This document shows positions 1 through 64,000 of a stretch of 64,000 bases of DNA, one piece after another (within the stretch, counting starts at the first letter, position 1; the number at the start of each line of letters is the position of its first letter). The notes under the pieces are model-generated. The model searched no databases and was not told the origin of the DNA. It saw nothing but the letters and a program-made list of their open reading frames with translations. This DNA is from Patescibacteria group bacterium. Lineage in GTDB: Bacteria; Patescibacteriota; Microgenomatia; Levybacterales; UBA12049. A program made the translations under genes and the position numbers. The stretch is taken from contig BPJB01000001.1 in the NCBI GenBank assembly GCA_026004395.1, positions 905,226 through 969,225 on the forward strand, in the 5' to 3' direction.

Positions 1-204
1 ACATCTCTTTGCACAGGAACTGCCAATAGATTTTCATCCAATAAATGGGCTGGCACTACGACAACTGGTGAAGAAGTCATCTGCAGTACTACAGGAGTCA
101 GCAGTCAAACTACGCGCGTAGGGTGGCAAGTTGAAGTCAATAATCTTCAACCTGCGGGAAGTTATACAGGAACAGTTATTCTCATTGCAACACCTACTTA
201 TTAA
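1..204 (+). CDS. C-terminal end of a secreted WxL-like surface protein (5' part lies outside the window)
   Basis: Frame 1 is open from the window edge to TAA at 202-204. The product ends ...NLQPAGSYTGTVILIATPTY. This is the same C-terminal motif as the 26267..27019 product (...QPAGTYTNVITYIATPTF) and the 28447..29925 product (...PSGEYQTAITYVATPTF). Confidence 0.5.
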   Translation, partial: TSLCTGTANRFSSNKWAGTTTTGEEVICSTTGVSSQTTRVGWQVEVNNLQPAGSYTGTVILIATPTY

Positions 205-211
205 CAAAATC

Positions 212-1156
212 ATGAAGCGGGTATATCCTCTTTCAGTATCAAGAAAATTAAGCCTTTTATTTTTTTTATTGGTTATTATAACTGTTCTGAGTTTATCAAT
301 CTCAGTCATTAAAACTTTAGTTAAAGCACAAAATGCCGGACAGTCTCTTGAGGTTTCTCCTCCTTCTCAAGATATCGAGGCTGACCCCGGAGATACAATT
401 ACAATCAAAGCCAAAATACGCAATCCAAGCAACCAAACTCTTCCTATCTCAGTACATCTTGAAGACTTCACTGCAGTTGGAGAGGAAGGACAGGTGGCAC
501 TCACTCAAGGAGGCAAATATAGTGTGGTGAGTTGGGCAAAAATAAATCCTACAAGATTTAATCTCAAACCCGGCGAGCAGAAAGAAGTAACTGCAACAAT
601 CAATATCCCTCAGAATGCAGCAGGTGGACGATATGGATCATTTATTTTTGCTGTAACTCCCGAGAATAACGAAAATCTCAATACAGCTAGTGTCTCCCAA
701 CAGGTGGCATCACTTTTTCTACTGAGAATTTCAGGTCCTGTAAAGGAAAAATTAGAGCTTAAAGATATTACTGCTCCACGATTTAGTGAATTTGGACCTA
801 TTCCCTTTAGGTTGAAGTTCGAAAACAAAGGCAATGTACATGTTAAAACTTACGGACTTATTAATGTTACTGATATCTTTGGCAGAAAGGTAGCTGATAT
901 AGTGGTCACAGGAACAAATGTCTTTCCTGAAGCAAGTAGAATCATTCAGGCACAGTTAAATAAAACATTGCTTATTGGACCTTTTACAGCTACAGCAATT
1001 ATGTATTATGGCACATCGAATGAGGTGCTCAATGCTACAACTACATTTTATGTCTTCCCTGTCAGAATCGCATTATTGATTATTGTACTTCTTATTATTC
1101 TCTATCTTCTGCGCAAACGCATAACACGAGCTTTTAAAGTGCTCTTTCGAAGCTAA
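212..1156 (+). CDS. DUF916/CscA-like cell-surface protein with signal peptide and C-terminal TM anchor plus basic tail
   Basis: The ORF track gives 131..1156. The more likely start is ATG at 212 (MKRVYPLSV...), just after the upstream stop at 204, so that start is used. N-terminal hydrophobic segment, a beta-rich body (LEVSPPSQDIEADPGDTITIKAKIRN...), and a C-terminal hydrophobic span followed by LLRKRITRAFKVLFRS. It is a paralog of 27034..28131 and 29936..30925. Confidence 0.55.
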   Translation: MKRVYPLSVSRKLSLLFFLLVIITVLSLSISVIKTLVKAQNAGQSLEVSPPSQDIEADPGDTITIKAKIRNPSNQTLPISVHLEDFTAVGEEGQVALTQGGKYSVVSWAKINPTRFNLKPGEQKEVTATINIPQNAAGGRYGSFIFAVTPENNENLNTASVSQQVASLFLLRISGPVKEKLELKDITAPRFSEFGPIPFRLKFENKGNVHVKTYGLINVTDIFGRKVADIVVTGTNVFPEASRIIQAQLNKTLLIGPFTATAIMYYGTSNEVLNATTTFYVFPVRIALLIIVLLIILYLLRKRITRAFKVLFRS

Positions 1157-1576
1157 ATGAAAAGAACTGTACTAATTGCTTCCATAGGCTTTATTGGCGG
1201 TTTTTTGCTCCACTCATTATTCTTACCTGATTTCCTGACCAACGGAGTTATCTTTCTTCCTCGCGCACCTGTGCAGTCAATTCAAAAAGATAGAATTAAT
1301 GATTCTGAACAAACAGATCCTCTTTTAACTAAAATAGCATTCAATGGATCATCCTTTGAGAGGACAAATGTAACTATTGAATCTTCACGCTACATTGCAA
1401 TTGTCAATATGAGTGAGAACGAAACTATGGATCTTAGATCAGACCTTGCCAATCTCCAAACACCCCGACCTTATGGATATGGTGAGGAGTTAAGGACAAG
1501 ACTTGATAAAAAAGGTCAATTTCTTATCTGGAGTGCCAAAAATCCTCAAGTGCGCATGCTGGTGACAGTCAGATAG
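1157..1576 (+). CDS. small membrane-anchored or secreted hypothetical protein
   Basis: ATG immediately follows the preceding stop. N-terminal hydrophobic segment MKRTVLIASIGFIGGFLLHSLFL. No recognisable domain. Confidence 0.35.
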   Translation: MKRTVLIASIGFIGGFLLHSLFLPDFLTNGVIFLPRAPVQSIQKDRINDSEQTDPLLTKIAFNGSSFERTNVTIESSRYIAIVNMSENETMDLRSDLANLQTPRPYGYGEELRTRLDKKGQFLIWSAKNPQVRMLVTVR

Positions 1577-1816
1577 TCATCCTAGATTTCCCAAAAATAA
1601 TTAAGCAGGATAGATGATCATCATTAATAATCTAGTGTAAAAACTATTAAAGCAACTTGATTATCTTAATAAAGCATTGTTGAATCTTTTCTATGACCTA
1701 AGATGTCTTCTAGTTGTTTACTGTATTGTAAAATCGAGGTTATCTTTAAGTGATTTAAAGTAAAAAGTAATAATTCTCTTCCAAATATTCAAATAGTTGT
1801 AATAATCTTCATAAAT

Positions 1817-1852
1817 GAGGTGAAGGCTTTGTGAGGCCAAAGCTTTCACCTC
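1817..1852. terminator. 15-bp-stem hairpin (possible transcription terminator or REP-like element)
   Basis: The stem GAGGTGAAGGCTTTG (1817-1831) pairs with CAAAGCTTTCACCTC (1838-1852) with one mismatch, around the loop TGAGGC (1832-1837). There is no clear U-tract after it, and it lies 240 bp downstream of the 1576 stop. Confidence 0.25.
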
Positions 1853-2472
1853 TTGCAGTCAGATCAGTCCTAATTCATAGTTGTGACATTTGTAGAAGCG
1901 CAAAAACTGCTTTTAGATTTTTAACTGCTTTTTGCAATGATTTATTTAATGATTTGTAAAGATTATTAAGAATTAACATGAGCATACTTTTCTTTCTACA
2001 ATTTGCCTCTTCTCTTTTTTAGAGATCGCAGAAGAAGCCGCAAATGTTTCTCACACACACCATGAGTATATTCCTCATCTTCTCTAAGAAGTGTGTATGT
2101 ATCTTTGGGACACCAGGCACAAGCAAAAATAAGCCTGACCTTATCGCCTGTCGTATACCTGATCATTGATCCAACCATCCTATTTTTTGATAAAAGTTAT
2201 CAAAAAGAGAACATCTTCTTCAATTGAAATTGAAGATTAATCTTATTTAAGAAAGAGACTGTACTTCTTCTACTTCTTCCAAAAAAAATCAAGTCTCTTT
2301 TTCTCTTTCTGTTTTCACTCTGTGAAAACAGATTAGCAAGTATCTCATAATTAGTCAAATTTTTCACAAATTTGCATAGAGATATATATCCAAGCATAAA
2401 ATTGTATATTGACAAACTCCAAACTATTTTTGAAAATAAAAATAGCGACAGTTCTTAAAAATTAACTTTTCT

Positions 2473-2757
2473 ATGGACAACCTATTTAATGTCAACCAAG
2501 CAGCATTCATACTCAAGGTGCATCCTCTGACTGTACGCCGCTATATCAAAGAAGGACGCCTTAAGGCAATAAAAGCAGGCGGCAATGTGAGAATTCGCGA
2601 AAAAGATTTAATGGAGTTTAACAGAGACTACACTCCCTCACAACGATCAACCAACTCACCATTTAAGATAAAACTCAATCCTGCCAAAACTTTCAGTATG
2701 GACGATCCTTTCCTAAGACTTAACGGCAGAGGAGCAAGTATCAAGCTGTCGTCTTAA
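2473..2757 (+). CDS. helix-turn-helix DNA-binding protein, excisionase/MerR-like family
   Basis: N-terminal NQAAFILKVHPLTVRRYIKEGRLKAIKAGGNVRIREKDL matches the Xis-type HTH_17 pattern (L.V....T.RR...G.L...K.G...RI...DL). Confidence 0.6.
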   Translation: MDNLFNVNQAAFILKVHPLTVRRYIKEGRLKAIKAGGNVRIREKDLMEFNRDYTPSQRSTNSPFKIKLNPAKTFSMDDPFLRLNGRGASIKLSS

Positions 2758-2780
2758 TTTAAAATTATCCAATATTTTCT

Positions 2781-3206
2781 ATGCCTGTTCAAAGCAAAAA
2801 AGTTTATTTGGATGCTAGCAGCTTTGTTGCTTTTATTGACCGCGCGCATGTGAAATATGAGCAAGCAACAGCGTATTTCCGTTACTTTGGTATTGAAGAA
2901 TACCAGCTTTTTACAGACCCAATAACACTCACAGAAGCTTATAACAGACTATATAATGATATTAGTCCCTCTCTTGCCAAGGATTTTTTGCGTGTAATGT
3001 CACTCTCCAATATCAACATGATCTATCCTGACGAATCAGATAACAAAGCAGCTCTGAAGGCTATGATTAATTTTAAATCAACTGATCTTACTTATCCAAA
3101 AGCTATTCTCTCTGTGCTTGCAAATCGGCGTGGAGTGCCACAGGTATGTACATTTGAGTATCTGCCGCAGCTTTTTGGACTGACAATTTTTTATCTACCT
3201 CTCTAG
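2781..3206 (+). CDS. putative PIN-domain (VapC-like) protein
   Basis: 141 aa. The N-terminal VYLDASSFVAFID, with acidic residues spaced through the protein (E~52, D~85/102), fits a PIN fold. It lies 24 bp downstream of the HTH gene, as in a two-gene toxin-antitoxin cassette. The assignment is weak. Confidence 0.35.
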   Translation: MPVQSKKVYLDASSFVAFIDRAHVKYEQATAYFRYFGIEEYQLFTDPITLTEAYNRLYNDISPSLAKDFLRVMSLSNINMIYPDESDNKAALKAMINFKSTDLTYPKAILSVLANRRGVPQVCTFEYLPQLFGLTIFYLPL

Positions 3207-3337
3207 ACTGTCTATTAATTTATTTAGAGTAAAAAGAGACAGTGAATTTCATCAAATTAAAACTAAATTCAAACAGCAGATTTAATCATAATATATATCA
3301 ATCTATATATTAAGATGATTTAATATATCGTAAATAT

Positions 3338-4405
3338 TCACTTTTGGTGTTGTTTGATCACTTCTTCGTATACCTGAAGATATCCCTCAATCATCTGATC
3401 TAAATTGAATTTTTTAATTGCGTACTCGCGAATTAGTCCCCTATCAAGCTTATCCACCTTTGCCACTGCCTTAGCCATCTCTTCTGCATCTTGTACGAGA
3501 AAACCTGTTCTACCATCTTGGATAACCTCTGATGCCGAACCAAACGGAAAGGCGATTACCGGCGTACCTGATGCCATGGACTCCACCATCACTAATCCAA
3601 ACGGCTCATTCCAGCGAATTGGGAAAAGTGTAGCTACGGCATCAGCTAAAAATTTAGCCTTTTCTTTAGGATCAAAAAGTTCTCCTAAAAATTCTATATT
3701 CTTCCCTAACAAAGGTTTTATCTCATTCTCAAAATATTCTCTATCTCCAGGATCAATAAATGCCGCAATTTTAAGCTGCAATCCTGTCTTTTGGGCAACT
3801 CTGATAGCAGTATCCAGTCCTTTAGTCGGGGTTATTCTTCCAATCCAGGCAAGATAGCCTCCCTTTCCTTCTCCTAAATAAAAATCATCTGTTTTGATAC
3901 CATTATAGACTGTCCTGATGTAATTAAGATGAGGCATTGCTTGACGCTGATTATCTGAGATACTTACAAAAGCATGGTGAGCAAATCTGTTCAGAGTATC
4001 GCGAATATCATCAATATATCCTGATACAAGCTTTTCTTTCTTATACATTGATCCATGAAGCGTATGGACAAAAGGAGTAGAGAAAAGGTCAAGAAAATAC
4101 ATTGTTTGGTATTGACTGTGATTATGTAGAATATCAAACTGCTCCTGAGCAACAATTTTCATAAAACCATGAATATGTCTTAAAAGATTATAGGGATTAT
4201 TTTTGAGTAAAAGGTTATTGCCTAAGGCTCGAGAGTAAGTATAGGCAAGTCGTGCGGAAGTCTGAGAATCTCCTGTTGCAAAAAGGAGCACATCATGACC
4301 TCTCTTGACTAATCCTTCTGTAAGGTTGGCAACAACTGCCTCTATCCCTCCATAACCTTTTGGAGGGATAGCAATCCACGGTGGCGCAATAAGAGCAATC
4401 TTCAT
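3338..4405 (-). CDS. glycosyltransferase family 4 (GT-B fold)
   Basis: MKIALIAPPWIAIPPKGYGGIEAVVANLTEGLVKRGHDVLLFA at the N-terminus, and the EX7E-type motif NEPFGLVMVESMASGTPVIAF. Confidence 0.8.
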   Translation of the reverse strand: MKIALIAPPWIAIPPKGYGGIEAVVANLTEGLVKRGHDVLLFATGDSQTSARLAYTYSRALGNNLLLKNNPYNLLRHIHGFMKIVAQEQFDILHNHSQYQTMYFLDLFSTPFVHTLHGSMYKKEKLVSGYIDDIRDTLNRFAHHAFVSISDNQRQAMPHLNYIRTVYNGIKTDDFYLGEGKGGYLAWIGRITPTKGLDTAIRVAQKTGLQLKIAAFIDPGDREYFENEIKPLLGKNIEFLGELFDPKEKAKFLADAVATLFPIRWNEPFGLVMVESMASGTPVIAFPFGSASEVIQDGRTGFLVQDAEEMAKAVAKVDKLDRGLIREYAIKKFNLDQMIEGYLQVYEEVIKQHQK

Positions 4406-4437
4406 ATTCTACCTTCTAAAATTTTTAAACTCTACTG

Positions 4438-5532
4438 CTACTCTACTAGCGAGAGTAAAGCTTGTTCATAGCCATCAACCATCTTCTGAATTGTAAAATG
4501 CTCCTCAACAAATCTGCGACAGTTCCTTCTCTCGATTGATTCTACTTTTTTTACTGCCTCAACCATCTCCTCTTCTGTATTAACGACAAATCCGCTCCAA
4601 CCATCTTTTACTACTTCCGGAACTGCTCCTCTATTAAAAGCTATAACAGGTGTACCACAACTCATTGCCTCAATCATGACCAAGCCGAATGGCTCCTCCC
4701 AAACTATTGGGAAGATAAAAGCTTTGGCTTGCTGATAGAGCTTGAGTTTCTGCTCAAAGGGTATCTCTCCAAAATATTGAATTTGTTTGCCATCAATATC
4801 GCTCTTAAGCTCTTCAAAATAATCTTGATCTCGAATCTTTCCAGCAATCACAAGAGGCATACCAAGTTTTTTGGCAATGCGAATTGCTGCTCCCTGATTT
4901 TTGTGCCTCCCAATCGTCCCCATCATTAAAAGATAATCTTTGGGAGTAGAATTAAATGTGTATCTCTCAACATCCACACCGTTATAGACGGTAGCAAGAT
5001 AATTAAGATCCGGATATTCTTTTCTCTGTGCGTTACTTATGGTAATTATACTCGTATTATACTCTCTAAAAAGCTGTGCAAGCTCTTGAAAAAGAGTAAG
5101 ATGCATAACATTTACTAATGGTTTTCCTAAAAGTTGAGCAACAGGCAGAAATACACCTTCTCCGCGCATATTATTTAAGATAAGATCATATTCATCTTTA
5201 TAAGCAATAAGTTTATGAGCTGCTTGTGAAAGATAGACTATTTCTTTTCTAAGTGTTCGTGATGACTCTATCTGAGAAAGATCCTCTTCACCGGCAAGAT
5301 AACTGCCAGCGACAACATCTCCTCGACCTACCTCAATTACATGCACTTTCAAATCCTCAAAAGCAGCGGCACTACCTCTTGCTGCCACCAGAAATACGCT
5401 GTGTCCTCTCTCAGCTAGTCCAGTTGCTTGATGATAAGCAATCCATTCAGTACCCCCTTGACCGGGAGGAGGTACTGGAAGAGCAACAGAACCAAGAATC
5501 ATTATTCGCATAGTATAAAAAGTATTGTACAC
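4438..5532 (-). CDS. glycosyltransferase family 4
   Basis: MRIMILGSVALPVPPPGQGGTEW...GHSVFLVA and EEPFGLVMIEAMSCGTPVIAFNRGAVPEVV. Confidence 0.8.
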   Translation of the reverse strand: MYNTFYTMRIMILGSVALPVPPPGQGGTEWIAYHQATGLAERGHSVFLVAARGSAAAFEDLKVHVIEVGRGDVVAGSYLAGEEDLSQIESSRTLRKEIVYLSQAAHKLIAYKDEYDLILNNMRGEGVFLPVAQLLGKPLVNVMHLTLFQELAQLFREYNTSIITISNAQRKEYPDLNYLATVYNGVDVERYTFNSTPKDYLLMMGTIGRHKNQGAAIRIAKKLGMPLVIAGKIRDQDYFEELKSDIDGKQIQYFGEIPFEQKLKLYQQAKAFIFPIVWEEPFGLVMIEAMSCGTPVIAFNRGAVPEVVKDGWSGFVVNTEEEMVEAVKKVESIERRNCRRFVEEHFTIQKMVDGYEQALLSLVE

Positions 5533-5535
5533 TAA

Positions 5536-6738
5536 TCAGTGAGAAATACTAGATGAGCGAGATTGCTCTTTTTTGCGAAATTGTTGATACATTCGTTCAA
5601 ATTTATGGGCGATCTTTTCCCATGTAAAGCGCTCTTTAATTGTCTGTCTAGCTCTCTCACCCATTCTAGCTCTAAGTGCATCATCTGAGAGAAGTTTATT
5701 AACCTTCTCAGCAATTTCCCTGGCATTACGCGGTCGTACAAAAAATCCATTTACTCCTTCCTTTACAGCCAGTGGAATACCTCCTTTTCTAGTAACTACA
5801 ACTGGTGTCTTGGTCGCCATTGCTTCAAGAACAACAAGCCCTAAAGGCTCATCCCATACGCTTGGCACCACACAAACATCAGCTCTATAGTAAAGCTTTA
5901 TAAGGCTACTATCGCTGATATGACCAAAAAATTTAACGTTACTTAACTTAAGATCTTTGACTAATCTTTCAAGATTTTCTCTTTCCGGCCCATCACCCAC
6001 AATACCAACTAGTGCATTAATTTTGCGCGCTGCCTGTATGAGATACTTAACTCCTTTATATTTGGTAAGCTTACCTGAAAAAAGTACCAGCCTTTTCCCC
6101 TCCAAAGCATATTTTTTATCTATATCACTTGTATCCATCTTCTCTGGAAAAAGCGAGAAATCTATTCCTCCGGGTATGACTCTTGTCTTCTTGGCAAACT
6201 CATCTGCGAAGACTTTTCTCATCCACTCTTTCGTCCAATTACTATTTGGTACAATACGCGCAGCTCTTCTTAACGCCTCAGCAGTGAGTTGAGGATAACG
6301 TTTATCTTCTTGAAGAGTGGGAAGTTCTGAACCATGAGCAGTAACAATAAAATTCAAACCATATGCTATTTTGACAAAACGAGCAATCCAAGTAAGAGGC
6401 ATAAGATGGTGCACATGCAGAATATCTGGTTGGAATTGATCAACAGCCTGAGCAACTGCTTGAAAGTAGGCAAGGTAATTTCTTGTCAGATCTTTTCCTG
6501 AGACTCTGGTATAAAGTTGACAGTCTGGCCATTCAGGATGTCCTGTAAAAGCAATCTTTACAGGCAGTTTGACTGGATATACTTTAACTCCTTTAAGTTT
6601 TCTCTCATCCGGTGCGACGATTGCAACTTTGTGCCATTTGGCAATCTGTTGTGCCAGCTCACGGCTATATGTTCCCGATCCTGAGCCATAAAAAGGAAAT
6701 GTCTGAAGATAAAGTATTCTCATATTTTGCAATCGCAA
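5536..6738 (-). CDS. glycosyltransferase family 4
   Basis: MRILYLQTFPFYGSGSGTYSRELAQQIAKWHKVAIVAP and DEPLGLVVLEAMATKTPVVVTRKGGIPLAV. Confidence 0.8.
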   Translation of the reverse strand: MRLQNMRILYLQTFPFYGSGSGTYSRELAQQIAKWHKVAIVAPDERKLKGVKVYPVKLPVKIAFTGHPEWPDCQLYTRVSGKDLTRNYLAYFQAVAQAVDQFQPDILHVHHLMPLTWIARFVKIAYGLNFIVTAHGSELPTLQEDKRYPQLTAEALRRAARIVPNSNWTKEWMRKVFADEFAKKTRVIPGGIDFSLFPEKMDTSDIDKKYALEGKRLVLFSGKLTKYKGVKYLIQAARKINALVGIVGDGPERENLERLVKDLKLSNVKFFGHISDSSLIKLYYRADVCVVPSVWDEPLGLVVLEAMATKTPVVVTRKGGIPLAVKEGVNGFFVRPRNAREIAEKVNKLLSDDALRARMGERARQTIKERFTWEKIAHKFERMYQQFRKKEQSRSSSISH

Positions 6739-6753
6739 AATTATACCACAGAC

Positions 6754-7470
6754 TTAGTTGATCTTTACAATGCGCATTTTTTGCTTAAGAACAAGGTAGA
6801 GAAACTGAGGAAGTACCACTTGACGCTTGATGCGCCATGGTTGATGGATAAGTCTATATAGCCACTCAAGACCAAGGCTACGAATGAAAAAAGGAGCACG
6901 TTTTACTCTACCACTGAGGTAATCAAAAGCCCCTCCAACACCCATTGCTACTTTGATAGGAAGCATGGGCAAATATTTTGCAATCCATTCTTCCTGCTTG
7001 GGAAAACCAAAAGCCACAAAAAGGATATCCACTCCTTCCTTTGGAAAAGTCTTTACATCCCATTCCTCCCCACTAAATTTGATAATTAATCCTGGATATT
7101 TTTTTCTCAAGCACTCAGCCGTCTTCTCTGCTACTCCATGTCTTCCTCCCAAAAAGCCTACTGTTACAGCATTTTCGGAAGCTTTGGCACAGAGCTTATC
7201 CATGAAATCCACACCTGTTATCCGCTCTCTAAAGGGCTTACCCAAGATACTTCCTGCCAGAAAAAGACCTATCCCATCGCACAAAGCCAAATCAGCCTCA
7301 TTAATAATTCTTTTATAAATTGGATGGGAGAGAGCATACATGACAATTTCAGGATTGGGAGTGACAATCATGCATTTTTTTTTGCCATTTTTAACTCTTT
7401 TTAATACCAACTCTAGGGCATTTTCTTCAGTTATATTAGAAACACCAATTCCAAAAATGTAATTTTTCAC
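6754..7470 (-). CDS. WecB/TagA/CpsF-family (GT26) glycosyltransferase
   Basis: IFGIGVSNITEENALELV...MIVTPNPEIVMYA...GFPKQEEWIAKY matches the GT26 signature. It is the first gene of the minus-strand GT operon. Confidence 0.75.
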   Translation of the reverse strand: MKNYIFGIGVSNITEENALELVLKRVKNGKKKCMIVTPNPEIVMYALSHPIYKRIINEADLALCDGIGLFLAGSILGKPFRERITGVDFMDKLCAKASENAVTVGFLGGRHGVAEKTAECLRKKYPGLIIKFSGEEWDVKTFPKEGVDILFVAFGFPKQEEWIAKYLPMLPIKVAMGVGGAFDYLSGRVKRAPFFIRSLGLEWLYRLIHQPWRIKRQVVLPQFLYLVLKQKMRIVKIN

Positions 7471-7755
7471 GATCTACCTCCTTATATATTATAGGATTTT
7501 TTAGTTTTCATTTTATTTTCCTATAGACAGATTATTGATCATTCTCATTATTCATTTATTCTGCCTAATTATGAAGATTTATACTTAATTTTCTGCAATA
7601 AACAGTAAAATATATATTTTTTAGCTATAAGTTATAGTATATTTTTACTTTAATTTTATAAACATACTCTTTTTTATGAAAAATAAAAAATATTTCTCAT
7701 AACTATAAGACAAATAATGTAGCGTTGCTGATATAAGCATATGCGTGGACAGTCC

Positions 7756-8784
7756 CTATTTTCTAGCAATGCTGCGTTTGTACAACTCAATATTCTCCAT
7801 AGCAACACCTGTTCCCTTCACTACACAAAGCAGTGCATCCTCTGCCACATGGCAGGGCACACCGGTAATCTGTGTCATTAGCTTATCAAGATTTTTAAGA
7901 AGAGATGTCCCACCACTCATCACAATACCTTTATCAATAATATCGCTTGCAAGCTCAGGCGGACATTGTTCGAGAACTTGCTTGGGACCTGAGATAATCT
8001 CCATCAGTACAGGTTTTATAGCCTCATTAATCTGAGCTTCATCAAGCTCAACACTGCGTGGAAGACCTGTTATATTGTCTCTACCCCGTATCTCCATTTT
8101 TTTCAGATCTTTTTTTTCTTTTTCTTCAACAACTGCGTTACCTAATTCTATTTTTATCTGCTCGGCTGTTGTTTCACCAATTAAAAGATTAAATTTCTTT
8201 TTGATATAGACAGCAATCGCCTCATCTATTTTATTACCAGCTACCCTCACTGAGCTATGGACGACAACTCCTCCTAGAGAAATAACAGCTGACTCTGTTG
8301 AACCTCCACCAATATTAACAATCATATGTCCAGCAGGCTGTGCAATTGGAATCTTCGCACCAATAGCCGCTGCCAAAGGTTCATCGATAAGATAGGCTAC
8401 CTTAGCACCAGCTGACATAGTTGCATCCAAAACCGCACGCCTTTCAACTTGGGTAACACCCGATGGTATGCAAACCATCACCTCAGGCTTAAAAAAACGT
8501 GACTGACCACAAGCTTTGTCTATAAAATAGGAGAGCATTGCTTCAGTAATAGTGTAATCTGCTATCACCCCATCCTTAAGAGGCCTCAAGGCAACTACAT
8601 TGCCCGGAGTACGACCCAGCATCTCTTTAGCTTCTTTACCAACAGCGACTACCCTATTTTCTTCTGCTGTGACAGCAACGACTGTTGGTTCATTCAGGAC
8701 AATACCCTCACCTACTAGATAAACAAGCGTGTTAGCTGTTCCAAGATCAATGCCTATACGTTTGGATGTGGGAATATTAAACAT
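7756..8784 (-). CDS. mreB: rod-shape determining actin homolog MreB
   Basis: IGIDLGTANTLVYLVGEGIVLNEPTVVAV...IGGGSTESAVISLGGVV..., a canonical MreB/actin-fold sequence. Confidence 0.9.
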   Translation of the reverse strand: MFNIPTSKRIGIDLGTANTLVYLVGEGIVLNEPTVVAVTAEENRVVAVGKEAKEMLGRTPGNVVALRPLKDGVIADYTITEAMLSYFIDKACGQSRFFKPEVMVCIPSGVTQVERRAVLDATMSAGAKVAYLIDEPLAAAIGAKIPIAQPAGHMIVNIGGGSTESAVISLGGVVVHSSVRVAGNKIDEAIAVYIKKKFNLLIGETTAEQIKIELGNAVVEEKEKKDLKKMEIRGRDNITGLPRSVELDEAQINEAIKPVLMEIISGPKQVLEQCPPELASDIIDKGIVMSGGTSLLKNLDKLMTQITGVPCHVAEDALLCVVKGTGVAMENIELYKRSIARK

Positions 8785-9042
8785 AGAGCTTTTCAGTATT
8801 TTGTTTTAAGTTTTTCAAAACACCAACGAACTGCAAATCACAACTTAAATCCAGAGATTAACTCCAATTCCCAAAATATATCAAAATATCTACTTTCTCT
8901 ATCAATTTTGTTTTCAGGCTTGTATAGACCCATTATAAAGAGAGCATATTTTGCTTGCAAGTATTATTTTGCAAAGAGTATAATTGTTGTATCTGATTAA
9001 ATTCAAAAACTAATAGAAGATAGCTGTATACTTTAGTTTAAT

Positions 9043-10260
9043 ATGCGTAAACAACTTCTCTTCTCTCTTTTGATATTGCTTTTTATTCTGACAGGAACTT
9101 TTCTTGTTGTTCTTTACGGCAAAGGATATCGACTAAATATTGGTGAGGGAAAACCCAAAGTTTCCAAAACAGGTCTTTTAGTTGCAACCAGCATACCTAA
9201 TGGAGCACAGGTGTTGATTAATGGCAACCTAACAACTGCAACTGACAGCACAATAGATCTCACACCTGGCATGTATGAAATTGAGATTAAAAAAGATGGT
9301 TATTTCCCTTGGAAAAAACGATTAGAAATTAAAGAAGAGATTGTGACCAAGGCAGATGCACTTCTTTATCCTATTGCTCCAAAACTGGAGAGTATTACAA
9401 CAACTGGCGTACAGAATCCTGTGCTTGATCCTTCTGGCACCAAAATCGCTTTTACAGTGGCATCTCAATCCGCAAGAAGCAACGGTGTATATGTTTATGA
9501 CATGAATGCACGCACTGTACTATCACTGCAATCAGCAGCTAAGTTAATTGCCAATGATACTGTAGCACCTTTTTCAGAAGCCACGTTATCTTGGACACCT
9601 GATGGCGAACAAATAATCGCAACTATTAACACTTCCTCTGGACCAGTCACCTATCTCTTGAATAGTAGTCAGTTCAACGAAAACCCACGCAATGTTACGG
9701 CAACACTTCCAACTCTTAAAGAACAGTGGGAGATTGAGAAAGCAGAAAAAGACGAGGCTCAGGTCGTTGGATTAAAATCAGCATTAAGAAAAATGATCTC
9801 TGATAATTTTCATATTCTCTCTTGGTCACCTGATGACACTAAGATTCTTTATATTGCATCTAAATCTGCCGATCTACCACTAATTATCAAACCTCGAATT
9901 ATAGGAATTGATACACTCAGAGAAGTAAGAAAGATCGAGAAAGGCGGAGTATATGTTTATGATCTTAAGGAAGATAGAAATACCAAAATTCTAGACTCAG
10001 TTCCTGATACTTGTCGTGAAGATATCACAACGTGTGAATTACCCCTTCGCTGGTTCCCAGATTCTAAGCATCTTGTTTATGTACATGATTCAGAAATTCA
10101 CATGTTGGAGATAGATGGCACAAATGATACTATCATCTATGCAGGACCTTTTATTGATAGCTTTGTTTTTCCTTGGCCAACAGGTGAAAAAATGGTTATT
10201 CTGACTGATCTTAACAACCGCCAAATCCTCCCCAACCTCTACACGATAAGCTTAAAATAA
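9043..10260 (+). CDS. membrane-anchored PEGA-domain protein with C-terminal beta-propeller (TolB/WD40-like) region
   Basis: N-terminal TM. PEGA motif in SIPNGAQVLINGNLTTATDSTIDLTPGMYEIEIKKDGYFPWKKRLEIK. Repeated SWTPDG / SWSPDD propeller-like segments. Confidence 0.6.
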   Translation: MRKQLLFSLLILLFILTGTFLVVLYGKGYRLNIGEGKPKVSKTGLLVATSIPNGAQVLINGNLTTATDSTIDLTPGMYEIEIKKDGYFPWKKRLEIKEEIVTKADALLYPIAPKLESITTTGVQNPVLDPSGTKIAFTVASQSARSNGVYVYDMNARTVLSLQSAAKLIANDTVAPFSEATLSWTPDGEQIIATINTSSGPVTYLLNSSQFNENPRNVTATLPTLKEQWEIEKAEKDEAQVVGLKSALRKMISDNFHILSWSPDDTKILYIASKSADLPLIIKPRIIGIDTLREVRKIEKGGVYVYDLKEDRNTKILDSVPDTCREDITTCELPLRWFPDSKHLVYVHDSEIHMLEIDGTNDTIIYAGPFIDSFVFPWPTGEKMVILTDLNNRQILPNLYTISLK

Positions 10261-10284
10261 CCTCAAATGTATACTTATTGAATG

Positions 10285-10314
10285 ACAAGTATACAGGTAT
10301 ACCTGTATACTTGT
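10285..10314. repeat. 30-nt perfect palindrome ACAAGTATACAGGTATACCTGTATACTTGT (family 1)
   Basis: The sequence is its own reverse complement. It sits between convergent genes (9043..10260 plus strand, 10353..11276 minus strand). An identical copy is at 11915-11944. Confidence 0.85.
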
Positions 10315-10352
10315 TAACTACATCTATCAATCAAATAGCTTAATTTATTCCT

Positions 10353-11276
10353 TTAACGTCTTTGCGGGGTTGCGATTACAAAAAGCCTCTTCCACGTGGT
10401 CCCCGGAGGCCAACAGGTTTGCAGAATGAGTTTTTGAACTCCTGTGTGCTGACTATTCACCAGCAGATCAACATCATCTGCATCTTTAATCTCTATATGA
10501 TCTACTACATAGTTATATCTTCTGCCCTCAAAAAAAATGATTACCTCATCTCCTTTTTGCAGCTCCTTAAGAAGATAAAACACAGCATTATATCTGCCAA
10601 CATTCCAAAAATTATCTGTAGAATGAGCAAAGATATAAGTATTGCCCTCAAATCCTGGAAAAACAGTCCCCTTTGCATGAGCAACACCTGTTTGAAGTAG
10701 TGGCAAAAATTCCTTCTCATTAGTTGGATCAACATTCGGATATACCTTTGAGGTTGCGCCGATTTTGGGAATAACAATACTAAACTGCGTATCTGGAGGA
10801 ACAAGTATTTGCTGCTTGGCTCCTATGAGTGCCTCACCAAAACCCGGAGCTGTCGTTTGTACGGCAGAAGATGTATTAACCTCGACAGTATATTTGATAT
10901 CTCTCATTTTGATGATTTGATATTTGACTTCATAGACAAGTACGGGTCCAAAAGTTGCACCTACACCATAGAGACTGAAAAGCACAAGAAAGTTACCAAT
11001 ACTGCGAAGAATTACAAATCGTATTTTCTCTCTTCTACTCATATAGTGATCAGTGGCAGCTGATGAAGAACTGTGATTAACAGTTGCATTTTTCAAAACT
11101 AGTTCTGAAATGGAATTGTTTTCTGTTTTACTACTAAATATAGATTTGGGAGATGATGTTTTCTGTACTTTTAAGGGGTAAAAACTCTCACCTTTATACT
11201 CATCATTATATGCACTACGACTGTTTTCTCGCTTACGTGTTTTTTGCAGGAAGTCCTTGCCATGTGTATAACTCAT
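10353..11276 (-). CDS. sortase-family transpeptidase with a Ser-rich cytoplasmic N-terminal extension and a TM anchor
   Basis: IVIPKIGATSKVYP... YIFAHSTDNFWN ... GDEVIIFFEGRRYNYVV ... KLILQTCWPPGTTWKRLFVIA. These give a TLxTC-type catalytic Cys context plus the His and Arg positions of the sortase fold. Confidence 0.65.
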   Translation of the reverse strand: MSYTHGKDFLQKTRKRENSRSAYNDEYKGESFYPLKVQKTSSPKSIFSSKTENNSISELVLKNATVNHSSSSAATDHYMSRREKIRFVILRSIGNFLVLFSLYGVGATFGPVLVYEVKYQIIKMRDIKYTVEVNTSSAVQTTAPGFGEALIGAKQQILVPPDTQFSIVIPKIGATSKVYPNVDPTNEKEFLPLLQTGVAHAKGTVFPGFEGNTYIFAHSTDNFWNVGRYNAVFYLLKELQKGDEVIIFFEGRRYNYVVDHIEIKDADDVDLLVNSQHTGVQKLILQTCWPPGTTWKRLFVIATPQRR

Positions 11277-11434
11277 GAGTATATTGTACTCTAAATCAAA
11301 ATTAGGTTAAATTCCTTCAATAATTTTTAAAAAAAACTTAAACTTAATAGACTACTAAAAACCTAATTCAAACAAACAGTTTGCCACTCTTTACATCCTT
11401 TTGTAAAAAATTAAAATTTGCAGCAATGTTATTG

Positions 11435-11507
11435 TACCCCTGGAGGGAATTGCACCCCCGACCAACCCCTTAGGACGGGGCTGCTCTATCTACTGAGCTA
11501 CAGGGGC
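11435..11507 (-). tRNA. tRNA-Arg (anticodon CCT)
   Basis: The reverse complement folds as GCCCCTG-TA-GCTC-AGTAGAT-AGAGC-A-GCCCC-GTCCTAA-GGGGT-TGGTC-GGGGG-TGCAATT-CCCTC-CAGGGGT-A. Anticodon loop is GT-CCT-AA. CCA is not encoded. Confidence 0.7.
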
Positions 11508-11770
11508 ATATTATCTATCATAATATTACTTTTAATATAAAAGTTATAAAAAATACATCAAGATTTGCATCTTATCTTGATCTATTCTATACTCATTTGC
11601 TCTTAAAGTAAAATATTTTGCGACCAAATTAAAACTAAGGATTAACACATCAGTTGTTATTCTAGAAAACATGTGAATGATAGTTAGGTAGGTTTTCCTG
11701 CACAATACAATATAGAAATAGAATAATAAAAATCAAATAAGGATTAAAAAGATATTAAAATTTCTCTTTG

Positions 11771-11845
11771 CGGAGTGTAGCGCAGTTGGTAGCGCGCAGC
11801 GTTCGGGACGCTGAGGTCGGCGGTTCGAGTCCGCCCACTCCGACC
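11771..11845 (+). tRNA. tRNA-Pro (anticodon CGG)
   Basis: CGGAGTG-TA-GCGC-AGTTGGTA-GCGC-G-CAGCG-TTCGGGA-CGCTG-AGGTC-GGCGG-TTCGAGT-CCGCC-CACTCCG-A-CC. The T-loop TTCGAGT and the D-loop are canonical. Confidence 0.75.
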
Positions 11846-11914
11846 TTCTATTTTATTTCACTTTTTCTAATCTCTCTGAGTTCTGAGACTATAAAAGTAG
11901 AAAAGATTAACCCT

Positions 11915-11944
11915 ACAAGTATACAGGTATACCTGTATACTTGT
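11915..11944. repeat. 30-nt perfect palindrome, family 1 (identical to 10285-10314)
   Basis: ACAAGTATACAGGTATACCTGTATACTTGT, between tRNA-Pro and the convergent gene 11967..12398. Confidence 0.85.
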
Positions 11945-11966
11945 TAATCTAAACTTATATTTGAAA

Positions 11967-12398
11967 CTAAGTTATATCTCCTTGATAAAGTTTTGCCCTG
12001 GATTGCATATCGTTCTTTGCTTGAAGTGCTAGATCCAAGGGTTTGAGTAACTCTGTTATATGCTCCCATAACTTACCCTTTTCACTCTGCTTTATCACTT
12101 GTCTTATTAAATCCTTAAATTGATTATCCTTCTCTGCCCAAGAAAGTTCAGAAACGCGAACCATCTCTTTACTTACTCCTATCAAATTTGCTATCTGAGA
12201 TGTTGTATATCCTTTCTCAAGTAGCATAAATACCATCAATCGTTTGGAGATCATTGTTTGTTCTTCTTTGGTAAAAAACTCGCGATACACTACCTGAGCG
12301 TTATCTTTTGAACTCAAAGAAGAAAAAAGATTAAAAATATTCTCCATCATCTCTTTTGCAAGAATAGATGGAATAGGAAATCTCGATGCTCTTGGCAT
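11967..12398 (-). CDS. small HTH DNA-binding protein (TrpR/YerC-like)
   Basis: 143 aa. RLMVFMLLEKGYTTSQIANLIGVSKEMVRVSE resembles a TrpR/sigma-region-4-type HTH. Weak. Confidence 0.35.
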   Translation of the reverse strand: MPRASRFPIPSILAKEMMENIFNLFSSLSSKDNAQVVYREFFTKEEQTMISKRLMVFMLLEKGYTTSQIANLIGVSKEMVRVSELSWAEKDNQFKDLIRQVIKQSEKGKLWEHITELLKPLDLALQAKNDMQSRAKLYQGDIT

Positions 12399-12433
12399 AT
12401 ATACAGGTATACATGTATACCTGTATACTTGTC
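12399..12433. repeat. family-1 palindrome variant (TATACAGGTATACATGTATACCTGTATACTTGT)
   Basis: An extended copy carrying an extra TACATGTATA unit. It lies in the divergent promoter region between 11967..12398 (minus) and 12532..13275 (plus). Confidence 0.7.
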
Positions 12434-12531
12434 AAGAAGAAGTAAGAATACTCCTAAGATTAGTAGTGCCTTATCTTAAAAGTAAATAATTAGAATCAAT
12501 TTAGATCAGATAACAGTGCTATACTATCAGC

Positions 12532-13275
12532 ATGAAACTTCTCTCACTTGCTCCATCTTGCACAGAGATACTTTATGCATTAGGTCTGGGTGATCAAATT
12601 GTTGGGACAACTGTTTACTGCGATTATCCTCCTGATGCCCAAAAAAAGCTAAAAATAGGATCGTGGATCACCACACAACCTGAAAAAATCAAAGCACTTA
12701 AGCCCGATCTTATCTTTACCTCCTATTTTCTCCCGGAACCACTTATTGGATGGACTGGACCCGGAGAAATAATTCATATTGTACCTCGCACACTTGATGA
12801 TATCCAAGAAAGTTTTAAAATCATCGGTAGAGTCACCAAACAATATTGTAGAGCTTTAGAACTTGTTCAGAGATTTAAATATCAGCTTGAACAAATTCGC
12901 CTTTCTCAACCGACTACACGACCTAAGGTTTATATGGAAGAATGGCCATCACCTCCTATGGTAAGCGGCAACTGGATACCCGAAATAGTCGCAATAGCAG
13001 GAGGTATTCCTGTCATCGCTAAAAAGGGACTGCCAAGTTGTGAATTTAATTTCCAAGAATTAGCAAGAGAAGATCCTGATGTTATGATTTTTCACTGGTG
13101 CGGCTTTGGAGATCGCTGGAATAAATCTATCATAATAAATCGCAATGGTTGGAAAGATCTCAAAGCAATTCAAAAAAATACATTATTTGTTATCCACGAC
13201 TCATTGCTTAACCGCCCATCACCAAGATTGGTTATTGGTGCACAAAAACTCCAACAGATATTTGCAAATCTTTAG
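12532..13275 (+). CDS. periplasmic-binding-protein fold (BtuF/FhuD-like, Peripla_BP_2) protein
   Basis: LLSLAPSCTEILYALGLGDQIVGTTVYCDYPPDAQKKLKIGSW...KIKALKPDLIFTS matches the cobalamin/siderophore-binding PBP signature. No obvious signal peptide. Confidence 0.55.
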   Translation: MKLLSLAPSCTEILYALGLGDQIVGTTVYCDYPPDAQKKLKIGSWITTQPEKIKALKPDLIFTSYFLPEPLIGWTGPGEIIHIVPRTLDDIQESFKIIGRVTKQYCRALELVQRFKYQLEQIRLSQPTTRPKVYMEEWPSPPMVSGNWIPEIVAIAGGIPVIAKKGLPSCEFNFQELAREDPDVMIFHWCGFGDRWNKSIIINRNGWKDLKAIQKNTLFVIHDSLLNRPSPRLVIGAQKLQQIFANL

Positions 13276-13303
13276 TATTTTGTTATAAGTAAATTAACAG
13301 TTC

Positions 13304-13771
13304 ATGAAACAAGAACCCAAATTAATTATTTTTCTTTTGCGTTTAAGTCTTGCTTGGATTTTCCTCTACTCAAGTATAAGTAAGATAATTGCAAGTGATT
13401 GGACCTCAGCTGATTTTCTTAAAGGAGCATCAAGCTTAAAACCGCTTTTTGACTGGTTTGCTAGCCCTCAAAATATTGGGTGGGTTGATTTTCTCAATAT
13501 TTATGGTCAACTGGCTTTAGGTATTGCACTTCTCTTAGGAATTTTTTTACCAATTGCAGCAATCGGTGGAGTAGCAATGATGTCACTTTATTATTTAGCA
13601 CAAATTCATTTTCCTTACGTAGGACGTGGAACGCTTTTTCTGCTTATTGATGATCATGTGATTTATTCATTATGTCTGCTACTTCTTTGGAAGTTTGATG
13701 CGGGTAGATACTTAGGTCTTAAAACACAAGTTGCGCAACTATTAGGAAACAGATTACAAAAACTTAACTAA
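13304..13771 (+). CDS. DoxX-like small membrane protein
   Basis: LLRLSLAWIFLYSSISKI... with 3-4 predicted TM helices. Confidence 0.45.
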   Translation: MKQEPKLIIFLLRLSLAWIFLYSSISKIIASDWTSADFLKGASSLKPLFDWFASPQNIGWVDFLNIYGQLALGIALLLGIFLPIAAIGGVAMMSLYYLAQIHFPYVGRGTLFLLIDDHVIYSLCLLLLWKFDAGRYLGLKTQVAQLLGNRLQKLN

Positions 13772-13798
13772 ACAAAATAGAATTAATGCTTTAAGAGC

Positions 13799-14371
13799 TT
13801 AAATCTTCTCCTCAGCTCTTTCGTAGCTGTGAATTTCCTCAGGTGTAAACCAAAGCATTTTTTCAAAGTTAGCTTCCTCTAGAGATCCTGAGATATGAAT
13901 CAAATTACTCACTCCTCGCCTTTCAACATTGGCATATGCTGCTGAATCTGTTGAGAAATCACCGCGTATTGTACCTGCCGGAGCTGCAACAGGCATTGTT
14001 GGCCCTGCTAGACGAATTACATTATCAACTGCATGACGTCCTTCAAGAAGAATTGCGATCACAGGTCCTGACTGCATATAATCCATAAGCCATCCCACTA
14101 CTAATTTGCCTAATTCTTTAGGATCATCTGTACCAAAATCTTTTTTTGCATCCTTGCCGTATTTTTGATAAGTATCAAGGGTTTTCCTACCGAGTCTCTC
14201 AATAGTTGCTTCTTTCTCAGTTCCATAATGCTTGTGGAAGTGTTCACGACTAGGCTTTGTCATTTTCATGGCAACAATTTTGAGTCCACATCTCTCAAAA
14301 CGATGAAGGATTTCTCCAACAACTCCTCTTTTTACTGCATCTGGTTTCATCAAGACAACTGTTTGTTCCAT
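13799..14371 (-). CDS. ndk: nucleoside diphosphate kinase
   Basis: EQTVVLMKPDAVKRGVVGEILHRFERCGLKIVAMKM ... NLIHISGSLEEA (active-site His region). It carries an internal insertion of about 40 aa compared with typical Ndk proteins of about 140-150 aa. Confidence 0.85.
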   Translation of the reverse strand: MEQTVVLMKPDAVKRGVVGEILHRFERCGLKIVAMKMTKPSREHFHKHYGTEKEATIERLGRKTLDTYQKYGKDAKKDFGTDDPKELGKLVVGWLMDYMQSGPVIAILLEGRHAVDNVIRLAGPTMPVAAPAGTIRGDFSTDSAAYANVERRGVSNLIHISGSLEEANFEKMLWFTPEEIHSYERAEEKI

Positions 14372-14443
14372 ATCTATCTAATATTTAAAAATAAAACTCC
14401 TCTCTAAATGAGTATAATTCTTTGGTCACTTAATCTCAACCTT

Positions 14444-15718
14444 TTAGAATTGTACCACTTCTTCAAGTGCTTGTCTATCTTCAAAATTGCCAATAAGGGC
14501 AAGATTAAGACCACGATTGACAAAATATTTTTTCCCTACTTCCTCAATCTCTTCTATTGTTACTGCATCAACTTTTGCAAGCACATCATCAGGATTAAGT
14601 ACCTCTTTTTCTAAAAGCTCTTGGTGGGCATAGAAAGTACAAACAGATCGTGAGTCTTCAAGCTCAAGCACCAAATGACCTTTAATATATTCTTTGGCTT
14701 TTCTAAGCTCTGCTTCAGTGATCTGCATTTTACCTTCGGCTACTTTTCTATACTCGTGCATCATAACCTCAACTGCTTCTTTTACTCTCTTAGGATCAAT
14801 ACCAGCAAGAGAGACAAGACTTCCACAATCCAGATACTCATCTGAGTGCGATTTAACGTAGTATGCAAGACCTCTTTTTTCCCGCACCTCACTAAAAAGG
14901 CGTGAAGACATTCCCCCACCCAAGATTGACGCCAGTACAGATAAAGGATATTTCTCAGGATTATTAATGGATACTGTGCGCACACCAAGAGCGATATGTA
15001 TCTGTTCAGTTTTTTTCAAGCGGATGAGAATCTGAGGTTTTTCTTGTTTTTCAATAACGCCAACTGGTTTTTTTGTCTCAAATTTTTTCATCTTGCCGAA
15101 ATAATCTTCTACCAACTCGACAATTTTTTGCTCCTCTATTCCACCAGCGACGACAACGGTCATATTATGAGGGCTATAAAAAGATGAGAGATACTCTACA
15201 AAATCATCACGTGTAATTGAGCGAATAACATCCTTCTCTCCAGCAATATCCCAACCCATTGGCGTATCATCGTACAGCAACTGTTCATAGACGTCGCTGA
15301 TTTTACGCATGGGCATATCCTCGTAGAGATTGATCTCTTCAATAATTACACCTTTTTCTTTCTCTATCTCTGCGGGATCAAGCCTGCTGTTCTGAAGCAT
15401 ATCTGAGAGAACATCTAGCGTTATTTCGACATTATTTTTTCCTGCTTTCACATAGTAACCTGTGTATTCCTTACCTGTAAAAGCGTTAAACTCCCCACCA
15501 ATTCCATCAATAAGGCTGGAAATGTCCATGGCTGTTGGACGCTTTTTGGTACCTTTAAAAGCCATATGTTCCAAAAAATGAGATATGCCATTATTTTTCT
15601 TGGTTTCATATCTAGATCCGGCACCCACCATCACCAAAGCCGTAGCAGATTCGAAAGAAGGCATGGGAATTGTTAAAATTCTTAAACCATTAGAAAGTAA
15701 GTGTTTGTTGTACTTCAT
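14444..15718 (-). CDS. M16-family zinc peptidase (insulinase/pitrilysin-like)
   Basis: Inverted zinc motif HxxEH in GISHFLEHMAFKGT, followed by ...EY... for the downstream Glu. 424 aa. Confidence 0.8.
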   Translation of the reverse strand: MKYNKHLLSNGLRILTIPMPSFESATALVMVGAGSRYETKKNNGISHFLEHMAFKGTKKRPTAMDISSLIDGIGGEFNAFTGKEYTGYYVKAGKNNVEITLDVLSDMLQNSRLDPAEIEKEKGVIIEEINLYEDMPMRKISDVYEQLLYDDTPMGWDIAGEKDVIRSITRDDFVEYLSSFYSPHNMTVVVAGGIEEQKIVELVEDYFGKMKKFETKKPVGVIEKQEKPQILIRLKKTEQIHIALGVRTVSINNPEKYPLSVLASILGGGMSSRLFSEVREKRGLAYYVKSHSDEYLDCGSLVSLAGIDPKRVKEAVEVMMHEYRKVAEGKMQITEAELRKAKEYIKGHLVLELEDSRSVCTFYAHQELLEKEVLNPDDVLAKVDAVTIEEIEEVGKKYFVNRGLNLALIGNFEDRQALEEVVQF

Positions 15719-15943
15719 AAGATCATTGAGATTAAAACAACAGTTGAAATTTGCTCATTTTGCTTAAAATCTAAATTATTTTGTTCTGCTATTTTAGCAT
15801 TATCTTCTTAAGTTGCCAACCCTATTAATTCCTCAACAGCATATGCTTTCTCTCAGTGTCCATTTACAATCTATCACTATCAAAATATGAATTAATATAT
15901 ATTATAATATCAGTATCTTTAAGGTTTTCTATTGTATATGTAA

Positions 15944-15970
15944 GGTATACAAGTATACCTGTATACCTGC
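15944..15970. repeat. family-1 palindromic repeat variant (GGTATACAAGTATACCTGTATACCTGC)
   Basis: Shares the GTATACCTGTATAC core. Downstream of argS and upstream of the M16 peptidase gene. Confidence 0.7.
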
Positions 15971-16034
15971 AAAAGTTAGTTTGAATCTGCTGATGAGTCA
16001 AATAAGTTGTCTGACTCAGATCAATATTGAATAT

Positions 16035-17834
16035 TTACATTTTTTCAGGAGATTGTATACCAAGAAGCCAAAGACCTTCTTTAATAGTCTCTCCAACTCT
16101 CTGAGTCAAAAGAAGTCTAAATTCCCGAATATTTTCCGATGCTGTGAGAATTGGGTATTTTTGGTAAAAGAGATTGAAATGTTGCGCAAGCTCAAAAAGA
16201 TAGGTACAAATATCACTTGGACTGTACTTCTCAGCAGCTTCTTTCTTGACATCAGACCAGCGTATTAGATCAATAAGAAGCTGTCGCTCATCTTTTGATA
16301 AAGAATGCAAACACTCCACCTTATTAAGAAAAACTTTTTTTTCTGTTAAACCTGACTTCTCCAACACACTCCTTGTCCTAACATATGTATATTGTAGATA
16401 AGGTCCAGAGTTACCTTCAAATGAGATTGATTCCTCGAATCGAAATTCAATATCTTTTCCTATACTACTTCGCAGCAGTGCATACTTTACAGCACCCACT
16501 CCTACGATCTCTGCTATCTGATCTTGTTCCCAAGAAGCCACCTTGTAATGAGAGGTTTCACCTCTTATCTGTTTTTTTACTTCATCAAGTTTTGCTTTTG
16601 CCCGTGCAACAGCCTCATCCAAAAGCCACTCTCCTGTAATAATGTTCCCCATCCTGCTACTCATTTTCCCCTCAGGAAGTCTGACCATACCATGACCTAT
16701 ATGCAGAGTTTTTTCTGCAAGGTAAGGCTTGATAAGAGAAAGGACTTGCAAAAGAACGCGAAAGTACTCATTTATTTCATTTCCAGTGACGATTATAGAA
16801 AGATCATAAGGAAAATCGTGATATTTACTGATAGCAAGCCCTAGCTCTTTTGCCTCATATGTAGGAAGACCAAGTGAGTTAATAAAAACACGGTTATGCA
16901 AACCATATTTTTCACCTTTAAAAATAATCGCATTTTCACTTTCCTCAAAAACACCTTTCTTCAGATACTCTTTCACCAATGCAAGACCCACAGGACTAGC
17001 CTGACTCTCAAAATAATACTTCCAAAACTTTGTTCCTAATCGTTTATAAATAGTCTCAAAATACTCCAAGCTCCAAGATCTACCCTTGTAATAAAGTTGT
17101 TTGATATCAGGATATTTTTCACTCTCAGGTGCTTCTACTATGGTGTATATTTTTTTATTAAGTTCTATAATCTCTTTTTTCGCAGCCTCATCTTCTTCAT
17201 AACTTTTCGCACCTAAAGCGTAGGCTTCACCCAAAAATTTTGCTTTTTCTTTTAATGTTCTTTTATCAATATCATTAAGATCTATATTTTCCTCTTTAAG
17301 CTTGATGATCAGACCATAAATAGCCTTCGCCACATGCAAACCTACATCGCCTTGATAGTTTACTCTTCTGACCTCTGCTCCTTGCGATTCAATAAGTCGT
17401 GCCAAAGCTTCTCCAACAATATTGCTATAGAGATGACCTATATGAAATTCTTTGAAAGGATTGGGGTCTGTGAACTCAATCATAATTTTTTTCCCATTGA
17501 ACTTTTTTGATTTTTCCTCTGATACAGGTTCTATTAATTGAGAGCAAAGAAAAGTATTTTTCAAAGTGAAGTTAATAAAGCCCGGTTTGGCTATATCTAT
17601 TCTTTCAATCATCTCAGATTTTTCTTCTTGTAACTCGTCAACCAACAAAGATGCTGCCTCAAGCGGAGACTTTTTAAGCTTCTTTGCGATTACAAAAGCT
17701 ACATTGGTTGCGTAATCTCCAAAAGAGGGATCTTCTGTAGGAGTCACAGATACTTGAATATCTGAAATTTGCATCTTTTCAAGAGCATTCTTAAGTAATG
17801 CTGCAATTTGAGAAATCATACTCACATTATACAC
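16035..17834 (-). CDS. argS: arginyl-tRNA synthetase
   Basis: NPFKEFHIGHLYSNIVGEALARL...RRVNYQGDVGLHV (class I HIGH plus the ArgS signature). GKMSSRMG as the KMSKS-like loop. 599 aa. Confidence 0.9.
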   Translation of the reverse strand: MYNVSMISQIAALLKNALEKMQISDIQVSVTPTEDPSFGDYATNVAFVIAKKLKKSPLEAASLLVDELQEEKSEMIERIDIAKPGFINFTLKNTFLCSQLIEPVSEEKSKKFNGKKIMIEFTDPNPFKEFHIGHLYSNIVGEALARLIESQGAEVRRVNYQGDVGLHVAKAIYGLIIKLKEENIDLNDIDKRTLKEKAKFLGEAYALGAKSYEEDEAAKKEIIELNKKIYTIVEAPESEKYPDIKQLYYKGRSWSLEYFETIYKRLGTKFWKYYFESQASPVGLALVKEYLKKGVFEESENAIIFKGEKYGLHNRVFINSLGLPTYEAKELGLAISKYHDFPYDLSIIVTGNEINEYFRVLLQVLSLIKPYLAEKTLHIGHGMVRLPEGKMSSRMGNIITGEWLLDEAVARAKAKLDEVKKQIRGETSHYKVASWEQDQIAEIVGVGAVKYALLRSSIGKDIEFRFEESISFEGNSGPYLQYTYVRTRSVLEKSGLTEKKVFLNKVECLHSLSKDERQLLIDLIRWSDVKKEAAEKYSPSDICTYLFELAQHFNLFYQKYPILTASENIREFRLLLTQRVGETIKEGLWLLGIQSPEKM

Positions 17835-18074
17835 TAGACTTATGCAAAAGTTTTCAAATAAATTGATATTACAAAATCAATAATTCAAAACTTTAATCTA
17901 AGTAGATATCGATTTTGAATTCTCAGACTGCCAGAAAGACTGGATGCATGCAGATCTCACCCTCAAGATTAACACTTGCATTTTTTGCTAATACTTGCTA
18001 GCCTCATAAGTAGGAGCTATTGCTAGCGTTTTTGTAAAATATATATTACCTGTAAACGCTGCAACTGAACAATT

Positions 18075-18494
18075 ATGTCACCACATTCTGACCAAGAGTA
18101 TAAAAAGCTACTAACAGACGTTATACAAAGGCAAATTATGCTTCTTGGACCAACAATTGCTGTCACCAAAGCCAGACAAGTACCAGGAATTACTGTGGCA
18201 GATGATGGAACAGTAGTCAGCTTCACAGGTGATCCGCAACAGCTTACGCAACAGTTGATCGAACAGTTTGTGGAGCTCTCAGGACTTATTGTTAGAAAAA
18301 CAATGGAGCCTCTCCTTGCAAGCTATCCAGGATTAACAAATATTGTTCAAATGAATTCTAAAGTTTCTGACTCAAATACAGCGCAGCCTCCCCAACCACT
18401 CACATCATCCAATCAGACCACTGCACAACCAATACAAAATGCAACATCAAATCAGCAAACAGCAGAACAACCAATGCCAAAAATTGTAAACTGA
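18075..18494 (+). CDS. hypothetical protein with Gln/Thr-rich C-terminus
   Basis: ORF only. No recognisable domain. Confidence 0.3.
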   Translation: MSPHSDQEYKKLLTDVIQRQIMLLGPTIAVTKARQVPGITVADDGTVVSFTGDPQQLTQQLIEQFVELSGLIVRKTMEPLLASYPGLTNIVQMNSKVSDSNTAQPPQPLTSSNQTTAQPIQNATSNQQTAEQPMPKIVN

Positions 18495-18578
18495 TAATAT
18501 GCGGGAATAAACAGCGAAAGATCGTATCAATATTTCTCGCCTTAGCAAACTAGGTCATTTGAAATAAAAACTGATAAA

Positions 18579-18920
18579 ATGGACACAGAAAAATTAATAA
18601 TCATTTTAATTCAGGCAGGATCGTTTATATCAGCATTTGCTGCAATTGCCGCTGGTGTGATGATGGCATCAGTACGCAAGAAATTCGGGACAGGTATCCT
18701 AGCTTCAGGATTTAAGTCAATCTCTATTGGTGTCTTTTTTATAGCAGGAGGAATTTTAGCAGATGCTGTTCAATCCTATATCTCACTCAACTTCCCTACC
18801 TTCATAATGGGAATTGTAGGTGTGCTAATCATAAAAGAAATACTCTTTGTCGTTGGGACATACATTATTGTCATCGGCAGCAAAAAAACAGGCGATAAGC
18901 TTGAATCTCTCACCAAATAA
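18579..18920 (+). CDS. small hypothetical membrane protein
   Basis: Three to four hydrophobic helices (IIILIQAGSFISAFAAIAAGVMMA, ISIGVFFIAGGILADAV, IMGIVGVLIIKEILFVVGTYIIVIG). Confidence 0.35.
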   Translation: MDTEKLIIILIQAGSFISAFAAIAAGVMMASVRKKFGTGILASGFKSISIGVFFIAGGILADAVQSYISLNFPTFIMGIVGVLIIKEILFVVGTYIIVIGSKKTGDKLESLTK

Positions 18921-19643
18921 TCCTCTTTTTCAGAATTTATATTTTCTAAAGTCCAAAATCAATATACAATTTTATGTAATTTTAAATAATTGAATATCTA
19001 TAGTAAAAAATTAGTTGCTAGCAAATATTATTTAGGTTCGCTAATGTTTTACCACCCTGATAATCTTGGACTATCTGTTGAAAAACTGAAAGCTTTTCTT
19101 AACTCTGAGATTTATCAGACATCAAACTTTTGCCAATTGTTGAAGCAAGATAAAGCGAATAGAATAACTAATTTTCTTTCATTGAAAAAGATCAGGAATA
19201 AAGATTAATTTCTTAAAATACAAAGTTGCATTATGACTTCCTTAGATTCAACTACTCAAGTTCAATATACTCTCTCCTGCAAATCATATTCAAAAAAAGA
19301 TAATTAAATATTTTCAAAATCGAAAGATTACTGAAAAATAACATTCGCTAGTCAATACTAGAGTCCTTAACCGAAAAAATCTCAGACTAATATTTTCTAA
19401 CATGACTTTCATAAAATAGAAAATACAAAGATAATTCTGATCAAATCTGAGAGCAAACAAAAAAATATAACTTTCACAATAATCAACTTAACTTTTTTAT
19501 ATTACTAGCCTCACTATTACTAAATACTAAGCTACAATCCTATAGTCATAATTCTAAAAAACCTCGCTATATTTTGATATATTCTGATAATTTTTTATAC
19601 TTATATCAAACTATAGGGGGATAAATGAATACTATAGGAGTTA

Positions 19644-20525
19644 TTACTTTATGCTATAAGTTTCACCATTAGTTTTTATTGTAATATCAGCATCTTTGTC
19701 TGTGCGATAGACGAGAATTCCTCTCTCAGATAAAAGACTTAAAGTAAAAGACGCAGGATGCTTATACTTATTATTGCTCCCCACTGAGATTGTAGCCACT
19801 TGTGGATCAAGCAATTTGAGAATCTCCCTTGTCAAACCTGTACGCGAACCATGATGAGGAACTTGTAAGACCTCAATATGGGGAATCTCTTTCTTAAAAC
19901 TGGACTCTAATGCATCTTGCAGTTGAGCTGCTTGCGTATCACCTGTAAGTAGAAAATCAAAATTTTTGTAGGAGAGAAGTATGATTAGAGAAGCAAACTC
20001 ACCTGTTTCTCTAATAATGCCATTATCAGATGTTCTCTTAAGAAACTCTGAGGAAGGACTCAGTACACGTAGTAAAATTCCATCAGACGTTCGCAAAACG
20101 TAAGAATCATCTATGATAATACGCCTGAGACCCTTTTTTTGGATAGTTCTTATCAAGGTTTTATAGCCCTCAGTATTATTAATTAAATCCTCTGTAACAA
20201 ACTGTTTTACTTTATAAGCACCCAAAACCTCAATAAGCCCATCCAGATGATCTGCATGAGGATGGCTAAGGATTACTAACTCAATTGTTCTATCCCAGAA
20301 AGGCATAAATTTAAAAAGACAGTTTAATACTTTTTTATCCGGTCCACCATCAAAAAGAATATCCTGCCCTTTTGGTGTTCGAATATAGATAGCATCTCCC
20401 TGACCCACATCACAAACGTTGATATGCAGTCTCCCATCGCCTACCTCGACCATATAGTAAATAAAAAGCAAGATAAAAAAGAGTATTGGAAAAAAGATAA
20501 AAAGGACAAATTTCATAAACTTCAT
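19644..20525 (-). CDS. MBL-fold metallo-hydrolase, ComEC C-terminal-domain-like (separate ORF)
   Basis: N-terminal TM, then VCDVGQGDAIYIRTPKGQDILFDGGP...VILSHPHADHLDGL (HxHxDH metallo-beta-lactamase motif). Lies 40 bp downstream of the comEC competence-domain ORF. Confidence 0.7.
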   Translation of the reverse strand: MKFMKFVLFIFFPILFFILLFIYYMVEVGDGRLHINVCDVGQGDAIYIRTPKGQDILFDGGPDKKVLNCLFKFMPFWDRTIELVILSHPHADHLDGLIEVLGAYKVKQFVTEDLINNTEGYKTLIRTIQKKGLRRIIIDDSYVLRTSDGILLRVLSPSSEFLKRTSDNGIIRETGEFASLIILLSYKNFDFLLTGDTQAAQLQDALESSFKKEIPHIEVLQVPHHGSRTGLTREILKLLDPQVATISVGSNNKYKHPASFTLSLLSERGILVYRTDKDADITIKTNGETYSIK

Positions 20526-20565
20526 TAAGTTTTGATTATGCGACTAAGATAAAGACTTTACTAAG

Positions 20566-21819
20566 TTAGCTAATTGTTCTGTGCTTTTTAGAAATCAAAA
20601 ACGCAATAATAAGAATATAATAACCAATAATAATTGGCCATGGCAGAAAGTTGATCGAAAAAATAGGTGTTATAGGAGCAAAAATCCGAACCATTGTCTC
20701 AAAATAGAATAAAAATGGCAGGCTCAAAAGCGCTACAAGACCTCCCAGAGGTGGTAGAATAAGCCCTAACAAAGATGCCACTCCTCCAATGATCATTAAA
20801 GGAGGTATCGTCCAAAGTACTAATGCATTGACTACAACAGAAAGTAAGCCATAACTATGAAAATAAGCCAAAAGAAGCGGTACTGTTGCCAACTGTGCTG
20901 CAATCGTAGCTGCTAAATCATCTTGAATAAGAAATGACAAATTCTTACTGGATCCTTTCCCATCTTGCTTGGAAATAGCAAGATGTGGACGAAGGAAGAT
21001 CATCCCTGCCGTTGCTGCAAATGAAAGCTGGAAACCAATATCTTCTATAAGATCAGGATTTAACAAAAGCATCAGAGATGCTGTCAGAAACAAAGTCACA
21101 AAAGCAGTATTCTGACGGCCTAAAAGGTAGGCTGAAAAAGTAATTACAGCCATGATACCAGCTCGCATAATTGATGGCTCAAGACCAGCAATTATTGTAT
21201 AAAAAGCTATTCCTAAAATACTTAGTTTGATAGCTAATGATCTATTAAAGTAATGATTAAGAAATGTCATGAGAAATCCAGCAACTAGGGCTACATTCAT
21301 CCCCGATGCTGCAACCACATGCATAAGGCCAGTTGATTGAAGATCTTTCACAAATTCATCAGGTAATGACTTCTGACCCAAAACAATTCCTAAGAGAAGA
21401 GAGCTTGCTGTTGGAGGCAAACTAGCGCTGAAAGTCTCTCTTATTCTCTCTCTAATCCAAGTGGCTGAAATAAATAAAAGATTGATATCATTTTGTATGA
21501 TTTGAATCTGAGGAAATGACATGGTTGTAATTATTTTTCCATTATCGAGAACATAATGATCTACTGTTCCTCTGACTTGAAGCAGTTGACCATAAAGATA
21601 GCGGGGATACTTTGTCGTCCTTACCAAAATAGACTCTCCGTTGGGTGCTTTGAGGAAGAATTGTTGCGTATGATTTTTTTCTTTGGGTGTTGTTACTAGT
21701 CGCGTCGTGAATGAGATCTCCTCTCCCTCTGCTAGAGGCGAGGGATTCCCATGGAGGACAACTCTTAAAATAACGATTAGTAAAACAGTGCTATACAAAA
21801 TTAGGAGTCTGGAGGTCAT
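20566..21819 (-). CDS. comEC: DNA internalisation channel protein ComEC (competence domain only)
   Basis: GLMHVVAASGMNVALVAGF...IMRAGIMAVITFSAYLLGR...FQLSFAATAG matches the ComEC/Rec2 competence domain. Multi-TM. Confidence 0.75.
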   Translation of the reverse strand: MTSRLLILYSTVLLIVILRVVLHGNPSPLAEGEEISFTTRLVTTPKEKNHTQQFFLKAPNGESILVRTTKYPRYLYGQLLQVRGTVDHYVLDNGKIITTMSFPQIQIIQNDINLLFISATWIRERIRETFSASLPPTASSLLLGIVLGQKSLPDEFVKDLQSTGLMHVVAASGMNVALVAGFLMTFLNHYFNRSLAIKLSILGIAFYTIIAGLEPSIMRAGIMAVITFSAYLLGRQNTAFVTLFLTASLMLLLNPDLIEDIGFQLSFAATAGMIFLRPHLAISKQDGKGSSKNLSFLIQDDLAATIAAQLATVPLLLAYFHSYGLLSVVVNALVLWTIPPLMIIGGVASLLGLILPPLGGLVALLSLPFLFYFETMVRIFAPITPIFSINFLPWPIIIGYYILIIAFLISKKHRTIS

Positions 21820-21825
21820 AATTAT

Positions 21826-22443
21826 TTATAATGAAAGTTGGTTTTTGATCTTCTCAAAGAGCTTTTCTGAAATCACTTTTTTGGTAATTAACTCCTCAAT
21901 AGCCGAATAAGGACGATTATCAATGATCTTTTTTGCTGTAATTTGACCAATTCCAGGAAGCTTATCTAGCTCACTTTCTGTGGCATTATTTATACTGATA
22001 AAGCCTTGTGCGTAAGATGATGAGTCAACATCTACCCCTTTAAAGCTTTCTTTAAATGAAGTATCTCCCATCACATCTTCCCCTTCAAAAGGAAAATAAA
22101 GCTTCATCCCATCATTAAGAAGAGCTGCTAGATTAATTGTTTTGGCAATCCGCAGATCATCTGCCTCATCTACTAGACCCCCAGCCTTTTTTAGCGCATC
22201 GCTGACTCTATCTCCTTTTGAGAGTTCATAAACCCCTGGATTTTTGACAGCACCCTGAATATCAACTACCAGCTTCTCACGTGAAATTGAATTATTTTCA
22301 TCTTTTTCAATAACAATTTCTTCTTTAGTATCTTGATTTGCAATATACAGAAATCCCCCATAAGCAATTAATACTATTCCCAAAAAACTAAGAATAATTA
22401 CCATCTTACGCTCTTTAATGAAAGTGAAAACAAACTCTTCCAT
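21826..22443 (-). CDS. comEA: competence protein ComEA (SLBB + helix-hairpin-helix DNA-binding)
   Basis: N-terminal TM. VDIQGAVKNPGVYELSKGDRVSDALKKAGG (SLBB). ININNATESELDKLPGIGQITAKKIIDNRPYSAIEEL (HhH). Confidence 0.8.
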   Translation of the reverse strand: MEEFVFTFIKERKMVIILSFLGIVLIAYGGFLYIANQDTKEEIVIEKDENNSISREKLVVDIQGAVKNPGVYELSKGDRVSDALKKAGGLVDEADDLRIAKTINLAALLNDGMKLYFPFEGEDVMGDTSFKESFKGVDVDSSSYAQGFISINNATESELDKLPGIGQITAKKIIDNRPYSAIEELITKKVISEKLFEKIKNQLSL

Positions 22444-22485
22444 TCTCTTTTTAGATTATAAATAATTTAACAGACAGTAAAGTGA

Positions 22486-22513
22486 CAGGTATACAGGTAT
22501 ACCTGTATACCTG
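22486..22513. repeat. family-1 palindromic repeat (CAGGTATACAGGTATACCTGTATACCTG)
   Basis: Downstream of leuS and upstream of comEA. Confidence 0.7.
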
Positions 22514-22524
22514 CAAAATGAGGA

Positions 22525-25287
22525 TTAGTGGGTGACAAAGTTTATTATTTTACCTGGTATGTAGATAGTCTTTTGGATTGTCTTTCCTTTGAGGTGGCGC
22601 TTTATACTCTCCTCTCTTTTCACAAGATCAATAATTTCCTCCTCTGTAATTTTTTTGACTGAGGGTACAGATAAAGTACCACGCAGCTTGCCATTCACTT
22701 GAACTGCAATTACTATCTCTTCCTCTTTTATAGCAGATGGATCAAACTTAGGCCATGAAGAGGTATGAATTGACTCAAAGAGTTGAGAATCTGAAGTATT
22801 AGTTCCTTTCGCATTTGCTTTTCTGCCTGATAATCTGATCTTTTGCATATTTAATCTTTGATAAAGCTCTTCTGTCAGATGCGGAGCAAAAGGGGCCAAT
22901 AATTTTAAAAGCACCTCCAACTCCTGCTTCATTATCTCTCTCTTCTTGCTTAAAAAATTATAGTAAGTCATTATCTTGGCAATGGCTGTGTTATAGTGAA
23001 ATGCCTCAAGGTCTGCGGTCACTTCTTTAATTGTTTTGTGCATTTTGGAGAGATCTGATTGAGTTAAGCGATCATTCTGTTTATAAGACATTGCATTTTG
23101 TCCATCAATTTGAGACACAACAAGTGTCCAAACACGTTTGAGGAAGCGATGAATACCTTCAATACCATTATCACGAAAATCCCCTCCTTGGCTAAAGGGT
23201 CCAATAAACATCAGATATGTTCTTAGCGTATCAGCGCCAAATTTCTTAATATATTGATCTGGGACAACTACATTTCCTTTACTTTTACTCATCTTAGCAC
23301 CATCTTTGATGATGAGTCCATGAGCAAAAAAGCGCGGGAAGGGTTCATCGTCTCCGGTCATGTATCCCAAATCGTATAATACTTTGTATAAAAATCGTGT
23401 GTACAAAAGGTGAAGTACTGCATGCTCAGCACCACCAGTGTAGAGGGTCACTGGAAGCCATTTGACTCGCTTCTTGGCTTTTGACACTTCCTCTGTCAGA
23501 CTGCCAATCTCCTCACGTGTTCTTGCTGGATGAAGCTCTGTCATTATTTCATCTCGATCAAATGCAAGAGATGGGAAAGGAAGGTGCTTTAAATCAGTAG
23601 CAAGATAACGCAAAAAGTACCAACTGGAGTCAAGAAATGTATCTGAGACATCTGTTTCTCTTCTAGCTTGTGATCCACACTCAGGGCAAACTGTTTCAAA
23701 AAACTCCAGATGATTTGCCAAAGGAGAAGCCTCTGTACCCAAAGGTTTATAATCCTCAATCCTTGGCAGAAGCACTGGAAGATTCTCCTCAGGATACCAT
23801 CCAGCAGAATTCCATTCTTTATAATTGGAAATAGCTTCAACTTGTAGTTTTTCCCTCTGTTTCTTATTCTGAGTAAACCACGATTTACCCTCCCTAGCGC
23901 ATTTTTCACAATAAATCATCGGTATCGGCGGTCCCCAATAACGCTGACGAGAGATAATCCAATCTCTAAGGTGATAATGGACTTCTTTCTTGCCAAATCC
24001 TTTTTTCTCAATATCCTCAATAATCTGTGAAATACTCTCGGGAACTTTTAATCCCTCCCAATCTCCTGAGTTAATAACTATTCCCCCTCCTTGATAAGCT
24101 TGTTTGGTGATATCTCCTCCTGATACAACCTCAACTATAGGAAGATCATATTTCTTAGCAAACTCAAAATCTCGCTGATCATGAGCTGGAACTGCCATAA
24201 TCGCACCCGTACCATAACTTATTAAGACATAATCAGCAATCCAGATAGGAATTTTTTGCCTGTTAGCAGGATTGATCGCATAAATCTGAGAAAATACCCC
24301 TGTTTTTTCCCTACCCTCTGCCACTCTCTCCTGTTCTGTTTTATTTTTGGCAGATAGAACATATTCGCGGATTGCCGCTTTAGCATCAATAGATGCTTCT
24401 TCAAGAAGCTCATCAACAAGAGGATGTTCAGGAGAAATTACCAAAAATGTCGCTCCATAGAGAGTATCCGGTCTTGTTGTAAATACTTCAATGAATTTAG
24501 TCTGCAACTCTTTATTCTCTAATTCAAACCTTATTCTTGCTCCTTCACTTTTACCAATCCAACTTTTCTGTGCAATCTTAACTTTTTCAGTCCAGTCAAT
24601 TTTTTGCAACCCTTCAAGAAGACGCTCAGCATATGCTGTGATACGAAAAAACCACTGCTCAAGCTCTTTCTTCTCAACCTGTGTACCACAGCGCTCACAG
24701 ACACGAAGAGTAATTTCTTGACCATCCTTAGATTCTGTTTTGGGGATTACCTGTTCATCTGCCAAGACTGTTTTACAGGATGGACAGAAATTAACAGGAG
24801 CTTTTTCTCTATAGGCAAGACCTGCTTTAAAAAGCTGGATAAAAATCCACTGTGTCCATCTGTAGTATTCAGGTTTCCAGGTTTCAACTTTGTTCTCCCA
24901 GGCAAAAGAACTTCCCGTTGATCTCATCTGGCGATAAAAATTCTCCTCACTTTTCTCAGCCTGATCCATCGGGTGAGTTCCAACTTTCAGAGCGTAGTTT
25001 TCAGAATGGATACCAAACCCATCAAGACCGATAGGCTCAAATACATCAAATCCCTGCATTCTTTTAAACCGCCCATAAATATCAGCTCCTGTTTGAGCAT
25101 ACATATTGCCAACATGCAATCCCTCGGCTGAGGGATAGGGGAACATCATGAGATTATAAAATGGTGTTTTAGCAGTATCCAAATCCGGCTGATATATCCT
25201 TTTGGATTGCCAAATAGATTGCCAATAAGGCTCAATCGTTTGAGGATCATATTTTATTGTTTTTTCCTGTTTCCTATCCTGCTTCAT
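22525..25287 (-). CDS. leuS: leucyl-tRNA synthetase
   Basis: PYPSAEGLHVGNMY... (HIGH-like region, present as HVGN). GAKMSKSKGNVVVP (KMSKS). ...GADTLRTYLMFIGP. 920 aa, with editing-domain-sized insert. Confidence 0.9.
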   Translation of the reverse strand: MKQDRKQEKTIKYDPQTIEPYWQSIWQSKRIYQPDLDTAKTPFYNLMMFPYPSAEGLHVGNMYAQTGADIYGRFKRMQGFDVFEPIGLDGFGIHSENYALKVGTHPMDQAEKSEENFYRQMRSTGSSFAWENKVETWKPEYYRWTQWIFIQLFKAGLAYREKAPVNFCPSCKTVLADEQVIPKTESKDGQEITLRVCERCGTQVEKKELEQWFFRITAYAERLLEGLQKIDWTEKVKIAQKSWIGKSEGARIRFELENKELQTKFIEVFTTRPDTLYGATFLVISPEHPLVDELLEEASIDAKAAIREYVLSAKNKTEQERVAEGREKTGVFSQIYAINPANRQKIPIWIADYVLISYGTGAIMAVPAHDQRDFEFAKKYDLPIVEVVSGGDITKQAYQGGGIVINSGDWEGLKVPESISQIIEDIEKKGFGKKEVHYHLRDWIISRQRYWGPPIPMIYCEKCAREGKSWFTQNKKQREKLQVEAISNYKEWNSAGWYPEENLPVLLPRIEDYKPLGTEASPLANHLEFFETVCPECGSQARRETDVSDTFLDSSWYFLRYLATDLKHLPFPSLAFDRDEIMTELHPARTREEIGSLTEEVSKAKKRVKWLPVTLYTGGAEHAVLHLLYTRFLYKVLYDLGYMTGDDEPFPRFFAHGLIIKDGAKMSKSKGNVVVPDQYIKKFGADTLRTYLMFIGPFSQGGDFRDNGIEGIHRFLKRVWTLVVSQIDGQNAMSYKQNDRLTQSDLSKMHKTIKEVTADLEAFHYNTAIAKIMTYYNFLSKKREIMKQELEVLLKLLAPFAPHLTEELYQRLNMQKIRLSGRKANAKGTNTSDSQLFESIHTSSWPKFDPSAIKEEEIVIAVQVNGKLRGTLSVPSVKKITEEEIIDLVKREESIKRHLKGKTIQKTIYIPGKIINFVTH

Positions 25288-25493
25288 ATTCTGGAGTATA
25301 TCACAGAGCGGTTATAGTGATCTAGTATAAAATATTGGGATTTAAAGAAAAAAACTTTTTGATGATGTTTGATATATCTAGATATACTTTTGATTAATCC
25401 TAATAATCTTTCATAAATTAGTCAAAACTTATATTAAGAAAATGTGAAAAAATAAACCTGCAACATCTGAACATTTGTTGTATAGTAAAGAGT

Positions 25494-26171
25494 ATGAGCC
25501 AACTCCTAAAACAGGCATTATTTCTTTTTACATCATTTGGAGTTGTCTTTTTATGGAAAGAATCTACTTTTGTTGAATTTACAATACCCTTACTAGGATT
25601 TTTGGTCTTTCTCTACCTGCTACTTGCAAGCAAAAAGCCTCTTCTCTGGAAAAAATCTCAGTCAGTTGAGAATACACAACAACATTCCCTAGAGCAAAAT
25701 AAGAAAAAAATTTTTAATAAGGATGAGATCAATATTTTTATTCTTAATACCATTGTATTTCTTCTTATCTTCTCTACAGGATCTCTGAAATCTCCTCTTT
25801 TTTTCCTTCTCTACTTTATATCTTTTGGTATCGCTTTTGTACTTCTGCCACAGATAGTATTTGTCTTTATCTTAGGATCTATTTTGATCTTTATTCCTGA
25901 CGCTCTCTCTAATCAAACCCCCTCAGACACAAAATTGCTCAGCGAAAATCTTGTGAAATTAGCTTCCTTAGGACTAATCTCTCCACTTGCCTATTTTTTT
26001 GGCAAAGAATATCAGGAAAGGCTTATTCATCAAGAAAAAGATAAAGAGGTGGCAGAAATCATCAGCAACGAAGCAGCGAATGTTCTCAATAATGAGGAAG
26101 AAAAACTAAGTGAGGAAGATAAAGAACAACTGGTTGATATCATAGAAGAGAGTGAAAAACTCAAAGAATAA
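25494..26171 (+). CDS. hypothetical polytopic membrane protein with acidic coiled-coil-like tail
   Basis: Four or more hydrophobic helices, then an EEEKLSEEDKEQLVDIIEESEKLKE tail. Confidence 0.4.
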   Translation: MSQLLKQALFLFTSFGVVFLWKESTFVEFTIPLLGFLVFLYLLLASKKPLLWKKSQSVENTQQHSLEQNKKKIFNKDEINIFILNTIVFLLIFSTGSLKSPLFFLLYFISFGIAFVLLPQIVFVFILGSILIFIPDALSNQTPSDTKLLSENLVKLASLGLISPLAYFFGKEYQERLIHQEKDKEVAEIISNEAANVLNNEEEKLSEEDKEQLVDIIEESEKLKE

Positions 26172-26266
26172 CCTTGTTACACTATACTATTGCTTCAGGA
26201 CTTTAAACTCTTCTGATGTTAAGAAGAGAGTGGAGCCAAAAATAAAACAAATGTAATTAGGCAATT

Positions 26267-27019
26267 ATGAAAAGCGCTACTATCATTACACTAAGCATTT
26301 TTATTATCTTATTCTTACTAGGTCAAAAGCTGCCTCCTGTTAATCATGTATTAGCCTTTACAATGATTGGTGATAACTGGAAAATTGACTTTGCCAATCT
26401 GAATATGGGAGGGGCAACTCAACTGGGATCAGGCAAAAAACTGACATTTACCACAGGTCAAACTGCACCCGGACTCTATACAGGCACTAATTATAAAGTA
26501 CGCGCTGGATTTCAGTATGTCTATACTCTTATTCCTTTCCGCTTTAGTATCTCCCAAACTCAAATTGACTTTGGCACCCTCACACCGACTAACCCTGTTA
26601 CTAGAACGAATACGCTGACAATTTCTAATGGATCTGCCAATGGTTATCAAGTAACAGCTTTTGAAGATCATCAACTTCTCAATCCTGCCAATGGCATGTT
26701 GATACCTGATACTACCTGTGACAATGGACTCTGTACAGAAACAACGTCAGCACAATGGACTAATACACTCACCTATGGGTTTGGTTATCGCTGCGATAAT
26801 ATAACAGGAACCGATTGTGCAACAGGGTTTACAAATAGCAATTATTATAAACAGTTTGCAGACTCATCCCTCAACGAATCACCCCAATCAGTAATGTCCG
26901 GAACCAACGTTGGACGCAGTAAACAAGTTCAGATTACTTATAAAGTCAATATCTCAGGTACTCAGCCGGCAGGAACATATACGAACGTCATAACCTATAT
27001 TGCTACACCAACATTTTAA
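26267..27019 (+). CDS. secreted WxL-like surface protein (module 2, A component)
   Basis: Signal peptide. Gly/Thr/Asn-rich beta-type sequence with conserved Cys pairs. C-terminus ...GTQPAGTYTNVITYIATPTF. Homologous to the 28447..29925 product and to the fragment at 1..204. Confidence 0.5.
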   Translation: MKSATIITLSIFIILFLLGQKLPPVNHVLAFTMIGDNWKIDFANLNMGGATQLGSGKKLTFTTGQTAPGLYTGTNYKVRAGFQYVYTLIPFRFSISQTQIDFGTLTPTNPVTRTNTLTISNGSANGYQVTAFEDHQLLNPANGMLIPDTTCDNGLCTETTSAQWTNTLTYGFGYRCDNITGTDCATGFTNSNYYKQFADSSLNESPQSVMSGTNVGRSKQVQITYKVNISGTQPAGTYTNVITYIATPTF

Positions 27020-27033
27020 GAAAGGCAATTAAA

Positions 27034-28131
27034 ATGAAGATCTTGCAAAAAATAGTTTTATCTACTGGAATTTTTTGTCTCCTCTTCATTATTTTTCCAT
27101 CGGATATCAAAGCGGCAACTTTTGATCTTGCTGTCAATCCTTCAATTTTTCAGATAGAGCTTAATCCTCCTGCTATTATTGAAGCAAAAAAATCATTGAC
27201 TATAGAAAATCTCAGTGACACTCCACTAACTCTGTCTATCCAATACAGACCCTTTAAGCCGAAAGATGAGTCCGGAATAATAGAATATTTGCCACGGGAA
27301 GACAGTTTTGTTGGAGCTGATCCTCTTATCTTTCAGAGAATACATATTATTGAAAATAATAATCCGATTGAGCAAATTACTCTGGCACCCAAACAAACAA
27401 AAAAACTTGATCTTAAAATGACAATCCCTAAAGATGAGCCTCCATCTGATTACTATTTTGCCATTCTTTTTCTCAGCCAAGAAGAAACTTCAGACAGTCT
27501 GCAAAGCTCATATTCAAATTATGTTGGTGGTATCGGAGTTAGTGTACTTCTTTCAATAGGTCCCAAAAAAGAAACAACTGGAAAAATTGAGGAATTCTCA
27601 ACATCTTTTTTCCATGAGAAAAGCCCTGTACCCTTTACAGTACGTATCAGAAATACGAGTCAGCACTTCATCTACCCCAAAGGACAGATAACAATCAAAA
27701 ATATGTTTGGTCAGACAATCGGAATTGTTGATTTGTTGCCTGTTAATATTTTGGCAAACTCTATTCGCGCTCTGCCAAGTAAGGAGAATTTTATCTTTGC
27801 TGCACAAAAAAATAGATTAAACATTGCTGAAGAAGACTCAAAATCATTCTCCAAAGAAGAGTTGGAAATGATAAAGCAATATGAAAAAATAATGAAAAAC
27901 GAGCAATCAAATCTCTCAATCAGTCCGAAGGCTTTTTGGAACGGAGGGTTTTTGCTTGGACCCTACTCTGCCACTTTGACTGTAGCTCTGAGTGATCAAG
28001 GTCCTCTCCTTACACGAACTATTCATTTTTTTGCACTACCAATCTATCTTATAATTACTTTTTTTATTGTCATTGCTATTGTCTTGTTTATTCGTCAGAG
28101 ATTGAACAAGATTAGGACCAAAGTATCCTGA
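27034..28131 (+). CDS. DUF916/CscA-like anchored surface protein (module 2, B component)
   Basis: Signal peptide. AVNPSIFQIELNPPAIIEAKKSLTIENLSDTPLTL... The C-terminal hydrophobic helix is followed by the basic tail RQRLNKIRTKVS. Start is 15 bp after the A gene. Confidence 0.55.
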   Translation: MKILQKIVLSTGIFCLLFIIFPSDIKAATFDLAVNPSIFQIELNPPAIIEAKKSLTIENLSDTPLTLSIQYRPFKPKDESGIIEYLPREDSFVGADPLIFQRIHIIENNNPIEQITLAPKQTKKLDLKMTIPKDEPPSDYYFAILFLSQEETSDSLQSSYSNYVGGIGVSVLLSIGPKKETTGKIEEFSTSFFHEKSPVPFTVRIRNTSQHFIYPKGQITIKNMFGQTIGIVDLLPVNILANSIRALPSKENFIFAAQKNRLNIAEEDSKSFSKEELEMIKQYEKIMKNEQSNLSISPKAFWNGGFLLGPYSATLTVALSDQGPLLTRTIHFFALPIYLIITFFIVIAIVLFIRQRLNKIRTKVS

Positions 28132-28285
28132 TTAAAATCTTTCTTGCAAACTAAGATCAATATTTGCAACCTTAGCTAGAACAAAAACTCTCAATTTTTA
28201 AAAACTCTACTTTCTGCTGCTATATTTTTTACATGCAGTCAAAGGCTAACAAATTATAAAAATCAATATCAAATAGAATATTGCC

Positions 28286-28315
28286 AAGTATACCTGTATA
28301 CCTGTATACCTGTAT
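28286..28315. repeat. family-1 repeat variant (CAAGTATACCTGTATACCTGTATACCTGTATA; TATACCTG x3)
   Basis: Between module 2 and module 3. Confidence 0.7.
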
Positions 28316-28446
28316 AATGATTTAAAAATTGGATCTCAAACATTTTGCTTATTCAATGACCAAACTACTCTTTTATTTATTTTAACTATTGACAAGTTAA
28401 AAAATTTGTCTTCATACTAATAATACTCAATGATAAATACTCAAAG

Positions 28447-29925
28447 ATGAGAAAATACAGCTTTATTTTAACGTATTGTTTAGTGGCTTTAGTTGTCACA
28501 GTTTTTTTTGCGGCACAGGCACACGCTGCAACATTAACCGGAGCCAAAGATACGATTACTACCTCACGACCATCGCCCTCAACTCCTCTCTCTGCAAATG
28601 CTGCATCAGGAGCTTATCAGGTAAGCGTATATAATAACGGCTCCCGCTTTCTTGCATCAGATTCTGCCAAGCTCATAAGAGGCACAACGCTTATTGATCC
28701 TGTAATTACGATTGCATCCCAATCAGCTGGATTAACATCTGTTTATTTTTCTGACGCACTAGGTGCTGCTGGCCAAAATGGAACAGACGTGCTCTTTTTC
28801 CCAGTAACTGCAATGCATACTATTCAGTTTACCGTACAGAACACAATACCCACCAATGGAGATATCGTCATCACTTTCCCAACACTCTCTGCAACTGATG
28901 CCGATAACGATGCATCCCCATCTGCTACCACATTTCAGTTCAATAATCTAGTCAGCGGTACCGGTGGTAGAGACAACATAGATGTTTATGATGATTCAAC
29001 AGATATCTCAGCCAATGTGACAATTACTGAGACTGAGCCCTCACCGGGCAATCCCGGAATTATTAGTATAAATCTTGATTCTGGGACTATTGCAGCTGGC
29101 TCGGTAGTCAAAATCTATCTTGGCTGCACAGCATCGACCTCTGCATCCTGCACTACTCAGGCACCACGCATCATCAATCCTACCAAATCAGCAACAGCAG
29201 GAACAGCTGATATCTGGAAAATAAATATCAGCACCAAAGATAGTAGCGGTATATTACTCGATGAGGCTACAGTGGCAATTGGAACTATCGAAACTGTCGA
29301 AGTACGAGCAACAGTTGATGCAACACTTACTTTCTCAATCGGCGGGATTGCAAATGGATCAGCAGTTAACACAGGAAATACAACAGGTTGTGCAGCAACA
29401 GAGACAACTAGCGCAGGCAACCCATCAACAGCAACACTTGTTGATCTAGGTGTACTCGCTAACACACCAACCACAACAGGTACTCCAATCAGCAACATCG
29501 CAGCCCAACTTATAACCATTACTACAAACGCTGCCAATGGATATACCCTCACAGCAACATCCTCAGGCCAACTTCGCAACTTTCAGTCAGGATTCGCAAT
29601 TGCAAGCAGTACTACACCTCAGGCATTTCCCAATGGCACTCATTTCTTTGGGATTAATGCCTGTGGACTAGATGTCAATACCAGTACGTGGGGAAATAAT
29701 AACTGTAACACTTATATAACAGGATCATCAAATGCCTGCAAATATGGATGGCCAACACCCACAACAGCCATCACACTAGCATCTGACTCAACAGGTCCAG
29801 TCGGCAATACCATCACAGCAGGAAATGGATTAGTCACTGTCAGGTATGCAGCTAGTATTGATGCCAGTGTACCATCGGGTGAGTACCAAACAGCTATAAC
29901 TTATGTAGCAACACCAACATTCTAA
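28447..29925 (+). CDS. secreted WxL-like surface protein, large Thr/Ser/Ala-rich variant (module 3, A component)
   Basis: Signal peptide (MRKYSFILTYCLVALVVTVFFAAQAHA). The C-terminal ~200 aa aligns with the 26267..27019 product (..TNAANGYTLTA.., Cys pairs, ..GEYQTAITYVATPTF). Confidence 0.5.
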   Translation: MRKYSFILTYCLVALVVTVFFAAQAHAATLTGAKDTITTSRPSPSTPLSANAASGAYQVSVYNNGSRFLASDSAKLIRGTTLIDPVITIASQSAGLTSVYFSDALGAAGQNGTDVLFFPVTAMHTIQFTVQNTIPTNGDIVITFPTLSATDADNDASPSATTFQFNNLVSGTGGRDNIDVYDDSTDISANVTITETEPSPGNPGIISINLDSGTIAAGSVVKIYLGCTASTSASCTTQAPRIINPTKSATAGTADIWKINISTKDSSGILLDEATVAIGTIETVEVRATVDATLTFSIGGIANGSAVNTGNTTGCAATETTSAGNPSTATLVDLGVLANTPTTTGTPISNIAAQLITITTNAANGYTLTATSSGQLRNFQSGFAIASSTTPQAFPNGTHFFGINACGLDVNTSTWGNNNCNTYITGSSNACKYGWPTPTTAITLASDSTGPVGNTITAGNGLVTVRYAASIDASVPSGEYQTAITYVATPTF

Positions 29926-29935
29926 AAGGAGCATT

Positions 29936-30925
29936 ATGTATAAGGATTTAATTCTAATAAAACTAAAAGATAAAAAAATTTTTCTTTTGCTATCTATTAT
30001 TTTAGCTTTGTTACTATTCACCCTCTCACGACAAGCCAAAGCGCAAGAGATGCTGCGTACTTTTACTGTCTCTCCTCCTGTAATTGAAACCACAATTAAA
30101 CCCGGCGGCTATATGGAAGGCAAAATGAAGATTTTTAATGAAAGCTCTACTCCACTTACTTTTGATGCATCTTTACAAGACTTTATTGTTGACAATGATG
30201 AGGGACGCCCAACAATTCTCCAAGAAGATACACTCAGTAATAAATACTCAGCTAGTTCATGGATTGCAGTTTATCCTCATACTTTTACAGTGCAACCCAA
30301 AGAAAGATTTGAAGTAAGCTACTACATCAACGTACCTCAAAATGCACGTCCCGGAGGACGCTATGCTACAGTAGTCTTCAAACCACGCTCTTCTCTCTCT
30401 GTTGCGGGTACAGGAACTGCTGTTCAAACACAAATCGGAAGCCTTTTCTACATCAGTGTAGATGGACCAATCACAGAAAAAGCAGAAGTCACCAAGTTTG
30501 ATGCTAAAAGATTTGTCGAGAATGGACCTGTTACAGTATTCACCAGTATTAAAAATCTAGGTGATCTTCACATCAGACCAAAAGGATATATCAAAGTCAC
30601 CAATATGCTGGGCAAACAATCTTATGTAACTACTCTTGCAGAGTATAATATCTTTCCAGAGGCACAACGCAACTATGAGAACACATTTGGTAAAAAATTC
30701 ATGTTTGGCCGCTACAAGGCAGAACTTATCGCAAGCTATGGTAAAAACAATAATCTTCCATTAACAGCCACTATCTATTTCTGGGTGTTCCCATGGAAAG
30801 TTGCGCTTATCCTAATTGTTATAGTCATCACAGCAATACTTGGGTATCTCTACATGAGAAAGAATAAGAAAACTCATGGACATGTTCAACAGCCAACGGA
30901 TACTCCAACTTCTTCTGATAATTAA
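29936..30925 (+). CDS. DUF916/CscA-like anchored surface protein (module 3, B component)
   Basis: TFTVSPPVIETTIKPGGYMEGKMKIFNESSTPLTF... C-terminal TM plus YMRKNKKTHG. Confidence 0.55.
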   Translation: MYKDLILIKLKDKKIFLLLSIILALLLFTLSRQAKAQEMLRTFTVSPPVIETTIKPGGYMEGKMKIFNESSTPLTFDASLQDFIVDNDEGRPTILQEDTLSNKYSASSWIAVYPHTFTVQPKERFEVSYYINVPQNARPGGRYATVVFKPRSSLSVAGTGTAVQTQIGSLFYISVDGPITEKAEVTKFDAKRFVENGPVTVFTSIKNLGDLHIRPKGYIKVTNMLGKQSYVTTLAEYNIFPEAQRNYENTFGKKFMFGRYKAELIASYGKNNNLPLTATIYFWVFPWKVALILIVIVITAILGYLYMRKNKKTHGHVQQPTDTPTSSDN

Positions 30926-31361
30926 ACTCAAACGTATCTAGTATATTTTGCATCTTGCTTCTAGGATGAGTGTAACTAACATAGTATCAATAACTGCTTT
31001 GAGAAAATCATATCTTTTAATTTTTTATCTCAAAACTTACTGTCACCAAACAATAAACAGACTCACTGATAAATCAGATGATACAAGGTGATTTTCTAGC
31101 AATAATCTCGACTATATAAGACTTTTCTATGAATATTAAAATGGAAAAACTTCAACTCTCTTTTACAAAACAAACAAAATCTCTCAGACAGAATTAACAA
31201 TTTGCTGTTATACGCAGTGTATGTTTGGCACTGAAGACGACTTCCAGAATGCAGCATAAAAATCAGTGCTTGTGCATAATTTCTCAATGGTATCCAAAAC
31301 AGCAACAGCCAAACTTTATCTTTAGATACTAAACATTAAACACTAAAAACAAAATCCTATT

Positions 31362-32246
31362 CTAGTATCCAAACATCCACGCATGATGCAACTTCCTTTC
31401 ACGGCGTCTTAGAAGACCATACAGTTTGGAGTTATAAATAAAGGTAAATTTCTCAGGCCAAATTTTGAGAACAAAAAAGGTAATAAGAGGTATTAGAGGA
31501 AACACAAGCCACAATGGTCCCAAACCAAGCCCTGTAAACAGCTCTACAAGCCATTTCCAGAGTCTTTTTATCAAAACAATGATTTGCTGCCACCATGACA
31601 ACGCAATAAGCCTAACGCTATCTGATGGGTTTTCAGAAGGCTTCCTGTTGTACACTGCAGTCGCAAATAATTGATATACACCTGCTTTAAGATTGGTGAG
31701 CGTGTATTCGTAGTATCCATTTTGATCTGCTGTGATAGTAAAAATCATCCCATTATCCATATGGATGGTAACAGTAGCACCCGGCATCGTATAACCAAAA
31801 ACCAGAGCATTTCCTCCGGCTGCGATCTCTGATCTGAGAAGACCAATTGTTGGAGGGAGGAATATTCCATCCCGTCTTATATCCTGCACAGCCCCTCTCA
31901 CCTTAAAACATGTTTTGGAATCGCCAATACGTTTAAAATCAATATGTTCAAGACAATACTCTTTAATCGTTTTGCGAATGAGAACATCTAGTAGAGAAAA
32001 ATTGCCGCCTTTATCAGCTACTGTGGCGCGCACAAATACTCCATCAATCGTAAGCACAATTGATGCAAAAGGGGAAGCAAATCCGGAAATACTCAGATTA
32101 TTCTCTCCAACACGCGCCAAAACCTGAGTAGTAGCAGAATAATTTTTAAGACCAAGAATTTTGGCAAAATAATCTTTGCTTAAAAGCATGGAGAGAAGAA
32201 ATAAAAAAGATGTAATGCAACCGATGATAAATAACTTAGATTTCAT
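31362..32246 (-). CDS. membrane protein with carboxypeptidase-regulatory-like (CarbopepD_reg/Big-like) beta-sandwich domain
   Basis: Signal/TM at the N-terminus. ...GATVTIHMDNGMIFTITADQNGYYEYTLTNLKAGVYQLFATAV. C-terminal hydrophobic segments. Confidence 0.4.
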   Translation of the reverse strand: MKSKLFIIGCITSFLFLLSMLLSKDYFAKILGLKNYSATTQVLARVGENNLSISGFASPFASIVLTIDGVFVRATVADKGGNFSLLDVLIRKTIKEYCLEHIDFKRIGDSKTCFKVRGAVQDIRRDGIFLPPTIGLLRSEIAAGGNALVFGYTMPGATVTIHMDNGMIFTITADQNGYYEYTLTNLKAGVYQLFATAVYNRKPSENPSDSVRLIALSWWQQIIVLIKRLWKWLVELFTGLGLGPLWLVFPLIPLITFFVLKIWPEKFTFIYNSKLYGLLRRRERKLHHAWMFGY

Positions 32247-32277
32247 ATTTTAATCTTCAACTATCTTTAACTTCTAA

Positions 32278-32313
32278 CTTAGAGGTTTCACCTCTTTAGA
32301 GGTGAAACCTCTG
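32278..32313. repeat. REP doublet (REPIN-like), family 2: TAGAGGTTTCACCTCTTTAGAGGTGAAACCTCTGA
   Basis: Two AGAGGT-nnn-ACCTCT hairpins in inverted orientation, directly abutting. The same unit flanks the RAYT gene at 61055-61167. Confidence 0.75.
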
Positions 32314-34304
32314 ATATTCAGAATGCTCACCTCAAACACACATTTTCCTATAGTAGTTGATAAAAAATATCTCATAGTTAGAAAGTGGGCGTTGTCCAAT
32401 TTTTACTTTAGAATATCAATCTTAGCCTTTTTCTTGAGACTACTTTCTCTCTGATCTAAAACTATTCTCTTATCAGCTCAAGCAACTACTTATTTTCACA
32501 TTCCTTCCTTCTGTTATAGCCATTATATTTGTCATCTTAGTCTTGTATCTGTTCTTCCAAAATCATTGCCCTTCGTTAATTTGTTGATCATCCCAATCTT
32601 CTTACTTGTGATCTCAATTTCTGCTTTCCTTCTTAAGCTAGAATAAAGATCCGCCTCATAACTGAGAAAAGCCAAAGAGAACATCTCTAACTCATTGTTC
32701 AAATCACACTTTAAATGTACCTCGAAATAACAATTAATACACTGCCACAGATCAATTTAAAGATTTGTTCCAAAGACATTCTCAAAAACAATCAAAGTAC
32801 AATTAGCATTCCTAATATCATTGTATATTTTCAGATTGGACAAATACAACTTAGAAAGAAGGTATGCTCAAATTACATTAGCCAATAACTTCTAATTTAA
32901 AAGTGCTGAAAAGAGGGAAATTGCAATTCTTTCACTCACTTGAATAAGACAACTTCTCTATCGCAGGAATAATCAATCCTCTAATATTATCTCTTTGTGG
33001 GTAGAATAAAGTATAAAAACAAATAAATGATTGATAAATCAATCTAAATTGCTAAATAAAAAAACTTATCAATTAATAACTCTCTCTGACAATTTTCAAT
33101 TTGTTTAAAAATGTTAAATATCATTTTTTGCTTAAAATAGGTAAATGTAGTTATTAATCAACAGTAACTCTAGATAGAAGGATTGCATTGTGAAAAAGAA
33201 AAATTCATTATTACCATTTTTCATTATCAACAAAATAAAAAAAACTTAGATTTTTAAAAAAATGAAAAAATCACATCCCTAGAAATATATCAAAATATCT
33301 CAACACGAAAGAAAGTAGAATATGTATTATTTTGATATATTATATATCTGTACCGATAACGACGTTTTTTTATCACACAACGAAAAAAATGAGAAAATTA
33401 ATGATGTTTTCATAGAAATTAACAACTTTTCACAAAAACTATTATCTTTTTTCCATTTATAGAAAAAATATCACAAAACATCAAAATATATCAAGATTAT
33501 TTTACTCTAGGATATTGACAAGTAAACTTAACAATACCTAAGCTATTAATAGATGTATTTTTATAAGAAGTATGATGAATAATTGGTATAATCTGTATAA
33601 TCTTGAGGCTAAAAACCAAAATCAAACACAGTTTTTTCACGACTCAACAAACGAGTTTGTGAAAAGTAAGCTCTACTTTGCGTCTGGGCTGTCTATATTT
33701 AATTTGGATCCCCTATCTTTGTCATTTATAACCTTTTTATCCTCTCAATCTTCGTTTCTGTCCTCTTGGCCTTTTATTTCTTATCCTATGCGCAGCAATA
33801 AACCTTCATCACCACTACTAAAAAAGACAGAGGCAATCTATCGCTTCAAGCTCCAAAACAATCGTTTTATGCCTGATACAGAACATATACAAACAAATCC
33901 AAGAAAGGAAGGTGACACTTTATGCGAACTCACAAAGTAGGTCAAGATCTAGTTTTTATAGCTTCCAAAAAATTCCCAAGAAGCTTTTTGTCCCAAAGCA
34001 GAAAGAATTCGATAACTTTCAAGTTGGATCTAAAATTCGATCAAGAGATAAATAATCATGATCTCATCAAACATAATAGGCTGAAAATCGGACTGCCAAC
34101 CAACTATGGGTTTGTTTGGTTTTCAGCAGCACTTATACTTAGTTACTTCATCAGCCAGTTGTACTTAATTTTCACAGGTAACTAAATATACAAACTTTAT
34201 TCTAGTCTTGCAAACAGATGGACTATTTTGTCTTAAAAAAACAAACACTAAAAATGAATTTGTTATCAATTTATCAATCATAAGTAAAAAATCTTAAATC
34301 AAAT

Positions 34305-37300
34305 ATGGACTTACTTGCCCGGTTCAAAAAATACTTAGAAGCACAGAAAAATCCGCCATCATACCTGACGGTTAAAAATTACCTATCAGATATTCGTCAA
34401 TTCATCACGTGGTATGAAACTACCCAACAGCAGGAATTCAAACCAAAGCAAATCACAAAACTTTTGATTGATGCGTATATCAACTACCGCAAGAACTTAA
34501 ATTCAGCTTCTGTCAGATCAACAGAAAGATACTTATCATCGCTTCGGAAGTTTTTCGACTTTCTTAAAGAGAAAAAATATATCAGCTCTAATCCACTCAA
34601 AGACCAAAACAGACTTACCAATAATCCTGATCCGTGGAAACTAAAAGCATTTAAAGATTATCTTTATGTCTATAACGCATCCAATCTAACTATAAAAAAC
34701 TATATCAATGATGTTAAACAGTTTCTGGACTGGGTTGCCAAATCTTCGGGAATAAAAACTCCAGATCAAGATACTATAACTTTTTGGAGAAATACCAAAA
34801 TTAATATATTTTCCTTGATTAATAAGGAGCTCTTACAAAAATACCGCAGCTATCTTCTCTCACAACTCAAATTATCAGAGAATCTTTATCTTGAAAAGCA
34901 GAACAAAGACATAAACACTACAACAATACAGCAATCAGGCAATGCAATCTCTCTATCAGATTCCAAAGAAGCAACTGCAACCGATTTGAATACCAAACAA
35001 GGACTCTCTATTCTTTCTATCAACCGCAAACTCTCATCACTGCGCAAATTCCTTTCATGGGCACAAGATGAAGGACTGGTACAAATTGATCTCTCTTCCC
35101 TCTCCAACATCAGACGCACTGCAGAGGTGAAAGCTATATCATCTGAAGATGCACAGCGCACCTTCACTGGCCCAAGTGCTGCAGGTGAATCAGAAAAAAC
35201 ACAACTGATTTCTCATCTTGCACCCTTAGATGACAGTTCTAAAGATAATCAAAATGACAAGTATCCAAGTCGCCAAATTGAAACTCTTGATACTGAACAA
35301 AAACATAAATACTCCTCATTCCCCCCTCTAAGACTTATCCAAAAGTTAGTAAAAGCTACTCTGCTAGGTATAGATCTGACAATCATCGCTGGTATTGCCA
35401 AATTACTTGAACAGATAACGTACATCAAATGGCTTGCCTCAGGTAAGCAGATATTTATAAAGAGTGCTAAAAAACAATTAGACTTTATTGTCAATAAAAA
35501 CATCAAATCCACGCTTGATAATACTCAACCAGAAAACCGATTTTCTAGTATTGTGGATCTAGTATCTAAAGAAAATCCAAGATTGGAAAAGAACTCAAAT
35601 ACTCAATATCATATACCAAATATCAAATCTCGCTTTCACCCCGCTCATCCAGAATTTACTACCCTGCCTCTGCATTACAGAATCTTGGGGCATCTGCGTC
35701 ATACTAGACCACAATGGTACATAAAGTATCATCAGTATCCGATCGTCCACTATTTCCATTTCGCAGCTCTTATCATCTTTATGAGTGTGATTGGATTTGG
35801 ACTGTACCGATCTTTCTTTGAGCAGCCACAAAAGGAAAAAACTCTTGCTGCTCCTCCAACAGCTCCTCCTAGGATCCTCTCTTTTCAAGGAAGACTAACA
35901 GATATTTCAGATAATCCCATCACCTCAGCTACACCGCTGAGATTTGCGATTTATAATGATCTCACTGCGTCAGGCTCAGCGCTACTTTGGCAGGAGGTGC
36001 AAACAGTTACACCAGACACAGATGGTGTCTTCTCTGTGTTGCTGGGAACAAATACTACTATTCCCTCTAGTGTCTTTACAGACAACTCAAGTCTATATCT
36101 TGGTGTTACGGTACAGACAGACCCTGAGCTTACACCTAGACAACAGATCGCAACAGTGGCATTTGCAGCCAACTCTGAGACGTTGCAGGGACTTTATCCT
36201 ATCACAGCAGCTGGTGCTGGCACATCCAATGTAGTTCTTGCCCTTGATTCATCCGGTAATTTGACAATTGGAGGATCAGCAACACCTAAATTTTCAGCAA
36301 CAGGCGGCGAATTTACCCTATCAGGTAATGTTCTCTCTCTGACAACAAATGTAGGATCCAATACCAACATCAATATTAGCCCAGATGGTAAAGGCGTAGT
36401 AAATATTATCAAACCGTTACAAAATACATCACTCAATAATAACATTACTACAGCTGCTGGAGCTGTAGAAGTAGATGATCTCTTCGCAGTTTTAGCCACA
36501 TCAAGTGGTCAATCAGCCTTTACTATCAATCAAAACGGTGCAGGACCACTGATTAGCGCATCAAGTAGTGGAATTGCTAAATTTACAGTTAATAACGATG
36601 GCTCTGCTTATTTTGCAGGAAATGTAGGCATAGGTATTACTTCACCTACTGGTATATTATCTTTAGCCAATTCTGCAGCTGGTGTTGAGATACTTTTCTC
36701 AGGTGCAAATGCGGCTAATATATATCAAAGTACGTCAGGACAATCTCTATATATTAATACCAATACCGGTGATCTCAGATTAGGAGCTAACGGCTCAGGA
36801 TCAAATGACTTAGTAATAAAATCTACTGGCAACATTGGTATTGGCAATACTACAGCTTCCAACTTCAAACTAGAAGTGACAGGCAATATTGGTCCATCCG
36901 CTGACGTGACCTATAATCTAGGATCACCATCTCTCAGATGGAACAATGTCTATGCCAACAACTTCATCGGCAGCGGCACAGGAGGTACCGCAGGCTATTG
37001 GCAATTAAATAACGGTGCGCTCTCTCCTGCATACAGCACCAATGATGTACTCATAGGAGGAACTGCTACCTCCAGTGCCAAATTTGGATTTATCAACGTC
37101 ATCGGCAGCGGCACACCTACTGCGACAATCTCTGGTAATTTTTCTATTCAAGTCCCAACTGGAACAAATCCTGCCATTAAAATTAATGCTCTCAATGGAG
37201 GATCTATCAACTTCCAAACAGCGACAACAGGACAAGGAGACGCTGGACTCACTTCACGTCTATTCATCAATAATAACGGCAACGTCGGCATCGGGACAAC

Positions 37301-38885
37301 AGCACCAGTACACAAACTAGAACTAGCCTCACACACAACAGCAGCTGGCGGCATAGGTTTTGGCACTGATGTAGAACTCTACAGAGGAGCTGCTAACACA
37401 CTCTACCTTGCCTCTGGTGACTCCCTCAACTTAGTATCAGGCAATCTACAAGTTGCTGGTACAACAGTTATCACCAGTGGTAGGATTATCCAGGCTGCCA
37501 ATGGATCTGCTGCCTCACCCTCATTCACCTTCGCATCCGACACCAACACAGGCATATTTGGGACTGGTAGTGATGTACTCGCTCTCTCAACTGCTGGTGT
37601 AGAAAGACTAAGAGTTGATGCCAGTGGCAATGTGGGTATTGGGACGACTGCACCAACTTCCAAACTAGACATCACCTCAACTGGTACAACCACCAACGGA
37701 TTAAATATCACAGCCAACTCCCTAACAACTGGAACAGGTTTCTCCCTCTCCTCCACATCAACAACTCTCACATCAGGTGGACTCCTCTCTCTTGACTGGT
37801 CCCCAACATCAGCCACTACAGCAACAGGTGATCTTCTCTCCATCAACATCGGTACCAACGGCAACATCGGCAAACTTTTCAACATCAAAGACGCAGGATC
37901 AAGTATCTTCTCCGTCTCAGAATCAACATTTGAAACATCTCTCCCCGTCAACTTCACCTCTCCAGGTGACGTCTCCATTGCCTACGACCTACTCTTCACC
38001 AACCCAACAGCCTCCTACATCAAATCATCAGCTCCTCTCTACATCCAAGCTGGTGAAACATTCAACTCCTCAGACCTCACACTTCAGACCTACAATGCTG
38101 GCAACGTCATCATTGACTCCCAAGCTCTTGTTACCAATCAAGCAGCCACCATCTCAGGTCAACTAGTTATCGGAACAACAAACCCCAACTCCGCTCACAT
38201 AGGCAACTTTTATCTGACCAACTCATCAACCTTTGGCAAAGCTCTTGCCATACTCAACCAAACAGAATCCGCTGACATCTTCACTGCCTCCTCCTCCGGC
38301 ACCACAAGATTTACCATATCCAACAACGGCACCCTCACTGCCACAGCTTACACAATAAACAATGGCTTACTATATACCAATACATCAGGTGTCATCTCTC
38401 AAGTTTCTGACACACCTGCCACCAACGAATGTCTCATCTTCAACGGATCTACCATCCTCTGGGATGCATGCTCAACTGGTGGAGGTGTCACTGGATCAGG
38501 CACCACCAACTACATACCCAAATGGAACTCTTCCTCCTCACTCACAGACTCAACCATCTTTGACAACGGCAACGTGGGTATTGGCACAACAACACCAACT
38601 ACCAAGTTAGAACTAGGCAGTGGTCAATTAGCAGTACCACTAGGATCAGCTACAACTCCATCCTACACCTTCAGCGGAGATCTCAATACCGGTATCTGGT
38701 CATCAGGAGCAGACACTCTCAACTTCTCCACTGGAGGATCTGAAAGAATAAGAATTATCAGCAACGGCAACGTCGGCATCGGGACGACGAGTCCAGCAGT
38801 AAAGCTACATGTTATAGGAACAGGTAAATTCGAAACAGGTCCTAATACATGGAACTGGATAGAAATAAATAGAGGCGGGGGATAA
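34305..38885 (+). CDS. giant membrane-anchored fibre protein 1: N-terminal tandem XerD-type SAM-like/core-binding domains, TM, then GNVGIGTT..KL.V tail-fibre-like repeats
   Basis: aa 1-100: LLARFKKYLEAQKNPPSYLTVKNYLSDIRQFITWYE...IDAYINYRKNLNSASVRSTERYLSSLRKFFDFLKEKKYISSNPL matches the phage-integrase N-terminal SAM-like domain. Two further partial copies follow (LKAFKDYLYVYNASNLTIKNYINDVKQFLDWV; SINRKLSSLRKFLSWAQDEGLV). There is no R..HxxR..Y catalytic domain. Strong TM at about aa 480 (IVHYFHFAALIIFMSVIGFGLY). About 1000 aa of Gly/Thr/Ser/Asn-rich repeats with recurring NGNVGIGTTAPxxKLEL. Confidence 0.75.
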   Translation: MDLLARFKKYLEAQKNPPSYLTVKNYLSDIRQFITWYETTQQQEFKPKQITKLLIDAYINYRKNLNSASVRSTERYLSSLRKFFDFLKEKKYISSNPLKDQNRLTNNPDPWKLKAFKDYLYVYNASNLTIKNYINDVKQFLDWVAKSSGIKTPDQDTITFWRNTKINIFSLINKELLQKYRSYLLSQLKLSENLYLEKQNKDINTTTIQQSGNAISLSDSKEATATDLNTKQGLSILSINRKLSSLRKFLSWAQDEGLVQIDLSSLSNIRRTAEVKAISSEDAQRTFTGPSAAGESEKTQLISHLAPLDDSSKDNQNDKYPSRQIETLDTEQKHKYSSFPPLRLIQKLVKATLLGIDLTIIAGIAKLLEQITYIKWLASGKQIFIKSAKKQLDFIVNKNIKSTLDNTQPENRFSSIVDLVSKENPRLEKNSNTQYHIPNIKSRFHPAHPEFTTLPLHYRILGHLRHTRPQWYIKYHQYPIVHYFHFAALIIFMSVIGFGLYRSFFEQPQKEKTLAAPPTAPPRILSFQGRLTDISDNPITSATPLRFAIYNDLTASGSALLWQEVQTVTPDTDGVFSVLLGTNTTIPSSVFTDNSSLYLGVTVQTDPELTPRQQIATVAFAANSETLQGLYPITAAGAGTSNVVLALDSSGNLTIGGSATPKFSATGGEFTLSGNVLSLTTNVGSNTNINISPDGKGVVNIIKPLQNTSLNNNITTAAGAVEVDDLFAVLATSSGQSAFTINQNGAGPLISASSSGIAKFTVNNDGSAYFAGNVGIGITSPTGILSLANSAAGVEILFSGANAANIYQSTSGQSLYINTNTGDLRLGANGSGSNDLVIKSTGNIGIGNTTASNFKLEVTGNIGPSADVTYNLGSPSLRWNNVYANNFIGSGTGGTAGYWQLNNGALSPAYSTNDVLIGGTATSSAKFGFINVIGSGTPTATISGNFSIQVPTGTNPAIKINALNGGSINFQTATTGQGDAGLTSRLFINNNGNVGIGTTAPVHKLELASHTTAAGGIGFGTDVELYRGAANTLYLASGDSLNLVSGNLQVAGTTVITSGRIIQAANGSAASPSFTFASDTNTGIFGTGSDVLALSTAGVERLRVDASGNVGIGTTAPTSKLDITSTGTTTNGLNITANSLTTGTGFSLSSTSTTLTSGGLLSLDWSPTSATTATGDLLSINIGTNGNIGKLFNIKDAGSSIFSVSESTFETSLPVNFTSPGDVSIAYDLLFTNPTASYIKSSAPLYIQAGETFNSSDLTLQTYNAGNVIIDSQALVTNQAATISGQLVIGTTNPNSAHIGNFYLTNSSTFGKALAILNQTESADIFTASSSGTTRFTISNNGTLTATAYTINNGLLYTNTSGVISQVSDTPATNECLIFNGSTILWDACSTGGGVTGSGTTNYIPKWNSSSSLTDSTIFDNGNVGIGTTTPTTKLELGSGQLAVPLGSATTPSYTFSGDLNTGIWSSGADTLNFSTGGSERIRIISNGNVGIGTTSPAVKLHVIGTGKFETGPNTWNWIEINRGGG

Positions 38886-39070
38886 GATATACTTCTGGTA
38901 GTGATGACACAAACAGAGGAATATGGTCCAATGGCCAATACGCGATGTCGGTATTTACACAAATGGTGTTAATAGAATTTTAGTCAAAAGGAGATTCTGG
39001 CAACGTCGGCATCGGGACAACAACACCCCTTGGCAAACTCAATGTTGATGGTGCTGCCACCGGCAAAGCA

Positions 39071-42000
39071 TTGGTCATCCTCAATGAAACTGGTGATCAG
39101 GCCATACTCACTGCCAGTAAGTCAGGATCAACCAAGTTCCTCATTGACAACAACGGCAATGTTGGCATTGGCACCACTACTATCACCCCAGGCTTCACCT
39201 TCGACAATATCGGACGCGGCAGATTCTCAACAGGTCTATCAATCGGCACAACTGCCACCACCAACACACTCGAACTCTCAGGTACTCTCAACCAAACCTC
39301 AGGTCAAGTAACCTTCGGTGGAAACGTAGATGCTACATCAGGTCTTGACGTCACAGGTGCCTCCCTCACCGTTGGAGGATCAGCCTTCACAGTCACCACC
39401 GCTGGAGTCATAACTGGTACATCCCAAACACTCACCTCAACAGGCAACGCCCTCACACTCTCTGGTGCTGGTGCCAATATATCCTTCAGCGGTGCTGGTC
39501 TTGCCCAAATCACAACAGCTGCCTCCCAACACCTCGCCCTCATGCCAGGCGGCAACGTGGGTATTGGGACGACAACACCCCAAATGAAACTCGATGTAGC
39601 AGGAGCAATAGGAATATCAGGCACAACTGTCATTGATGCATCAAGAAACCTAACCAACATCGCAGGAGTATCAACACACCTTAACCCAACAACTGCCAAC
39701 ACCTACAACCTAGGAACAGGAACTGGCAATCAATACCTCAACCTCTACGCACAAAACATCTACCAAAATGGTATAGCAGTCTGTGACGCCAATGGCAACA
39801 ACTGCCCAACAGGTGGCAACGCTGGACCATGGACAGAAACAGCAGGCATTGTCTACCTAGACACCACCTCCAACAAAGTCTCAATAGGTGACACAACAAC
39901 AGAACACAAACTAGAAGTAGAAGGAGCAATCACCGGCAAAGCACTAGTCTCCCTCTGGGAAAAAGGTGATCAGGACATCTTAGTAGCCTCCAACTCTGCT
40001 ACCCCCACCAACGTCTTCAGAATTACCAATAACGGCTCAATTATCAGCAATGGCACTATTACCGCATCAACCACTAATACCATCAATAGTCTATCCATCA
40101 ACAATGCATCCATCACCAACGCAGTTAATCTAACAGCATCAGGAACAATCACCTTCTCAGGATTAACTCCCAACAGATTAGTCACCACTGATCCCTCATC
40201 CAATCTCACCACCTCCATCTCCTCAGCCAACGTCGCTGCATCAGTAACTGACGAAACAGGAACTGGCAATCTAGTCTTTAACACCTCACCCTCATTCACA
40301 ACCAGCATCACAACAGGATCAACCTCCTTCTCCCTCCTCAATACAACAGCAACTACCATCAACGCCTTCGGTGCAGCAACAACACTGAATATAGGAGCAA
40401 ACTCCGGAACCTTAACACTTGGCAATCCAACTGTTGTTGGCACTCAAACAACTCAAAATCTCTGGAATACCACTGCCACAACCATCAACTTTGCAGGAGC
40501 AGCAACTACTTTGAATATGGGAGCCTCTTCTGGAACAACAACCATCAACAATGCCACTCTCTCTCTACCTAATGCCACCTCAGTCAATATCGCAGGAGCA
40601 TCAGCTATCATCAACCTCTCCTCCTCAACTGGTGCCAAACAAATACAAACAGGTGGAACTACCAACTTAGCCCTCATGCCAGGCGGCAACGTCGGCATCG
40701 GGACGACGAATCCGGGGGCTAAACTTGAAGTTAACGGAACTAGTGATATTGTTCAACTGAAGGTAAAACCAAATGGAAGTCAAACAGCTAATCTTATCGA
40801 AGTTGGAACAGGTAACTTAACCTTTGCCATAAATGGATCCAATAATGTCGCTGTCTCTACTCTTCCTTCAACTGATACCTTCCTAAGAGTCGGTTCTACA
40901 GGATATATCTCATTTAACTCATCTTCTGCTGTCTATGGTATTACTACCACTCCTGTTAACTTTGGTTCAGGAAACGTAGTTGGTATCAGCGCAGGTCCTG
41001 TTACAAATAACTCAGGCGCTGTTTCTGCAATAACAAGTATCTATGGAAGTGTGCGCACAGCGGGTGGAGTATCCAATATTGTAGCAGCAGGAAAAATTTT
41101 TGAAGCTGGTTCCCCTACGATTTCATCAGGTGGTATTACTACTCTTACAGGACTTTATATCAATCAACAAAAAGTAAGTGGTGTGACAACTGGTTATGGT
41201 ATCTATCAAGTATCCTCTGCAGACCTGAATTACTTCGCTGGCAACGTCGGCATCGGGACGACAGCACCAGTCCACAAACTAGAACTAGCTACCCATACAA
41301 CAGCAGCTGGTGGTATAGGTTTTGGCACTGATGTAGAACTCTACAGAGGAGCTGCTAACACACTCTACCTTGCCTCTGGTGACTCTCTCAACTTAGTATC
41401 CGGCAATCTACAAGTTGCTGGTACAACAGTTATCACCAGTGGTAGGATCATCCAGGCTGCCAATGGATCTGCTGCCTCACCCTCATTCACCTTCGCCTCC
41501 GACACCAACACAGGCATATTTGGAACTGGCGCTGATGTACTTGCTCTCTCAACTGCTGGAGTAGAGAGACTAAGAGTTGATGCCAGCGGCAATGTGGGTA
41601 TAAACACCACCTCACCCTCCTATAAACTAGACGTCCAAGGTGGATCAGGCATAGTAGCTCAGTTTAGTGGCAGAGTCATAGGCGCTGATGCTATCAACAC
41701 CAATGAGTTCGTAACTCTAGGTCAACTCCAAGGAGGCAGTGGATCCCTCTGGCTTGATGGTGGAGATTATCTATATCCTAACTCCTCCTTTGCCACCAAT
41801 GTCATGGTACCATCAGGAAGACTAGGTATAGGTCTAACATCTACTCCTTTCAAATTAGAAATCAATGGCAATGATCCCGGCAAAGCCCTAGTCTCCCTCA
41901 ACTACACTGGCACTGATCAAAACATCTTAGTTGCCTCTCAATCTGGAAATCTAAAGTTTGCTGTAGGATACAATGGCAATATCACATCAGCAACTGGTAC

Positions 42001-45000
42001 CCAATGGCTTCCCACCTCAGATTCAACCACTGCTTTGAATATTGCCAATGCTGCAGGAACTTCATTCGTCACCTTTGACAGTACTAATCAACGTGTTGGA
42101 ATTGGGACTACAGCACCAACTACCAAGTTAGAACTAGGCAGTGGTCAATTAGCAGTACCACTAGGATCAGCTACAACTCCATCCTACACCTTCAGCGGAG
42201 ATCTCAATACCGGAATCTGGTCATCAGGAGCAGACACTCTCAACTTCTCCACAGGAGGATCTGAAAGAATAAGAATTATCAGCAACGGCAACGTCGGCAT
42301 CGGGACGACGGGACCTACGGCAAAACTACAAATTGAAGGCTCTGGGGCAAATATATTCCTTAGCAACACGACCTCAAAGTATATCACTTTTGGAGCAGCC
42401 GGCTTTGCTCCTCCTGCTATAGATAGTGCCGGAACCAAATTAATCCTTTACGGTAGTGCCAATAATAATACTAATAACCCAAGATATGCGATGGGGATTG
42501 CACCATCAGAATTGTGGTATTCAAGTGGAGGTGTGCATAGGTGGTATACAGAAAGCGCAGGAACATGGACACCAAGGATGACAATAGATACCTCCGGCAA
42601 CGTCGGCATCGGGACGACAGCTCCTCTTGAAAAACTAGATGTATCAGGAAATGCAACAGTCTCTGGCAATCTCACCTTCTCTGGAGCAAGAACAATCGCC
42701 TCAAGAGCATTCACTCAACTAACCATTGGTGATACCCAAACTGGAAATATCCTTTTCTCACCAGCATCTGGAAAACAAATAATGTTCTTCTCCTCATCCA
42801 ACTACATAGACTCCTCTGGAAACCTTGTTCTCGCTGGCACAACAGGCATCACAGCATCAGGAACAGGTGCTGGTCTTAATTTCTCAGGCACTGGAACCCA
42901 TATCATCCAAGCAAGCGCTGGCACTCTCCAAATCAACGCCTTCACTCTAGGAGGAGCCATAACAGGCAACAACCAAAACATCTCCAGCATCGGCAACATC
43001 ACAGCCAATACCAGTGCCAATACCATAACAGGATTTGGTACTATTGGAACATCAGGTACTACAGCATTCCAAGGTATAACAGCAACACTCAATGGTACTG
43101 GCAACGCTCTCACCCTCTCTGGTGCTGGCGCCAACATCGCCTTTACTGGTGCTGGTCTTGCACAGATCACAACAGCTGCCTCCCAACACCTCGCCCTCAT
43201 GCCAGGCGGCAACGTCGGTATAAACACCACCTCACCCTCCTACAAACTAGACGTCCAAGGTGGATCAGGCATAGTAGCTCAGTTTAGTGGCAGAGTCATA
43301 GGCGCTGATGCTATCAACACCAATGAGTTCGTAACTCTAGGTCAACTCCAAGGAGGCAGTGGATCCCTCTGGCTTGATGGTGGAGACTATCTCTACCCCA
43401 ACTCCTCCTTTGCCACCAATGTCATGGTACCATCAGGAAGACTAGGTGTTGGTCTCTCCTCCACTCCCTTCAAACTGGAAATAACAGGTGCTGATGCTGG
43501 CAAAGCTCTAGCTTCCTTCAACTACACAGGCACTGATCAGAACATCCTTGTTGCTTCACAATCTGGCACACTCAAATTTGCTGTTGGATACAATGGCAAC
43601 ATCACCTCTGCAACAGGTACCAAATGGCTACCTACCTCAGACTCAACCACTGCTTTGAATATAGCCAACTCCTCTGGTACCTCCTTCGTCACCTTTGACA
43701 CTACCAATCAGAGAGTTGGAATTGGGACGACGGCACCTGGAGCAACATTAGACGTATCTGGGACTGATACTTTATTGCAAGATATAAGGTTTGTAGAAGC
43801 AAGCGGAATTAACTATATCCAAAGTACTAACAATAGAGGAGCAAACACATGGCAACCTCTCCACATTGGTGCTGGTTACAGTGGAAGCGATATTAAATTA
43901 GCAATAGACTCTACAGGCAACGTCGGCATCGGGACAACGGGACCGGGACAAAGATTAGATGTACAAGCTTCTGGAACAAATGATGATAGTATAAGACTCA
44001 CCACTGGAAATGCAGATGGTGGTTTACGCTTGAAAAATACTGGCACCGGCGGAGTTGAGTGGTTTATTGATTCTACATCAGGCTCAAGTGGTTACGGACA
44101 AGGAAAACTTGCGTTCGTACCAAATGTTGGGAGCACTCCAACAATGACATTAAGTGGCAGCAACGTAGGTATAAGCACCACAGCTCCAGGGGCATTACTG
44201 GATGTTAGAGGCAACGTTAGATTTCTTTCACAGACCAATAATTATTATCGTACATTTTTTGAAGCTACTACTGAAGGCGGATGGAATTTTCCGTCAATGA
44301 TAGTAGGACAACAAAGAGGAATTGTTATAAAAGATCGATCTGGACTAAGCGGAGGATTATGGCTAAATGGAGGAGATTATAATGCCATTGGTTCAAGAGG
44401 CGGAATAGGAGTTGGTTTAGTTACTGATCTTGGAACATATTTTGCATTAACCTCTTCATCTTCATTCATTAGATTTCACGATGGACAAATTATATTTTAT
44501 GGTAATACAGGATTAACCCCAGGATCAACGTTTTCGCCAACAGAACGTATACGTATTGATGCAACCGGCAACGTCGGCATCGGGACGACGAATCCAACAG
44601 AAAAATTAGAAGTAGTCGGAGATGTGAGGCTTAGGTCTGATAGTGATGTAAATACAAGTGTAGGATCTGGAGTATTGCAAATTTTAAACTCTGGGGGCAC
44701 AGCTGGTATTCATCTTGATGCTAACGAAATCCAAGCTATAGGAAATGATCTCCATATCAACAATGATAATCAAGTTAATACACATATTAACAACTTAGTT
44801 CACATAACTACAGGCGGCAACGTCGGCATCGGGACGACGGGTCCGGTAGCGAAGTTGGATGTGGCAGGATTAATAAAAGGTTCAAGTGGTTTTAGCTCCG
44901 ATGGTACAGCGAAAGTATTAACATACAGGTTGTCGAATTCAACCACAAATAGTGGCGATAGGTATATTGGAAGATTTACCGGCTCTCAATCTAACAGAAT

Positions 45001-47911
45001 AAAAATTACTATCATTGGTCAGGACGGATATAGTGGCTCTTCGCTTGGTAGAGAAACGGTAATTTATGGACAGTTTAATAATAATAATGATTTAGAGGGT
45101 CAATGGTACAACCTTGGTGGTTCAAATGGGGGAGCAATAACAGATGTTAAAGTGGAAGATATGGGTGCCAATGATTTCAAAATATACATTACTCATGGAC
45201 AATATTTTGAAGCAGTAGTAACAGTTGAAATAAGCGGTGGAACATTTACACCAGCTGACTCTCTTACTTCACCAACTGCTTACACTTCGCTTACAAAGCA
45301 ATTTATAGTCTTAGCAAATACTGGTATTGGATATGAAAATCCAGGTACGGCGAAATTGGCAATAAATGGCAACGTCGGCATCGGGACGACGAATCCTTCT
45401 TACAAACTTGATGTTCAAGGAGGATCTGGAATTGTTGCTCAGTTCTCAGGAAGAGTCATAGGCGCTGATGCTGTCAACACCAATGAGTTTGTTACTCTAG
45501 GTCAACTCCAAGGTGGCAGTGGATCCCTCTGGCTTGATGGTGGAGACTATCTCTACCCCAACTCCTCCTTTGCCACCAATGTCATGGTACCATCAGGAAG
45601 ACTAGGTATAGGTCTAACATCTACTCCTTTCAAATTAGAGATCAGTGGCAATGATCCCGGCAAAGCCCTAGTCTCCCTCAACTACACTGGCACTGATCAA
45701 AACATCTTAGTTGCCTCTCAATCTGGAAATCTAAAGTTTGCTGTAGGATACAATGGCAATATCACATCAGCAACTGGTACCCAATGGCTTCCCACCTCAG
45801 ACTCAACCACTGCTTTGAATATTGCCAATGCTGCAGGAACTTCATTCGTCACCTTTGACAGTACTAATCAACGTGTTGGTATTGGGACTACAGCACCAAC
45901 TACCAAGTTAGAACTAGGCAGTGGTCAATTAGCAGTACCACTAGGATCAGCTACAACTCCATCCTACACCTTCAGCGGAGATCTCAATACCGGAATCTGG
46001 TCATCAGGAGCAGACACTCTCAACTTCTCCACAGGAGGATCTGAAAGAATAAGAATTATCAGCAACGGCAACGTCGGCATCGGGACGACAGCACCAGTCC
46101 ACAAACTAGAACTAGCTACCCATACAACAGCAGCTGGTGGTATAGGTTTTGGCACTGATGTAGAACTCTACAGAGGAGCTGCTAACACACTCTACCTTGC
46201 CTCTGGTGACTCTCTCAACTTAGTATCCGGCAATCTACAAGTTGCTGGTACAACAGTTATCACCAGTGGTAGGATCATCCAGGCTGCCAATGGATCTGCT
46301 GCCTCACCCTCATTCACCTTCGCCTCCGACACCAACACAGGCATATTTGGAACTGGCGCTGATGTACTTGCCATCTCAACTGCTGGAGTAGAGAGACTAA
46401 GAGTTGATGCCAGCGGCAATGTGGGTATAAACACCACCTCACCCTCCTATAAACTAGACGTCCAAGGTGGATCAGGCATAGTAGCTCAGTTTAGTGGCAG
46501 AGTCATAGGCGCTGATGCTATCAACACCAATGAGTTCGTAACTCTAGGTCAACTCCAAGGAGGCAGTGGATCCCTCTGGCTTGATGGTGGAGACTATCTC
46601 TACCCCAACTCCTCCTTTGCCACCAATGTCATGGTACCATCAGGAAGACTAGGTATAGGTCTAACATCTACTCCTTTCAAATTAGAAATCAATGGCAATG
46701 ATCCCGGCAAAGCCCTAGTCTCCCTCAACTACACTGGCACTGATCAAAACATCTTAGTTGCCTCTCAATCTGGAAATCTAAAGTTTGCTGTAGGATACAA
46801 TGGCAATATCACATCAGCAACTGGTACCCAATGGCTTCCCACCTCAGATTCAACCACTGCTTTGAATATTGCCAATGCTGCAGGAACTTCATTCGTCACC
46901 TTTGACAGTACTAATCAACGTGTTGGAATTGGGACTACAGCACCAACTACCAAGTTAGAACTAGGCAGTGGTCAATTAGCAGTACCACTAGGATCAGCTA
47001 CAACTCCATCCTACACCTTCAGCGGAGATCTCAATACCGGAATCTGGTCATCAGGAGCAGACACTCTCAACTTCTCCACAGGAGGATCTGAAAGAATAAG
47101 AATTATCAGCAACGGCAACGTCGGCATCGGGACGACGAATCCAGGGGCGAAACTAGAAATTTCAAATGGAACAATTGGTATACAAGTTGCTCCAGGACTA
47201 TATTGGAATGGTAGTTCTATGGTTTCAGATAATAACTGGGTTAATTTTGATATTCCAGGCACTAAAAACGTTAACTTTTCAGATAATTTTATAGTAACCG
47301 GTGGCAACGTCGGCATCGGGACGACGAGTCCTGAAGCCAAACTTAATGTCCAAGGTGGAAGTATAAGAGTTGGATCCTCTTCAGGAAATTATGAAGAGAT
47401 TACGGGTGGCGATATTGGTATAAGACATCGCTGGGTAAACGATCCTGCAGACAACTATAGATTTTGGCTAGCAGCTAACGCAGGTATTGCCCTCGGGCTT
47501 ACTGGTAATGACGGTGGCGCCCTACGACTTGCAGATAGCGGAGCAAATACAGTGACTTTCTATGTCAAACAAAGTGGTATAGGAATTCTAAGAGCTAGTA
47601 GCAATGATGTCCTTGCTTTTACCTCTTCCGGCAACGTCGGCATCGGGACAACAGTACCAGCGTATAAATTGGATGTTGTTGGAGAGATTAGGGCATTTGG
47701 TAGTGGAGATACAAGATACAGAGTATATTCTAGTGGGACTACTGGTTGGGTAGGTTACGAATTAAGATCAAGCGGTTTAGATGCATTTGCTGGTGGTATA
47801 TTTAGAAACAATGCTGATAATAACAGAGTATCTATTTGGTCTAAAAATCAAGAAGCAATAAGTATTTTAGATTCCGGCAACGTCGGCATCGGGACGACGG
47901 GACCGGGGTAG
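39071..47911 (+). CDS. giant fibre protein 2 (at least 2946 aa) built from tail-fibre-like repeats; the frame is open from 38984, has no ATG, and uses a TTG at 39071
   Basis: About 20 repeats containing GNVGIGTT(A/S/G/N)P..KL(D/E)V, long Gly/Thr/Ala/Ser-rich beta-strand-type sequence. The reading frame continues upstream of the annotated start to a TAG at 38981-38983, which suggests former continuity with ORF 1. Confidence 0.75.
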   Translation: MVILNETGDQAILTASKSGSTKFLIDNNGNVGIGTTTITPGFTFDNIGRGRFSTGLSIGTTATTNTLELSGTLNQTSGQVTFGGNVDATSGLDVTGASLTVGGSAFTVTTAGVITGTSQTLTSTGNALTLSGAGANISFSGAGLAQITTAASQHLALMPGGNVGIGTTTPQMKLDVAGAIGISGTTVIDASRNLTNIAGVSTHLNPTTANTYNLGTGTGNQYLNLYAQNIYQNGIAVCDANGNNCPTGGNAGPWTETAGIVYLDTTSNKVSIGDTTTEHKLEVEGAITGKALVSLWEKGDQDILVASNSATPTNVFRITNNGSIISNGTITASTTNTINSLSINNASITNAVNLTASGTITFSGLTPNRLVTTDPSSNLTTSISSANVAASVTDETGTGNLVFNTSPSFTTSITTGSTSFSLLNTTATTINAFGAATTLNIGANSGTLTLGNPTVVGTQTTQNLWNTTATTINFAGAATTLNMGASSGTTTINNATLSLPNATSVNIAGASAIINLSSSTGAKQIQTGGTTNLALMPGGNVGIGTTNPGAKLEVNGTSDIVQLKVKPNGSQTANLIEVGTGNLTFAINGSNNVAVSTLPSTDTFLRVGSTGYISFNSSSAVYGITTTPVNFGSGNVVGISAGPVTNNSGAVSAITSIYGSVRTAGGVSNIVAAGKIFEAGSPTISSGGITTLTGLYINQQKVSGVTTGYGIYQVSSADLNYFAGNVGIGTTAPVHKLELATHTTAAGGIGFGTDVELYRGAANTLYLASGDSLNLVSGNLQVAGTTVITSGRIIQAANGSAASPSFTFASDTNTGIFGTGADVLALSTAGVERLRVDASGNVGINTTSPSYKLDVQGGSGIVAQFSGRVIGADAINTNEFVTLGQLQGGSGSLWLDGGDYLYPNSSFATNVMVPSGRLGIGLTSTPFKLEINGNDPGKALVSLNYTGTDQNILVASQSGNLKFAVGYNGNITSATGTQWLPTSDSTTALNIANAAGTSFVTFDSTNQRVGIGTTAPTTKLELGSGQLAVPLGSATTPSYTFSGDLNTGIWSSGADTLNFSTGGSERIRIISNGNVGIGTTGPTAKLQIEGSGANIFLSNTTSKYITFGAAGFAPPAIDSAGTKLILYGSANNNTNNPRYAMGIAPSELWYSSGGVHRWYTESAGTWTPRMTIDTSGNVGIGTTAPLEKLDVSGNATVSGNLTFSGARTIASRAFTQLTIGDTQTGNILFSPASGKQIMFFSSSNYIDSSGNLVLAGTTGITASGTGAGLNFSGTGTHIIQASAGTLQINAFTLGGAITGNNQNISSIGNITANTSANTITGFGTIGTSGTTAFQGITATLNGTGNALTLSGAGANIAFTGAGLAQITTAASQHLALMPGGNVGINTTSPSYKLDVQGGSGIVAQFSGRVIGADAINTNEFVTLGQLQGGSGSLWLDGGDYLYPNSSFATNVMVPSGRLGVGLSSTPFKLEITGADAGKALASFNYTGTDQNILVASQSGTLKFAVGYNGNITSATGTKWLPTSDSTTALNIANSSGTSFVTFDTTNQRVGIGTTAPGATLDVSGTDTLLQDIRFVEASGINYIQSTNNRGANTWQPLHIGAGYSGSDIKLAIDSTGNVGIGTTGPGQRLDVQASGTNDDSIRLTTGNADGGLRLKNTGTGGVEWFIDSTSGSSGYGQGKLAFVPNVGSTPTMTLSGSNVGISTTAPGALLDVRGNVRFLSQTNNYYRTFFEATTEGGWNFPSMIVGQQRGIVIKDRSGLSGGLWLNGGDYNAIGSRGGIGVGLVTDLGTYFALTSSSSFIRFHDGQIIFYGNTGLTPGSTFSPTERIRIDATGNVGIGTTNPTEKLEVVGDVRLRSDSDVNTSVGSGVLQILNSGGTAGIHLDANEIQAIGNDLHINNDNQVNTHINNLVHITTGGNVGIGTTGPVAKLDVAGLIKGSSGFSSDGTAKVLTYRLSNSTTNSGDRYIGRFTGSQSNRIKITIIGQDGYSGSSLGRETVIYGQFNNNNDLEGQWYNLGGSNGGAITDVKVEDMGANDFKIYITHGQYFEAVVTVEISGGTFTPADSLTSPTAYTSLTKQFIVLANTGIGYENPGTAKLAINGNVGIGTTNPSYKLDVQGGSGIVAQFSGRVIGADAVNTNEFVTLGQLQGGSGSLWLDGGDYLYPNSSFATNVMVPSGRLGIGLTSTPFKLEISGNDPGKALVSLNYTGTDQNILVASQSGNLKFAVGYNGNITSATGTQWLPTSDSTTALNIANAAGTSFVTFDSTNQRVGIGTTAPTTKLELGSGQLAVPLGSATTPSYTFSGDLNTGIWSSGADTLNFSTGGSERIRIISNGNVGIGTTAPVHKLELATHTTAAGGIGFGTDVELYRGAANTLYLASGDSLNLVSGNLQVAGTTVITSGRIIQAANGSAASPSFTFASDTNTGIFGTGADVLAISTAGVERLRVDASGNVGINTTSPSYKLDVQGGSGIVAQFSGRVIGADAINTNEFVTLGQLQGGSGSLWLDGGDYLYPNSSFATNVMVPSGRLGIGLTSTPFKLEINGNDPGKALVSLNYTGTDQNILVASQSGNLKFAVGYNGNITSATGTQWLPTSDSTTALNIANAAGTSFVTFDSTNQRVGIGTTAPTTKLELGSGQLAVPLGSATTPSYTFSGDLNTGIWSSGADTLNFSTGGSERIRIISNGNVGIGTTNPGAKLEISNGTIGIQVAPGLYWNGSSMVSDNNWVNFDIPGTKNVNFSDNFIVTGGNVGIGTTSPEAKLNVQGGSIRVGSSSGNYEEITGGDIGIRHRWVNDPADNYRFWLAANAGIALGLTGNDGGALRLADSGANTVTFYVKQSGIGILRASSNDVLAFTSSGNVGIGTTVPAYKLDVVGEIRAFGSGDTRYRVYSSGTTGWVGYELRSSGLDAFAGGIFRNNADNNRVSIWSKNQEAISILDSGNVGIGTTGPG
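41240..42310 (+). repeat. 1.07-kb direct repeat inside giant gene 2 (copy A; copy B at 46066-47137, about 99% identical)
   Basis: Read directly: both copies begin GGCAACGTCGGCATCGGGACGACAGCACCAGTCCACAAACTAGAACTAGCTACCCATACAACAGCAGCTGG and end ...AGAATAAGAATTATCAGCAACGGCAACGTCGGCATCGGGACGACG. Only a handful of synonymous differences, for example GATTATCTATATCCTAAC versus GACTATCTCTACCCCAAC. Confidence 0.85.
45364..46088 (+). repeat. third copy (about 700 bp) of the distal part of the 1.07-kb repeat
   Basis: 45430-46076 matches 41650-42300 and 46475-47125 almost exactly (..GTCATAGGCGCTGATGCT[G/A]TCAACACCAATGAGTT..). Confidence 0.8.
46066..47137 (+). repeat. 1.07-kb direct repeat inside giant gene 2 (copy B)
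   Basis: See copy A at 41240-42310. Confidence 0.85.
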
Positions 47912-48575
47912 AAACTTCATGTAATCGGAAACTACAACAGATAACTAATGATTTAGAAGCTATTGACCCCAGCAACCGTATTCTTTGTAGCATCAAATGA
48001 TACTCTATCAACTACATGGCTCATCGGTAAAAACTCCAGGAATCAATTAATACTTAAAGATAAAGATCCAAATACTACTCTTACTGGTCAACGGCAGGCA
48101 CAGTTGCACTTTCAAACACACAACGGCACTGATTGATGGAACTGAATATAATTTTGCAACAGCTGCATTAACTAGTACAAGCGACTACTGTTGTGATTGA
48201 AATTACTAATCCCAATGGCCTTAACGCAGTTTACTCAAATGCAGCATGGTTTACGAGTGTTTTCTTTAGGAACAATTATGCCACAGCTCTATAACAGTTG
48301 ACGCACGTTATGATGGACATCCAGGATCCTATCAAACAATTTGGTCAACAACAACAAACGATCAAAGAACATGGCTAAGTTCAGCTGTCACGACCACGCT
48401 CACGGGATGACAGTCCCAGAAAATCACATCGTTGGTGGATCACTTACCTTGGTACCAGCGCTGGAGTCCACTTAACTACGGATGGACTCCAAACAGTAGA
48501 ACGGCAACTATCTCAGTATGCTCTTGAACTAGGAACAACATTTTATCGGTCATCAACTTTCCTACTGGTAGCTGC
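47912..48575 (+). pseudogene. degenerate, stop-riddled remnant of fibre-repeat coding sequence between giant ORFs 2 and 3
   Basis: Directly after the TAG at 47909-47911 the sequence still encodes KLHVIGNYNR, the same KLHVIG motif that ends ORF 1. It then gives protein-like translation interrupted by many stops in all frames. Confidence 0.4.
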
Positions 48576-50147
48576 TTGATACTCCCTACAGCGGAACAGA
48601 ATCACCTCGCACTCATGCCAGGTGGCAACGTGGGTATAAACACCACCACTCCAGTCTATACCCTTGATGTTAATGGCACATTTAGATCCTCATCGACATC
48701 AAACGCTGTTTTCGGCAATGGTACAACAGGTGGAATCCAACTAGGAGATGGTACTATTACAAAAACTACAGGCAATCCCTTTACTATGAATAGTGGACTA
48801 ACACTTAGCCAAAATCTCGCAGTCAATGGCGGTTCAATCACCTCAACTGTTGATCTGACTCTCAATCCATCAGGCGGTCAAGTCTTCCTCGCTGATACTG
48901 ATACCCTAGCTATAGGAGGCCATGCAGGAGCTGCCTACAACGCAATATCCAACGCAGGTGGAACTCCATCCAACCCCAACGTCACATCAGACAACGATCT
49001 CTACATCCAAGGCGATCTGGACATCGGAGGCACACTATATGTCGGTGGATCTCAAATTGCCAATTACTGGCAGCGCAATGGCACAACTCTTGCCCCAACA
49101 ACTACTACAGACAGTGTCGTACTAGGAGGCAATACATCAACTGTTCACCAGTTTGAAGTTAATGGAGCAGTAACAGGCAAGGCTCTTGTTGCCCTCACTG
49201 AGACTGGTGATCAAAATATCATCACTGCCTCCTCTTCTGCTACAACAACTGTCTTCAATCTCTCACGCACAGGCGCAATCAGCGTTGCCGCAGGACAAGG
49301 ATTGGATACGATCTCAGCTGGAGCACTTAATATAGGTACCACCACCCAAACAGCACTTACTCTTGGACAATCAGGAGCAACAACAACTATTAATGGCTCA
49401 TCTCTAACTGTTGGTCCCACCTCATGGACAGCAACACCTACTATCTCAGGACTGATCACAGCCACAAGCGGACTCACTGCCAACGGAGCACTCACCGCTA
49501 ACAACGTCTTTACACTAGGAGACGGTGGTGACACAGGATCAATCAACACCTCAGACTGGGATATCTCAACCACAGGCGTTATGACTGGTATCTCAGGCAT
49601 AACAACAGATGGAGGATACACTCAGTCAGGTACTGCCATCAATACCTTCACCGGTGATCTATCTCTTGGAACAGGTGTACAGGTAGACTTCGCAGATGAA
49701 GTCGGTGACAAATTGTATCTTTTCTCCAATACATATGGAATAGGCATTGAATCCTCAACACTCACCAACTGGTCAGCAAGTACATTCCGCTGGAGAATAG
49801 GTGGCACATCTGTCTCAACTGGCACTGAATACATGACACTAACAAGCAGTGCTCTTAACCTTGCCAACAACACTCTGACCTCAACTGTGATCTCACCCTC
49901 AATCCCTCAGGAGGCCAAGTCTTCCTCGCTGATACGATACCCTAGCTATTGGAGGCCATGCAGGAGCTGCCTACAACGCAATATCCAACGCAGGTGGAAC
50001 TCCATCCAACCCCAACGTCACATCAGACAACGATCTCTACATCCAAGGCGATCTGGACATCGGAGGCACACTATATGTCGGTGGATCTCAAATTGCCAAT
50101 TACTGGCAGCGCATCGCTGGCAACCTCTCACCAATAAATCTCAATGA
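48576..50147 (+). CDS. fibre-protein fragment 3 (523 aa as called); the last ~85 codons are out-of-frame read-through of a duplicated segment
   Basis: Starts ...QNHLALMPGGNVGINTTTPVYTLDVNG, the motif seen in gene 2. The C-terminal Arg-rich tail (RYPSYWRPCRSCLQRNIQRRWNSIQPQRHIRQRS...) is the +1 frame of a copy of 48860-49077. Confidence 0.5.
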   Translation: MILPTAEQNHLALMPGGNVGINTTTPVYTLDVNGTFRSSSTSNAVFGNGTTGGIQLGDGTITKTTGNPFTMNSGLTLSQNLAVNGGSITSTVDLTLNPSGGQVFLADTDTLAIGGHAGAAYNAISNAGGTPSNPNVTSDNDLYIQGDLDIGGTLYVGGSQIANYWQRNGTTLAPTTTTDSVVLGGNTSTVHQFEVNGAVTGKALVALTETGDQNIITASSSATTTVFNLSRTGAISVAAGQGLDTISAGALNIGTTTQTALTLGQSGATTTINGSSLTVGPTSWTATPTISGLITATSGLTANGALTANNVFTLGDGGDTGSINTSDWDISTTGVMTGISGITTDGGYTQSGTAINTFTGDLSLGTGVQVDFADEVGDKLYLFSNTYGIGIESSTLTNWSASTFRWRIGGTSVSTGTEYMTLTSSALNLANNTLTSTVISPSIPQEAKSSSLIRYPSYWRPCRSCLQRNIQRRWNSIQPQRHIRQRSLHPRRSGHRRHTICRWISNCQLLAAHRWQPLTNKSQ

Positions 50148-50181
50148 CACAATCTCTGCTACTACATCAGCATCTACAGCA

Positions 50182-50715
50182 TTGACTATAACTCAAACTG
50201 GTGCATTTGATGTCGTCAGATTTGAAGATCAAGCATCAGATACAACACCATTCGTAATCGATCAAAATGGGAATGTCGGTATTGGTACCACAGCACCAGG
50301 GTACAAACTAGATGTAGCTGGAAGTGTCAATATTGGTAGTAATAGTCACTTATATTTTGCCGGAGGTAATCCTCATATTGAAAGTATATATGATGACTTT
50401 ATTTTCCAAGTTGATACTGACAATAATGCCACAGGTAGATTTTTCTTCAAAGACACAAATACCGATGTTATGACAATCGTCAATGGCAACGTGGGTATTG
50501 GTACAACTGCACCTACAGCCAAACTTGATATTACTGGTGATGCTTCCTCCTCCGGCTCTCTAGTACTTCGAGGTACTTCACCAACTACATTAGATATCTT
50601 AAATGGAGGAAGATTTGATATCCAAACCTCTGTAGGAGGAGATGCAGGACTTACTCCAAGATTGACAATCACCAGCAACGGCAATGTAGGCATCGGGACA
50701 ACGGGACCAGCTTGA
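50182..50715 (+). CDS. fibre-protein fragment 4 (177 aa; TTG start as called). Its frame extends upstream through the duplicated segment and downstream, via a 1-nt shift, into ORF 5
   Basis: Contains DQNGNVGIGTTAPGYKLDVAG and NGNVGIGTTAPTAKLDITG, and ends GNVGIGTTGPA*. The upstream in-frame sequence reads ...GGSQIANYWQRIAGNLSPINLNDTISATTSAS with no stop. Confidence 0.5.
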   Translation: MTITQTGAFDVVRFEDQASDTTPFVIDQNGNVGIGTTAPGYKLDVAGSVNIGSNSHLYFAGGNPHIESIYDDFIFQVDTDNNATGRFFFKDTNTDVMTIVNGNVGIGTTAPTAKLDITGDASSSGSLVLRGTSPTTLDILNGGRFDIQTSVGGDAGLTPRLTITSNGNVGIGTTGPA

Positions 50716-50899
50716 TCTTCTGGACGTAAATGGTGGCGTCATCATTCGCGATCGAGCTGCAATTCAAGGGACAGGCGCAAGCTGTAGCGCTCCTGGTGCT
50801 GGAACTGCAGGCTGGTGGTATGCTGATGCAGGAGATTGTTCAACTGTCTTTGCCGGGATAAATACTGCTACCAACGGCTCTGAGGTCTTTGGAATATAC

Positions 50900-53800
50900 A
50901 TGGGCAGCTGGGACTGGACAATAGATATTAATGGCAATGTCACCAATGCTGGCAATCTCACAGTCCAGGGTACAACAGGTATAACTGCTTCTGGAACTGG
51001 TGCTGGTCTTAACTTCTCTGGCACAGGAACGCACACAATCCAAGCAAGCGCTGGAACTTTGCAAATCAACGCATTTACTCTGGGAGGAGCTATCACAGGC
51101 AACAACCAAAATATCTCCAGTATCGGCAACATCACAGCCAATACAAGTGCCAATACCATCACAGGATTTGGCACCATAGGAACATCAGGCACAACAGCAT
51201 TCCAAGGAATAACAGCTACCCTCAGTGGTACTGGCAACGCTCTCACCCTCTCTGGTGCTGGTGCCAACATCGCCTTCACTGGTGCAGGTCTAGCCCAAAT
51301 CACAACAGCCGCCTCCCAACACCTCGCCCTCATGCCAGGCGGCAACGTGGGTATAGGCACTACTACTCCAACACTGGGCAAACTCACAGTACTTGGCACA
51401 ACGGCAGCTCAAACATTTGCTGATTATGACAATACAGCCTACTTCTTGGATCCAGCAACAACAACTACCTCACTCAACATCGCAGGTGGTGCCAATATTG
51501 GTGGTTATGCAACAGTCTCTGCCTCTCTTGCTGTTGGCTACACCAACGCACCTGCTGGTCCTGGACATGCCATCTTCGCAGGCAACTTAGGCATAGGTAC
51601 TACAGCACCAGTCCACAAACTAGAACTAGCCTCCCACACAACAGCAACTGGTGGCATAGGATTTGGCACTGATGTAGAACTCTACAGATCTGCTGCTGAT
51701 ACCCTCTCCCTTGCATCAGGTGACTCCCTCAACCTAGTCTCTGGCAATCTACAGGTTGGTAGTACAACAGTTATCACCAGTGGTAGGATTATTCAAGCTA
51801 CCAATGGCAGTGCTACATCTCCCTCATTCACCTTCTCCTCTGACACCAACACTGGCATATTTGGAACAGGTGCTGATGTACTCGCTATCTCAACTGCTGG
51901 CACAGAGAGAGTACGAATTGCTGCCAATGGCAATGTAGGTATAGGGACAACAACAACTGATTTCCAAACCACTATTCAAGAAAGCACTAATAGTAAAGGT
52001 ATCTTAGCGCTTCTTGGCGATGGCAACCAAACATTATTCACTGCCTCAATCTCAGGATCAACTAAGTTCTTAGTTGATAAGACTGGTAACGTCGGCATCG
52101 GGACTATAGCACCTAGTACCCTTTTGCATGTTGCCATGGACAACGGCACCCTACCTACATTAAGCTCTAGTACAGGTTTTGTAATTAATAATAATAGTGC
52201 AACGACAGACGATGTAAGTTTGTCTCTGGTAGCAGGAACAGCGGCAATGGCATGGCTTAGAATGGGTGATAGCGCTGATGAAAGTGCAGGAGCTGTCATA
52301 TATGACAACTCAGAGGATAGTATGTCACTCAGAGTTAACTCTGGAACACGTATAAAGATTACAAGTACCGGAAAAATTTCTCTTGGTGCCAGCGGTGTTA
52401 CTGAGCTTGGAAGTTCTAACATTCCTGATGGATCAGTTATTCTTCCTAATGGAGCATTTTGTGTCGACGATGGTGCTCAAAACTGTGATGACGCAGCTCG
52501 CGTAGCTGGAAGAATTTATGCTGAGTCAACAACAATTACTGCGATAGACTTGGCAGAAAATTATCCATCTAAAGACTCTACTATGGAAGCTGGAGACCTA
52601 GTAGTTGCCGATCCGGACAATACAGAGTATGTGAAGAAATCAACTGGCGCGTACCAGCCGTCTCTTATAGGTGTCATCTCAACCAAACCTGGTATTCTCC
52701 TTGGAGGATTTGGCGAGGAGGCAAAGAGATTCCCAGATGACAAAAAATACCCAATAGCTCTTGCCGGAAGAATACCAGTAAAAGTTTCAACGATCAATGG
52801 ACCCATCAAACGAGGCGACTACCTCACCTCCTCTCCAATTCCAGGTGTGGCGATGAAAGCAACTAGAGCTGGACAAATAGTCGCAAAAGCACTTGAGGAT
52901 TATAACACTCCTGATACGAATACAGTTGGCAAAATAGTCGCATTGGTTAACGTCTCTTGGTACGACCCACAGGTCTATATTGCAGACTCAGGTGACTTGA
53001 ATATCACAAACAACGCTGGTGACTTTAAAGCATGGGTTGCCGGACAACCAGTTGAGAGAAAAGCAGCCTATGCAGATGCTGTTATTGCACGTCTTACAAC
53101 AGGTATTGTAAAGACCAAACAATTACTTGTTGAAGGCACTGCTACATTCCTTGGAAGTGTCCAGATGCAGACATTGAATGTAGCCAATACTCTTAAAGCA
53201 GCATCTATTGAGGTTGCCAATAATCTCCAGGCAGGCACGATCAATGCCACAACTATAGCGGTCAATAGCCTCTCCATTGCCGGTCAGAATCTGAGAGATT
53301 ATATACTTGCAGTTGTTGAACAAGCTGGATTCTCTAAGAATCAAAATAACATCACCTCACCCATAGCTGATATTGATAGAATCCATACCAGCGTCATATC
53401 ACCGCTTGCTTCTGACTCTGCAATCTTGGTAAACGGCAAACTTGTCATCAAGAGAGGTAACGAAGGATCTGATGATTCTTCGACTTCGTCTCAAAATAAC
53501 ATTGCACTAGAAGTTCAAGGTTCAGCCTCAATTAGTGGAAATCTATCAGTCAGTGATGCAAGTATTGCTGGTACTCTTCGCGCTGGTAAGATCATCGCTG
53601 ATCAGATAGAGGGACTCGATGCACGCATTGCAAGTCTTGCAGCCAACGCTATCACCGCAACCAACGCAGCTATTGCGACAAACTCTACTGCATCGGATTC
53701 AGGAATACTTGCATCAGGAAGTGCAACTCTTGCTTCTCTGATCTCATCTACAATCGTTAGTGACTATGCTTCTGTTGCTAGCTTCACAGCAAATCTAGCC

Positions 53801-54586
53801 TTTGTACCCAATCTTAATGCGCAATTTGGGACATTTGAACAAGGACTGATGGCATTTGGACCATCATCCCTTTCTGATGTCTCTATTGCGGGACAACTCT
53901 CAATCAATGGCTCTATGATCTTTGCTGATAATAGTATCAATACACTTGGCGCTGATCTTCAGATACAGCCACTCAGACAAGGCAATATCTCATTTATGGC
54001 AGGTCTTGTCACCATAGATATTGACGGGAATATATCTGTTGCAGGGAATGCTACATTTGCAAAGAATGTTCGAGTCAATGGAACACTTGCAGCAAAAGTT
54101 ATCTCACCTGTTCCAGATGAAGACCTGGTCTTCAAGCTTCCGGGTACATCCAATAGCACACAACTTGCTGTTGATAGACCAAGTATTGTTGTCCAGAACG
54201 CATCCGGTTCAGCAGTCCTGAAGATCACTGATGAGGGAGATATCATCGCATCAGGCGAGGCTAATTTCAAAAATATTGCCACCAATACATTCAAGATCGT
54301 CAGAGGCGCGCAAGCTGATACCTCCCTCACCCAAACTATTGCCACAGCAAGTGCCGGAACAGCAACAATCAAGGCGGGTCAATTCGAGCGCACAATTATC
54401 AGTCCATTTGTCTCTGAAAAATCACTGATTTATATCACACCTGTCACCAATACCAATGGAGTCACACCTTATATCGCTCGTCAGACAGCTGAAGATGCAG
54501 AAAATGGTATCAAAGGATCATTCACAATTCGTATCCCTGTACTACAGACATCAGATGTGAAAGTTAACTGGTGGATTATTAATTAA
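50900..54586 (+). CDS. giant fibre protein 5 (1228 aa): N-terminal fibre repeats homologous to gene 2 plus a distinct, non-repetitive C-terminal ~700-aa region
   Basis: aa 20-160 are near-identical to gene 2 residues encoded at 42840-43215 (GTTGITASGTGAGLNFSGTGTH.IQASAGTLQINAFTLGGAITGNNQNISSIGNITANTSANTITGFGTIGTSGTTAFQGITATL.GTGNALTLSGAGANIAFTGAGLAQITTAASQHLALMPGGNVGI). The C-terminal part (..IDLAENYPSKDSTMEAGDLVVADPDNTEYVKKS..PIALAGRIPVKVSTINGPIKRGDYLTSSPIPGVAMKATRAGQIVAKALE..) lacks the repeats. Confidence 0.7.
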   Translation: MGSWDWTIDINGNVTNAGNLTVQGTTGITASGTGAGLNFSGTGTHTIQASAGTLQINAFTLGGAITGNNQNISSIGNITANTSANTITGFGTIGTSGTTAFQGITATLSGTGNALTLSGAGANIAFTGAGLAQITTAASQHLALMPGGNVGIGTTTPTLGKLTVLGTTAAQTFADYDNTAYFLDPATTTTSLNIAGGANIGGYATVSASLAVGYTNAPAGPGHAIFAGNLGIGTTAPVHKLELASHTTATGGIGFGTDVELYRSAADTLSLASGDSLNLVSGNLQVGSTTVITSGRIIQATNGSATSPSFTFSSDTNTGIFGTGADVLAISTAGTERVRIAANGNVGIGTTTTDFQTTIQESTNSKGILALLGDGNQTLFTASISGSTKFLVDKTGNVGIGTIAPSTLLHVAMDNGTLPTLSSSTGFVINNNSATTDDVSLSLVAGTAAMAWLRMGDSADESAGAVIYDNSEDSMSLRVNSGTRIKITSTGKISLGASGVTELGSSNIPDGSVILPNGAFCVDDGAQNCDDAARVAGRIYAESTTITAIDLAENYPSKDSTMEAGDLVVADPDNTEYVKKSTGAYQPSLIGVISTKPGILLGGFGEEAKRFPDDKKYPIALAGRIPVKVSTINGPIKRGDYLTSSPIPGVAMKATRAGQIVAKALEDYNTPDTNTVGKIVALVNVSWYDPQVYIADSGDLNITNNAGDFKAWVAGQPVERKAAYADAVIARLTTGIVKTKQLLVEGTATFLGSVQMQTLNVANTLKAASIEVANNLQAGTINATTIAVNSLSIAGQNLRDYILAVVEQAGFSKNQNNITSPIADIDRIHTSVISPLASDSAILVNGKLVIKRGNEGSDDSSTSSQNNIALEVQGSASISGNLSVSDASIAGTLRAGKIIADQIEGLDARIASLAANAITATNAAIATNSTASDSGILASGSATLASLISSTIVSDYASVASFTANLAFVPNLNAQFGTFEQGLMAFGPSSLSDVSIAGQLSINGSMIFADNSINTLGADLQIQPLRQGNISFMAGLVTIDIDGNISVAGNATFAKNVRVNGTLAAKVISPVPDEDLVFKLPGTSNSTQLAVDRPSIVVQNASGSAVLKITDEGDIIASGEANFKNIATNTFKIVRGAQADTSLTQTIATASAGTATIKAGQFERTIISPFVSEKSLIYITPVTNTNGVTPYIARQTAEDAENGIKGSFTIRIPVLQTSDVKVNWWIIN

Positions 54587-54860
54587 CAAAAGATGGTTAG
54601 CATGTAAACTATCACCTGTTTTATCTTTTAAACTTGATAACTTTTATGAGTAGAGCAGAAATGCATTATTTTATTAACCTATCAAATATTATCAAAATAT
54701 CGCTTAATAGATACTAAAGTTCCCGTATATGTGTTTGATTGCAATAAATAGATTGTGGCTATATAAGCAAAAAGTAGGATTAAAGAAAATGTTTTGTGAA
54801 AATATTGGATACATTGTTAGATCTTCTATTTTAGAAATTATATTCTAGTAGATACTATTA

Positions 54861-54900
54861 TTAAAATATTAATAAAAGTATTAAAATATTAATAAAAGAG
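54861..54900. repeat. tandem 20-bp direct repeat (TTAAAATATTAATAAAAGTA x2, second copy 18/20)
   Basis: Read directly, in the AT-rich region about 110 bp upstream of the PA14/LamG gene start. Confidence 0.6.
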
Positions 54901-55008
54901 ATCTTTGATTTTCAAATTTTGATGTATGCAAATATCATGTATACTGATACTAAAAATAGCTATGTAAAGTTAGAGACTAAAAGCATATTAAGAATCTGAT
55001 CTTATCGT

Positions 55009-58000
55009 ATGAAAATTTATAAAAAATCTCCCTCACAACCAAACTCTTTTATCAATAAAAGTAAAGCATCCCAACTACCCCTAAAATGGTCAGAAAGTTT
55101 TATCTCCTATATCATCATCCTCCCATTTAGACTCCTCTTATTAGTTGCAAATATAGCGTGGCAAGCTCTAAATTTTCCTCTTAAACTCTTACCTCATCGT
55201 CTTATACATCGCCTTAACCCCATTCAGCGACTCTTTCTTAACGTCGTCACTGCTTCCATCTTCCTCATCTTTGGTATCTGGATCTATACTTCATTTTCTC
55301 AACCCGAACAATCAGAAGCGGTGTGGTTTAATGATCAATGGCTTTATAGACAAAAGGTAGATATTACCAATTCATCAGGATCAAACCTTACTGATTTCCA
55401 AGTTGCAATTACCTTAAATACAGCTCAAATGATTACAGATGGCAAACTCCAATCAGATTGTGATGATATCCGATTTGTTAATCAAAAAGGAGATATTCTT
55501 CATCATTGGCGTATACCTACAACTTTATGCAACACATCTACTACTAAATTTTTTGTACGTATTACCTCTATTCCAACAAACGGTACCACAATATTTGTAT
55601 ATTACGGTAATTCAACAGCACAAAATATCGAAGATGCAGGAAAAGTTTTTGATAGAGGAGGCATTAGAGGATTCTTCTATGCACATAACTCAGGATCACA
55701 TCCTACCACATCTGCAGCTTTTGACACATTCTTCACATCCAATATTGCAGGATTTCAGGGGCAACAACTTTATTCGCAGATCAATTGTGCTAATAATAAT
55801 TGCAATCCTTTTGATCCAGACGATGATAATTATGCCACTTATTTTGAGGGAATAATTTATATCCCAACCACGGGGACTTATTATTTTGCAACTGATTCTG
55901 ATGATGCATCAGATATTTATATAGATGGAGATTTCACAGCATCAAGTAGCGCTGGTACAAATGTCGCTAATTGGTACAATGGTCATGGTCTTGCTAATAA
56001 TTGGTCGCATAATGGATCTATAGTACTTACTAAAGGTTATCATACATTTCGCTATCGTATGGAAGAAGTATCTGGAGGTGATGGTTTTCGAGCAGCGTGG
56101 CAAAAACCTGGTGACACTTCATATTCATATATTACGGGAGAATATTTTTACTCCAAAAAATATGCATCTTCTGAGCCCACGATCTCTCTTGGCACAGAAG
56201 AACAATCCCCAGGACCTGTTGCCTATTGGAAATTTGATGAAGGAACCGGAACAACAGCCTATGATAGCTCTACGAATAAGTATCATGGAATAATCAGCGG
56301 AGCCACCTGGAAACAAGAAGGAGAGTGCTTAATTGGTAAATGTCTATATTTCGATGGGGTAAATGATTATATTGACCTTGGTAGCTCAAGTCGGTATGGA
56401 GCAACCAAAACAACAGGAGCATACACTATTGAAGCGTGGGTCAAACCAGTTGATGTTGCTAGATACAATATCCTAACGCTTCGTATTGGAGGATTTCACT
56501 ATTTTAGTACTGGAATTACAGGAGGTGAGGCTGGCGGCATGCGAACTATGGTACATGATGCAGTATCCAATGCCAATTATTGGCCAACTTCAAATTTGGG
56601 TATTTTGAAAGCTAATCAGTGGAATCACGTCGTTTTCATCTTTGAAGATGGTGTTGGCTATAAATATTATCTTAATGGAAAATTAGATAAAGAGGTAGCA
56701 AATTCCAACTTACAATTCTACAATTATGGGGGAAATGCATATATTGGCTATGGAACTGATAGTACAACTTTCTTCAAAGGATTTATTGACGAAGTAAAAG
56801 TCTATCCATATGTTCGTACACCAGAACAAATAAGAGCTGATTTTGGAAGTATAAAAGGATCCATCAAAGGTACATCTGTAGGTATAGGTGGATCGAGTCT
56901 CACCTCTTCTCTATCCAATGGACTTGTTGGCTACTGGAAGATGGATGAAACGACGTGGAGTGGCACAGCGGGAGAGGTAATTGATAGTTCGGGGAATGAG
57001 AATAACGGGACAGCAGTGAGTGGTGCTGAAGCTAGCCCTTCAGCAAAATTTGGCAGATCAGGTTATTTTGCAGGGATAGATGAAAACGTGGCTATAAATA
57101 ATTCTCCTTCAATAAGTAATTTTTCAAATGGGGTGACAGTATCTTTATGGTTTAAAACGAATTCTGTTAGCTCTGCGCAAAGCCAATTCGGATACAATGG
57201 GGGTGGATTTTTAAATTTTTGGATGAATTCAGGAGTCTCCTCAACAAATCTACGATGGGAGACAAACTCAGGACAATCAATAACTTCTACTACAGCTATT
57301 TATCCTAATACCTGGTACCATGCAGTAGGCGTTTATGATACAAAGACAGGAATTGCAAGCCTCTATATCAATGGAAGAATAGATGTTTCAGCAAATCGAA
57401 CATTTAACACAAGTAAAAGTGGTATTGTAACAATTGGATCATATTCAACCTCACAATATTTTTTTAATGGTAACATAGATGAAGTCCGTATTTACAATCG
57501 CGCACTCTCTCCAGCTGAAGTTCAAGAGCTTTATAATTTTGCTCCAGGACCTATTGCTTATTATGATTTTGAGGAAGGACAAGGAACATCACTCAATGAT
57601 AAGTCTGGCAATGGTAATAATAGCACTTCCTTTGGAGGTACTCCCACTTGGACAAAAGGATTTTATGGAAAGGGAATGAAATTTGATAATGCCAGCACGG
57701 ACCAAGTCACGATCCCTGGTTCAGAAATACTCAATTACAATAACTATACACTTGGTTTTTGGATTAATTTTACAGATGAATATGATGGAAGCTATCGGCA
57801 AATTATTGCCAGAGATCCGAATGGATCAGATAGGTCACCAGGCATATGGAGATATCCTAATATGCTTCGAATACACTGGAAACATCCTTATCCAGGAAAT
57901 GCTGGACCGGTAGCTATTGGTCCTAATGGGGAAAATACAAGCTTTGTTGCAAATAAATGGTATTACATGACTGGTGTTAAAAATGGCACATCATTTGATT

Positions 58001-59646
58001 ACTACTTAAATGGAGTAAAAATCGGTTCAACATATACCCTTACTGATCCTATGATTAATGATGCAGGAGGCAGCTTTTACATTGGCAAAAGCGCAGGCTA
58101 TAACTCTGCAGGATTTATTATTGACGAAATAAAACTTTACAACTACGCGCGTACACAAAAACAAATTATCGAGGATATGAACGCCGGCCATCCAATAGGT
58201 GGCTCCCCTGTTGGATCTCAAGCACTATATTTGAAATTTGATGAAGGATACGGGACAACCGCTTACGATTCGGGACCAAATCGCATTAACGGCACTATTA
58301 CCAGCTGTTCGTGGACATTGGCAGGTAAATTCAATAAAGGTATTAACTGTAATGGTGGGGGATATGTAACACTCGGATCGAACACAGCATTTGATTCTTC
58401 CAGTTTTACCTATACATTTTGGATTAAAACAGGCGTACTGGGAGCGGATCAATATAGTAATATTATCCTTGGGCGAGAAAACTATACCGTATCCGGCTTT
58501 CGAGCAGGATTGGACAACAGTGGTCGTGTCTATTTCTGGACCACACAATCAGGAGGAACACTTAGTCTTACTTCTAATCGTTCTGTTACCGGTGATTGGC
58601 ACTATGTAGCAGTTACTTACGACTCAACTTCATCAACAGGCACCATCTATATTGATGGCAAAAAAGATGTTACTGCAACAGGAACATATATTGTTCCAAC
58701 TGGTGTCTCATTGGTACTCAATGGTGGTATTGGGGGTACTACTCGAAGCAATAGCCTTTTCGACGAATTTAAATTCTACTCCTCTGCTCTATCACCAAGT
58801 GAAATTCAAAATGATTACAACCGCGGTGCATCACTGGTCATGGGTGCCACCTCAACAAGTGATGATGGCACGACTGCCAGTAGCTCTGCCTCTCGCGCAT
58901 ACTGTATCCCTGGTGACACGTCGGTACCTGCAATCCACCTAGTTGGAGAATGGAAATTTGAAGAAGGAAGCGGTGGGACTGTGAATGACACATCCGGCAA
59001 CGGAAATACTGGGACATGGAATGGTACAGGTACGCTGCACTGGACCAAAGGAAAGATAGGAAAGGCTGGTAATTTTGACGGGAGCAGTGATTATGTCAGC
59101 GTCAATAGCAGCGCCACAATCCCTACTGGAGGTACTGCCAGGACTTTAGAGATGTGGGTATATACTACTGATAATTCCTGGGCAGATAACGCCAACACAA
59201 TCTTCGAGTATGGCACTAATACAACAAGACAAGCTTTTGGCATAGATATGAATCCCTTCCCTAATATCGAGGTTTATACTTGGGCTGATGATGCCACCGT
59301 TAATACAGGATTGTCAAACAAAGCAGGATGGTGGCATTTGGCTGTTACTTATGATGGAAGTACTACCATAAAAACTTATATTAATGGTGTGTTAAAAAGT
59401 ACAAAAACATTAGCTGGAGTCCTTAATACAGCCTCTTCAACGGTAAATATAGGTAGATCGGCTCTTGTAAATGCCTATTTTGATGGCCGATTAGATCATA
59501 TTCAGCTCTACGACTATGCTCGAACACCTTCTCAAATTACCTGGGATTACAATCGTGGCAAGCCGGTATTGCACACTGGAAATTTGACGAGTGCCAAGGA
59601 TCAACTGTCAATGATTCATCAGGCAACGGCAATTCTGGGACGATAA
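55009..59646 (+). CDS. giant membrane-anchored lectin-like protein: N-terminal TM, PA14 domain, at least 5 Laminin-G_3 (ConA-like) domains
   Basis: TM at about aa 75-95. PA14-like segment YFEGIIYIPTTGTYYFATDSDDASDIYIDGDFTA...TKGYHTFRYRMEEVSGG. Repeated LamG hallmarks: ..YWKFDEGTGTTAYDSS.N...G.. ; (L/M/G)(Y/K)FDG(V/S)(N/S)DY(I/V) ; W(N/Y/H)H(V/A)(V/A)..YD....K.Y(L/I)NG. The last ~25 aa (HTGNLTSAKDQLSMIHQATAILGR) look out of frame. Confidence 0.75.
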   Translation: MKIYKKSPSQPNSFINKSKASQLPLKWSESFISYIIILPFRLLLLVANIAWQALNFPLKLLPHRLIHRLNPIQRLFLNVVTASIFLIFGIWIYTSFSQPEQSEAVWFNDQWLYRQKVDITNSSGSNLTDFQVAITLNTAQMITDGKLQSDCDDIRFVNQKGDILHHWRIPTTLCNTSTTKFFVRITSIPTNGTTIFVYYGNSTAQNIEDAGKVFDRGGIRGFFYAHNSGSHPTTSAAFDTFFTSNIAGFQGQQLYSQINCANNNCNPFDPDDDNYATYFEGIIYIPTTGTYYFATDSDDASDIYIDGDFTASSSAGTNVANWYNGHGLANNWSHNGSIVLTKGYHTFRYRMEEVSGGDGFRAAWQKPGDTSYSYITGEYFYSKKYASSEPTISLGTEEQSPGPVAYWKFDEGTGTTAYDSSTNKYHGIISGATWKQEGECLIGKCLYFDGVNDYIDLGSSSRYGATKTTGAYTIEAWVKPVDVARYNILTLRIGGFHYFSTGITGGEAGGMRTMVHDAVSNANYWPTSNLGILKANQWNHVVFIFEDGVGYKYYLNGKLDKEVANSNLQFYNYGGNAYIGYGTDSTTFFKGFIDEVKVYPYVRTPEQIRADFGSIKGSIKGTSVGIGGSSLTSSLSNGLVGYWKMDETTWSGTAGEVIDSSGNENNGTAVSGAEASPSAKFGRSGYFAGIDENVAINNSPSISNFSNGVTVSLWFKTNSVSSAQSQFGYNGGGFLNFWMNSGVSSTNLRWETNSGQSITSTTAIYPNTWYHAVGVYDTKTGIASLYINGRIDVSANRTFNTSKSGIVTIGSYSTSQYFFNGNIDEVRIYNRALSPAEVQELYNFAPGPIAYYDFEEGQGTSLNDKSGNGNNSTSFGGTPTWTKGFYGKGMKFDNASTDQVTIPGSEILNYNNYTLGFWINFTDEYDGSYRQIIARDPNGSDRSPGIWRYPNMLRIHWKHPYPGNAGPVAIGPNGENTSFVANKWYYMTGVKNGTSFDYYLNGVKIGSTYTLTDPMINDAGGSFYIGKSAGYNSAGFIIDEIKLYNYARTQKQIIEDMNAGHPIGGSPVGSQALYLKFDEGYGTTAYDSGPNRINGTITSCSWTLAGKFNKGINCNGGGYVTLGSNTAFDSSSFTYTFWIKTGVLGADQYSNIILGRENYTVSGFRAGLDNSGRVYFWTTQSGGTLSLTSNRSVTGDWHYVAVTYDSTSSTGTIYIDGKKDVTATGTYIVPTGVSLVLNGGIGGTTRSNSLFDEFKFYSSALSPSEIQNDYNRGASLVMGATSTSDDGTTASSSASRAYCIPGDTSVPAIHLVGEWKFEEGSGGTVNDTSGNGNTGTWNGTGTLHWTKGKIGKAGNFDGSSDYVSVNSSATIPTGGTARTLEMWVYTTDNSWADNANTIFEYGTNTTRQAFGIDMNPFPNIEVYTWADDATVNTGLSNKAGWWHLAVTYDGSTTIKTYINGVLKSTKTLAGVLNTASSTVNIGRSALVNAYFDGRLDHIQLYDYARTPSQITWDYNRGKPVLHTGNLTSAKDQLSMIHQATAILGR

Positions 59647-60272
59647 CTATTGGTGCAACAGGGAGTCAGACCTCAGTCGGCACCTGCTCCACCTCTGGTA
59701 CTGCTTGGGGCAACGGAGCAACAGGTAAATTTAACCACTCACTTAATTTTGACGGGACTGATGATTATATCAATTTTGGAGATAATAGCAATTTTGACTT
59801 TGGAACAAATGATTTCTCATATTGTTTCTGGATCAAGACCACAGATACAGCCGGTCAAGTTGTCGGAAAAGGCGTTTGGTCATACGATGCATGGGGTTCC
59901 TATATATCATCAGGTAAAGTACGTTTTGAGATGAAAATTGAAAATCCACCTGGAAACAATTATACAACTGACTCTGCTGTTATCAATGATGGTAATTGGC
60001 ATCATGTTTGTGGAGTATATGATAGAGATACCAGTCTGAATGCTTACACCGATGGACAATTAACAAGTAGCAATACTTCATTCTCATCCGCTGTAAATTA
60101 TGATATAAGCAATGCTTCTAATTTTGCTATAGGCAATGGATCACCTGGTTATCTTTCAGGACAACTGGATGAAATTCAAGTCTTCAACTATGCCTTAACA
60201 GCCAATCAAGTCAAATCTCTCTACAATCAAGGCAGTGCAATTCGTTTTGCACCCGCAACAGGTACACCATAA
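59571..60272 (+). CDS. frameshifted 3' continuation of the PA14/LamG gene encoding one more complete LamG domain (no ATG; frame open from about 59571)
   Basis: In this frame: AHWKFDECQGSTVNDSSGNGNSGTITIG...KFNHSLNFDGTDDYINFGDNS...FWIKTTD...GNWHHVCGVYDRDTSLNAYTDGQLTSS...GQLDEIQVFNYALTANQVKSLYNQG. It has every hallmark of the preceding LamG units. The ORF track only shows the Met-initiated tail, 59931..60272. Confidence 0.55.
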   Translation, partial: AHWKFDECQGSTVNDSSGNGNSGTITIGATGSQTSVGTCSTSGTAWGNGATGKFNHSLNFDGTDDYINFGDNSNFDFGTNDFSYCFWIKTTDTAGQVVGKGVWSYDAWGSYISSGKVRFEMKIENPPGNNYTTDSAVINDGNWHHVCGVYDRDTSLNAYTDGQLTSSNTSFSSAVNYDISNASNFAIGNGSPGYLSGQLDEIQVFNYALTANQVKSLYNQGSAIRFAPATGTP

Positions 60273-60396
60273 CATAATATTTTCTTGCAAATTATTTAAA
60301 TACTGTCTGAGATTTAGAGACTTTAATGAAATAAATAGCAAAGAACCATGACAAGTGATAAAGCATTTTCTTTATCTAGTATTCATCCCTTATTAT

Positions 60397-61041
60397 TTAT
60401 TCTAGAATAAGATGCTTAATCTCATGCAGTTTCTTAGCATAGTCCTTTTGATCATTGACAAATTTTTTATATGCGTAGACTGATGGAAAAAGATCCAAAA
60501 CAGTCTTGGTATTACAGAGTTTTAAGGAAGATTCATCTATATACTCTTTATAACTTGACCATTCATACTCAGGATCTTTGCTCAGATTTGCCACTAGAGG
60601 ATTAAGGTGAATATAACGCGAGGTATGCATCAAAAGTTCGTCTGTTGGAATGGGTACAGATTTAAAAGACCCTTCAAAAAGTGTTCCTGCTCTTTTATAC
60701 TTGTTGTTGAAGTAATGTGTATAGGCATTGGATAACTGTTTCATAAATTGAGATATACCATTTTTCTCCTTTGCACGGATTAAAAAATGAAAATGATTGG
60801 GCATCAGGCAATATGCCAAAAGATCAACCTTTTTGGAAACATTTTTATTAAATAAACGCAGAGGAAGATCATGATACCTTTTGAGCACTTTTTCTAGTGG
60901 TGTGAGATAAATATATAAATAATAAAGAAAAATTCGATAATCCTGTTCATCCAAAAATATAGCTCTCTTATCCACGCCTCTATTAAAAATATGGTAAATA
61001 CCACCTACTTCAAAATTACGAATATGATACTTTGACGGCAT
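60397..61041 (-). CDS. IS200-like Y1 transposase / REP-associated tyrosine transposase (RAYT, TnpA_REP)
   Basis: YHIFNRGVDKRAIFLDEQDYRIFLYYL...LLAYCLMPNHFHFLIRA (HuH motif H-F-H) ...QLSNAYTHYFNNKYKRAGTLFEGSFKS (catalytic Tyr region) ...YIHLNPL. Flanked by AGAGGT-nnn-ACCTCT hairpins. Confidence 0.75.
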   Translation of the reverse strand: MPSKYHIRNFEVGGIYHIFNRGVDKRAIFLDEQDYRIFLYYLYIYLTPLEKVLKRYHDLPLRLFNKNVSKKVDLLAYCLMPNHFHFLIRAKEKNGISQFMKQLSNAYTHYFNNKYKRAGTLFEGSFKSVPIPTDELLMHTSRYIHLNPLVANLSKDPEYEWSSYKEYIDESSLKLCNTKTVLDLFPSVYAYKKFVNDQKDYAKKLHEIKHLILE

Positions 61042-61054
61042 AAAATTATCCTAA

Positions 61055-61167
61055 TAGAGGTGAAACCTCTTTGTCAATCTTTTTAGAGGTTTCACCTCTA
61101 AAAAGATTGTTATTACAATAAAAAAATAATTTTTATATATGTATTTGAATTAGAGGTTTCACCTCTA
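61055..61167. mobile_element. REP/REPIN cluster (family 2) adjacent to the RAYT gene: inverted REP doublet at 61055-61100 plus a third REP at 61151-61167
   Basis: TAGAGGTGAAACCTCT-ttgtcaatcttt-TAGAGGTTTCACCTCTA, then 50 bp on TAGAGGTTTCACCTCTA. The segment 61084-61170 is repeated at 63414-63500 (hairpin, AAAAAGATTG.TA.TACAATA.AAA.ATAATTTTTAT, hairpin). Confidence 0.75.
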
Positions 61168-61213
61168 ATTTCTCTCCTTGACAAATACAAAATTCAACTG
61201 ATACTCTGGATTC

Positions 61214-63397
61214 ATGGCAAAAAATTCCAAACAAGAGATTCTCTCATATTTAGAAAACGTATCGCTTTTTATATTGGGAATCACTTTTTTAGCATTTCCT
61301 CTACTTTTTACTATTCTGACCACTGATGCATTTATTCTGCCCAAACAAATATTGCTTGCAGCAGCTGCTGCCATCTCAGTTATCGTATTGGGTCTTAGAA
61401 TGATTATTGAAGGAAAAGTTAGATTGCGAACTTCTCCTTTTGATCTACCAGTTTTCCTTTTCTTAGTCACACTTCTATTATCAGCATTATTTGCTGTCAA
61501 TAGATATGATGCCCTTATTAGTTTTGTTCCCATGTTTTTTGTTATCCTGCTCTATTTTGTAATTCAAAATCTTGTGCAAAATGAAAAATCTATTCTTTTT
61601 CTTGTATCAAGCTTGGTATTAGGAACTACGGCATCTACAATTCTTTCAGTACTCGCATTCTTCAAGATTTATCTATTGCCGTTTGATTACACTCATGTTC
61701 AAACATTTAGTACCTTAGGATCTCTCCTTGATCAAGCAATTTTTACCGCTCTCATCCTCCCGCTTGCTGGCTATATCGCATGGCCAATGATTAGCCCACT
61801 TTTTAACAAAAAAACATCTGAAATTTTTGGTGATTCTGAGCAAAGAAGAAATACAGTCACACCTCTTACCATTGTATTTTCAATTGCATCAGCAGTTCTT
61901 CTTATTGGATTAGGGGTAACGGTATATCAACTCGTTACATCAGCCAAACCTCTGATATTGCCCTTAACTACAGGGTTTCAGACGGCATTTGCAGCAATTT
62001 CACAAGATACTGGACGAGTCTTACAAGGTTTTCTTTTTGGCTCAGGATATGGAACATATTTCACAGATTTTACAAGGTTCAAGCAAGCTACCTACAATAG
62101 CAATCCTGATCTTTGGTCATTAACATTTTTCCGATCTAGTAGCTTTGTGTTGGAACTTCTCGCTACAACAGGAGTCTTGGGTCTAGGATCATTCCTCTTT
62201 ATTGTCTACAGATTTATCAAAGAACGATCTTTCTTCCTCCCTATGGTTTTGGCTATAGCTGCAGCCTTTTTGCTCCCCTTCACCTTCAATCTGCAGGCAC
62301 TTTTCTTCATCCTGTTGGCGATTTTTGTCGCACTCAGAGCTCTTCATGCACCATCTCGGTACGCTGATTTGGAGTTTTACTTTGTCGCACTTAAACACGG
62401 CCTAATTCTGGCTCAACCTGAGGGAGAGAGAGCGCCTCATGATAGAGTCAATACCAGATATGGCAAGATACTACCCTTTGCCTTTGTTTTTATACTGCTA
62501 GCTCTGATTGGATACGTTGGATTCTTTTCTGTACAATACGCAATCGCTAATGTCACGTTCCAGCGATCCTATGATGCAATCAGAAAAAATGATGCCCGAG
62601 CAGCACTTACTGCACAGGCTCAAGCTATTCAACGCTTTCCTTATGAAGACTTCTATCATGTAGAGTTTTCACGACTCAATCTAAGAATTGCCAATGCTAT
62701 TGCTGCCAATCAACCTCAAGGTGCATCACCCAGTGCTGAAGTTCAACAGGATATTATCAACTCAATTCAACGCGCTATAACAGCTGGAAGATCAGCGATC
62801 ACCATATCTCCTCAAACAGCTCTAAACTGGAATAACCTCTCTGAAATCTATCGCTCTTTAATCGGATTTGGACAAAATGCAGAACAGTTTGCTATCCTTA
62901 CTGCTCAGCAAGCAGTAACACTAGACCCATCAAATCCTCAACAATATATAAATCTTGGTGGAATTTATTATCAGCTTCAGTCTTGGGATGAAGCACAAAG
63001 ACAATTTCAGCTAGCAGTTAATCTCAAACCTGACTATGCTAATGCATACTACAACTTAGGACATGCTCTGGAAAATAAAGGTGATCTACAAAACGCACTT
63101 CAAGCATATCAAATAGTCCAGCAGTTAGTTGCGAATGATAAAGCCAACTCCGATCGCATCAAAAATGAAATTCAAGCTTTACAAAATAAAATTAAATCAG
63201 GACAAGCTGCTCAGCAACAAGCATCAAATCAATCCAATCAACAAAAACAAGAGGGTGATTTGAGTGTAAATCAACCAAGGACACAGCTTCCTGAGCAAAA
63301 AGAAAAAGCTGAAATACCAGCTCCTCCTAAAGCATTAATCACTCCTACACCAACACAAAATCCTTCTCCAACTCCCACCCCATCACCTACAGAGTAA
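61214..63397 (+). CDS. O-antigen-ligase/Wzy_C-like polytopic membrane protein with C-terminal TPR repeats and Pro/Thr-rich tail
   Basis: About 12 predicted TM helices in the first 430 aa. TPR-like repeats (..QQYINLGGIYYQLQSWDEAQRQFQLAVNLKPDYANAYYNLGHALENKGDLQNALQAYQ..). Ends PTPTQNPSPTPTPSPTE. Confidence 0.5.
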   Translation: MAKNSKQEILSYLENVSLFILGITFLAFPLLFTILTTDAFILPKQILLAAAAAISVIVLGLRMIIEGKVRLRTSPFDLPVFLFLVTLLLSALFAVNRYDALISFVPMFFVILLYFVIQNLVQNEKSILFLVSSLVLGTTASTILSVLAFFKIYLLPFDYTHVQTFSTLGSLLDQAIFTALILPLAGYIAWPMISPLFNKKTSEIFGDSEQRRNTVTPLTIVFSIASAVLLIGLGVTVYQLVTSAKPLILPLTTGFQTAFAAISQDTGRVLQGFLFGSGYGTYFTDFTRFKQATYNSNPDLWSLTFFRSSSFVLELLATTGVLGLGSFLFIVYRFIKERSFFLPMVLAIAAAFLLPFTFNLQALFFILLAIFVALRALHAPSRYADLEFYFVALKHGLILAQPEGERAPHDRVNTRYGKILPFAFVFILLALIGYVGFFSVQYAIANVTFQRSYDAIRKNDARAALTAQAQAIQRFPYEDFYHVEFSRLNLRIANAIAANQPQGASPSAEVQQDIINSIQRAITAGRSAITISPQTALNWNNLSEIYRSLIGFGQNAEQFAILTAQQAVTLDPSNPQQYINLGGIYYQLQSWDEAQRQFQLAVNLKPDYANAYYNLGHALENKGDLQNALQAYQIVQQLVANDKANSDRIKNEIQALQNKIKSGQAAQQQASNQSNQQKQEGDLSVNQPRTQLPEQKEKAEIPAPPKALITPTPTQNPSPTPTPSPTE

Positions 63398-63413
63398 AAA
63401 ATATTAAAGAGAG

Positions 63414-63500
63414 TATTAGAGGTTTCACCTCTAAAAAGATTGATAATACAATATAAACATAATTTTTATGTTGTCCTTGGATTAGGGGTTTCACCTCTGA
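63414..63500. repeat. second copy of the REP-spacer-REP element (family 2)
   Basis: TTAGAGGTTTCACCTCTAAAAAGATTGATAATACAATATAAACATAATTTTTATGTTGTCCTTGGATTAGGGGTTTCACCTCTGAGG. Compare 61084-61170. The distal hairpin is degenerate (AGGGGT/ACCTCT). Confidence 0.7.
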
Positions 63501-63707
63501 GGGAGTGTGGACTCGAGCGGAATCGAACCGCCTACTCTTTCATGGTATTAATCAGTATTGAATTTAATAATCTTTTAATAAATTTGTAGAGAGGAAACAA
63601 AAGTACTTTAGAAACAATAAACGTTTAAAACTAAGAAAATATATTTAAAATAAGAATTTAAATTCGATCTTCTATTTTAGAGACAATATCATTCCTCTTT
63701 ATAAGAA

Positions 63708-63986
63708 TTATTTTGTATTATAGCAGGTTTTTAATACACTTGATTTAGACCAAACACCATTTTTATCTATAGCATAAACCCAATAGCTTATTTTTTTATT
63801 GCAGGCAACAGGTATAGTGTAAGAATTAGTTATCACACTGTCATTCATCCAATCTCCGGGTTTCATGTTTGACTCACTCCATCCATTACTTCTATCATCA
63901 ACTCTTACTGCATAACGCACAGCACCCTCAACTGCTCTCCATTGTATTATTAAATTAGGGTATTTGTAAGAAGCGCTAAGATACAT
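63708..63986 (-). CDS. hypothetical protein (possibly N-terminally incomplete; gene may extend past the window end)
   Basis: ORF only. Beta-sandwich-like composition (..WRAVEGAVRYAVRVDDRSNGW..). No confident domain call. Confidence 0.3.
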   Translation of the reverse strand: MYLSASYKYPNLIIQWRAVEGAVRYAVRVDDRSNGWSESNMKPGDWMNDSVITNSYTIPVACNKKISYWVYAIDKNGVWSKSSVLKTCYNTK

Positions 63987-64000
63987 TGTGTCATTAAGGG

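What the first reader, a model, noticed from the sequence alone, without database searches (positions are those of the whole stretch)
34305..54586. About 20 kb of fibre-repeat coding sequence split into five ORFs by frameshifts, in-frame stops and degenerate spacers
Seen directly at five junctions:
(i) Between ORF 1 (stop at 38883-38885) and ORF 2, the ORF 2 frame is open from 38984 with no ATG. The 33 codons before it (IRYTSGSDDTNRGIWSNGQYAMSVFTQMVLIEF*) resemble the repeat junction RYRVYSSGTTGW...ISILDSGNVGIG found at the end of ORF 2.
(ii) ORF 2 stops with a TAG inside GNVGIGTTGPG*KLHVIG. The KLHVIG motif after that stop also sits near the end of ORF 1.
(iii) 47912-48575 is protein-like but stop-riddled.
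(iv) ORF 3 runs out of frame into a duplicated segment, and ORF 4 is the in-frame continuation of that duplicate.
(v) ORF 4 ends GNVGIGTTGPA*. One nucleotide later the frame LDLLDVNGGVIIRD...GIYMGSWDW runs straight into ORF 5.

Either this is a fragmented ancestral gene of roughly 6700 codons (pseudogenisation or phase-variable frameshifts), or there are sequencing or assembly errors in a hyper-repetitive locus.
Basis: seen in the sequence. Interest (0 to 1): 0.7.

Follow-up and report, generated by a model that had tools for sequence, protein, structure and literature searches.

The report
Giant fibre gene broken by small indels
The five ORFs are pieces of one roughly 6,700-codon cell-surface fibre gene of a Levybacteria (CPR) bacterium that is uninterrupted in close relatives; here about 19 tiny lesions break it, and their pattern looks more like local assembly or consensus error than real gene decay or a designed five-gene layout.

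Summary
All five junctions are in the sequence as described. The ORFs are fragments of one gene. ORF1 carries the family's N-terminal anchor (two integrase SAM-like domains and one TM helix). ORF5 carries the family's C-terminal domain. Syntenic relatives encode both in single ORFs of 1,421 to more than 4,034 aa.

A near-identical metagenome contig (L021, 98.2% over 3.3 kb) is one open frame of 3,358 codons. It reads through the equivalents of junctions iii and v and through a non-orthologous variant of the junction iv module.

Measured against intact references, the window carries:
- TAT→TAG at 47909
- about 12 frameshifting indels in 47933-48545, mostly 1-2-nt insertions
- two 1-nt deletions, after 49888 and 49935
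- one extra C at 50711
- 2-3 lesions in 38877-38989

The neighbouring LamG gene has an extra TT at 59569-70.

The lesions are almost all indels and are extremely clustered. None lies in the 8.8-kb, most repetitive ORF2. The frame-corrected sequence still shows purifying selection (dN/dS 0.18). ORFs 2-5 have no credible starts, and no lesion sits in a simple-sequence tract.

Best reading: an intact giant gene with local consensus or assembly errors at strain-variable patches (about 0.55). Main rival: genuine, very recent inactivation (about 0.33). Phase variation is not supported. Interest is modest.

The parts
34305..38885 (+). ORF1. N-terminal piece of the giant fibre gene: two integrase-type SAM-like domains, one TM helix at about aa 480-505, the conserved post-TM domain, and the first fibre modules.
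   Evidence: Pfam PF02899, PF13495 and PF13102 match aa 2-99. The strongest hydrophobic segment is at aa 480-505. The N-terminal 900 aa match the complete relatives L006-L009. The start is an ATG with the AT-rich upstream typical of this genome.
38877..38989 (+). Junction (i). 2-3 small lesions inside one fibre module: a shift at the G5 run 38877-38881, then either an in-frame TAG at 38981-38983 or two further shifts (near 38950 and at the A4 run 38986-38989).
   Evidence: Translations and DNA. Minimum-lesion path. The module matches the last ORF2 module at E about 1e-11. No close external reference was found.
38984..47911 (+). ORF2. 2,975 open codons of fibre modules with 19 GNVGIGT-type motifs. 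It holds the long 84-99% identical internal repeats and has no lesion and no credible start.
   Evidence: The only in-frame start candidate is a TTG in GC-rich coding context. Repeat copies have dN/dS 0.03-0.32. 38% of its bases lie in exact repeated 21-mers.
47909..47911 (+). Junction (ii). An in-frame TAG where the intact homologous module of L021 has TAT (Tyr).
47912..48575 (+). Junction (iii). The 'spacer' is a fibre module plus a globular insert domain. Relative to the in-frame L021 homologue it carries about 12 frameshifting indels, mostly 1-2-nt insertions. One more shift near 48545 joins it to ORF3.
   Evidence: DNA alignment. Frameshift-aware protein-DNA alignment, with no further stops after correction. 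dN/dS 0.18. GC is 0.38-0.46, against 0.20-0.22 in true intergenic DNA.
48528..49888 (+). ORF3, in-frame part, up to the first 1-nt deletion.
   Evidence: 92% aa identity to L021 aa 1738-1990.
48840..49077 (+). Copy A, the intact paralogous segment and the likely donor of the conversion tract in copy B.
49878..50113 (+). Junction (iv), copy B. The 3' 163 nt (49951-50113) are identical to copy A. The 5' edge carries 6 substitutions and two 1-nt deletions (a T missing after 49888 and after 49935), which shift the frame from ORF3 to ORF4.
   Evidence: Alignment. Coordinates. Exact repeat 49951-50113. L001 and L021 proteins align across the shifts.
49936..50710 (+). ORF4 reading frame, which continues the copy B module.
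   Evidence: 98.7% aa identity to L021 aa 2243-2317 over 50485-50709.
50711..50711 (+). Junction (v). A single extra C (CCAG[C]TTGAT), absent from the 98%-identical intact L021. It creates the TGA and the shift into ORF5.
50712..54586 (+). ORF5. The last fibre modules plus the conserved family C-terminal region, with a weak Peptidase_G2/IMC-like segment at about ORF5 aa 516-602.
   Evidence: 98.3% aa identity to L021. The C-terminus is shared with single-ORF family members that also carry the SAM-like N-terminus. PF11962 scores 15.2 bits against a cut-off of 25. A family profile hits phi29 gp12 (3gqh) at E=0.002.

Best explanation
34305-54586 is one gene for a giant (about 6,700 aa) membrane-anchored, phage-tail-fibre-like surface fibre of a Candidatus Levybacteria (Patescibacteria/CPR) bacterium.

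Architecture: a cytoplasmic N-terminus with two integrase-type SAM-like domains, one TM helix, then about 32 'GNVGIGTTxPxxKL' fibre modules with interspersed globular inserts, then a conserved C-terminal region that may act as an intramolecular-chaperone-type folding domain. The module array is reshuffled quickly by duplication and gene conversion.

In this assembly the frame is interrupted by about 19 point lesions in four short patches. I judge these most likely to be base-level consensus or local-assembly errors. They sit at strain-variable patches that flank repeated motifs. On this reading the gene is intact and expressed as one protein in the cell.

Shown: single-gene ancestry, the lesion catalogue, and the absence of independent starts.
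Inferred: that the lesions are artefacts, and that the protein is a trimeric fibre for attachment to other cells.
For: Single gene:
- ORF1 has the family N-terminus and ORF5 the family C-terminus. Many 1,350-1,450-aa proteins carry both.
- Syntenic loci have one ORF: 1,421, 1,643, 2,929 and 2,944 aa complete, and at least 3,818 and 4,034 aa running off the locus.
- Synteny extends to the upstream Ig-like gene and to the downstream LamG, IS200-like and TPR genes.
- L021 is 98.2% identical over 50485-53833 and is open over 3,358 codons.
- ORFs 2-5 have only TTG or internal ATG candidates in GC-rich coding context. Real starts here are ATG after AT-rich DNA.
- Promoter and terminator matches are no more than chance.

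Artefact reading:
- 17-18 of about 19 lesions are 1-2-nt indels and only one is a nonsense substitution.
- About 13 lesions fall in 650 nt. None falls in ORF2 (8.8 kb), ORF1 (4.6 kb) or ORF5 (3.9 kb). If lesions were spread uniformly, this has binomial p of about 1e-15 (my calculation).
- After frame correction the worst patch has no other stop, about 86% aa identity to L021, and dN/dS 0.18. It therefore lacks the substitution load that should accompany a dozen neutral indels.
- The insertions are mostly non-homopolymer and not tandem duplications. This is unlike replication slippage.
- Lesions adjoin repeated k-mers or motifs and local clusters of strain differences.
- Elsewhere the assembly matches a relative without a single gap over 2.6 kb, including intergenic DNA.
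- Housekeeping genes at 1-31 kb show full Pfam coverage.

Precedent: giant genes prematurely terminated by single-base indels in long-read assemblies, and split by local errors in Illumina assemblies (bioRxiv 10.1101/2023.11.21.568195).
Against: - No reads are available, so no lesion could be tested directly.
- The window's genome is absent from every collection searched. There is no independent assembly of the same strain.
- One lesion is a substitution (TAT→TAG), which is less typical of indel-type consensus error.
- A second variable surface gene next door (LamG, TT insertion at 59569-70) is also broken, and L019 has lost that gene. This also fits real loss of a surface-adhesion module.
- If short-read polishing had been used, unique patches should have been the easiest to correct. 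The error model therefore needs local loss of coverage through strain heterogeneity, which is assumed and not shown.
- dN in the worst patch (0.091) is about twice that of the neighbouring ORF3 block (0.052). This would allow a short neutral period.
Confidence: 0.55

Rival explanations
1. Genuine, very recent inactivation. In this strain the giant fibre gene, and the adjacent LamG gene, really carry these lesions. At most the ORF1 product is made: an anchored 1,526-aa stub that lacks the C-terminal folding domain. The rest is an untranslated remnant. The lesion clusters would arise from error-prone synthesis at gene-conversion or recombination tract borders in a lineage with reduced DNA repair.
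For: - Relatives are intact, so the breaks are derived and strain-specific.
- Repeat copies and ORF5 versus L021 show long purifying selection (dN/dS 0.03-0.3), so any inactivation must be recent.
- The TAT→TAG change is a substitution.
- Both neighbouring variable surface genes are hit, while housekeeping genes are not.
- L019 lacks the LamG gene altogether, so this locus does lose functions in nature.
- The two deletions of junction iv lie exactly at the diverged edge of a conversion tract whose remaining 163 nt are identical to the donor.
- dN is doubled in the spacer patch.
Against: - Neutral decay should scatter lesions. Here about 13 of 19 lie in 650 nt and there are none in about 17 kb of open frame.
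- The ratio of 17-18 indels to one nonsense change is far above what pseudogenes normally show. That expectation comes from my own knowledge, not from a test here.
- A dozen indels arrive without a matching load of neutral substitutions or extra stops.
- The insertions are mostly not slippage-type.
Confidence: 0.33
2. A maintained expression-site plus silent-cassette arrangement. ORF1 is the expressed anchor gene. ORFs 2-5 are promoterless, start-less module stores that donate sequence by gene conversion to vary the surface fibre, as in pilE/pilS, vlsE or MgPa systems.
For: - A gene-conversion tract is visible (copy A to copy B).
- The module array upstream of about 50485 differs strongly between strains that are identical over 1.3 kb downstream.
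- The start-less pieces keep open frames and a purifying-selection signature.
Against: - The putative expression site is incomplete. The family's conserved C-terminal domain is present only in ORF5.
- All relatives encode everything in one ORF.
- Junctions iii-v are simple point lesions relative to intact sequence, not cassette boundaries.
- Intragenic conversion among repeats explains the variability without silent cassettes.
Confidence: 0.05
3. Phase variation or programmed recoding. The frameshifts are reversible on/off switches, or ribosomes bypass them by frameshifting or stop read-through.
For: Surface fibres are typical contingency loci. One lesion lies at a G5 run and one possibly at an A4 run.
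Against: - There is no simple-sequence tract of switching length at any lesion.
- Most lesions are non-homopolymer 1-2-nt insertions.
- About 19 lesions of mixed sign, including TAG and TGA stops, cannot all be recoded.
- The close relative simply lacks them.
- Slippery heptamers were not searched for formally.
Confidence: 0.03

Closest known systems
Uncharacterised Levybacteria/Microgenomates family annotated 'site-specific integrase' or hypothetical protein (for example P0029, P0042, P0045, P0047; giant versions in loci L001, L006, L009, L017, L021)
   Same: - Two N-terminal Phage_int_SAM domains, one TM helix and the conserved 'APPRILSFQGRLTD...' ectodomain.
- A variable fibre region and the conserved C-terminal region.
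- The same genomic neighbourhood.
   Different: - If repaired, this copy would be the longest seen here, at about 6,700 aa. Fully read relatives reach 2,944 aa, and relatives running off their loci reach at least 4,034 aa.
- This copy is interrupted by about 19 lesions.
Bdellovibrio MAT (mosaic adhesive trimer) fibres, Bd2133/Bd3182 (PMC10769870), and phage tail fibres or spikes with a C-terminal intramolecular chaperone (T5 pb1, K1F endosialidase, phi29 gp12)
   Same: - A repeated V-G-x-G-T-T-x-P-x-x-K-L motif resembling the MAT 'capping loop' consensus V-G-G/N-pi-x-x-P-x-x-x-L.
- Sequence or profile hits to 8ond, 8ojn and 8on4 and to the phi29 gp12 C-terminal fragment 3gqh.
- A modular, chimeric build with exchangeable modules.
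   Different: - There is no signal peptide followed by the conserved 130-aa MAT N-domain. A cytoplasmic SAM-like pair and a TM anchor take its place.
- No S74 SDxxxK domain was detected.
- The G2-type IMC match is below threshold and is followed by about 600 more residues.
- The protein is 5-6 times longer.
Giant genes split by assembly or consensus errors (West-Roberts et al., bioRxiv 10.1101/2023.11.21.568195)
   Same: A giant repeat-rich surface protein gene appears as adjacent ORFs. The paper reports single-base indels in long-read assemblies, and local errors in Illumina assemblies, that prematurely terminate or split giant genes.
   Different: The phylum and protein family differ. In the paper the errors were demonstrated with reads. 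Here they are only inferred from the lesion spectrum.

Membership tests
Levybacteria SAM-like-anchored fibre family | N-terminal pair of integrase-type SAM-like domains | tested here: met
   PF02899 at 5e-17, plus PF13495 and PF13102, in ORF1 aa 2-99. Homologues carry the same domains.
Levybacteria SAM-like-anchored fibre family | Single TM helix followed by the conserved ectodomain (APPRILSFQGRLTD...LLWQE...) | tested here: met
   Hydrophobic peak at aa 480-505. The motif is present in ORF1 and in L006-L009.
Levybacteria SAM-like-anchored fibre family | Conserved C-terminal region on the same polypeptide as the N-terminal anchor | tested here: not met
   The C-terminal region is present (ORF5). 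In this assembly it is separated from the anchor by at least 11 frame breaks or stops. Relatives have one ORF.
Levybacteria SAM-like-anchored fibre family | Conserved gene neighbourhood | tested here: met
   Upstream Ig-like gene. Downstream LamG, IS200-like and TPR genes.
MAT / phage tail-fibre-like trimeric beta-helical fibres | Repeated capping-loop motif V-G-G/N-pi-x-x-P-x-x-x-L | tested here: inconclusive
   There are 32 GNVGIGT-type motifs. The motif has the same character as the published consensus, but the Pro lies one residue further along.
MAT / phage tail-fibre-like trimeric beta-helical fibres | Sequence similarity to solved fibre structures | tested here: met
   8ond (Bd2133) at E=0.0014 with the single sequence and 4e-6 with the family profile. 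8ojn and 8on4 are weaker.
MAT / phage tail-fibre-like trimeric beta-helical fibres | Signal peptide plus the conserved ~130-aa beta-rich N-domain; S74 domain with SDxxxK | tested here: not met
   The N-terminus is a SAM-like pair plus a TM helix. There is no PF13884 hit in any piece, even at E up to 10.
MAT / phage tail-fibre-like trimeric beta-helical fibres | Trimeric assembly | not testable with these tools
   No trimer was modelled. Trimerisation is inferred from relatives only.
Peptidase_G2 intramolecular-chaperone (phi29 gp12-type) domain | Pfam PF11962 match above the gathering score | tested here: inconclusive
   15.2 bits against a cut-off of 25, E=0.015, at ORF5 aa 516-602. Many homologues carry precomputed PF11962 hits. 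The family profile hits 3gqh at E=0.002.
Phase-variable contingency gene | A simple-sequence tract (long homopolymer or short tandem repeat) at the frameshift site | tested here: not met
   The longest tracts at any lesion are G5 and A4. Most lesions are non-repeat insertions.
Silent-cassette antigenic variation locus (pilE/pilS, vlsE type) | A complete expression site plus promoterless partial cassettes, with conversion tracts | tested here: not met
   A conversion tract is seen. ORF1 lacks the family C-terminal domain, and relatives have a single ORF.

The most novel reading that the evidence does not exclude
The lesions are real, and the start-less open pieces ORF2-ORF5 are retained as a recombination reservoir. 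Gene conversion among modules, which is visible at 49951-50113, would continually rebuild the expressed fibre. That would make this a CPR counterpart of silent-cassette antigenic variation. In that case the indel clusters would be scars of mutagenic repair at conversion-tract borders.
Probability: 0.05. Interest if true: 0.8.

Novelty: new member of a known kind. Interest (0 to 1): 0.3.

Why it matters
If the breaks are errors, the practical lesson is that this record under-annotates one of the largest CPR surface proteins as five hypothetical fragments. It should be repaired. The lesion list given here says exactly where.

If the breaks are real, a strain of an ultrasmall, presumably episymbiotic bacterium has just switched off its giant attachment fibre together with the neighbouring LamG adhesin-like gene. 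That bears on host range and lifestyle.

In either case, comparison with L021 shows that the module array of this fibre is reshuffled between strains that are otherwise nearly identical. This marks the gene as a fast-evolving cell-contact determinant. The family is still mis-annotated as 'site-specific integrase'.

Tried and rejected
- Exact-sequence look-ups of window proteins found nothing: ORF5, LamG, MreB, TPR and IS200-like. No independent assembly of this strain is available.
- The N-terminal protein search returned only contig-end 'partial' proteins. No hit or 14 exceeds 1,449 aa, although giant relatives exist in the genome contigs. The protein collection therefore appears to under-represent giant proteins, and the giants were found only by DNA-level locus scans.
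- L003 looked like a second split gene, but the break is a run of N.
- The ComEC-like pair (20566-21819 and 19644-20525) was considered as a further frameshift. It was rejected because stops in both frames mean one indel cannot fuse them.
- blastx of the spacer against relatives from the genome scan gave nothing internal. Homology appeared only once L021 was found.
- Viral-contig scans gave nothing close: the ORF2 N-terminus and an exact spacer 30-mer.
- No close reference was found for junction (i). Its 2-versus-3-lesion reading stays open, because the two reconstructions score alike.
- The promoter and terminator scan is at chance level and shows nothing at the junctions.
- Pfam on the three overlapping frames at 33542-34182 found nothing.
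- Searches failed because I gave wrong frames.
- Uniform long-read error was rejected. The housekeeping half of the window is intact, and there are no gaps against L045 over 2.6 kb.
- Collapse or mis-joining inside the long repeats was rejected. ORF2 is flawless, and joins within a shared motif would preserve the frame.
- An alternative genetic code was not pursued. The breaks include frameshifts and all three stop codons.

Full report
**Setting**

The window is a bacterial chromosome segment. It carries LeuRS, ArgRS, MreB, glycosyltransferases, a sortase and ComEC-like genes. GC is about 37%. All informative homologues come from Candidatus Levybacteria/Levyibacteriota, Microgenomates and other Patescibacteria. 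True intergenic DNA here has 20-22% GC. The whole stretch 34.3-54.6 kb, including the 'spacers', has 38-55% GC.

**Observation**

The five ORFs and all five junction descriptions are correct. Reading from the ORF1 ATG (34305) to the ORF5 stop (54586) needs at least 11 frame changes or stop read-throughs.

**One gene**

- ORF1 begins with integrase-type SAM-like domains and has one strong hydrophobic helix at aa 480-505.
- ORF5's C-terminal 828 aa retrieve many complete 1,350-1,450-aa proteins that also carry the SAM-like N-terminus.
- A genome-contig scan found 18 loci, several with the same downstream genes: LamG giant, IS200-like and TPR protein.
- The upstream Ig-like gene is also shared.
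- In these loci the fibre gene is a single open frame:
  - 1,421 aa (L008), 1,643 aa (L007), 2,929 aa (L006) and 2,944 aa (L009), all complete and with the ORF1-type N-terminus.
  - At least 3,818 aa (L017) and at least 4,034 aa (L001), both running off the fetched locus.
- L003's apparent split is a run of N.
- ORFs 2-5 have no credible starts. Real genes here start with ATG after AT-rich DNA, whereas the candidates are TTG or internal codons in GC-rich coding context.
- Promoter and terminator matches are at chance level.

**The key reference**

A metagenome scan with the ORF4 frame found L021 (FWPU01008138.1). It is one open frame of 3,358 codons over the whole 10,076-nt fetched locus.

- It is 98.2% identical to window 50485-53833. 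This includes 1,293 nt with no difference.
- Further upstream it carries a different arrangement of modules. ORF3 versus its best L021 match has dS 0.56.
- So the array is reshuffled between nearly identical strains.

**Lesion catalogue**

- (v) The window has one extra C at 50711. L021 reads GNVGIGTTGPVDLLDVNGG.
- (iv) Copy B (49878-50113) equals copy A (48840-49077), except for a diverged 5' edge with two 1-nt deletions after 49888 and 49935. Its last 163 nt are identical to copy A, which indicates a recent conversion tract. L021 has another variant of the module at this place.
- (ii) TAG at 47909-47911 stands where L021 has TAT.
- (iii) 47912-48575 is homologous throughout to an in-frame L021 module with a globular insert.
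  - A frameshift-aware alignment over 47893-48431 needs nine frameshifting insertions (+2, +1, +1, +1, +2, +1, +2, +1, +1), one codon insertion and one 2-nt deletion.
  - At least one more shift, near 48545, is inferred by eye from the poorer 3' part of the alignment.
  - After correction there is no further stop. Over the 163 clean codons, aa identity is about 86%, dS 0.50 and dN 0.091, so dN/dS is 0.18.
- (i) There is a shift at the G5 run 38877-38881. It is followed either by a TAG at 38981 or by two more shifts, one of them at the A4 run 38986-38989. The module is of the same type as the last ORF2 module. No close reference exists.
- The neighbouring LamG gene has an extra TT at 59569-70 relative to an intact 1,768-aa orthologue (L045). 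Its last Laminin_G_3 domain is encoded in another frame, running to 60269.

**History of the sequence**

Paralogous repeat copies inside the region, including ORF2 versus ORF5 copies, differ mostly at synonymous sites (dN/dS 0.03-0.32, dS up to 0.7). ORF5 versus L021 gives dS 0.049 and dN 0.010. All parts were therefore translated for almost all of their history, and the breaks are very young or not real.

**Real or artefact?**

Against ordinary decay:
- The lesions are nearly all indels, about 17-18 against one nonsense change.
- About 13 of 19 lie in 650 nt. About 17 kb of ORF1, ORF2 and ORF5 have none.
- The worst patch lacks the substitution load and extra stops that a dozen neutral indels should bring.
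- The insertions are mostly not homopolymer extensions or tandem duplications.

Against generic sequencing error:
- The housekeeping half of the window is intact.
- A 2.6-kb alignment to L045, including intergenic DNA, has no gap.

Against repeat collapse:
- ORF2 has 38% of its bases in exact repeated 21-mers and is flawless.
- The lesions lie in unique sequence bordering repeated k-mers or motifs, and within local clusters of strain differences.

The simplest account is local low-quality consensus, or local mis-assembly, where co-occurring strains differ structurally. Such errors are documented for giant genes. I give this about 0.55. Genuine recent inactivation gets about 0.33. It would fit the TAT→TAG change, the second broken surface gene, and the loss of LamG in L019. 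Phase variation, recoding and a silent-cassette system are unlikely.

**What the protein is like**

The GNVGIGT region hits solved Bdellovibrio MAT fibre fragments: 8ond and 8ojn with the single sequence, and 8ond at 4e-6 with a family profile. The motif resembles the MAT 'capping loop' consensus described in PMC10769870. A weak Peptidase_G2/IMC signal suggests a tail-fibre-like folding module. Both S74 membership and full MAT membership fail on defining features. The function, a trimeric contact fibre, is inferred.

**Verdict**

The five-ORF layout is not a biological design. It is probably an assembly artefact and otherwise a very recent pseudogene. The gene is a new, very large member of an uncharacterised CPR fibre family.

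Noticed in passing
window 55009-60269 (+), lesion at 59569-59570: The adjacent giant LamG/DUF2341/PA14 surface protein gene is also frameshifted. An extra TT lies just before an HWKFDE linker motif. The last Laminin_G_3 domain is in another frame, whereas L045 has an intact 1,768-aa gene. L019, a 77% relative, lacks this gene entirely.
   Followed up: yes
window 47.9-50.5 kb versus L021 1-6700: Two strains are identical over 1.3 kb of the fibre C-terminus but carry very different module arrays upstream. Differences in the shared part fall in short clusters (51325-51394, 51775-51883, 52327-52495). This points to frequent gene conversion or recombination in the array.
   Followed up: partly
window 34305-35800 (ORF1 aa 1-500) and homologues: A surface fibre has a cytoplasmic N-terminus made of integrase-type SAM-like (DNA-binding-type) domains and no recombinase catalytic domain. 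Databases therefore name the family 'site-specific integrase' or XerD. What these domains do in a fibre anchor is unexplained.
   Followed up: no
window 60397-61041 (-): An IS200-like Y1 transposase homologue sits at the same position next to the TPR gene in L003, L019 and L045. L001 has it in the opposite orientation. This conserved placement suggests a resident or domesticated gene rather than a recent insertion.
   Followed up: partly
window 33542-34182 (+): Three successive overlapping open frames (132, 77 and 89 codons) lie in coding-like GC just upstream of ORF1, in a 2-kb interval that relatives lack. They may be a decayed or frameshifted small gene. Pfam finds nothing.
   Followed up: partly
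window 19644-21819 (-): The ComEC-like Competence domain and the TM plus Lactamase_B domain are separate adjacent ORFs. A single indel cannot fuse them, so this is either a natural split or more than one lesion.
   Followed up: partly
window 131-1156, 10353-11276, 27034-28131, 31362-32246: The surroundings are rich in cell-surface functions: two WxL-interacting-protein-like domains, a sortase and an Ig-like protein. This fits a surface or adhesion gene neighbourhood.
   Followed up: no
L003 about 6750-6860: The only relative that looked split is interrupted by a run of N flanked by the same repeat sequence. This shows how assemblies fail in this gene.
   Followed up: yes

What the first reader, a model, noticed from the sequence alone, without database searches (positions are those of the whole stretch)
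37275..52110. Perfectly conserved GC-rich 23-mer (GGCAACGTCGGCATCGGGACGAC) recurs at least 17 times inside otherwise diverged fibre repeats
Seen directly: the motif GNVGIGTT is encoded by exactly the same codons (caacgtcggcatcggga) at roughly 37275, 38770, 38999, 40685, 41240, 42290, 42597, 43917, 44570, 44816, 45366, 46066, 47117, 47303, 47633, 47877 and 52088. The flanking codons and the rest of each repeat differ substantially at synonymous sites, and the genome is AT-rich. Synonymous-site invariance of a 17-23-nt GC-rich island points to selection or homogenisation at the DNA level, not just on the peptide. One candidate role is a microhomology anchor for segmental gene conversion or cassette shuffling among repeats, analogous to the short direct repeats that bracket vls/pilS-type cassettes, giving surface-fibre variation. 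Another is a recombinase, methylase or other binding site.
Basis: partly seen in the sequence, partly recalled or inferred. Interest (0 to 1): 0.7.

Follow-up and report, generated by a model that had tools for sequence, protein, structure and literature searches.

The report
Identical codon island joining fibre-gene modules
A 20-24-base GC-rich codon string for one conserved loop peptide is identical in 16 copies inside a giant surface-fibre gene cluster of a tiny AT-rich bacterium; it marks where fibre modules have been duplicated, lost and swapped, and the same string recurs in unrelated bacteria and archaea.

Summary
The window has 33 GNVGIGTT-type motif copies. Sixteen share the 20-mer GGCAACGTCGGCATCGGGAC, and 12 share the full 23-mer, not 17. 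Codon usage predicts 0.65 identical pairs; 120 are seen. The 16 copies sit in 13 upstream and 14 downstream flank contexts, and nearby conserved P/K/L codons vary freely.

The motif encodes the capping loop of trimeric beta-helix fibres related to Bdellovibrio MAT and phage tail fibres, in Patescibacteria MAG KatS3mg089.

The motif is a recombination junction:
- 25 of 30 ends of internal duplications lie within 30 nt of a motif (17% expected).
- A 1047-nt cassette is bounded by exact copies on both sides.
- Chimeric motif versions show crossovers inside it.
- A related strain diverges inside motif 51929 into a different module set that contains an S74 domain.
- A related species differs by exactly one module between two motif copies.

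Best explanation: recombination and heteroduplex repair confined to the only shared stretch homogenise it and drive in-frame module shuffling. No dedicated recombinase, reverse transcriptase or vls/pilS-type architecture was found.

One point is unexplained. The same string is the commonest of 385 encodings in unbiased samples (11%; 18% in metagenomes). It forms GC islands in AT-rich genes of CPR, DPANN, Bacteroidia and Omnitrophica.

The parts
34305..38885 (+). ORF1 (KatS3mg089_0919, 1526 aa): N-terminal XerC/D-like SAM domains, a hydrophobic, probably membrane-spanning stretch, then fibre modules; holds exact copies 37278 and 38766
39071..47911 (+). ORF2 (KatS3mg089_0920, 2946 aa): mosaic of fibre modules; 13 exact copies inside it, all in one frame, and a 14th (38999) just upstream in the same frame
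   Evidence: PDB 8ond/8oml/8ojn similarity; PHROG tail-fibre families
48576..50147 (+). ORF3: fibre fragment whose tail is out of frame because of a duplication spaced 1036 nt apart (48900-49077 / 49936-50113)
50182..50715 (+). ORF4 (KatS3mg089_0922, 177 aa): fibre fragment with three non-exact motif copies
50900..54586 (+). ORF5 (KatS3mg089_0923, 1228 aa): fibre with distinct C-terminal part; only non-exact motif copies
37278..37301 (+). exact 20-mer copy (GGCAACGTCGGCATCGGGACAACA); left edge of block B; the related species L582 has two motif copies and one extra module here
38766..38789 (+). exact 23-mer copy; right edge of block A
38999..39022 (+). exact 20-mer copy in frame with ORF2 but upstream of its first start codon and 15 nt after an in-frame TAG
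40685..40708 (+). exact 23-mer copy; both flanks unique at the DNA level (<80% identity to every other exact copy; the upstream peptide LALMPG recurs at non-exact copies)
41240..41263 (+). exact 23-mer copy; left boundary of the 1047-nt cassette B-C-A (first copy)
42287..42310 (+). exact 23-mer copy; right boundary of the cassette (first copy)
42596..42619 (+). exact 23-mer copy, unique flanks
43916..43939 (+). exact 20-mer copy, unique flanks
44567..44590 (+). exact 23-mer copy, unique flanks
44816..44862 (+). exact 23-mer copy with GC-rich codons continuing to ...CCG GTA GCG AAG TTG GAT GTG; this 47-nt stretch is 91-94% identical to copies in unrelated genomes
45368..45391 (+). exact 23-mer copy; left edge of the diverged block C'
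46067..46090 (+). exact 23-mer copy; junction of block A (upstream) and block B (downstream); left boundary of the second cassette copy
47114..47137 (+). exact 23-mer copy; right boundary of the second cassette copy
47303..47326 (+). exact 23-mer copy, unique flanks
47630..47653 (+). exact 20-mer copy, unique flanks
47876..47899 (+). exact 23-mer copy, followed 9 nt later by the in-frame TAG that ends ORF2
41240..42310 (+). cassette B-C-A plus its bounding motifs, 98.7% identical to 46067-47137; homology stops at the motif on both sides
46067..47137 (+). second copy of cassette B-C-A
43208..43231 (+). chimeric motif GGCAACGTCGGTATAAACACCACC: the left half matches the 'LALMPG' or exact type, and the right half (ATAAACACCACC) matches the block-C type also found at 41588 and 46415 behind a different left half
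51929..51952 (+). non-exact motif copy in which the between-strain breakpoint lies: strain L579 is identical up to base 17 of the motif and then diverges
51946..53070 (+). segment replaced in the related strain L579 by a different 1.7-kb module set that contains a Peptidase_S74 domain
36618..52108 (+). span holding all 33 GNVGIGTT-type motif copies. The 17 non-exact copies are at 36618, 36828, 37626, 38568, 39155, 39551, 41588, 43208, 46415, 48624, 50269, 50485, 50680, 51341, 51581, 51929 and 52085

Best explanation
What it is. The island is the DNA for the conserved capping-loop peptide GNVGIGTT. This peptide opens each module of a roughly 20-kb cluster of trimeric beta-helix fibre genes (MAT / tail-fibre type) in a Patescibacteria genome.

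Shown.
- The motif is the place where homology blocks begin and end.
- Duplications, a one-module indel relative to a related species and a module swap relative to a related strain all have breakpoints in motif copies.
- Crossovers inside the motif are visible as chimeric motif versions.

Inferred.
- The modules are otherwise unrelated at the DNA level. Strand pairing between them is therefore confined to these roughly 24 bases. The pairing could be RecA-dependent, at about the minimal homology length, or RecA-independent annealing or slippage between short direct repeats.
- Mismatch correction in that short heteroduplex would homogenise the codons and leave the flanks untouched, which produces an island with sharp edges.
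- Identical, in-frame copies then recombine more readily. This positive feedback yields in-frame gain, loss and reassortment of modules, and so variation in fibre length and tip.
- No dedicated enzyme is required.

Not explained. It is unknown why the winning version is this particular GC-rich string, which also predominates in unrelated genomes. GC-biased repair or lateral spread of a short tract are candidates.
For: Identity is far beyond codon usage: 120 identical pairs against 0.65 expected, and a largest class of 16 against at most 4 in simulations.

The island has sharp limits. Six codons are identical, T7 and T8 share a codon in 59% and 49% of pairs, and the codon before the motif and conserved P/L/V codons after it share one in only 22-42%, as in non-exact copies.

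Exact copies cluster between 37278 and 47899 and are absent from ORF3-5. That pattern fits proximity-dependent homogenisation better than a requirement of the peptide.

Where homology extends from an exact copy, it does so on one side only. Of 30 ends of internal duplications that are at least 84% identical, 25 lie within 30 nt of a motif, against 17% for random positions. Other genomes give 59% against 26%.

The 1047-nt cassette 41240-42287 = 46067-47114 is bounded by exact copies on both sides.

Motif halves segregate with their own flanks, as at 41588, 43208 and 48624.

Strain L579 has 97-98% identical flanking genes. It matches the window for 59 nt up to and into motif 51929, then carries different modules with an S74 domain.

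Species L582 has one extra module of about 100 aa between two near-exact motifs, where the window has the single copy at 37278.

All exact copies within one ORF share a frame.

Some other loci have their own dominant version, for example L195 with GGTAATGTTGGTATAGGTAC in 6 of 12 copies. The exact string's share rises with copies per locus in the metagenome sample, from 7% to 50%.
Against: - Local homogenisation predicts lineage-specific strings. Instead the same string is the commonest of 385 versions in unbiased samples, and it occurs in AT-rich genes of different phyla and both prokaryotic domains without longer shared DNA.
- Alternative GC-ending codons are not enriched, so generic GC-biased repair is not sufficient.
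- Seventeen of 33 copies in the locus are not homogenised.
- 24 nt is at the lower limit for RecA-dependent exchange.
- No rate or within-population heterogeneity was measured.
- The strain comparison rests on a Logan contig that starts only 42 nt before the motif.
Confidence: 0.55

Rival explanations
1. The 24-mer, perhaps extended to about 45 nt, is a nucleic-acid element under purifying selection in its own right. It could be a small hairpin or a protein-binding site in mRNA or single-stranded DNA. Its use as a recombination junction would then be secondary.
For: - The same string is modal across unrelated taxa: 11% of 1003 unbiased copies, and 26-28% of metagenome copies whose flank GC3 is 0.2-0.4, where fewer than 2 copies are expected.
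- Position-specific enrichment favours exactly its codons in AT-rich contexts, while fully conserved P/K/L codons nearby are not GC-enriched.
- The 24-mer folds as CGUCG-N9-CGACG at -6 kcal/mol.
- The only complementary third-position association among 15 pairs is pos9-pos21, with OR about 2.5-2.7 and p about 1e-5.
Against: - Only 56% and 38% of copies can pair at the two variable stem positions, and a codon-phase slide control scores as high.
- The longer palindrome shows no covariation.
- About 89% of copies overall, and 17 of 33 in this locus, lack the string. Orthologous and paralogous copies drift freely: 51581 differs at 5 of 24 positions, and L582 differs at 3 of 24.
- There is no Rfam match.
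- The GC3 excess decays gradually over codons -1 to +13, as expected for hitch-hiking.
Confidence: 0.17
2. A short tract of about 25-45 nt with common descent spreads laterally between fibre genes of different organisms and between copies within a genome. The route could be uptake of fragmented environmental DNA followed by annealing at the replication fork. The GC-rich version would be favoured because it anneals best or because repair is biased towards it. The motif would then act as a shared linker for module exchange across lineages.
For: - An extended haplotype ...ACGACG NNN CCGGGGGCGAAGTTG is shared by loci labelled Pseudomonadales, Parcubacteria, Woesearchaeota and Omnitrophica, plus L097 (taxon not shown in the output): 6 of 8 exact-core copies followed by PGAKL.
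- CCG and AAG are in linkage with the exact core.
- GC3 decays away from the core.
- There is no longer shared DNA between loci.
- The string is commoner in the metagenome sample (18%) than in the first viral sample (3%).
- ComEA and ComEC lie in the window.
Against: - There is no direct evidence of transfer.
- Incorporation of such short, mismatched fragments is known to me only from Acinetobacter (own knowledge).
- Taxonomic labels of MAG contigs can be wrong.
- The two later viral samples show 10-16% exact copies.
Confidence: 0.12
3. A programmed vls/pilS-type antigenic variation system. ORF1 would be the expression site, and ORF2-5 would be promoterless silent cassettes copied into it by segmental gene conversion, guided by the short repeat.
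For: - Only ORF1 has an N-terminal anchor. ORF2-5 follow head to tail, separated by a few stops and frameshifts, as in the vls silent array (own knowledge).
- Blocks A and B of ORF1 recur at 91-97% identity in ORF2.
Against: - The modules are different domain types, not variants of one cassette.
- An 8.8-kb reading frame open in a 37% GC genome argues that ORF2 is translated.
- The locus also carries out-of-frame scars.
- No reverse transcriptase or complete recombinase is present; no G4-like element was searched for.
- The breakpoints seen in relatives lie in ORF5 and ORF1 alike.
Confidence: 0.07
4. Translational selection. The codons would be kept for accuracy at a structurally critical loop, or as a rare-codon pause that aids co-translational folding.
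For: - AAC, ATC and GGC are C-ending codons often preferred at conserved sites (own knowledge).
- GGG and ACG are rare here, so a rare-codon cluster follows each loop.
Against: - The same string occurs in loci from 33% to 68% GC, where codon rarity differs.
- Total invariance of 6-8 codons is not what codon selection produces.
- Other fully conserved residues show no such bias.
- Half of the copies use ordinary codons.
Confidence: 0.05
5. Trivial causes: the copies are recent duplicates that are identical by descent, or the pattern is an assembly artefact.
For: - Six of the 16 copies border 94-99% identical blocks.
- The genome is a MAG that contains 1-kb near-identical repeats.
Against: - There are 13-14 distinct flank classes, and synonymous sites are saturated 6-40 nt away.
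- A 24-nt identity inside unique flanks does not confuse assemblers that use k-mers above 31 (inference).
- The same pattern is seen in hundreds of loci from many projects and assemblers.
- Independent assemblies of relatives show motif-bounded differences.
Confidence: 0.03

Closest known systems
Conserved-motif recombination in T-even phage tail-fibre adhesins (gp37 His boxes, gp38 glycine-rich motifs; Tetart et al. 1996/1998 as cited in PMC3157838)
   Same: Short conserved motifs with a structural role separate variable segments of a fibre or adhesin. [quoted passage not shown] No dedicated enzyme is involved.
   Different: - This is a cellular (Patescibacteria) genome with a 20-kb multi-module cluster.
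- The motif is identical at every synonymous site in 16 copies.
- The same nucleotide string recurs across phyla. I found no report of that for the phage motifs.
Bdellovibrio mosaic adhesive trimer (MAT) fibres and S74-type phage fibres (PMC10769870)
   Same: - The protein repeat modules align to solved MAT fibres (8ond at E = 1.5e-7, also 8oml and 8ojn).
- The motif corresponds to their capping-loop consensus V-G-G/N-pi-x-x-P-x-x-x-L.
- S74 and non-S74 tips are exchanged between relatives, as between the MAT subfamilies.
   Different: [quoted passage not shown] It says nothing about nucleotide-level conservation or the exchange mechanism. Sequence identity to the MAT proteins is low.
Borrelia vls locus: 17-bp direct repeats flanking cassettes (PMC2632889, PMC9159922)
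   Same: - Short direct repeats sit at cassette borders of a surface protein gene.
- Cassettes lie head to tail in a nearly continuous frame.
- Segmental recombination is involved.
   Different: - vls cassettes are 90%+ identical variants of one region and are copied unidirectionally into one expression site.
- Here the modules are heterogeneous, the events seen are duplications, indels and swaps, and no expression-site / silent-array logic is demonstrated.
Concerted evolution and unequal or slipped recombination between short direct repeats in repeat-bearing surface proteins (own knowledge, e.g. RecA-independent deletion between short repeats in E. coli)
   Same: - In-frame repeats.
- Copy-number change bounded by the repeats.
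- Homogenisation within a genome.
   Different: Usually the whole repeat unit is homogenised and the string is lineage-specific. Here only 24 nt inside otherwise unalignable modules are homogenised, and the string is shared between lineages.
Shufflons and other site-specific recombinase systems (R64 Rci/sfx; own knowledge)
   Same: Repeats of about 19-24 nt separate segments of an adhesin gene.
   Different: sfx sites are inverted and are served by an adjacent tyrosine recombinase. Here all copies are direct and no complete recombinase gene is nearby.

Membership tests
MAT / S74-type trimeric beta-helix fibre proteins | Sequence similarity of the repeat modules to solved family members | tested here: met
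   phmmer against PDB: 8ond_A (Bd2133) E = 1.5e-7, 8oml_A E = 4.6e-4, 8ojn_C E = 0.016. PHROG tail-fibre families 9942, 18345 and 28766 reach E = 5e-52. No Pfam hit on the repeats.
MAT / S74-type trimeric beta-helix fibre proteins | Capping-loop motif V-G-G/N-pi-x-x-P-x-x-x-L | tested here: met
   GN-VGIGTTxPxxKL aligns with ...GNLGLGTAAPTSAL... of Bd2133. The consensus is taken from PMC10769870. There is a one-residue register difference from the printed consensus.
MAT / S74-type trimeric beta-helix fibre proteins | C-terminal Peptidase_S74 chaperone (S74 subfamily) or an alternative tip (NS74) | tested here: inconclusive
   No S74 domain in any window ORF. The ORF5 orthologue of strain L579 has one (E = 1.9e-18). 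Many distant homologues carry PF13884.
MAT / S74-type trimeric beta-helix fibre proteins | Trimeric beta-helix fold and surface display | not tested
   No structure prediction was run. Surface display needs experiment.
vls / pilS-type cassette antigenic variation | One expression site plus an array of silent cassettes that are variants of the same region | tested here: not met
   The modules are different domain types. Only blocks A and B recur between ORF1 and ORF2. ORF2 is an intact 2946-aa frame.
vls / pilS-type cassette antigenic variation | Short conserved repeats at cassette borders | tested here: met
   The motif lies at block borders.
vls / pilS-type cassette antigenic variation | Unidirectional segmental gene conversion at high frequency within a population | not testable with these tools
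   Needs read-level or experimental data.
Motif-mediated modular exchange in fibre/adhesin genes (T-even type) | Conserved short motifs separating variable segments | tested here: met
   33 motif copies delimit heterogeneous modules.
Motif-mediated modular exchange in fibre/adhesin genes (T-even type) | Breakpoints of exchanges between related genomes fall in the motifs | tested here: met
   L579: the left breakpoint lies inside motif 51929, but the right breakpoint at 53071 is not at a motif. L582: a one-module indel lies between two motif copies. Only two comparisons were available.
Concerted evolution by unequal or slipped recombination | Within-genome identity exceeding that expected from divergence of the surrounding sequence | tested here: met
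Concerted evolution by unequal or slipped recombination | Homogenised sequence differs between lineages | tested here: not met
   The same 20-mer is modal across unrelated taxa. Some loci do have their own dominant string.
Site-specific recombination (shufflon / integron-like) | Dedicated recombinase next to the sites; inverted or structured sites | tested here: not met
   All copies are on one strand. Only N-terminal SAM-like domains without a catalytic domain are present in ORF1. A Y1_Tnp gene lies about 8.3 kb beyond the last motif copy (52085-52108) and 12.5 kb beyond the last exact copy.
Diversity-generating retroelement | Reverse transcriptase with a template/variable repeat pair | tested here: not met
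   No RT domain in any ORF of 150 aa or more (plus two shorter ones) outside the fibre region. The repeats found are coding blocks, not TR/VR pairs.
DNA uptake sequence / Chi-like genome-wide signal | Over-representation throughout the genome, not confined to one gene family | tested here: not met
   All 16-19 matches in the 64-kb window lie inside the fibre ORFs or, for 38999, in frame just upstream of ORF2. The rest of the 1.08-Mb genome was not available.
Known RNA family | Match to an Rfam covariance model | tested here: not met
   Only two tRNAs reach gathering score in the window. Nothing at E <= 1 in 44400-45500.

The most novel reading that the evidence does not exclude
The roughly 24-nt string GGCAACGTCGGCATCGGGACGACG, with an extended form ending ...CCGGGGGCGAAGTTG, would be a nucleotide-level element maintained across bacterial and archaeal phyla inside fibre genes. 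It would be kept identical by an active process. Candidates are lateral short-tract conversion from environmental DNA, or an enzyme acting on its small single-strand hairpin, for example the Y1/HUH protein encoded nearby. Its role would be that of a universal in-frame linker that lets fibre modules be exchanged within and between lineages.
Probability: 0.18. Interest if true: 0.85.

Novelty: new variant of a known kind. Interest (0 to 1): 0.68.

Why it matters
CPR bacteria and DPANN archaea depend on attachment to other cells, and giant fibre genes are among their least understood features. A built-in, in-frame recombination linker would explain how such fibres change length and tip quickly without any special machinery. 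It would also give a simple sequence marker for finding variable adhesin loci in metagenomes.

The cross-phylum identity of a codon string inside AT-rich genes is not predicted by ordinary concerted evolution. If it reflects lateral short-tract conversion or selection on nucleotides, it is a new case of non-neutral synonymous sites that can be tested directly by recoding.

Tried and rejected
- **Recent-duplicate explanation.** Rejected on flank classes and synonymous saturation.
- **Codon bias.** Rejected.
- **Generic GC-biased conversion, or transitions from the AT-rich consensus.** Position-specific data do not fit. GGG1, GTG3 and ACC7 are not enriched, and ACG far exceeds ACC although ACT is at least as common as ACA.
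- **Extended 45-nt palindrome, with C-ending codons on the left pairing with G-ending codons on the right.** It folds at -16 kcal/mol but shows no covariation.
- **Small 5-bp hairpin.** One covarying pair, but a weak overall count and equal slide controls. Left as inconclusive.
- **Recent inter-taxon transfer of whole modules.** There are no long high-identity matches among the 120 GTDB loci or between them and the window.
- **Close orthologues by protein search.** All hits were 30% identity or less over long stretches.
- **Exact look-ups of ORF1, ORF5 and the LamG gene for other assemblies.** Nothing was found by the look-up of encoding contigs. Relatives were reached through cluster members instead.
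- **Cultured phages.** No match to the 65-nt region around 44816.
- **Literature.** No paper holds the peptide or the DNA string.
- **Rfam.** Nothing found.
- **Reverse transcriptase or recombinase in the window.** None found.
- **Y1_Tnp co-occurrence.** Homologues lie within 8 kb of the motif in 6 of 120 GTDB loci, which is not clearly more than the background density in CPR genomes.
- **Stop-codon recoding.** There are only two in-frame TAGs in 20 kb, and housekeeping ORFs read normally in table 11. Rejected by inspection.

Full report
**Observation**

The exact 23-mer occurs 12 times. The 17-mer occurs 16 times, and these 16 copies share the full 20-mer GGCAACGTCGGCATCGGGAC. All lie on the + strand between 37278 and 47899, with 0.00 expected in shuffles.

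A six-frame peptide scan finds 33 GNVGIGTT-type motifs between 36618 and 52108. Seventeen of them use other codons. Mismatches to the 20-mer are bimodal, with 16 copies at 0 and most others at 4-7.

The window is about 37% GC. Third-position GC is 0.30 in housekeeping ORFs and 0.34 in the fibre ORFs outside the motif. GGG and ACG make up 2.9% and 2.5% of Gly and Thr codons there, so the codon string has probability 2.5e-6 given the peptide.

Among the 27 copies that encode GNVGIG, 0.65 identical pairs are expected and 120 are seen. The largest identical class was at most 4 in 20,000 simulations, against 16 observed.

**Are the flanks diverged?**

The 16 copies fall into 13 upstream and 14 downstream flank classes (45 nt, at least 80% identity). 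Pairs in different classes average 31% and 46% identity.

Conserved residues just outside the motif (P at +9, L at +13, V at +15) share a codon in 22-30% of pairs. That is the same as among the non-exact copies. The two Thr codons at the 3' edge are intermediate, at 59% and 49%. The island is therefore about 20-24 nt long, with a sharp 5' edge.

The phrase 'otherwise diverged' still needs a qualification. Six copies border blocks of 0.2-1 kb that are 94-99% identical, and that homology extends on one side of the motif only, never on both.

**What the genes are**

The window is from a cellular genome. It carries LeuRS, ArgRS, MreB, ComEC/ComEA, a sortase and two tRNAs. Exact look-ups name it as MAG 'Patescibacteria group bacterium KatS3mg089', a 1,084,101-bp contig. 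The five fibre ORFs are KatS3mg089_0919 to _0923.

Pfam finds nothing in the repeats. The modules do align to solved Bdellovibrio 'mosaic adhesive trimer' fibres (8ond at E = 1.5e-7, also 8oml and 8ojn) and to PHROG tail-fibre families. Distant homologues often end in a Peptidase_S74 chaperone domain.

In the MAT paper, the motif region forms 'capping loops' on the edges of an intertwined trimeric beta-helix, with consensus V-G-G/N-pi-x-x-P-x-x-x-L (PMC10769870). The peptide therefore has a structural reason to be conserved. The codons do not.

**The motif is a recombination junction**

In a self-comparison of 36-53 kb, 25 of 30 ends of duplications at least 150 nt long and at least 84% identical lie within 30 nt of a motif. 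Random positions give 17%. Several of the remaining ends sit at a variant motif, RVGIGTT.

The 1047-nt cassette 41240-42287 reappears at 46067-47114 with 98.7% identity and is bounded by exact copies on both sides.
- Block A precedes four different downstream modules, at 38766, 42287, 46067 and 47114.
- Block B follows different upstream modules at 37278, 41240 and 46067, with a diverged fourth copy after the non-exact motif at 51581.

Among non-exact copies, the left half of the motif travels with the upstream block and the right half with the downstream block. The right half ATAAACACCACC is joined to GGCAATGTGGGT at 41588 and 46415, to GGCAACGTCGGT at 43208, and to GGCAACGTGGGT at 48624. These are crossovers inside the motif.

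Loci from other genomes show the same tendency: 59% of block ends are near a motif, against 26% expected.

**Relatives**

Strain L579 (Logan SRR22372591) is 97-98% identical in the genes downstream of the cluster. Its ORF5 orthologue matches the window for 59 nt, up to base 17 of motif 51929. It then carries a different 1.7-kb set of modules, and identity resumes at 53071. The swapped part contains a Peptidase_S74 domain, which the window's ORF5 lacks. The weakness is that this contig starts only 42 nt before the motif.

Species L582 (GCA_900174565.1) is about 77-85% identical in ORF1. It has two near-exact motif copies, GGTAACGTCGGCATCGGAACAACG and GGCAACGTCGGCATCGGAGCAGCA, with one extra module of about 100 aa between them. 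The window has the single exact copy at 37278 in that place.

Both place structural differences at motif copies.

At the orthologous site the motif differs at 3 of 24 positions, against roughly 25% in the flank. A non-exact orthologous copy (36618) differs at 7 of 24. This is suggestive of homogenisation but far too few sites to be a test.

**Mechanism**

Modules are unalignable except at the motif, so strand pairing between different modules can only cover those roughly 24 bases. Correction of mismatches in such a short heteroduplex would homogenise the motif and nothing else. That accounts for the sharp island.

Identical copies in one frame are then better substrates for further exchange, and every exchange keeps the frame. 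The clustering of exact copies in 37-48 kb and their absence from ORF3-5 fits a proximity-dependent process. It fits a requirement of the peptide or a site needed at each module less well.

These steps are inferred; no rate was measured. The locus also carries scars that fit frequent rearrangement:
- an out-of-frame duplication spaced 1036 nt apart in ORF3;
- a 660-nt stretch without an ORF after 47911;
- an ORF1/ORF2 junction made of a G5 run plus an in-frame TAG.

No reverse transcriptase, complete recombinase or Rfam family was found. All copies are direct, which excludes a shufflon-like inversion system.

**The wider, unexplained finding**

The carriers include many CPR lineages, DPANN archaea, Omnitrophica, Elusimicrobia, Bacteroidia, Planctomycetes and Acidobacteria, and many loci hold several copies. 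In these loci the same picture recurs: an upper-case GC island in AT-rich, unrelated flanks. L035 has 21 exact copies of 24. L022, L031, L037, L043, L044 (Woesearchaeota) and L059 (Bacteroidia) show the same.

That sample was ascertained on the string, so I also drew unbiased samples with the degenerate pattern GGNAAYGTNGGNATHGGNACNAC. Two of the viral scans added GCNCC or GGNCC downstream, which could be linked to the string.
- Among 1003 copies in 457 loci there are 385 versions. The exact 20-mer is the commonest at 11%, four times the next, and the runners-up are mostly its one-mismatch neighbours.
- In the metagenome sample it is 18% overall. It is 26-28% of copies whose flank GC3 is 0.2-0.4, where fewer than 2 copies are expected if the six codons were independent.
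- In the first viral sample it is 3%.

In AT-rich contexts, precisely its codons are enriched over the local background: GGC 35% against 10%, AAC 51% against 23%, GTC 21% against 6%, sixth-codon GGG 19% against 7%, and seventh-codon ACG 24% against 5%. The alternative GC-ending codons are not enriched. Fully conserved P, K and L codons nearby show no GC excess.

Around exact cores in AT-rich flanks, GC3 decays from the core over about codons -1 to +13. A longer haplotype...ACGACG NNN CCGGGGGCGAAGTTG, is shared by five loci with different taxonomic labels. No longer DNA identity links the loci.

Lineage-specific concerted evolution does occur, since some loci have their own dominant string. The string's share also rises with array size. 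Neither fact explains why one string wins in so many lineages.

**Hairpin test**

The 24-mer can form a 5-bp stem, CGUCG-N9-CGACG, at -6 kcal/mol. Three of its pairs are fixed by the amino acids. Among 15 pairs of four-fold third positions, only pos9-pos21 shows a complementary association within A/T-ending codons (OR 2.5-2.7, p about 1e-5; 1.9 with one copy per locus). Other significant associations are between like bases.

On 150 one-per-locus sequences, only 56% and 38% of copies pair at the two variable positions, and a codon-phase slide control scores as high. A longer palindrome shows no covariation. I regard the hairpin as unproven.

**Comparison with known systems**

The closest functional analogue is the T-even phage adhesin. 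[quoted passage not shown] The proteins belong with the MAT / S74-type fibres, whose C-termini were noted to have been exchanged in evolution (PMC10769870).

The vls analogy holds only for short repeats at cassette borders. The expression-site / silent-cassette logic is not seen here.

I found no paper containing the peptide or the DNA string, and no match in cultured phage genomes.

**Verdict**

The specific cassette-variation and binding-site ideas are not supported.

The local phenomenon is a new variant of a known kind: motif-anchored modular recombination with concerted evolution. The cross-phylum predominance of one codon string in AT-rich fibre genes is the surprising part, and it remains unexplained.

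Noticed in passing
window 34305-35000 (ORF1 N-terminus): The giant fibre protein starts with tyrosine-recombinase N-terminal SAM-like (core-binding) domains. These are Phage_int_SAM_1 at E = 5e-17 and weak XerC/XerD/XerS N-terminal matches at aa 5-100 and about 110-216. No catalytic domain follows; next come a hydrophobic, probably membrane-spanning stretch and the fibre repeats. The same N-terminus is present in the related species L582.
   Followed up: partly
window 38870-39071: ORF1 ends right after a G5 run (38877-38881). One more G would read on for 32 codons, to an in-frame TAG (38981-38983) that sits 15 nt before exact motif 38999. That motif is in frame with ORF2 but upstream of its first start codon (TTG 39071). 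ORF1 and ORF2 therefore look like one gene separated by two lesions.
   Followed up: partly
window 47876-48576: ORF2 ends at an in-frame TAG 9 nt after an exact motif, at a position where other copies have an ordinary residue (GPG*KLHV). The next 660 nt have stops in all frames.
   Followed up: no
window 48900-49077 and 49936-50113: A 99% identical duplication spaced 1036 nt apart, which is not a multiple of 3, puts the tail of ORF3 out of frame. Its ends are not at motif copies.
   Followed up: partly
window 60397-61041 (-): A single IS200-like Y1_Tnp (HUH) gene is conserved at the same position in related strains L579 and L580 (95-96% aa). Homologues lie within 8 kb of the motif in 6 of 120 GTDB loci, all apparently CPR. 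Y1 enzymes act on small single-strand hairpins, so this may be worth a binding test, but the co-occurrence is not clearly above background.
   Followed up: partly
window 55009-60272: The LamG/DUF2341 giant protein is 1545 aa here and is followed by a separate 113-aa LamG fragment. Its orthologues in L579 and L580 are single proteins of 1740 and 1736 aa, so the window copy is probably split.
   Followed up: no
window 19644-22443 (-): DNA-uptake genes ComEA (SLBB + HHH), ComEC (Competence domain) and a metallo-beta-lactamase ORF lie 12 kb upstream of the fibre cluster.
   Followed up: no
L579:1-3312 versus window 51887-54586: Two strains with 97-98% identical neighbouring genes carry an S74-containing and an S74-less version of the same fibre gene. 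This parallels the S74 / non-S74 split of the Bdellovibrio MAT family.
   Followed up: yes
motif copies in all sampled loci (L121-L578): Within the preferred string, third positions are C in the left half (GGC AAC GTC GGC ATC) and G in the right half (GGG ACG ACG, then often CCG GGG GCG AAG TTG). The pattern is symmetric about the centre and remains unexplained.
   Followed up: partly
L035:4058, L160 and other loci: A second recurrent GC-type version, GGGAATGTGGGGAT[TC]GGGAC, appears in several unrelated loci.
   Followed up: no
window minus strand, e.g. 37403-37978, 39970-40443, 50764-51399: Long antisense ORFs across the fibre genes contain VVP[MI]PTLP, the reverse-complement reading of the motif. 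They look like by-products of the codon pattern, not genes.
   Followed up: no

What the first reader, a model, noticed from the sequence alone, without database searches (positions are those of the whole stretch)
41240..47137. Near-identical kb-scale direct repeats within one gene: a recombination or contraction-expansion substrate and an assembly hazard
Seen directly: 41240-42310 and 46066-47137 are about 99% identical over 1.07 kb. A third copy of the distal 650-700 bp lies at about 45430-46076, and a more diverged one at about 43215-43745. The proximal 350 bp also recurs in ORF 1 (about 37290-37640) and ORF 5 (about 51600-51935) at roughly 90%. Inter- and intragenic identity this high implies ongoing gene conversion or very recent duplication. 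It allows RecA-mediated deletion or duplication of 4.8-kb blocks, which would change fibre length. Short-read assemblies may also have collapsed or mis-ordered copies.
Basis: seen in the sequence. Interest (0 to 1): 0.6.

Follow-up and report, generated by a model that had tools for sequence, protein, structure and literature searches.

The report
Recombining repeat modules in fibre gene
The kilobase-long near-identical repeats are real: they are whole structural modules of a giant, phage-tail-fibre-like surface fibre gene of an ultrasmall (Patescibacteria) bacterium, recently duplicated and still being copied onto each other, which is a familiar way for adhesin genes to evolve.

Summary
Observation confirmed. 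41240-42310 and 46067-47137 differ at 6 of 1071 ungapped positions. The partial copies at 45395-46089 and 43199-43737, in ORF1 (37278-37673, 91.7%) and in ORF5 (51581-51969, 85%, not about 90%) are also real.

The repeats are in-frame blocks of fibre modules. Each block is bounded by a GNVGIGTT-coding motif, of which 16 copies share the same 20 nucleotides. Sharp switches from 100% to about 80% identity inside copies show gene conversion, not one duplication.

The "one gene" is a fragment. Coding similarity runs unbroken from 34305 to 54586 through five ORFs in different frames. A syntenic orthologue has a single intact 3,710-aa gene that matches both ends, with only 11 motifs and 73-84% repeats. 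The expansion is therefore lineage-specific.

The shaft is homologous to Bdellovibrio MAT fibres and phage tail fibres.

The source is a PacBio HiFi assembly, so short-read collapse does not apply. Whether all frame breaks are real is unresolved.

This is a new member of a known kind and moderately interesting. One side lead: the same GC-rich 20-mer is over-represented at this motif in unrelated low-GC metagenome contigs.

The parts
34305..38885 (+). ORF1 (1526 aa). It holds the N-terminal end of the fibre gene: three Phage_int_SAM-like stretches (aa 1-~260), a hydrophobic helix, then a GNVGIGTT-module shaft.
   Evidence: Pfam PF02899 E 5e-17, three stretches. PHROG tail-fibre families. aa 1-1137 are collinear with the first ~995 aa of the intact orthologue in L002, 40% identity.
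35751..35819 (+). Probable transmembrane helix (YFHFAALIIFMSVIGFGLYRSFF). It separates the cytoplasmic N-terminal region from the external shaft.
   Evidence: Read directly from the translation. No predictor was run, so this is inference.
37278..37673 (+). Copy of module A in ORF1. It starts exactly at a junction motif.
   Evidence: 91.7% identical to 41240-41635. dN/dS 0.14.
38568..38789 (+). Copy of module C in ORF1. It ends exactly at a junction motif.
   Evidence: About 198 bp with 2 mismatches to the three ORF2 copies. 96.4% over 222 bp.
38883..38998 (+). Break 1. ORF1 stops at TAA 38883-38885. Fibre-like coding continues through three frame changes into the ORF2 frame.
   Evidence: Three-frame translation. 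BLASTX frame map changes 0->2 at ~38885-38900.
38984..47911 (+). ORF2 open frame (2975 codons; annotated as KatS3mg089_0920 from TTG 39071). It consists of shaft modules only, with no N-terminal anchor and no C-terminal domain.
   Evidence: PHROG tail fibre E 1e-80. PDB 8OND (Bd2133) E 1e-12.
41240..42310 (+). Repeat a1: module A (41240-41587), modules B-C (41588-42286) and a closing junction motif (42287-42310).
   Evidence: 6 mismatches in 1071 bp to a2: 5 synonymous and 1 Leu/Ile, in two clusters. Both boundaries coincide with motif copies.
43199..43737 (+). Copy d of module B. It is a mosaic: 43244-43447 (204 bp) is identical to a2, then 43448-43737 is about 80% identical (dS 0.94).
   Evidence: Permutation test: 0 of 200,000.
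45395..46089 (+). Copy c3 of modules B-C, in tandem with a2 (period 1047 bp). It is a mosaic: the start of the module, 45373-45514, is about 77% identical, then 4 mismatches in 575 bp.
   Evidence: Permutation P = 1e-4.
46067..47137 (+). Repeat a2 (modules A, B-C and closing junction motif), 4827 bp downstream of a1.
47909..48527 (+). Break 2, a degenerate stretch. It has in-frame stops TAG 47909 (inside GNVGIGTTGPG*KLHVIG), TAA 47942, TAG 47954 and TGA 48525, plus at least one frame change.
   Evidence: BLASTX frame 2 runs to ~48130 and frame 0 from ~48285.
48528..49887 (+). Fibre-coding part of ORF3 (frame 0). The annotated tail of ORF3 beyond 49887 is out of frame.
49878..50113 (+). Second copy of 48840-49077. 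It carries two 1-nt deletions relative to the in-frame first copy, after 49887 and after 49935, and is otherwise 100% identical over the last 178 bp. This is break 3 (frames 0->2->1).
   Evidence: Pairwise alignment A1..
49933..50715 (+). ORF4 open frame (260 codons) of shaft modules. It ends at break 4, a single indel just after the junction motif at 50680 (GPA / LDLLDVNG).
50690..54586 (+). ORF5 open frame (1298 codons): shaft modules plus the conserved C-terminal domain of the family.
   Evidence: The last 400 aa are 51% identical to the C-terminus of P0060 (E 5e-118) and match the C-termini of 25 other homologues. aa 522-1228 are collinear with the end of the L002 gene.
51581..51969 (+). 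Copy of module A in ORF5.
   Evidence: 84-85% identical to the ORF1 and ORF2 copies. dN/dS 0.20-0.26.
50969..51363 (+). Copy of 42836-43230 (the module that ends in ...HLALMPGGNVGIGTT). It ends at a junction motif.
   Evidence: 88% identity. dN/dS 0.03.
41240..41259 (+). One of 16 exact copies of the junction 20-mer GGCAACGTCGGCATCGGGAC (codes GNVGIGT). The copies start at 37278, 38766, 38999, 40685, 41240, 42287, 42596, 43916, 44567, 44816, 45368, 46067, 47114, 47303, 47630 and 47876.
   Evidence: 0 expected in shuffles, all on the + strand, only inside the fibre locus. 31 motif occurrences in all.

Best explanation
The repeats are whole structural modules of a giant surface fibre gene in a Patescibacteria (CPR) genome. 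The fibre resembles phage tail fibres and Bdellovibrio MAT fibres.

The shaft is built from modules, each closed by the peptide GNVGIGTT. In this lineage the middle of the gene has been enlarged by duplication of module blocks. One block is A (116 aa) plus B-C (233 aa), 1047 bp in all. It is present once at 41240, again at 46067, and as a tandem partial copy at 45395.

The copies continue to be homogenised by gene conversion, including between the parts now read as ORF1, ORF2 and ORF5.

Duplication boundaries fall on the junction motif. That motif is identical at the nucleotide level in 16 places and gives 20-24 nt of perfect homology in frame. Any crossover between two motifs or two module copies therefore adds or removes whole modules without breaking the frame.

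The likely consequence, which is inferred and not shown, is variation in fibre length and module content of an attachment organelle.

In this assembly the ancestral single gene (34305-54586, about 6,760 codons) is interrupted at four places. At least the break at 47.9-48.5 kb looks like real decay.
For: Repeats and boundaries:
- Near-identity of the copies and exact coordinates.
- Both ends of the 1071-bp block coincide with motif copies. Five further repeat families also end or start on a motif.

Gene conversion:
- Copy d is identical to a2 for 204 bp and then about 80% identical (dS 0.94). Copy c3 shows the opposite pattern.
- Permutation tests give 0 of 200,000 and 1e-4.
- The four clustered a1-specific differences contrast with three other copies that agree with each other.

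Translated modules:
- dN/dS between paralogous modules in ORF1, ORF2 and ORF5 is 0.03-0.27.

One ancestral gene:
- BLASTX similarity is continuous across five frames.
- The single protein P0060 (3710 aa) matches the ORF1 N-terminus (E 6e-63) and the ORF5 C-terminus (E 5e-118).
- Its locus, L002, is syntenic: four flanking genes are in the same order at 38-49% amino-acid identity.

Lineage-specific expansion and homogenisation:
- L002 has 11 motifs, all with different codons, and repeats of only 73-84% identity.
- The window has 31 motifs, 16 of them identical 20-mers.

Fibre identity:
- PDB 8OND (Bd2133) E 1e-12.
- PHROG tail-fibre families E 1e-80.
- Many homologues carry Peptidase_S74.
- MAT family description in PMC10769870.

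Assembly: HiFi reads with N50 10.5 kb. A k-mer contig from the same run is identical to the window over 16,267 bp of flank.
Against: - No reads or close relatives were available. Copy number, arrangement and any length polymorphism in the population are therefore unverified.
- Block boundaries at module ends could reflect selection for foldable whole modules rather than crossover at the motif. The two cannot be separated here.
- The gene is interrupted, so present-day function is doubtful.
- A second fibre locus from the same assembly (L364) is also split, once at an A8 run. Some breaks may therefore be consensus errors.
- The trimeric beta-prism fold was not checked by structure prediction.
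- RecA was not looked for.
Confidence: 0.7

Rival explanations
1. Expression site plus silent cassettes. ORF1, which has the anchor, would be the only expressed gene. ORF2 to ORF5 would be promoter-less donor cassettes kept open by selection. They would feed module variants into ORF1 by gene conversion, or become fused to it by motif-to-motif deletion, giving antigenic or host-range variation.
For: - ORF2 to ORF5 lack start regions, anchors and signal sequences and lie in different frames.
- Long frames stay open (2975 and 1298 codons) while disruptions are crowded into short scars.
- dN/dS is low in the downstream ORFs.
- ORF1 shares near-identical tracts with ORF2.
- Because every motif is read as GNVGIGTT in its own frame, a crossover between a motif in ORF1 and one in ORF5 would restore an intact N-to-C gene (inference).
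Against: - The syntenic orthologue and several other homologues are single intact genes with the same two ends. The simplest reading is a recently broken gene.
- The conserved C-terminal domain sits only at the far end of the locus.
- Deletions are not reversible.
- No variant of ORF1 has been seen.
- Low dN/dS is equally expected if the breaks are recent.
Confidence: 0.12
2. The locus is really one intact giant gene of about 6,700 codons. On this reading the frameshifts and stops are consensus errors made by metaFlye where reads from repeats or from co-existing strains were mixed.
For: - All disruptions lie in the fibre. The other 44 kb of the window shows no visibly broken gene, and 16.3 kb of it equals an independent k-mer contig.
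- A second Patescibacteria MAG from the same assembly also has a split fibre locus, with one shift at an A8 run.
- Homologues from other assemblies are intact at 2,300-4,800 aa.
- The k-mer contig stops at 36202, where the external shaft begins, with no repeat of that k-mer in the window. That would fit strain branching.
Against: - Four of the disruptions are in-frame stop codons made by substitution, not indels.
- The two deletions at 49887 and 49935 are not in homopolymers.
- Three shifts fall within 110 bp at break 1.
- Another fibre gene of 3857 aa from the same assembly is intact (P0006).
- This rival concerns the state of the gene. It does not challenge the reality of the repeats.
Confidence: 0.25
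3. A single very recent segmental duplication, followed only by point mutation, with no ongoing gene conversion.
For: a1 and a2 differ at only 6 positions, and their offset is in frame. The spacing of those 6 differences alone is not significantly clustered by the longest-run test (P about 0.11).
Against: - Copies d and c3 switch abruptly between 100/99% and about 77-80% identity at internal points, in opposite directions (permutation).
- ORF1 carries a 198-bp tract with 2 mismatches next to sequence that is unrelated.
- One duplication cannot produce four partial copies with different breakpoints.
Confidence: 0.05
4. The repeats are an assembly artefact: a false duplication, or collapsed or misordered copies.
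For: Repetitive fibre genes are hard to assemble, and the locus has other signs of trouble in its frame breaks.
Against: - The HiFi reads (N50 10.5 kb, longest 43 kb) exceed both the repeat length and the distance between copies.
- The two copies have different unique flanks and 6 fixed differences.
- The 3.7 kb between them is different module content.
- All copies are in frame.
Confidence: 0.05

Closest known systems
Mosaic adhesive trimer (MAT) fibre proteins of Bdellovibrio bacteriovorus (Bd2133 etc.; Caulton et al. 2024, PMC10769870)
   Same: - The shaft is homologous in sequence to the solved Bd2133 fragment, PDB 8OND (E 1e-12), including the ...ERMRI..GN(V/L)G(I/L)GT..P..L.V module ends.
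- Both are long surface fibres with variable content.
- Relatives fall into S74 and non-S74 types, as in the MAT family.
- Both occur in a bacterium that must attach to other cells. The CPR lifestyle is taken from the literature (PMC11665869).
   Different: - The N-terminus here is three integrase-SAM-like stretches plus a membrane helix, not the Bdellovibrio N-terminal anchor domain.
- No S74 domain was detected in this locus.
- The gene is several times longer (about 6,760 codons, against Bd2133, which extends to at least residue 1,031 in the constructs of PMC10769870).
- It is interrupted.
- It shows kilobase-scale near-identical internal repeats, which one search did not find described for MATs.
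Phage tail-fibre genes that evolve by recombination at conserved motifs (T-even gp37/gp38 'His-box' swapping, Tetart, Desplats and Krisch 1998; Sandmeier 1994; cited from my own knowledge, not checked here)
   Same: - The shaft matches PHROG tail-fibre families (E 1e-80).
- Short conserved motifs delimit exchangeable segments.
- Repeat boundaries fall on those motifs.
   Different: - This is a chromosomal gene of a cellular organism with a membrane anchor.
- The motif differs: GNVGIGTT, with 20-24 nt conserved.
- Exchange is seen here only within one locus.
Tandem-repeat surface adhesins with concerted evolution and length variation (e.g. alpha C/Rib of group B streptococci, SasG/Aap of staphylococci; from my own knowledge)
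   Same: Both have near-identical in-frame DNA repeats of hundreds of bp inside a surface protein gene. The repeats are kept alike by recombination and allow expansion or contraction.
   Different: Here the repeats are dispersed (4.8 kb apart) as well as tandem. They are mosaics of three module types, and they sit in a tail-fibre-like shaft rather than in Ig-like or G5/E repeats.
Cassette-based antigenic variation (Neisseria pilE/pilS, Borrelia vlsE/vls, Mycoplasma genitalium MgPa/MgPar; from my own knowledge)
   Same: - One anchored ORF is followed by start-less homologous ORFs.
- Gene-conversion tracts are shared between them.
- Conserved sequences flank the variable segments.
   Different: - The downstream ORFs are collinear pieces of what is one gene in the orthologue.
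- No variation at the putative expression site has been observed.
- No dedicated recombination factor was identified.

Membership tests
MAT / phage-tail-fibre-like fibre superfamily | Shaft sequence homologous to known fibre shafts | tested here: met
   PDB 8OND Bd2133 E 1e-12 and 8OJN E 9e-4. PHROG tail-fibre phrog_9942 E 1e-80 and phrog_18345 E 3e-63.
MAT / phage-tail-fibre-like fibre superfamily | Intertwined trimeric beta-prism shaft | not tested
   No structure prediction was run, and a monomer model of an obligate trimer was judged unlikely to be informative. The fold is inferred only from sequence homology to 8OND.
MAT / phage-tail-fibre-like fibre superfamily | C-terminal Peptidase_S74 intramolecular chaperone (S74 subfamily) | tested here: not met
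   Pfam finds no S74 or Peptidase_G2 in ORF5 or its last 449 aa, even at E <= 1. Many homologues have PF13884, and P0060 has a weak Peptidase_G2 hit. This locus therefore resembles the non-S74 type.
MAT / phage-tail-fibre-like fibre superfamily | Bdellovibrio-type invariant N-terminal anchor domain | tested here: not met
   The N-terminus is Phage_int_SAM_1/4/5-like (three stretches) followed by a hydrophobic helix. The same N-terminus is seen in 7 of the 120 listed homologues.
Intragenic repeats under concerted evolution (gene conversion) | Paralogous copies show mosaic tracts of identity with sharp breakpoints, including at synonymous sites | tested here: met
   A 204-bp identical run lies next to sequence with dS 0.94. 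Permutation gives 0 of 200,000 and 1e-4.
Intragenic repeats under concerted evolution (gene conversion) | Copies within the genome are more alike than orthologous or paralogous copies in a relative | tested here: met
   Window repeats are 85-99.4% identical with 16 identical motif 20-mers. The syntenic orthologue has repeats of 73-84% and 0 of 11 shared motif versions.
Intragenic repeats under concerted evolution (gene conversion) | Copy-number or length polymorphism between individuals | not testable with these tools
   No reads were available, and no relative closer than about 40-50% amino-acid identity was found.
Cassette-based antigenic variation | Single expression site with promoter-less partial donor copies | tested here: inconclusive
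   Only ORF1 has an N-terminus. ORF2 to ORF5 lack one. They are, however, collinear fragments of one orthologous gene. Promoter and terminator scans were at shuffle level.
Cassette-based antigenic variation | Sequence variation at the expression site among cells or strains | not testable with these tools
   This needs the HiFi reads or time-series data.
Site-specific inversion systems (shufflons) | Inverted repeats flanking invertible segments, with an adjacent active recombinase | tested here: not met
   No inverted repeat of at least 25 bp occurs in 33000-56000. All copies are direct. The SAM-like domain in ORF1 has no catalytic integrase domain.
Diversity-generating retroelement target | Template/variable repeat pair differing at adenines, with a reverse transcriptase nearby | tested here: not met
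   The a1/a2 differences are T>C x4, C>A and A>C, so they are not adenine-specific. The repeats are about ten times longer than DGR repeats. The window was not systematically scanned for a reverse transcriptase.

The most novel reading that the evidence does not exclude
The 20-24-nt junction sequence GGCAACGTCGGCATCGGGAC(GACG) would be more than a by-product of a conserved peptide. On this reading it is a DNA-level recombination linker, possibly helped by its 5-bp inverted repeat CGTCG...CGACG. The linker lets fibre modules be duplicated, deleted and exchanged in frame, within a locus and between genomes.

The start-less ORFs downstream of ORF1 would then serve as a module reservoir for varying the attachment fibre of an episymbiotic bacterium.

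Hints:
- The window has 16 identical copies, all at repeat boundaries.
- The same GC-rich version is the commonest of 132 versions in an unbiased metagenome sample. It occurs in 6 of 64 low-GC contigs, where about 0.06 instances are expected.
- Synonymous conservation stops at the motif edges.
Probability: 0.12. Interest if true: 0.7.

Novelty: new member of a known kind. Interest (0 to 1): 0.4.

Why it matters
Patescibacteria live attached to other microbes, and how they recognise hosts is largely unknown. This locus is a very large tail-fibre-like surface fibre with a membrane anchor. In one lineage its middle has more than doubled by module duplication and is still being homogenised. It is therefore a plausible, testable candidate for a rapidly evolving attachment organelle.

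In practice, the automatic annotation of five separate 'hypothetical proteins' hides one gene. Repeat-rich fibre loci in long-read MAGs also need read-level checking before they are called pseudogenes.

The repeat phenomenon itself, concerted evolution of in-frame repeats in an adhesin gene, is well known.

Tried and rejected
- **Alternative genetic code (TGA read as Gly).** Rejected. The ORFs lie in different frames, and the breaks use TAA, TAG and TGA.
- **DGR.** Rejected. The mismatches are not adenine-specific.
- **Inversion or shufflon.** Rejected. There are no inverted repeats.
- **Foreign origin or GC-biased conversion as the cause of the higher GC of the locus (0.44-0.48 against about 0.37).** Mostly explained by amino-acid composition. 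GC2 is 0.53 against 0.31-0.38 in most other genes of the window. GC3 is only 0.31-0.38 against 0.27-0.34.
- **Promoter and terminator scans.** Counts were at or near the level of shuffled sequence, so they were uninformative.
- **Tandem Repeats Finder.** It cannot see the 1047-bp period because its longest period is 500.
- **Exact-protein look-ups** for ORF1, ORF4, ORF5, the LamG gene and the 294-aa gene found nothing. No independent contig across the breaks was obtained. Only the flank was recovered.
- **Close relatives for a copy-number comparison.** None exist in the 5.8-billion-protein collection. The next best hits are 27-81% identical over short parts.
- **Literature searches.** They found no description of this CPR fibre architecture.
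- **Long nucleotide matches between the window and other loci that carry the 20-mer.** None found, only 45-60 nt around the motif. Recent transfer of long segments is therefore not the reason for the shared 20-mer.
- **Covariation of synonymous positions 9 and 21 of the motif.** Complementary in 81 of 180 against 53 expected, but confounded by GC content and shared ancestry. Left as a lead only.
- **Structure prediction.** Not run, because the homologous segments are too heterogeneous for a good alignment.
Full report
**1. The observation**

Ungapped, 41240-42310 and 46067-47137 differ at 6 of 1071 positions. Five differences are synonymous and one is Leu/Ile. They lie in two clusters, at 41545-6 and 41767-79.

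- The third copy is 45395-46089 (96.0-96.5% identical).
- The diverged copy is 43199-43737 (88%).
- Further pairs exist: 38570-38789 against three ORF2 copies, 42836-43230 against 50969-51363, and 48840-49077 against 49878-50113.

The longest exact repeat is 531 bp, against 12-15 bp in shuffles. No copy lies outside the locus.

**2. Source and assembly**

ORF2 is identical to KatS3mg089_0920, from a Patescibacteria MAG on a 1,084,101-bp contig. The MAG comes from Katase hot-spring sediment. It was sequenced with PacBio HiFi (read N50 10.5 kb, longest read 43 kb) and assembled with metaFlye 2.8.3 (PMC9671151).

The window carries ordinary chromosomal genes: LeuRS, ArgRS, ComEC and two tRNAs.

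A k-mer contig built independently from the same run (Logan, DRR290133) equals window 19936-36202 without a single difference. It ends at 36202, where the external part of the fibre begins.

Short-read collapse is therefore not the issue.

**3. What the repeats are**

The proteins are built from modules that each end in GNVGIGTT. There are 31 such motifs between 36828 and 52085. The near-identical block runs exactly from one motif (41240) to the end of another (42310). It contains module A (348 bp) and modules B-C (699 bp). The arrangement at 45368-47137 is B-C, A, B-C, which is a tandem with period 1047 bp.

Sixteen motifs share the identical 20-mer GGCAACGTCGGCATCGGGAC. All are on the + strand and all lie inside the locus. 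All eight codons of the 24-nt form of the motif seen in most of these copies (GGC AAC GTC GGC ATC GGG ACG ACG) end in G or C, in a genome whose GC3 is about 0.30.

All offsets between copies within ORF2 are multiples of three. A crossover between any two copies would therefore add or remove whole modules in frame: 1609, 1260 or 349 residues.

**4. Gene conversion**

Identity between copies is mosaic.

- Copy d equals a2 for 204 bp (43244-43447). It then drops to about 80% (58 differences in 290 bp, dS 0.94).
- Copy c3 is about 77% identical over its first 142 bp. It then has 4 differences in 575 bp.
- Permutation of the differences gives 0 of 200,000 and 20 of 200,000 for runs that long.
- ORF1 shares a tract of about 198 bp, with 2 mismatches, with three ORF2 copies. 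The tract ends at the motif.
- The four clustered differences in a1 are private to a1. The other three copies agree with each other.

One duplication followed by even divergence cannot give these patterns. dN/dS between module copies in ORF1, ORF2 and ORF5 is 0.03-0.27. The copies have therefore been under protein-level selection for most of their history.

**5. One gene, five ORFs**

ORF2 starts in the middle of a module. BLASTX against 119 homologues shows fibre-like coding without a gap from 34.3 to 54.6 kb. The frame changes as follows:

- 0->2 at about 38885-38900.
- 2->0 inside a degenerate stretch, 47911-48285.
- 0->2->1 at 49887 and 49935.
- 1->2 at about 50712.

Details of the breaks:

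- Break 1 has three shifts in 110 bp.
- Break 2 has a TAG inside the motif context GNVGIGTTGPG*KLHVIG, two more in-frame stops, and a TGA inside a recognisable module.
- Break 3 is two single-base deletions relative to the in-frame paralogous copy 48840-49077.
- Break 4 is one indel just after a motif.

A single protein, P0060 (3710 aa), matches the first 520 aa of ORF1 (E 6e-63) and the last 400 aa of ORF5 (51% identity, E 5e-118). Its locus, L002, has the same four flanking genes in the same order and orientation, at 38-49% amino-acid identity. ORF1 1-1137 and ORF5 522-1228 are collinear with its two ends. All hits of ORF2 to ORF5 fall inside that one gene.

The orthologue has 11 motifs, each with different codons, and internal repeats of only 73-84% identity. 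So the window holds an orthologue whose middle has grown about 2.4-fold, has been homogenised, and is now read as five ORFs.

**6. Are the breaks real?**

For real decay:
- Four disruptions are substitutions that create stops.
- The indels are not in long homopolymers.
- The rest of the window is clean.
- Another 3857-aa fibre gene from the same assembly is intact.

For artefact:
- A second Patescibacteria MAG of the same assembly (KatS3mg090, L364) also has its fibre gene split into several ORFs, once at an A8 run.
- Homologues from other assemblies are intact.
- The independent k-mer contig ends just where the shaft starts, which would fit strain heterogeneity.

I put about 0.25 on the reading that the locus is actually intact and the breaks are consensus errors. 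Only the reads can settle it.

**7. What kind of protein**

- ORF2 matches PHROG tail-fibre families (E 1e-80).
- It also matches the solved shaft fragment of Bdellovibrio Bd2133, PDB 8OND (E 1e-12), through the same ...ERMRI..GNxGxGT..P..L.V module ends.
- Bd2133 belongs to the mosaic adhesive trimer (MAT) family of surface fibres, which the predator uses to recognise prey. The family has S74 and non-S74 subfamilies (PMC10769870).
- Many homologues of the window protein carry Peptidase_S74. This locus does not.

The N-terminus is different from MATs. It has three Phage_int_SAM-like stretches without a catalytic domain, then a hydrophobic helix. Seven of the 120 listed homologues share this architecture.

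The function as an attachment fibre of an episymbiont is inferred from homology and lifestyle. It is not shown.

**8. Mechanism and rivals**

Best supported (0.7): lineage-specific duplication of module blocks by unequal homologous recombination, followed by continuing gene conversion. The nucleotide-identical junction motif and the module copies themselves provide in-frame homology.

Boundaries at motifs could also reflect selection for whole modules. I cannot separate the two.

Rivals are given with their tests: a silent-cassette system (0.12), a single duplication (0.05) and a false assembly of the repeats (0.05).

Inversion systems, DGRs and stop-codon recoding were tested and rejected.

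**9. Side observation**

The exact 20-mer occurs in at least 120 stretches of the species-representative genome collection. These come from CPR, DPANN archaea, Proteobacteria, Planctomycetes, Elusimicrobia and others, often several times per locus.

In unbiased samples taken with the degenerate pattern:
- It is the commonest of 132 versions in metagenome contigs: 14 of 175 instances, in 10 contigs with GC 0.34-0.66.
- The excess is confined to low-GC contigs: 6 of 64 loci, against 0.06 instances expected.
- It is weak in viral contigs.

Extra synonymous conservation reaches only four bases beyond the 20-mer and not into the flanks. No long nucleotide matches link the loci.

The 24-mer contains a 5-bp inverted repeat (DNA hairpin -6.2 kcal/mol, z -2.9). 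Complementarity of the free positions 9 and 21 is in excess but confounded.

I have no tested explanation. Candidates are GC-biased conversion among motif copies, spread of a recombination linker, or module transfer.

**10. Verdict**

The inference of conversion and recombination is right. The assembly worry is misdirected. The gene model is wrong in an informative way.

This is a new member of a known kind, in-frame repeats under concerted evolution in a tail-fibre-like adhesin gene. It sits in an interesting organism, and it comes with one unexplained nucleotide-level lead.

Noticed in passing
window 37278-47895 (16 sites); loci L003-L122, L123-L242, L244-L363: The exact 20-mer GGCAACGTCGGCATCGGGAC, which encodes GNVGIGT, is shared by fibre genes of very distant taxa. 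It is the commonest of 132 synonymous versions in an unbiased metagenome sample. It is strongly over-represented in low-GC contigs only: 6 of 64 loci, against about 0.06 instances expected. Synonymous conservation stops at the motif edges.
   Followed up: partly
window 41240-41263 and other 24-mer copies: The 24-mer GGCAACGTCGGCATCGGGACGACG contains a 5-bp inverted repeat, CGTCG...CGACG (DNA hairpin -6.2 kcal/mol, z -2.9). Across 180 motif versions, the free third-codon positions 9 and 21 are complementary more often than expected (81 against 53). The test is confounded by GC content and shared ancestry. In the window several copies (ACAACA) break the pairing.
   Followed up: partly
window 34305-35864: The fibre protein starts with three Phage_int_SAM-like stretches, which normally form the DNA-binding N-domain of tyrosine recombinases. 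There is no catalytic domain, and a membrane helix follows. The same N-terminus occurs in 7 of the 120 listed homologues, including the syntenic orthologue. What a recombinase-type DNA-binding domain does at the cytoplasmic end of a surface fibre is unknown.
   Followed up: partly
L364 8707-18460 (KatS3mg090, same assembly): A second Patescibacteria MAG from the same HiFi/metaFlye assembly also has its SAM-anchored fibre gene split into about five ORFs. One frame change is at an A8 run inside the S74-like C-terminal part. This is either recurrent decay of these genes or an assembly-specific consensus problem.
   Followed up: partly
window 36202: The independent k-mer (Logan) contig from the same sequencing run is identical to the window for 16,267 bp. 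It ends at 36202, just after the membrane helix, although that k-mer is not repeated in the window. Possible reasons are a repeat elsewhere in the metagenome or strain-level branching at the start of the external shaft.
   Followed up: partly
window 55009-59646: Directly downstream lies a separate 1545-aa gene with five Laminin_G_3 (concanavalin-like lectin) domains plus DUF2341 and a sub-threshold PA14 match (23.4 bits against a 24-bit cut-off). It is probably another large surface or binding protein. It has no counterpart at this position in the syntenic locus L002, where a different 3587-aa secreted protein follows.
   Followed up: no
window 28447-29925: A 492-aa protein has a weak, sub-threshold match to the C-terminal domain of the CPR Pam pilus pilin (NF058581, E 4e-8, 33.5 bits against a cut-off of 55). 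It and its neighbours (365, 329 and 294 aa) are conserved in synteny next to the fibre gene in L002.
   Followed up: no
window 32247-34304: A 2-kb AT-rich stretch (GC about 0.30) with only one small ORF (33572-33940) separates the upstream genes from the start of the fibre gene. This is unusually long for a 1.08-Mb genome. It may hold the promoter or regulatory region, or remnants of something else.
   Followed up: no
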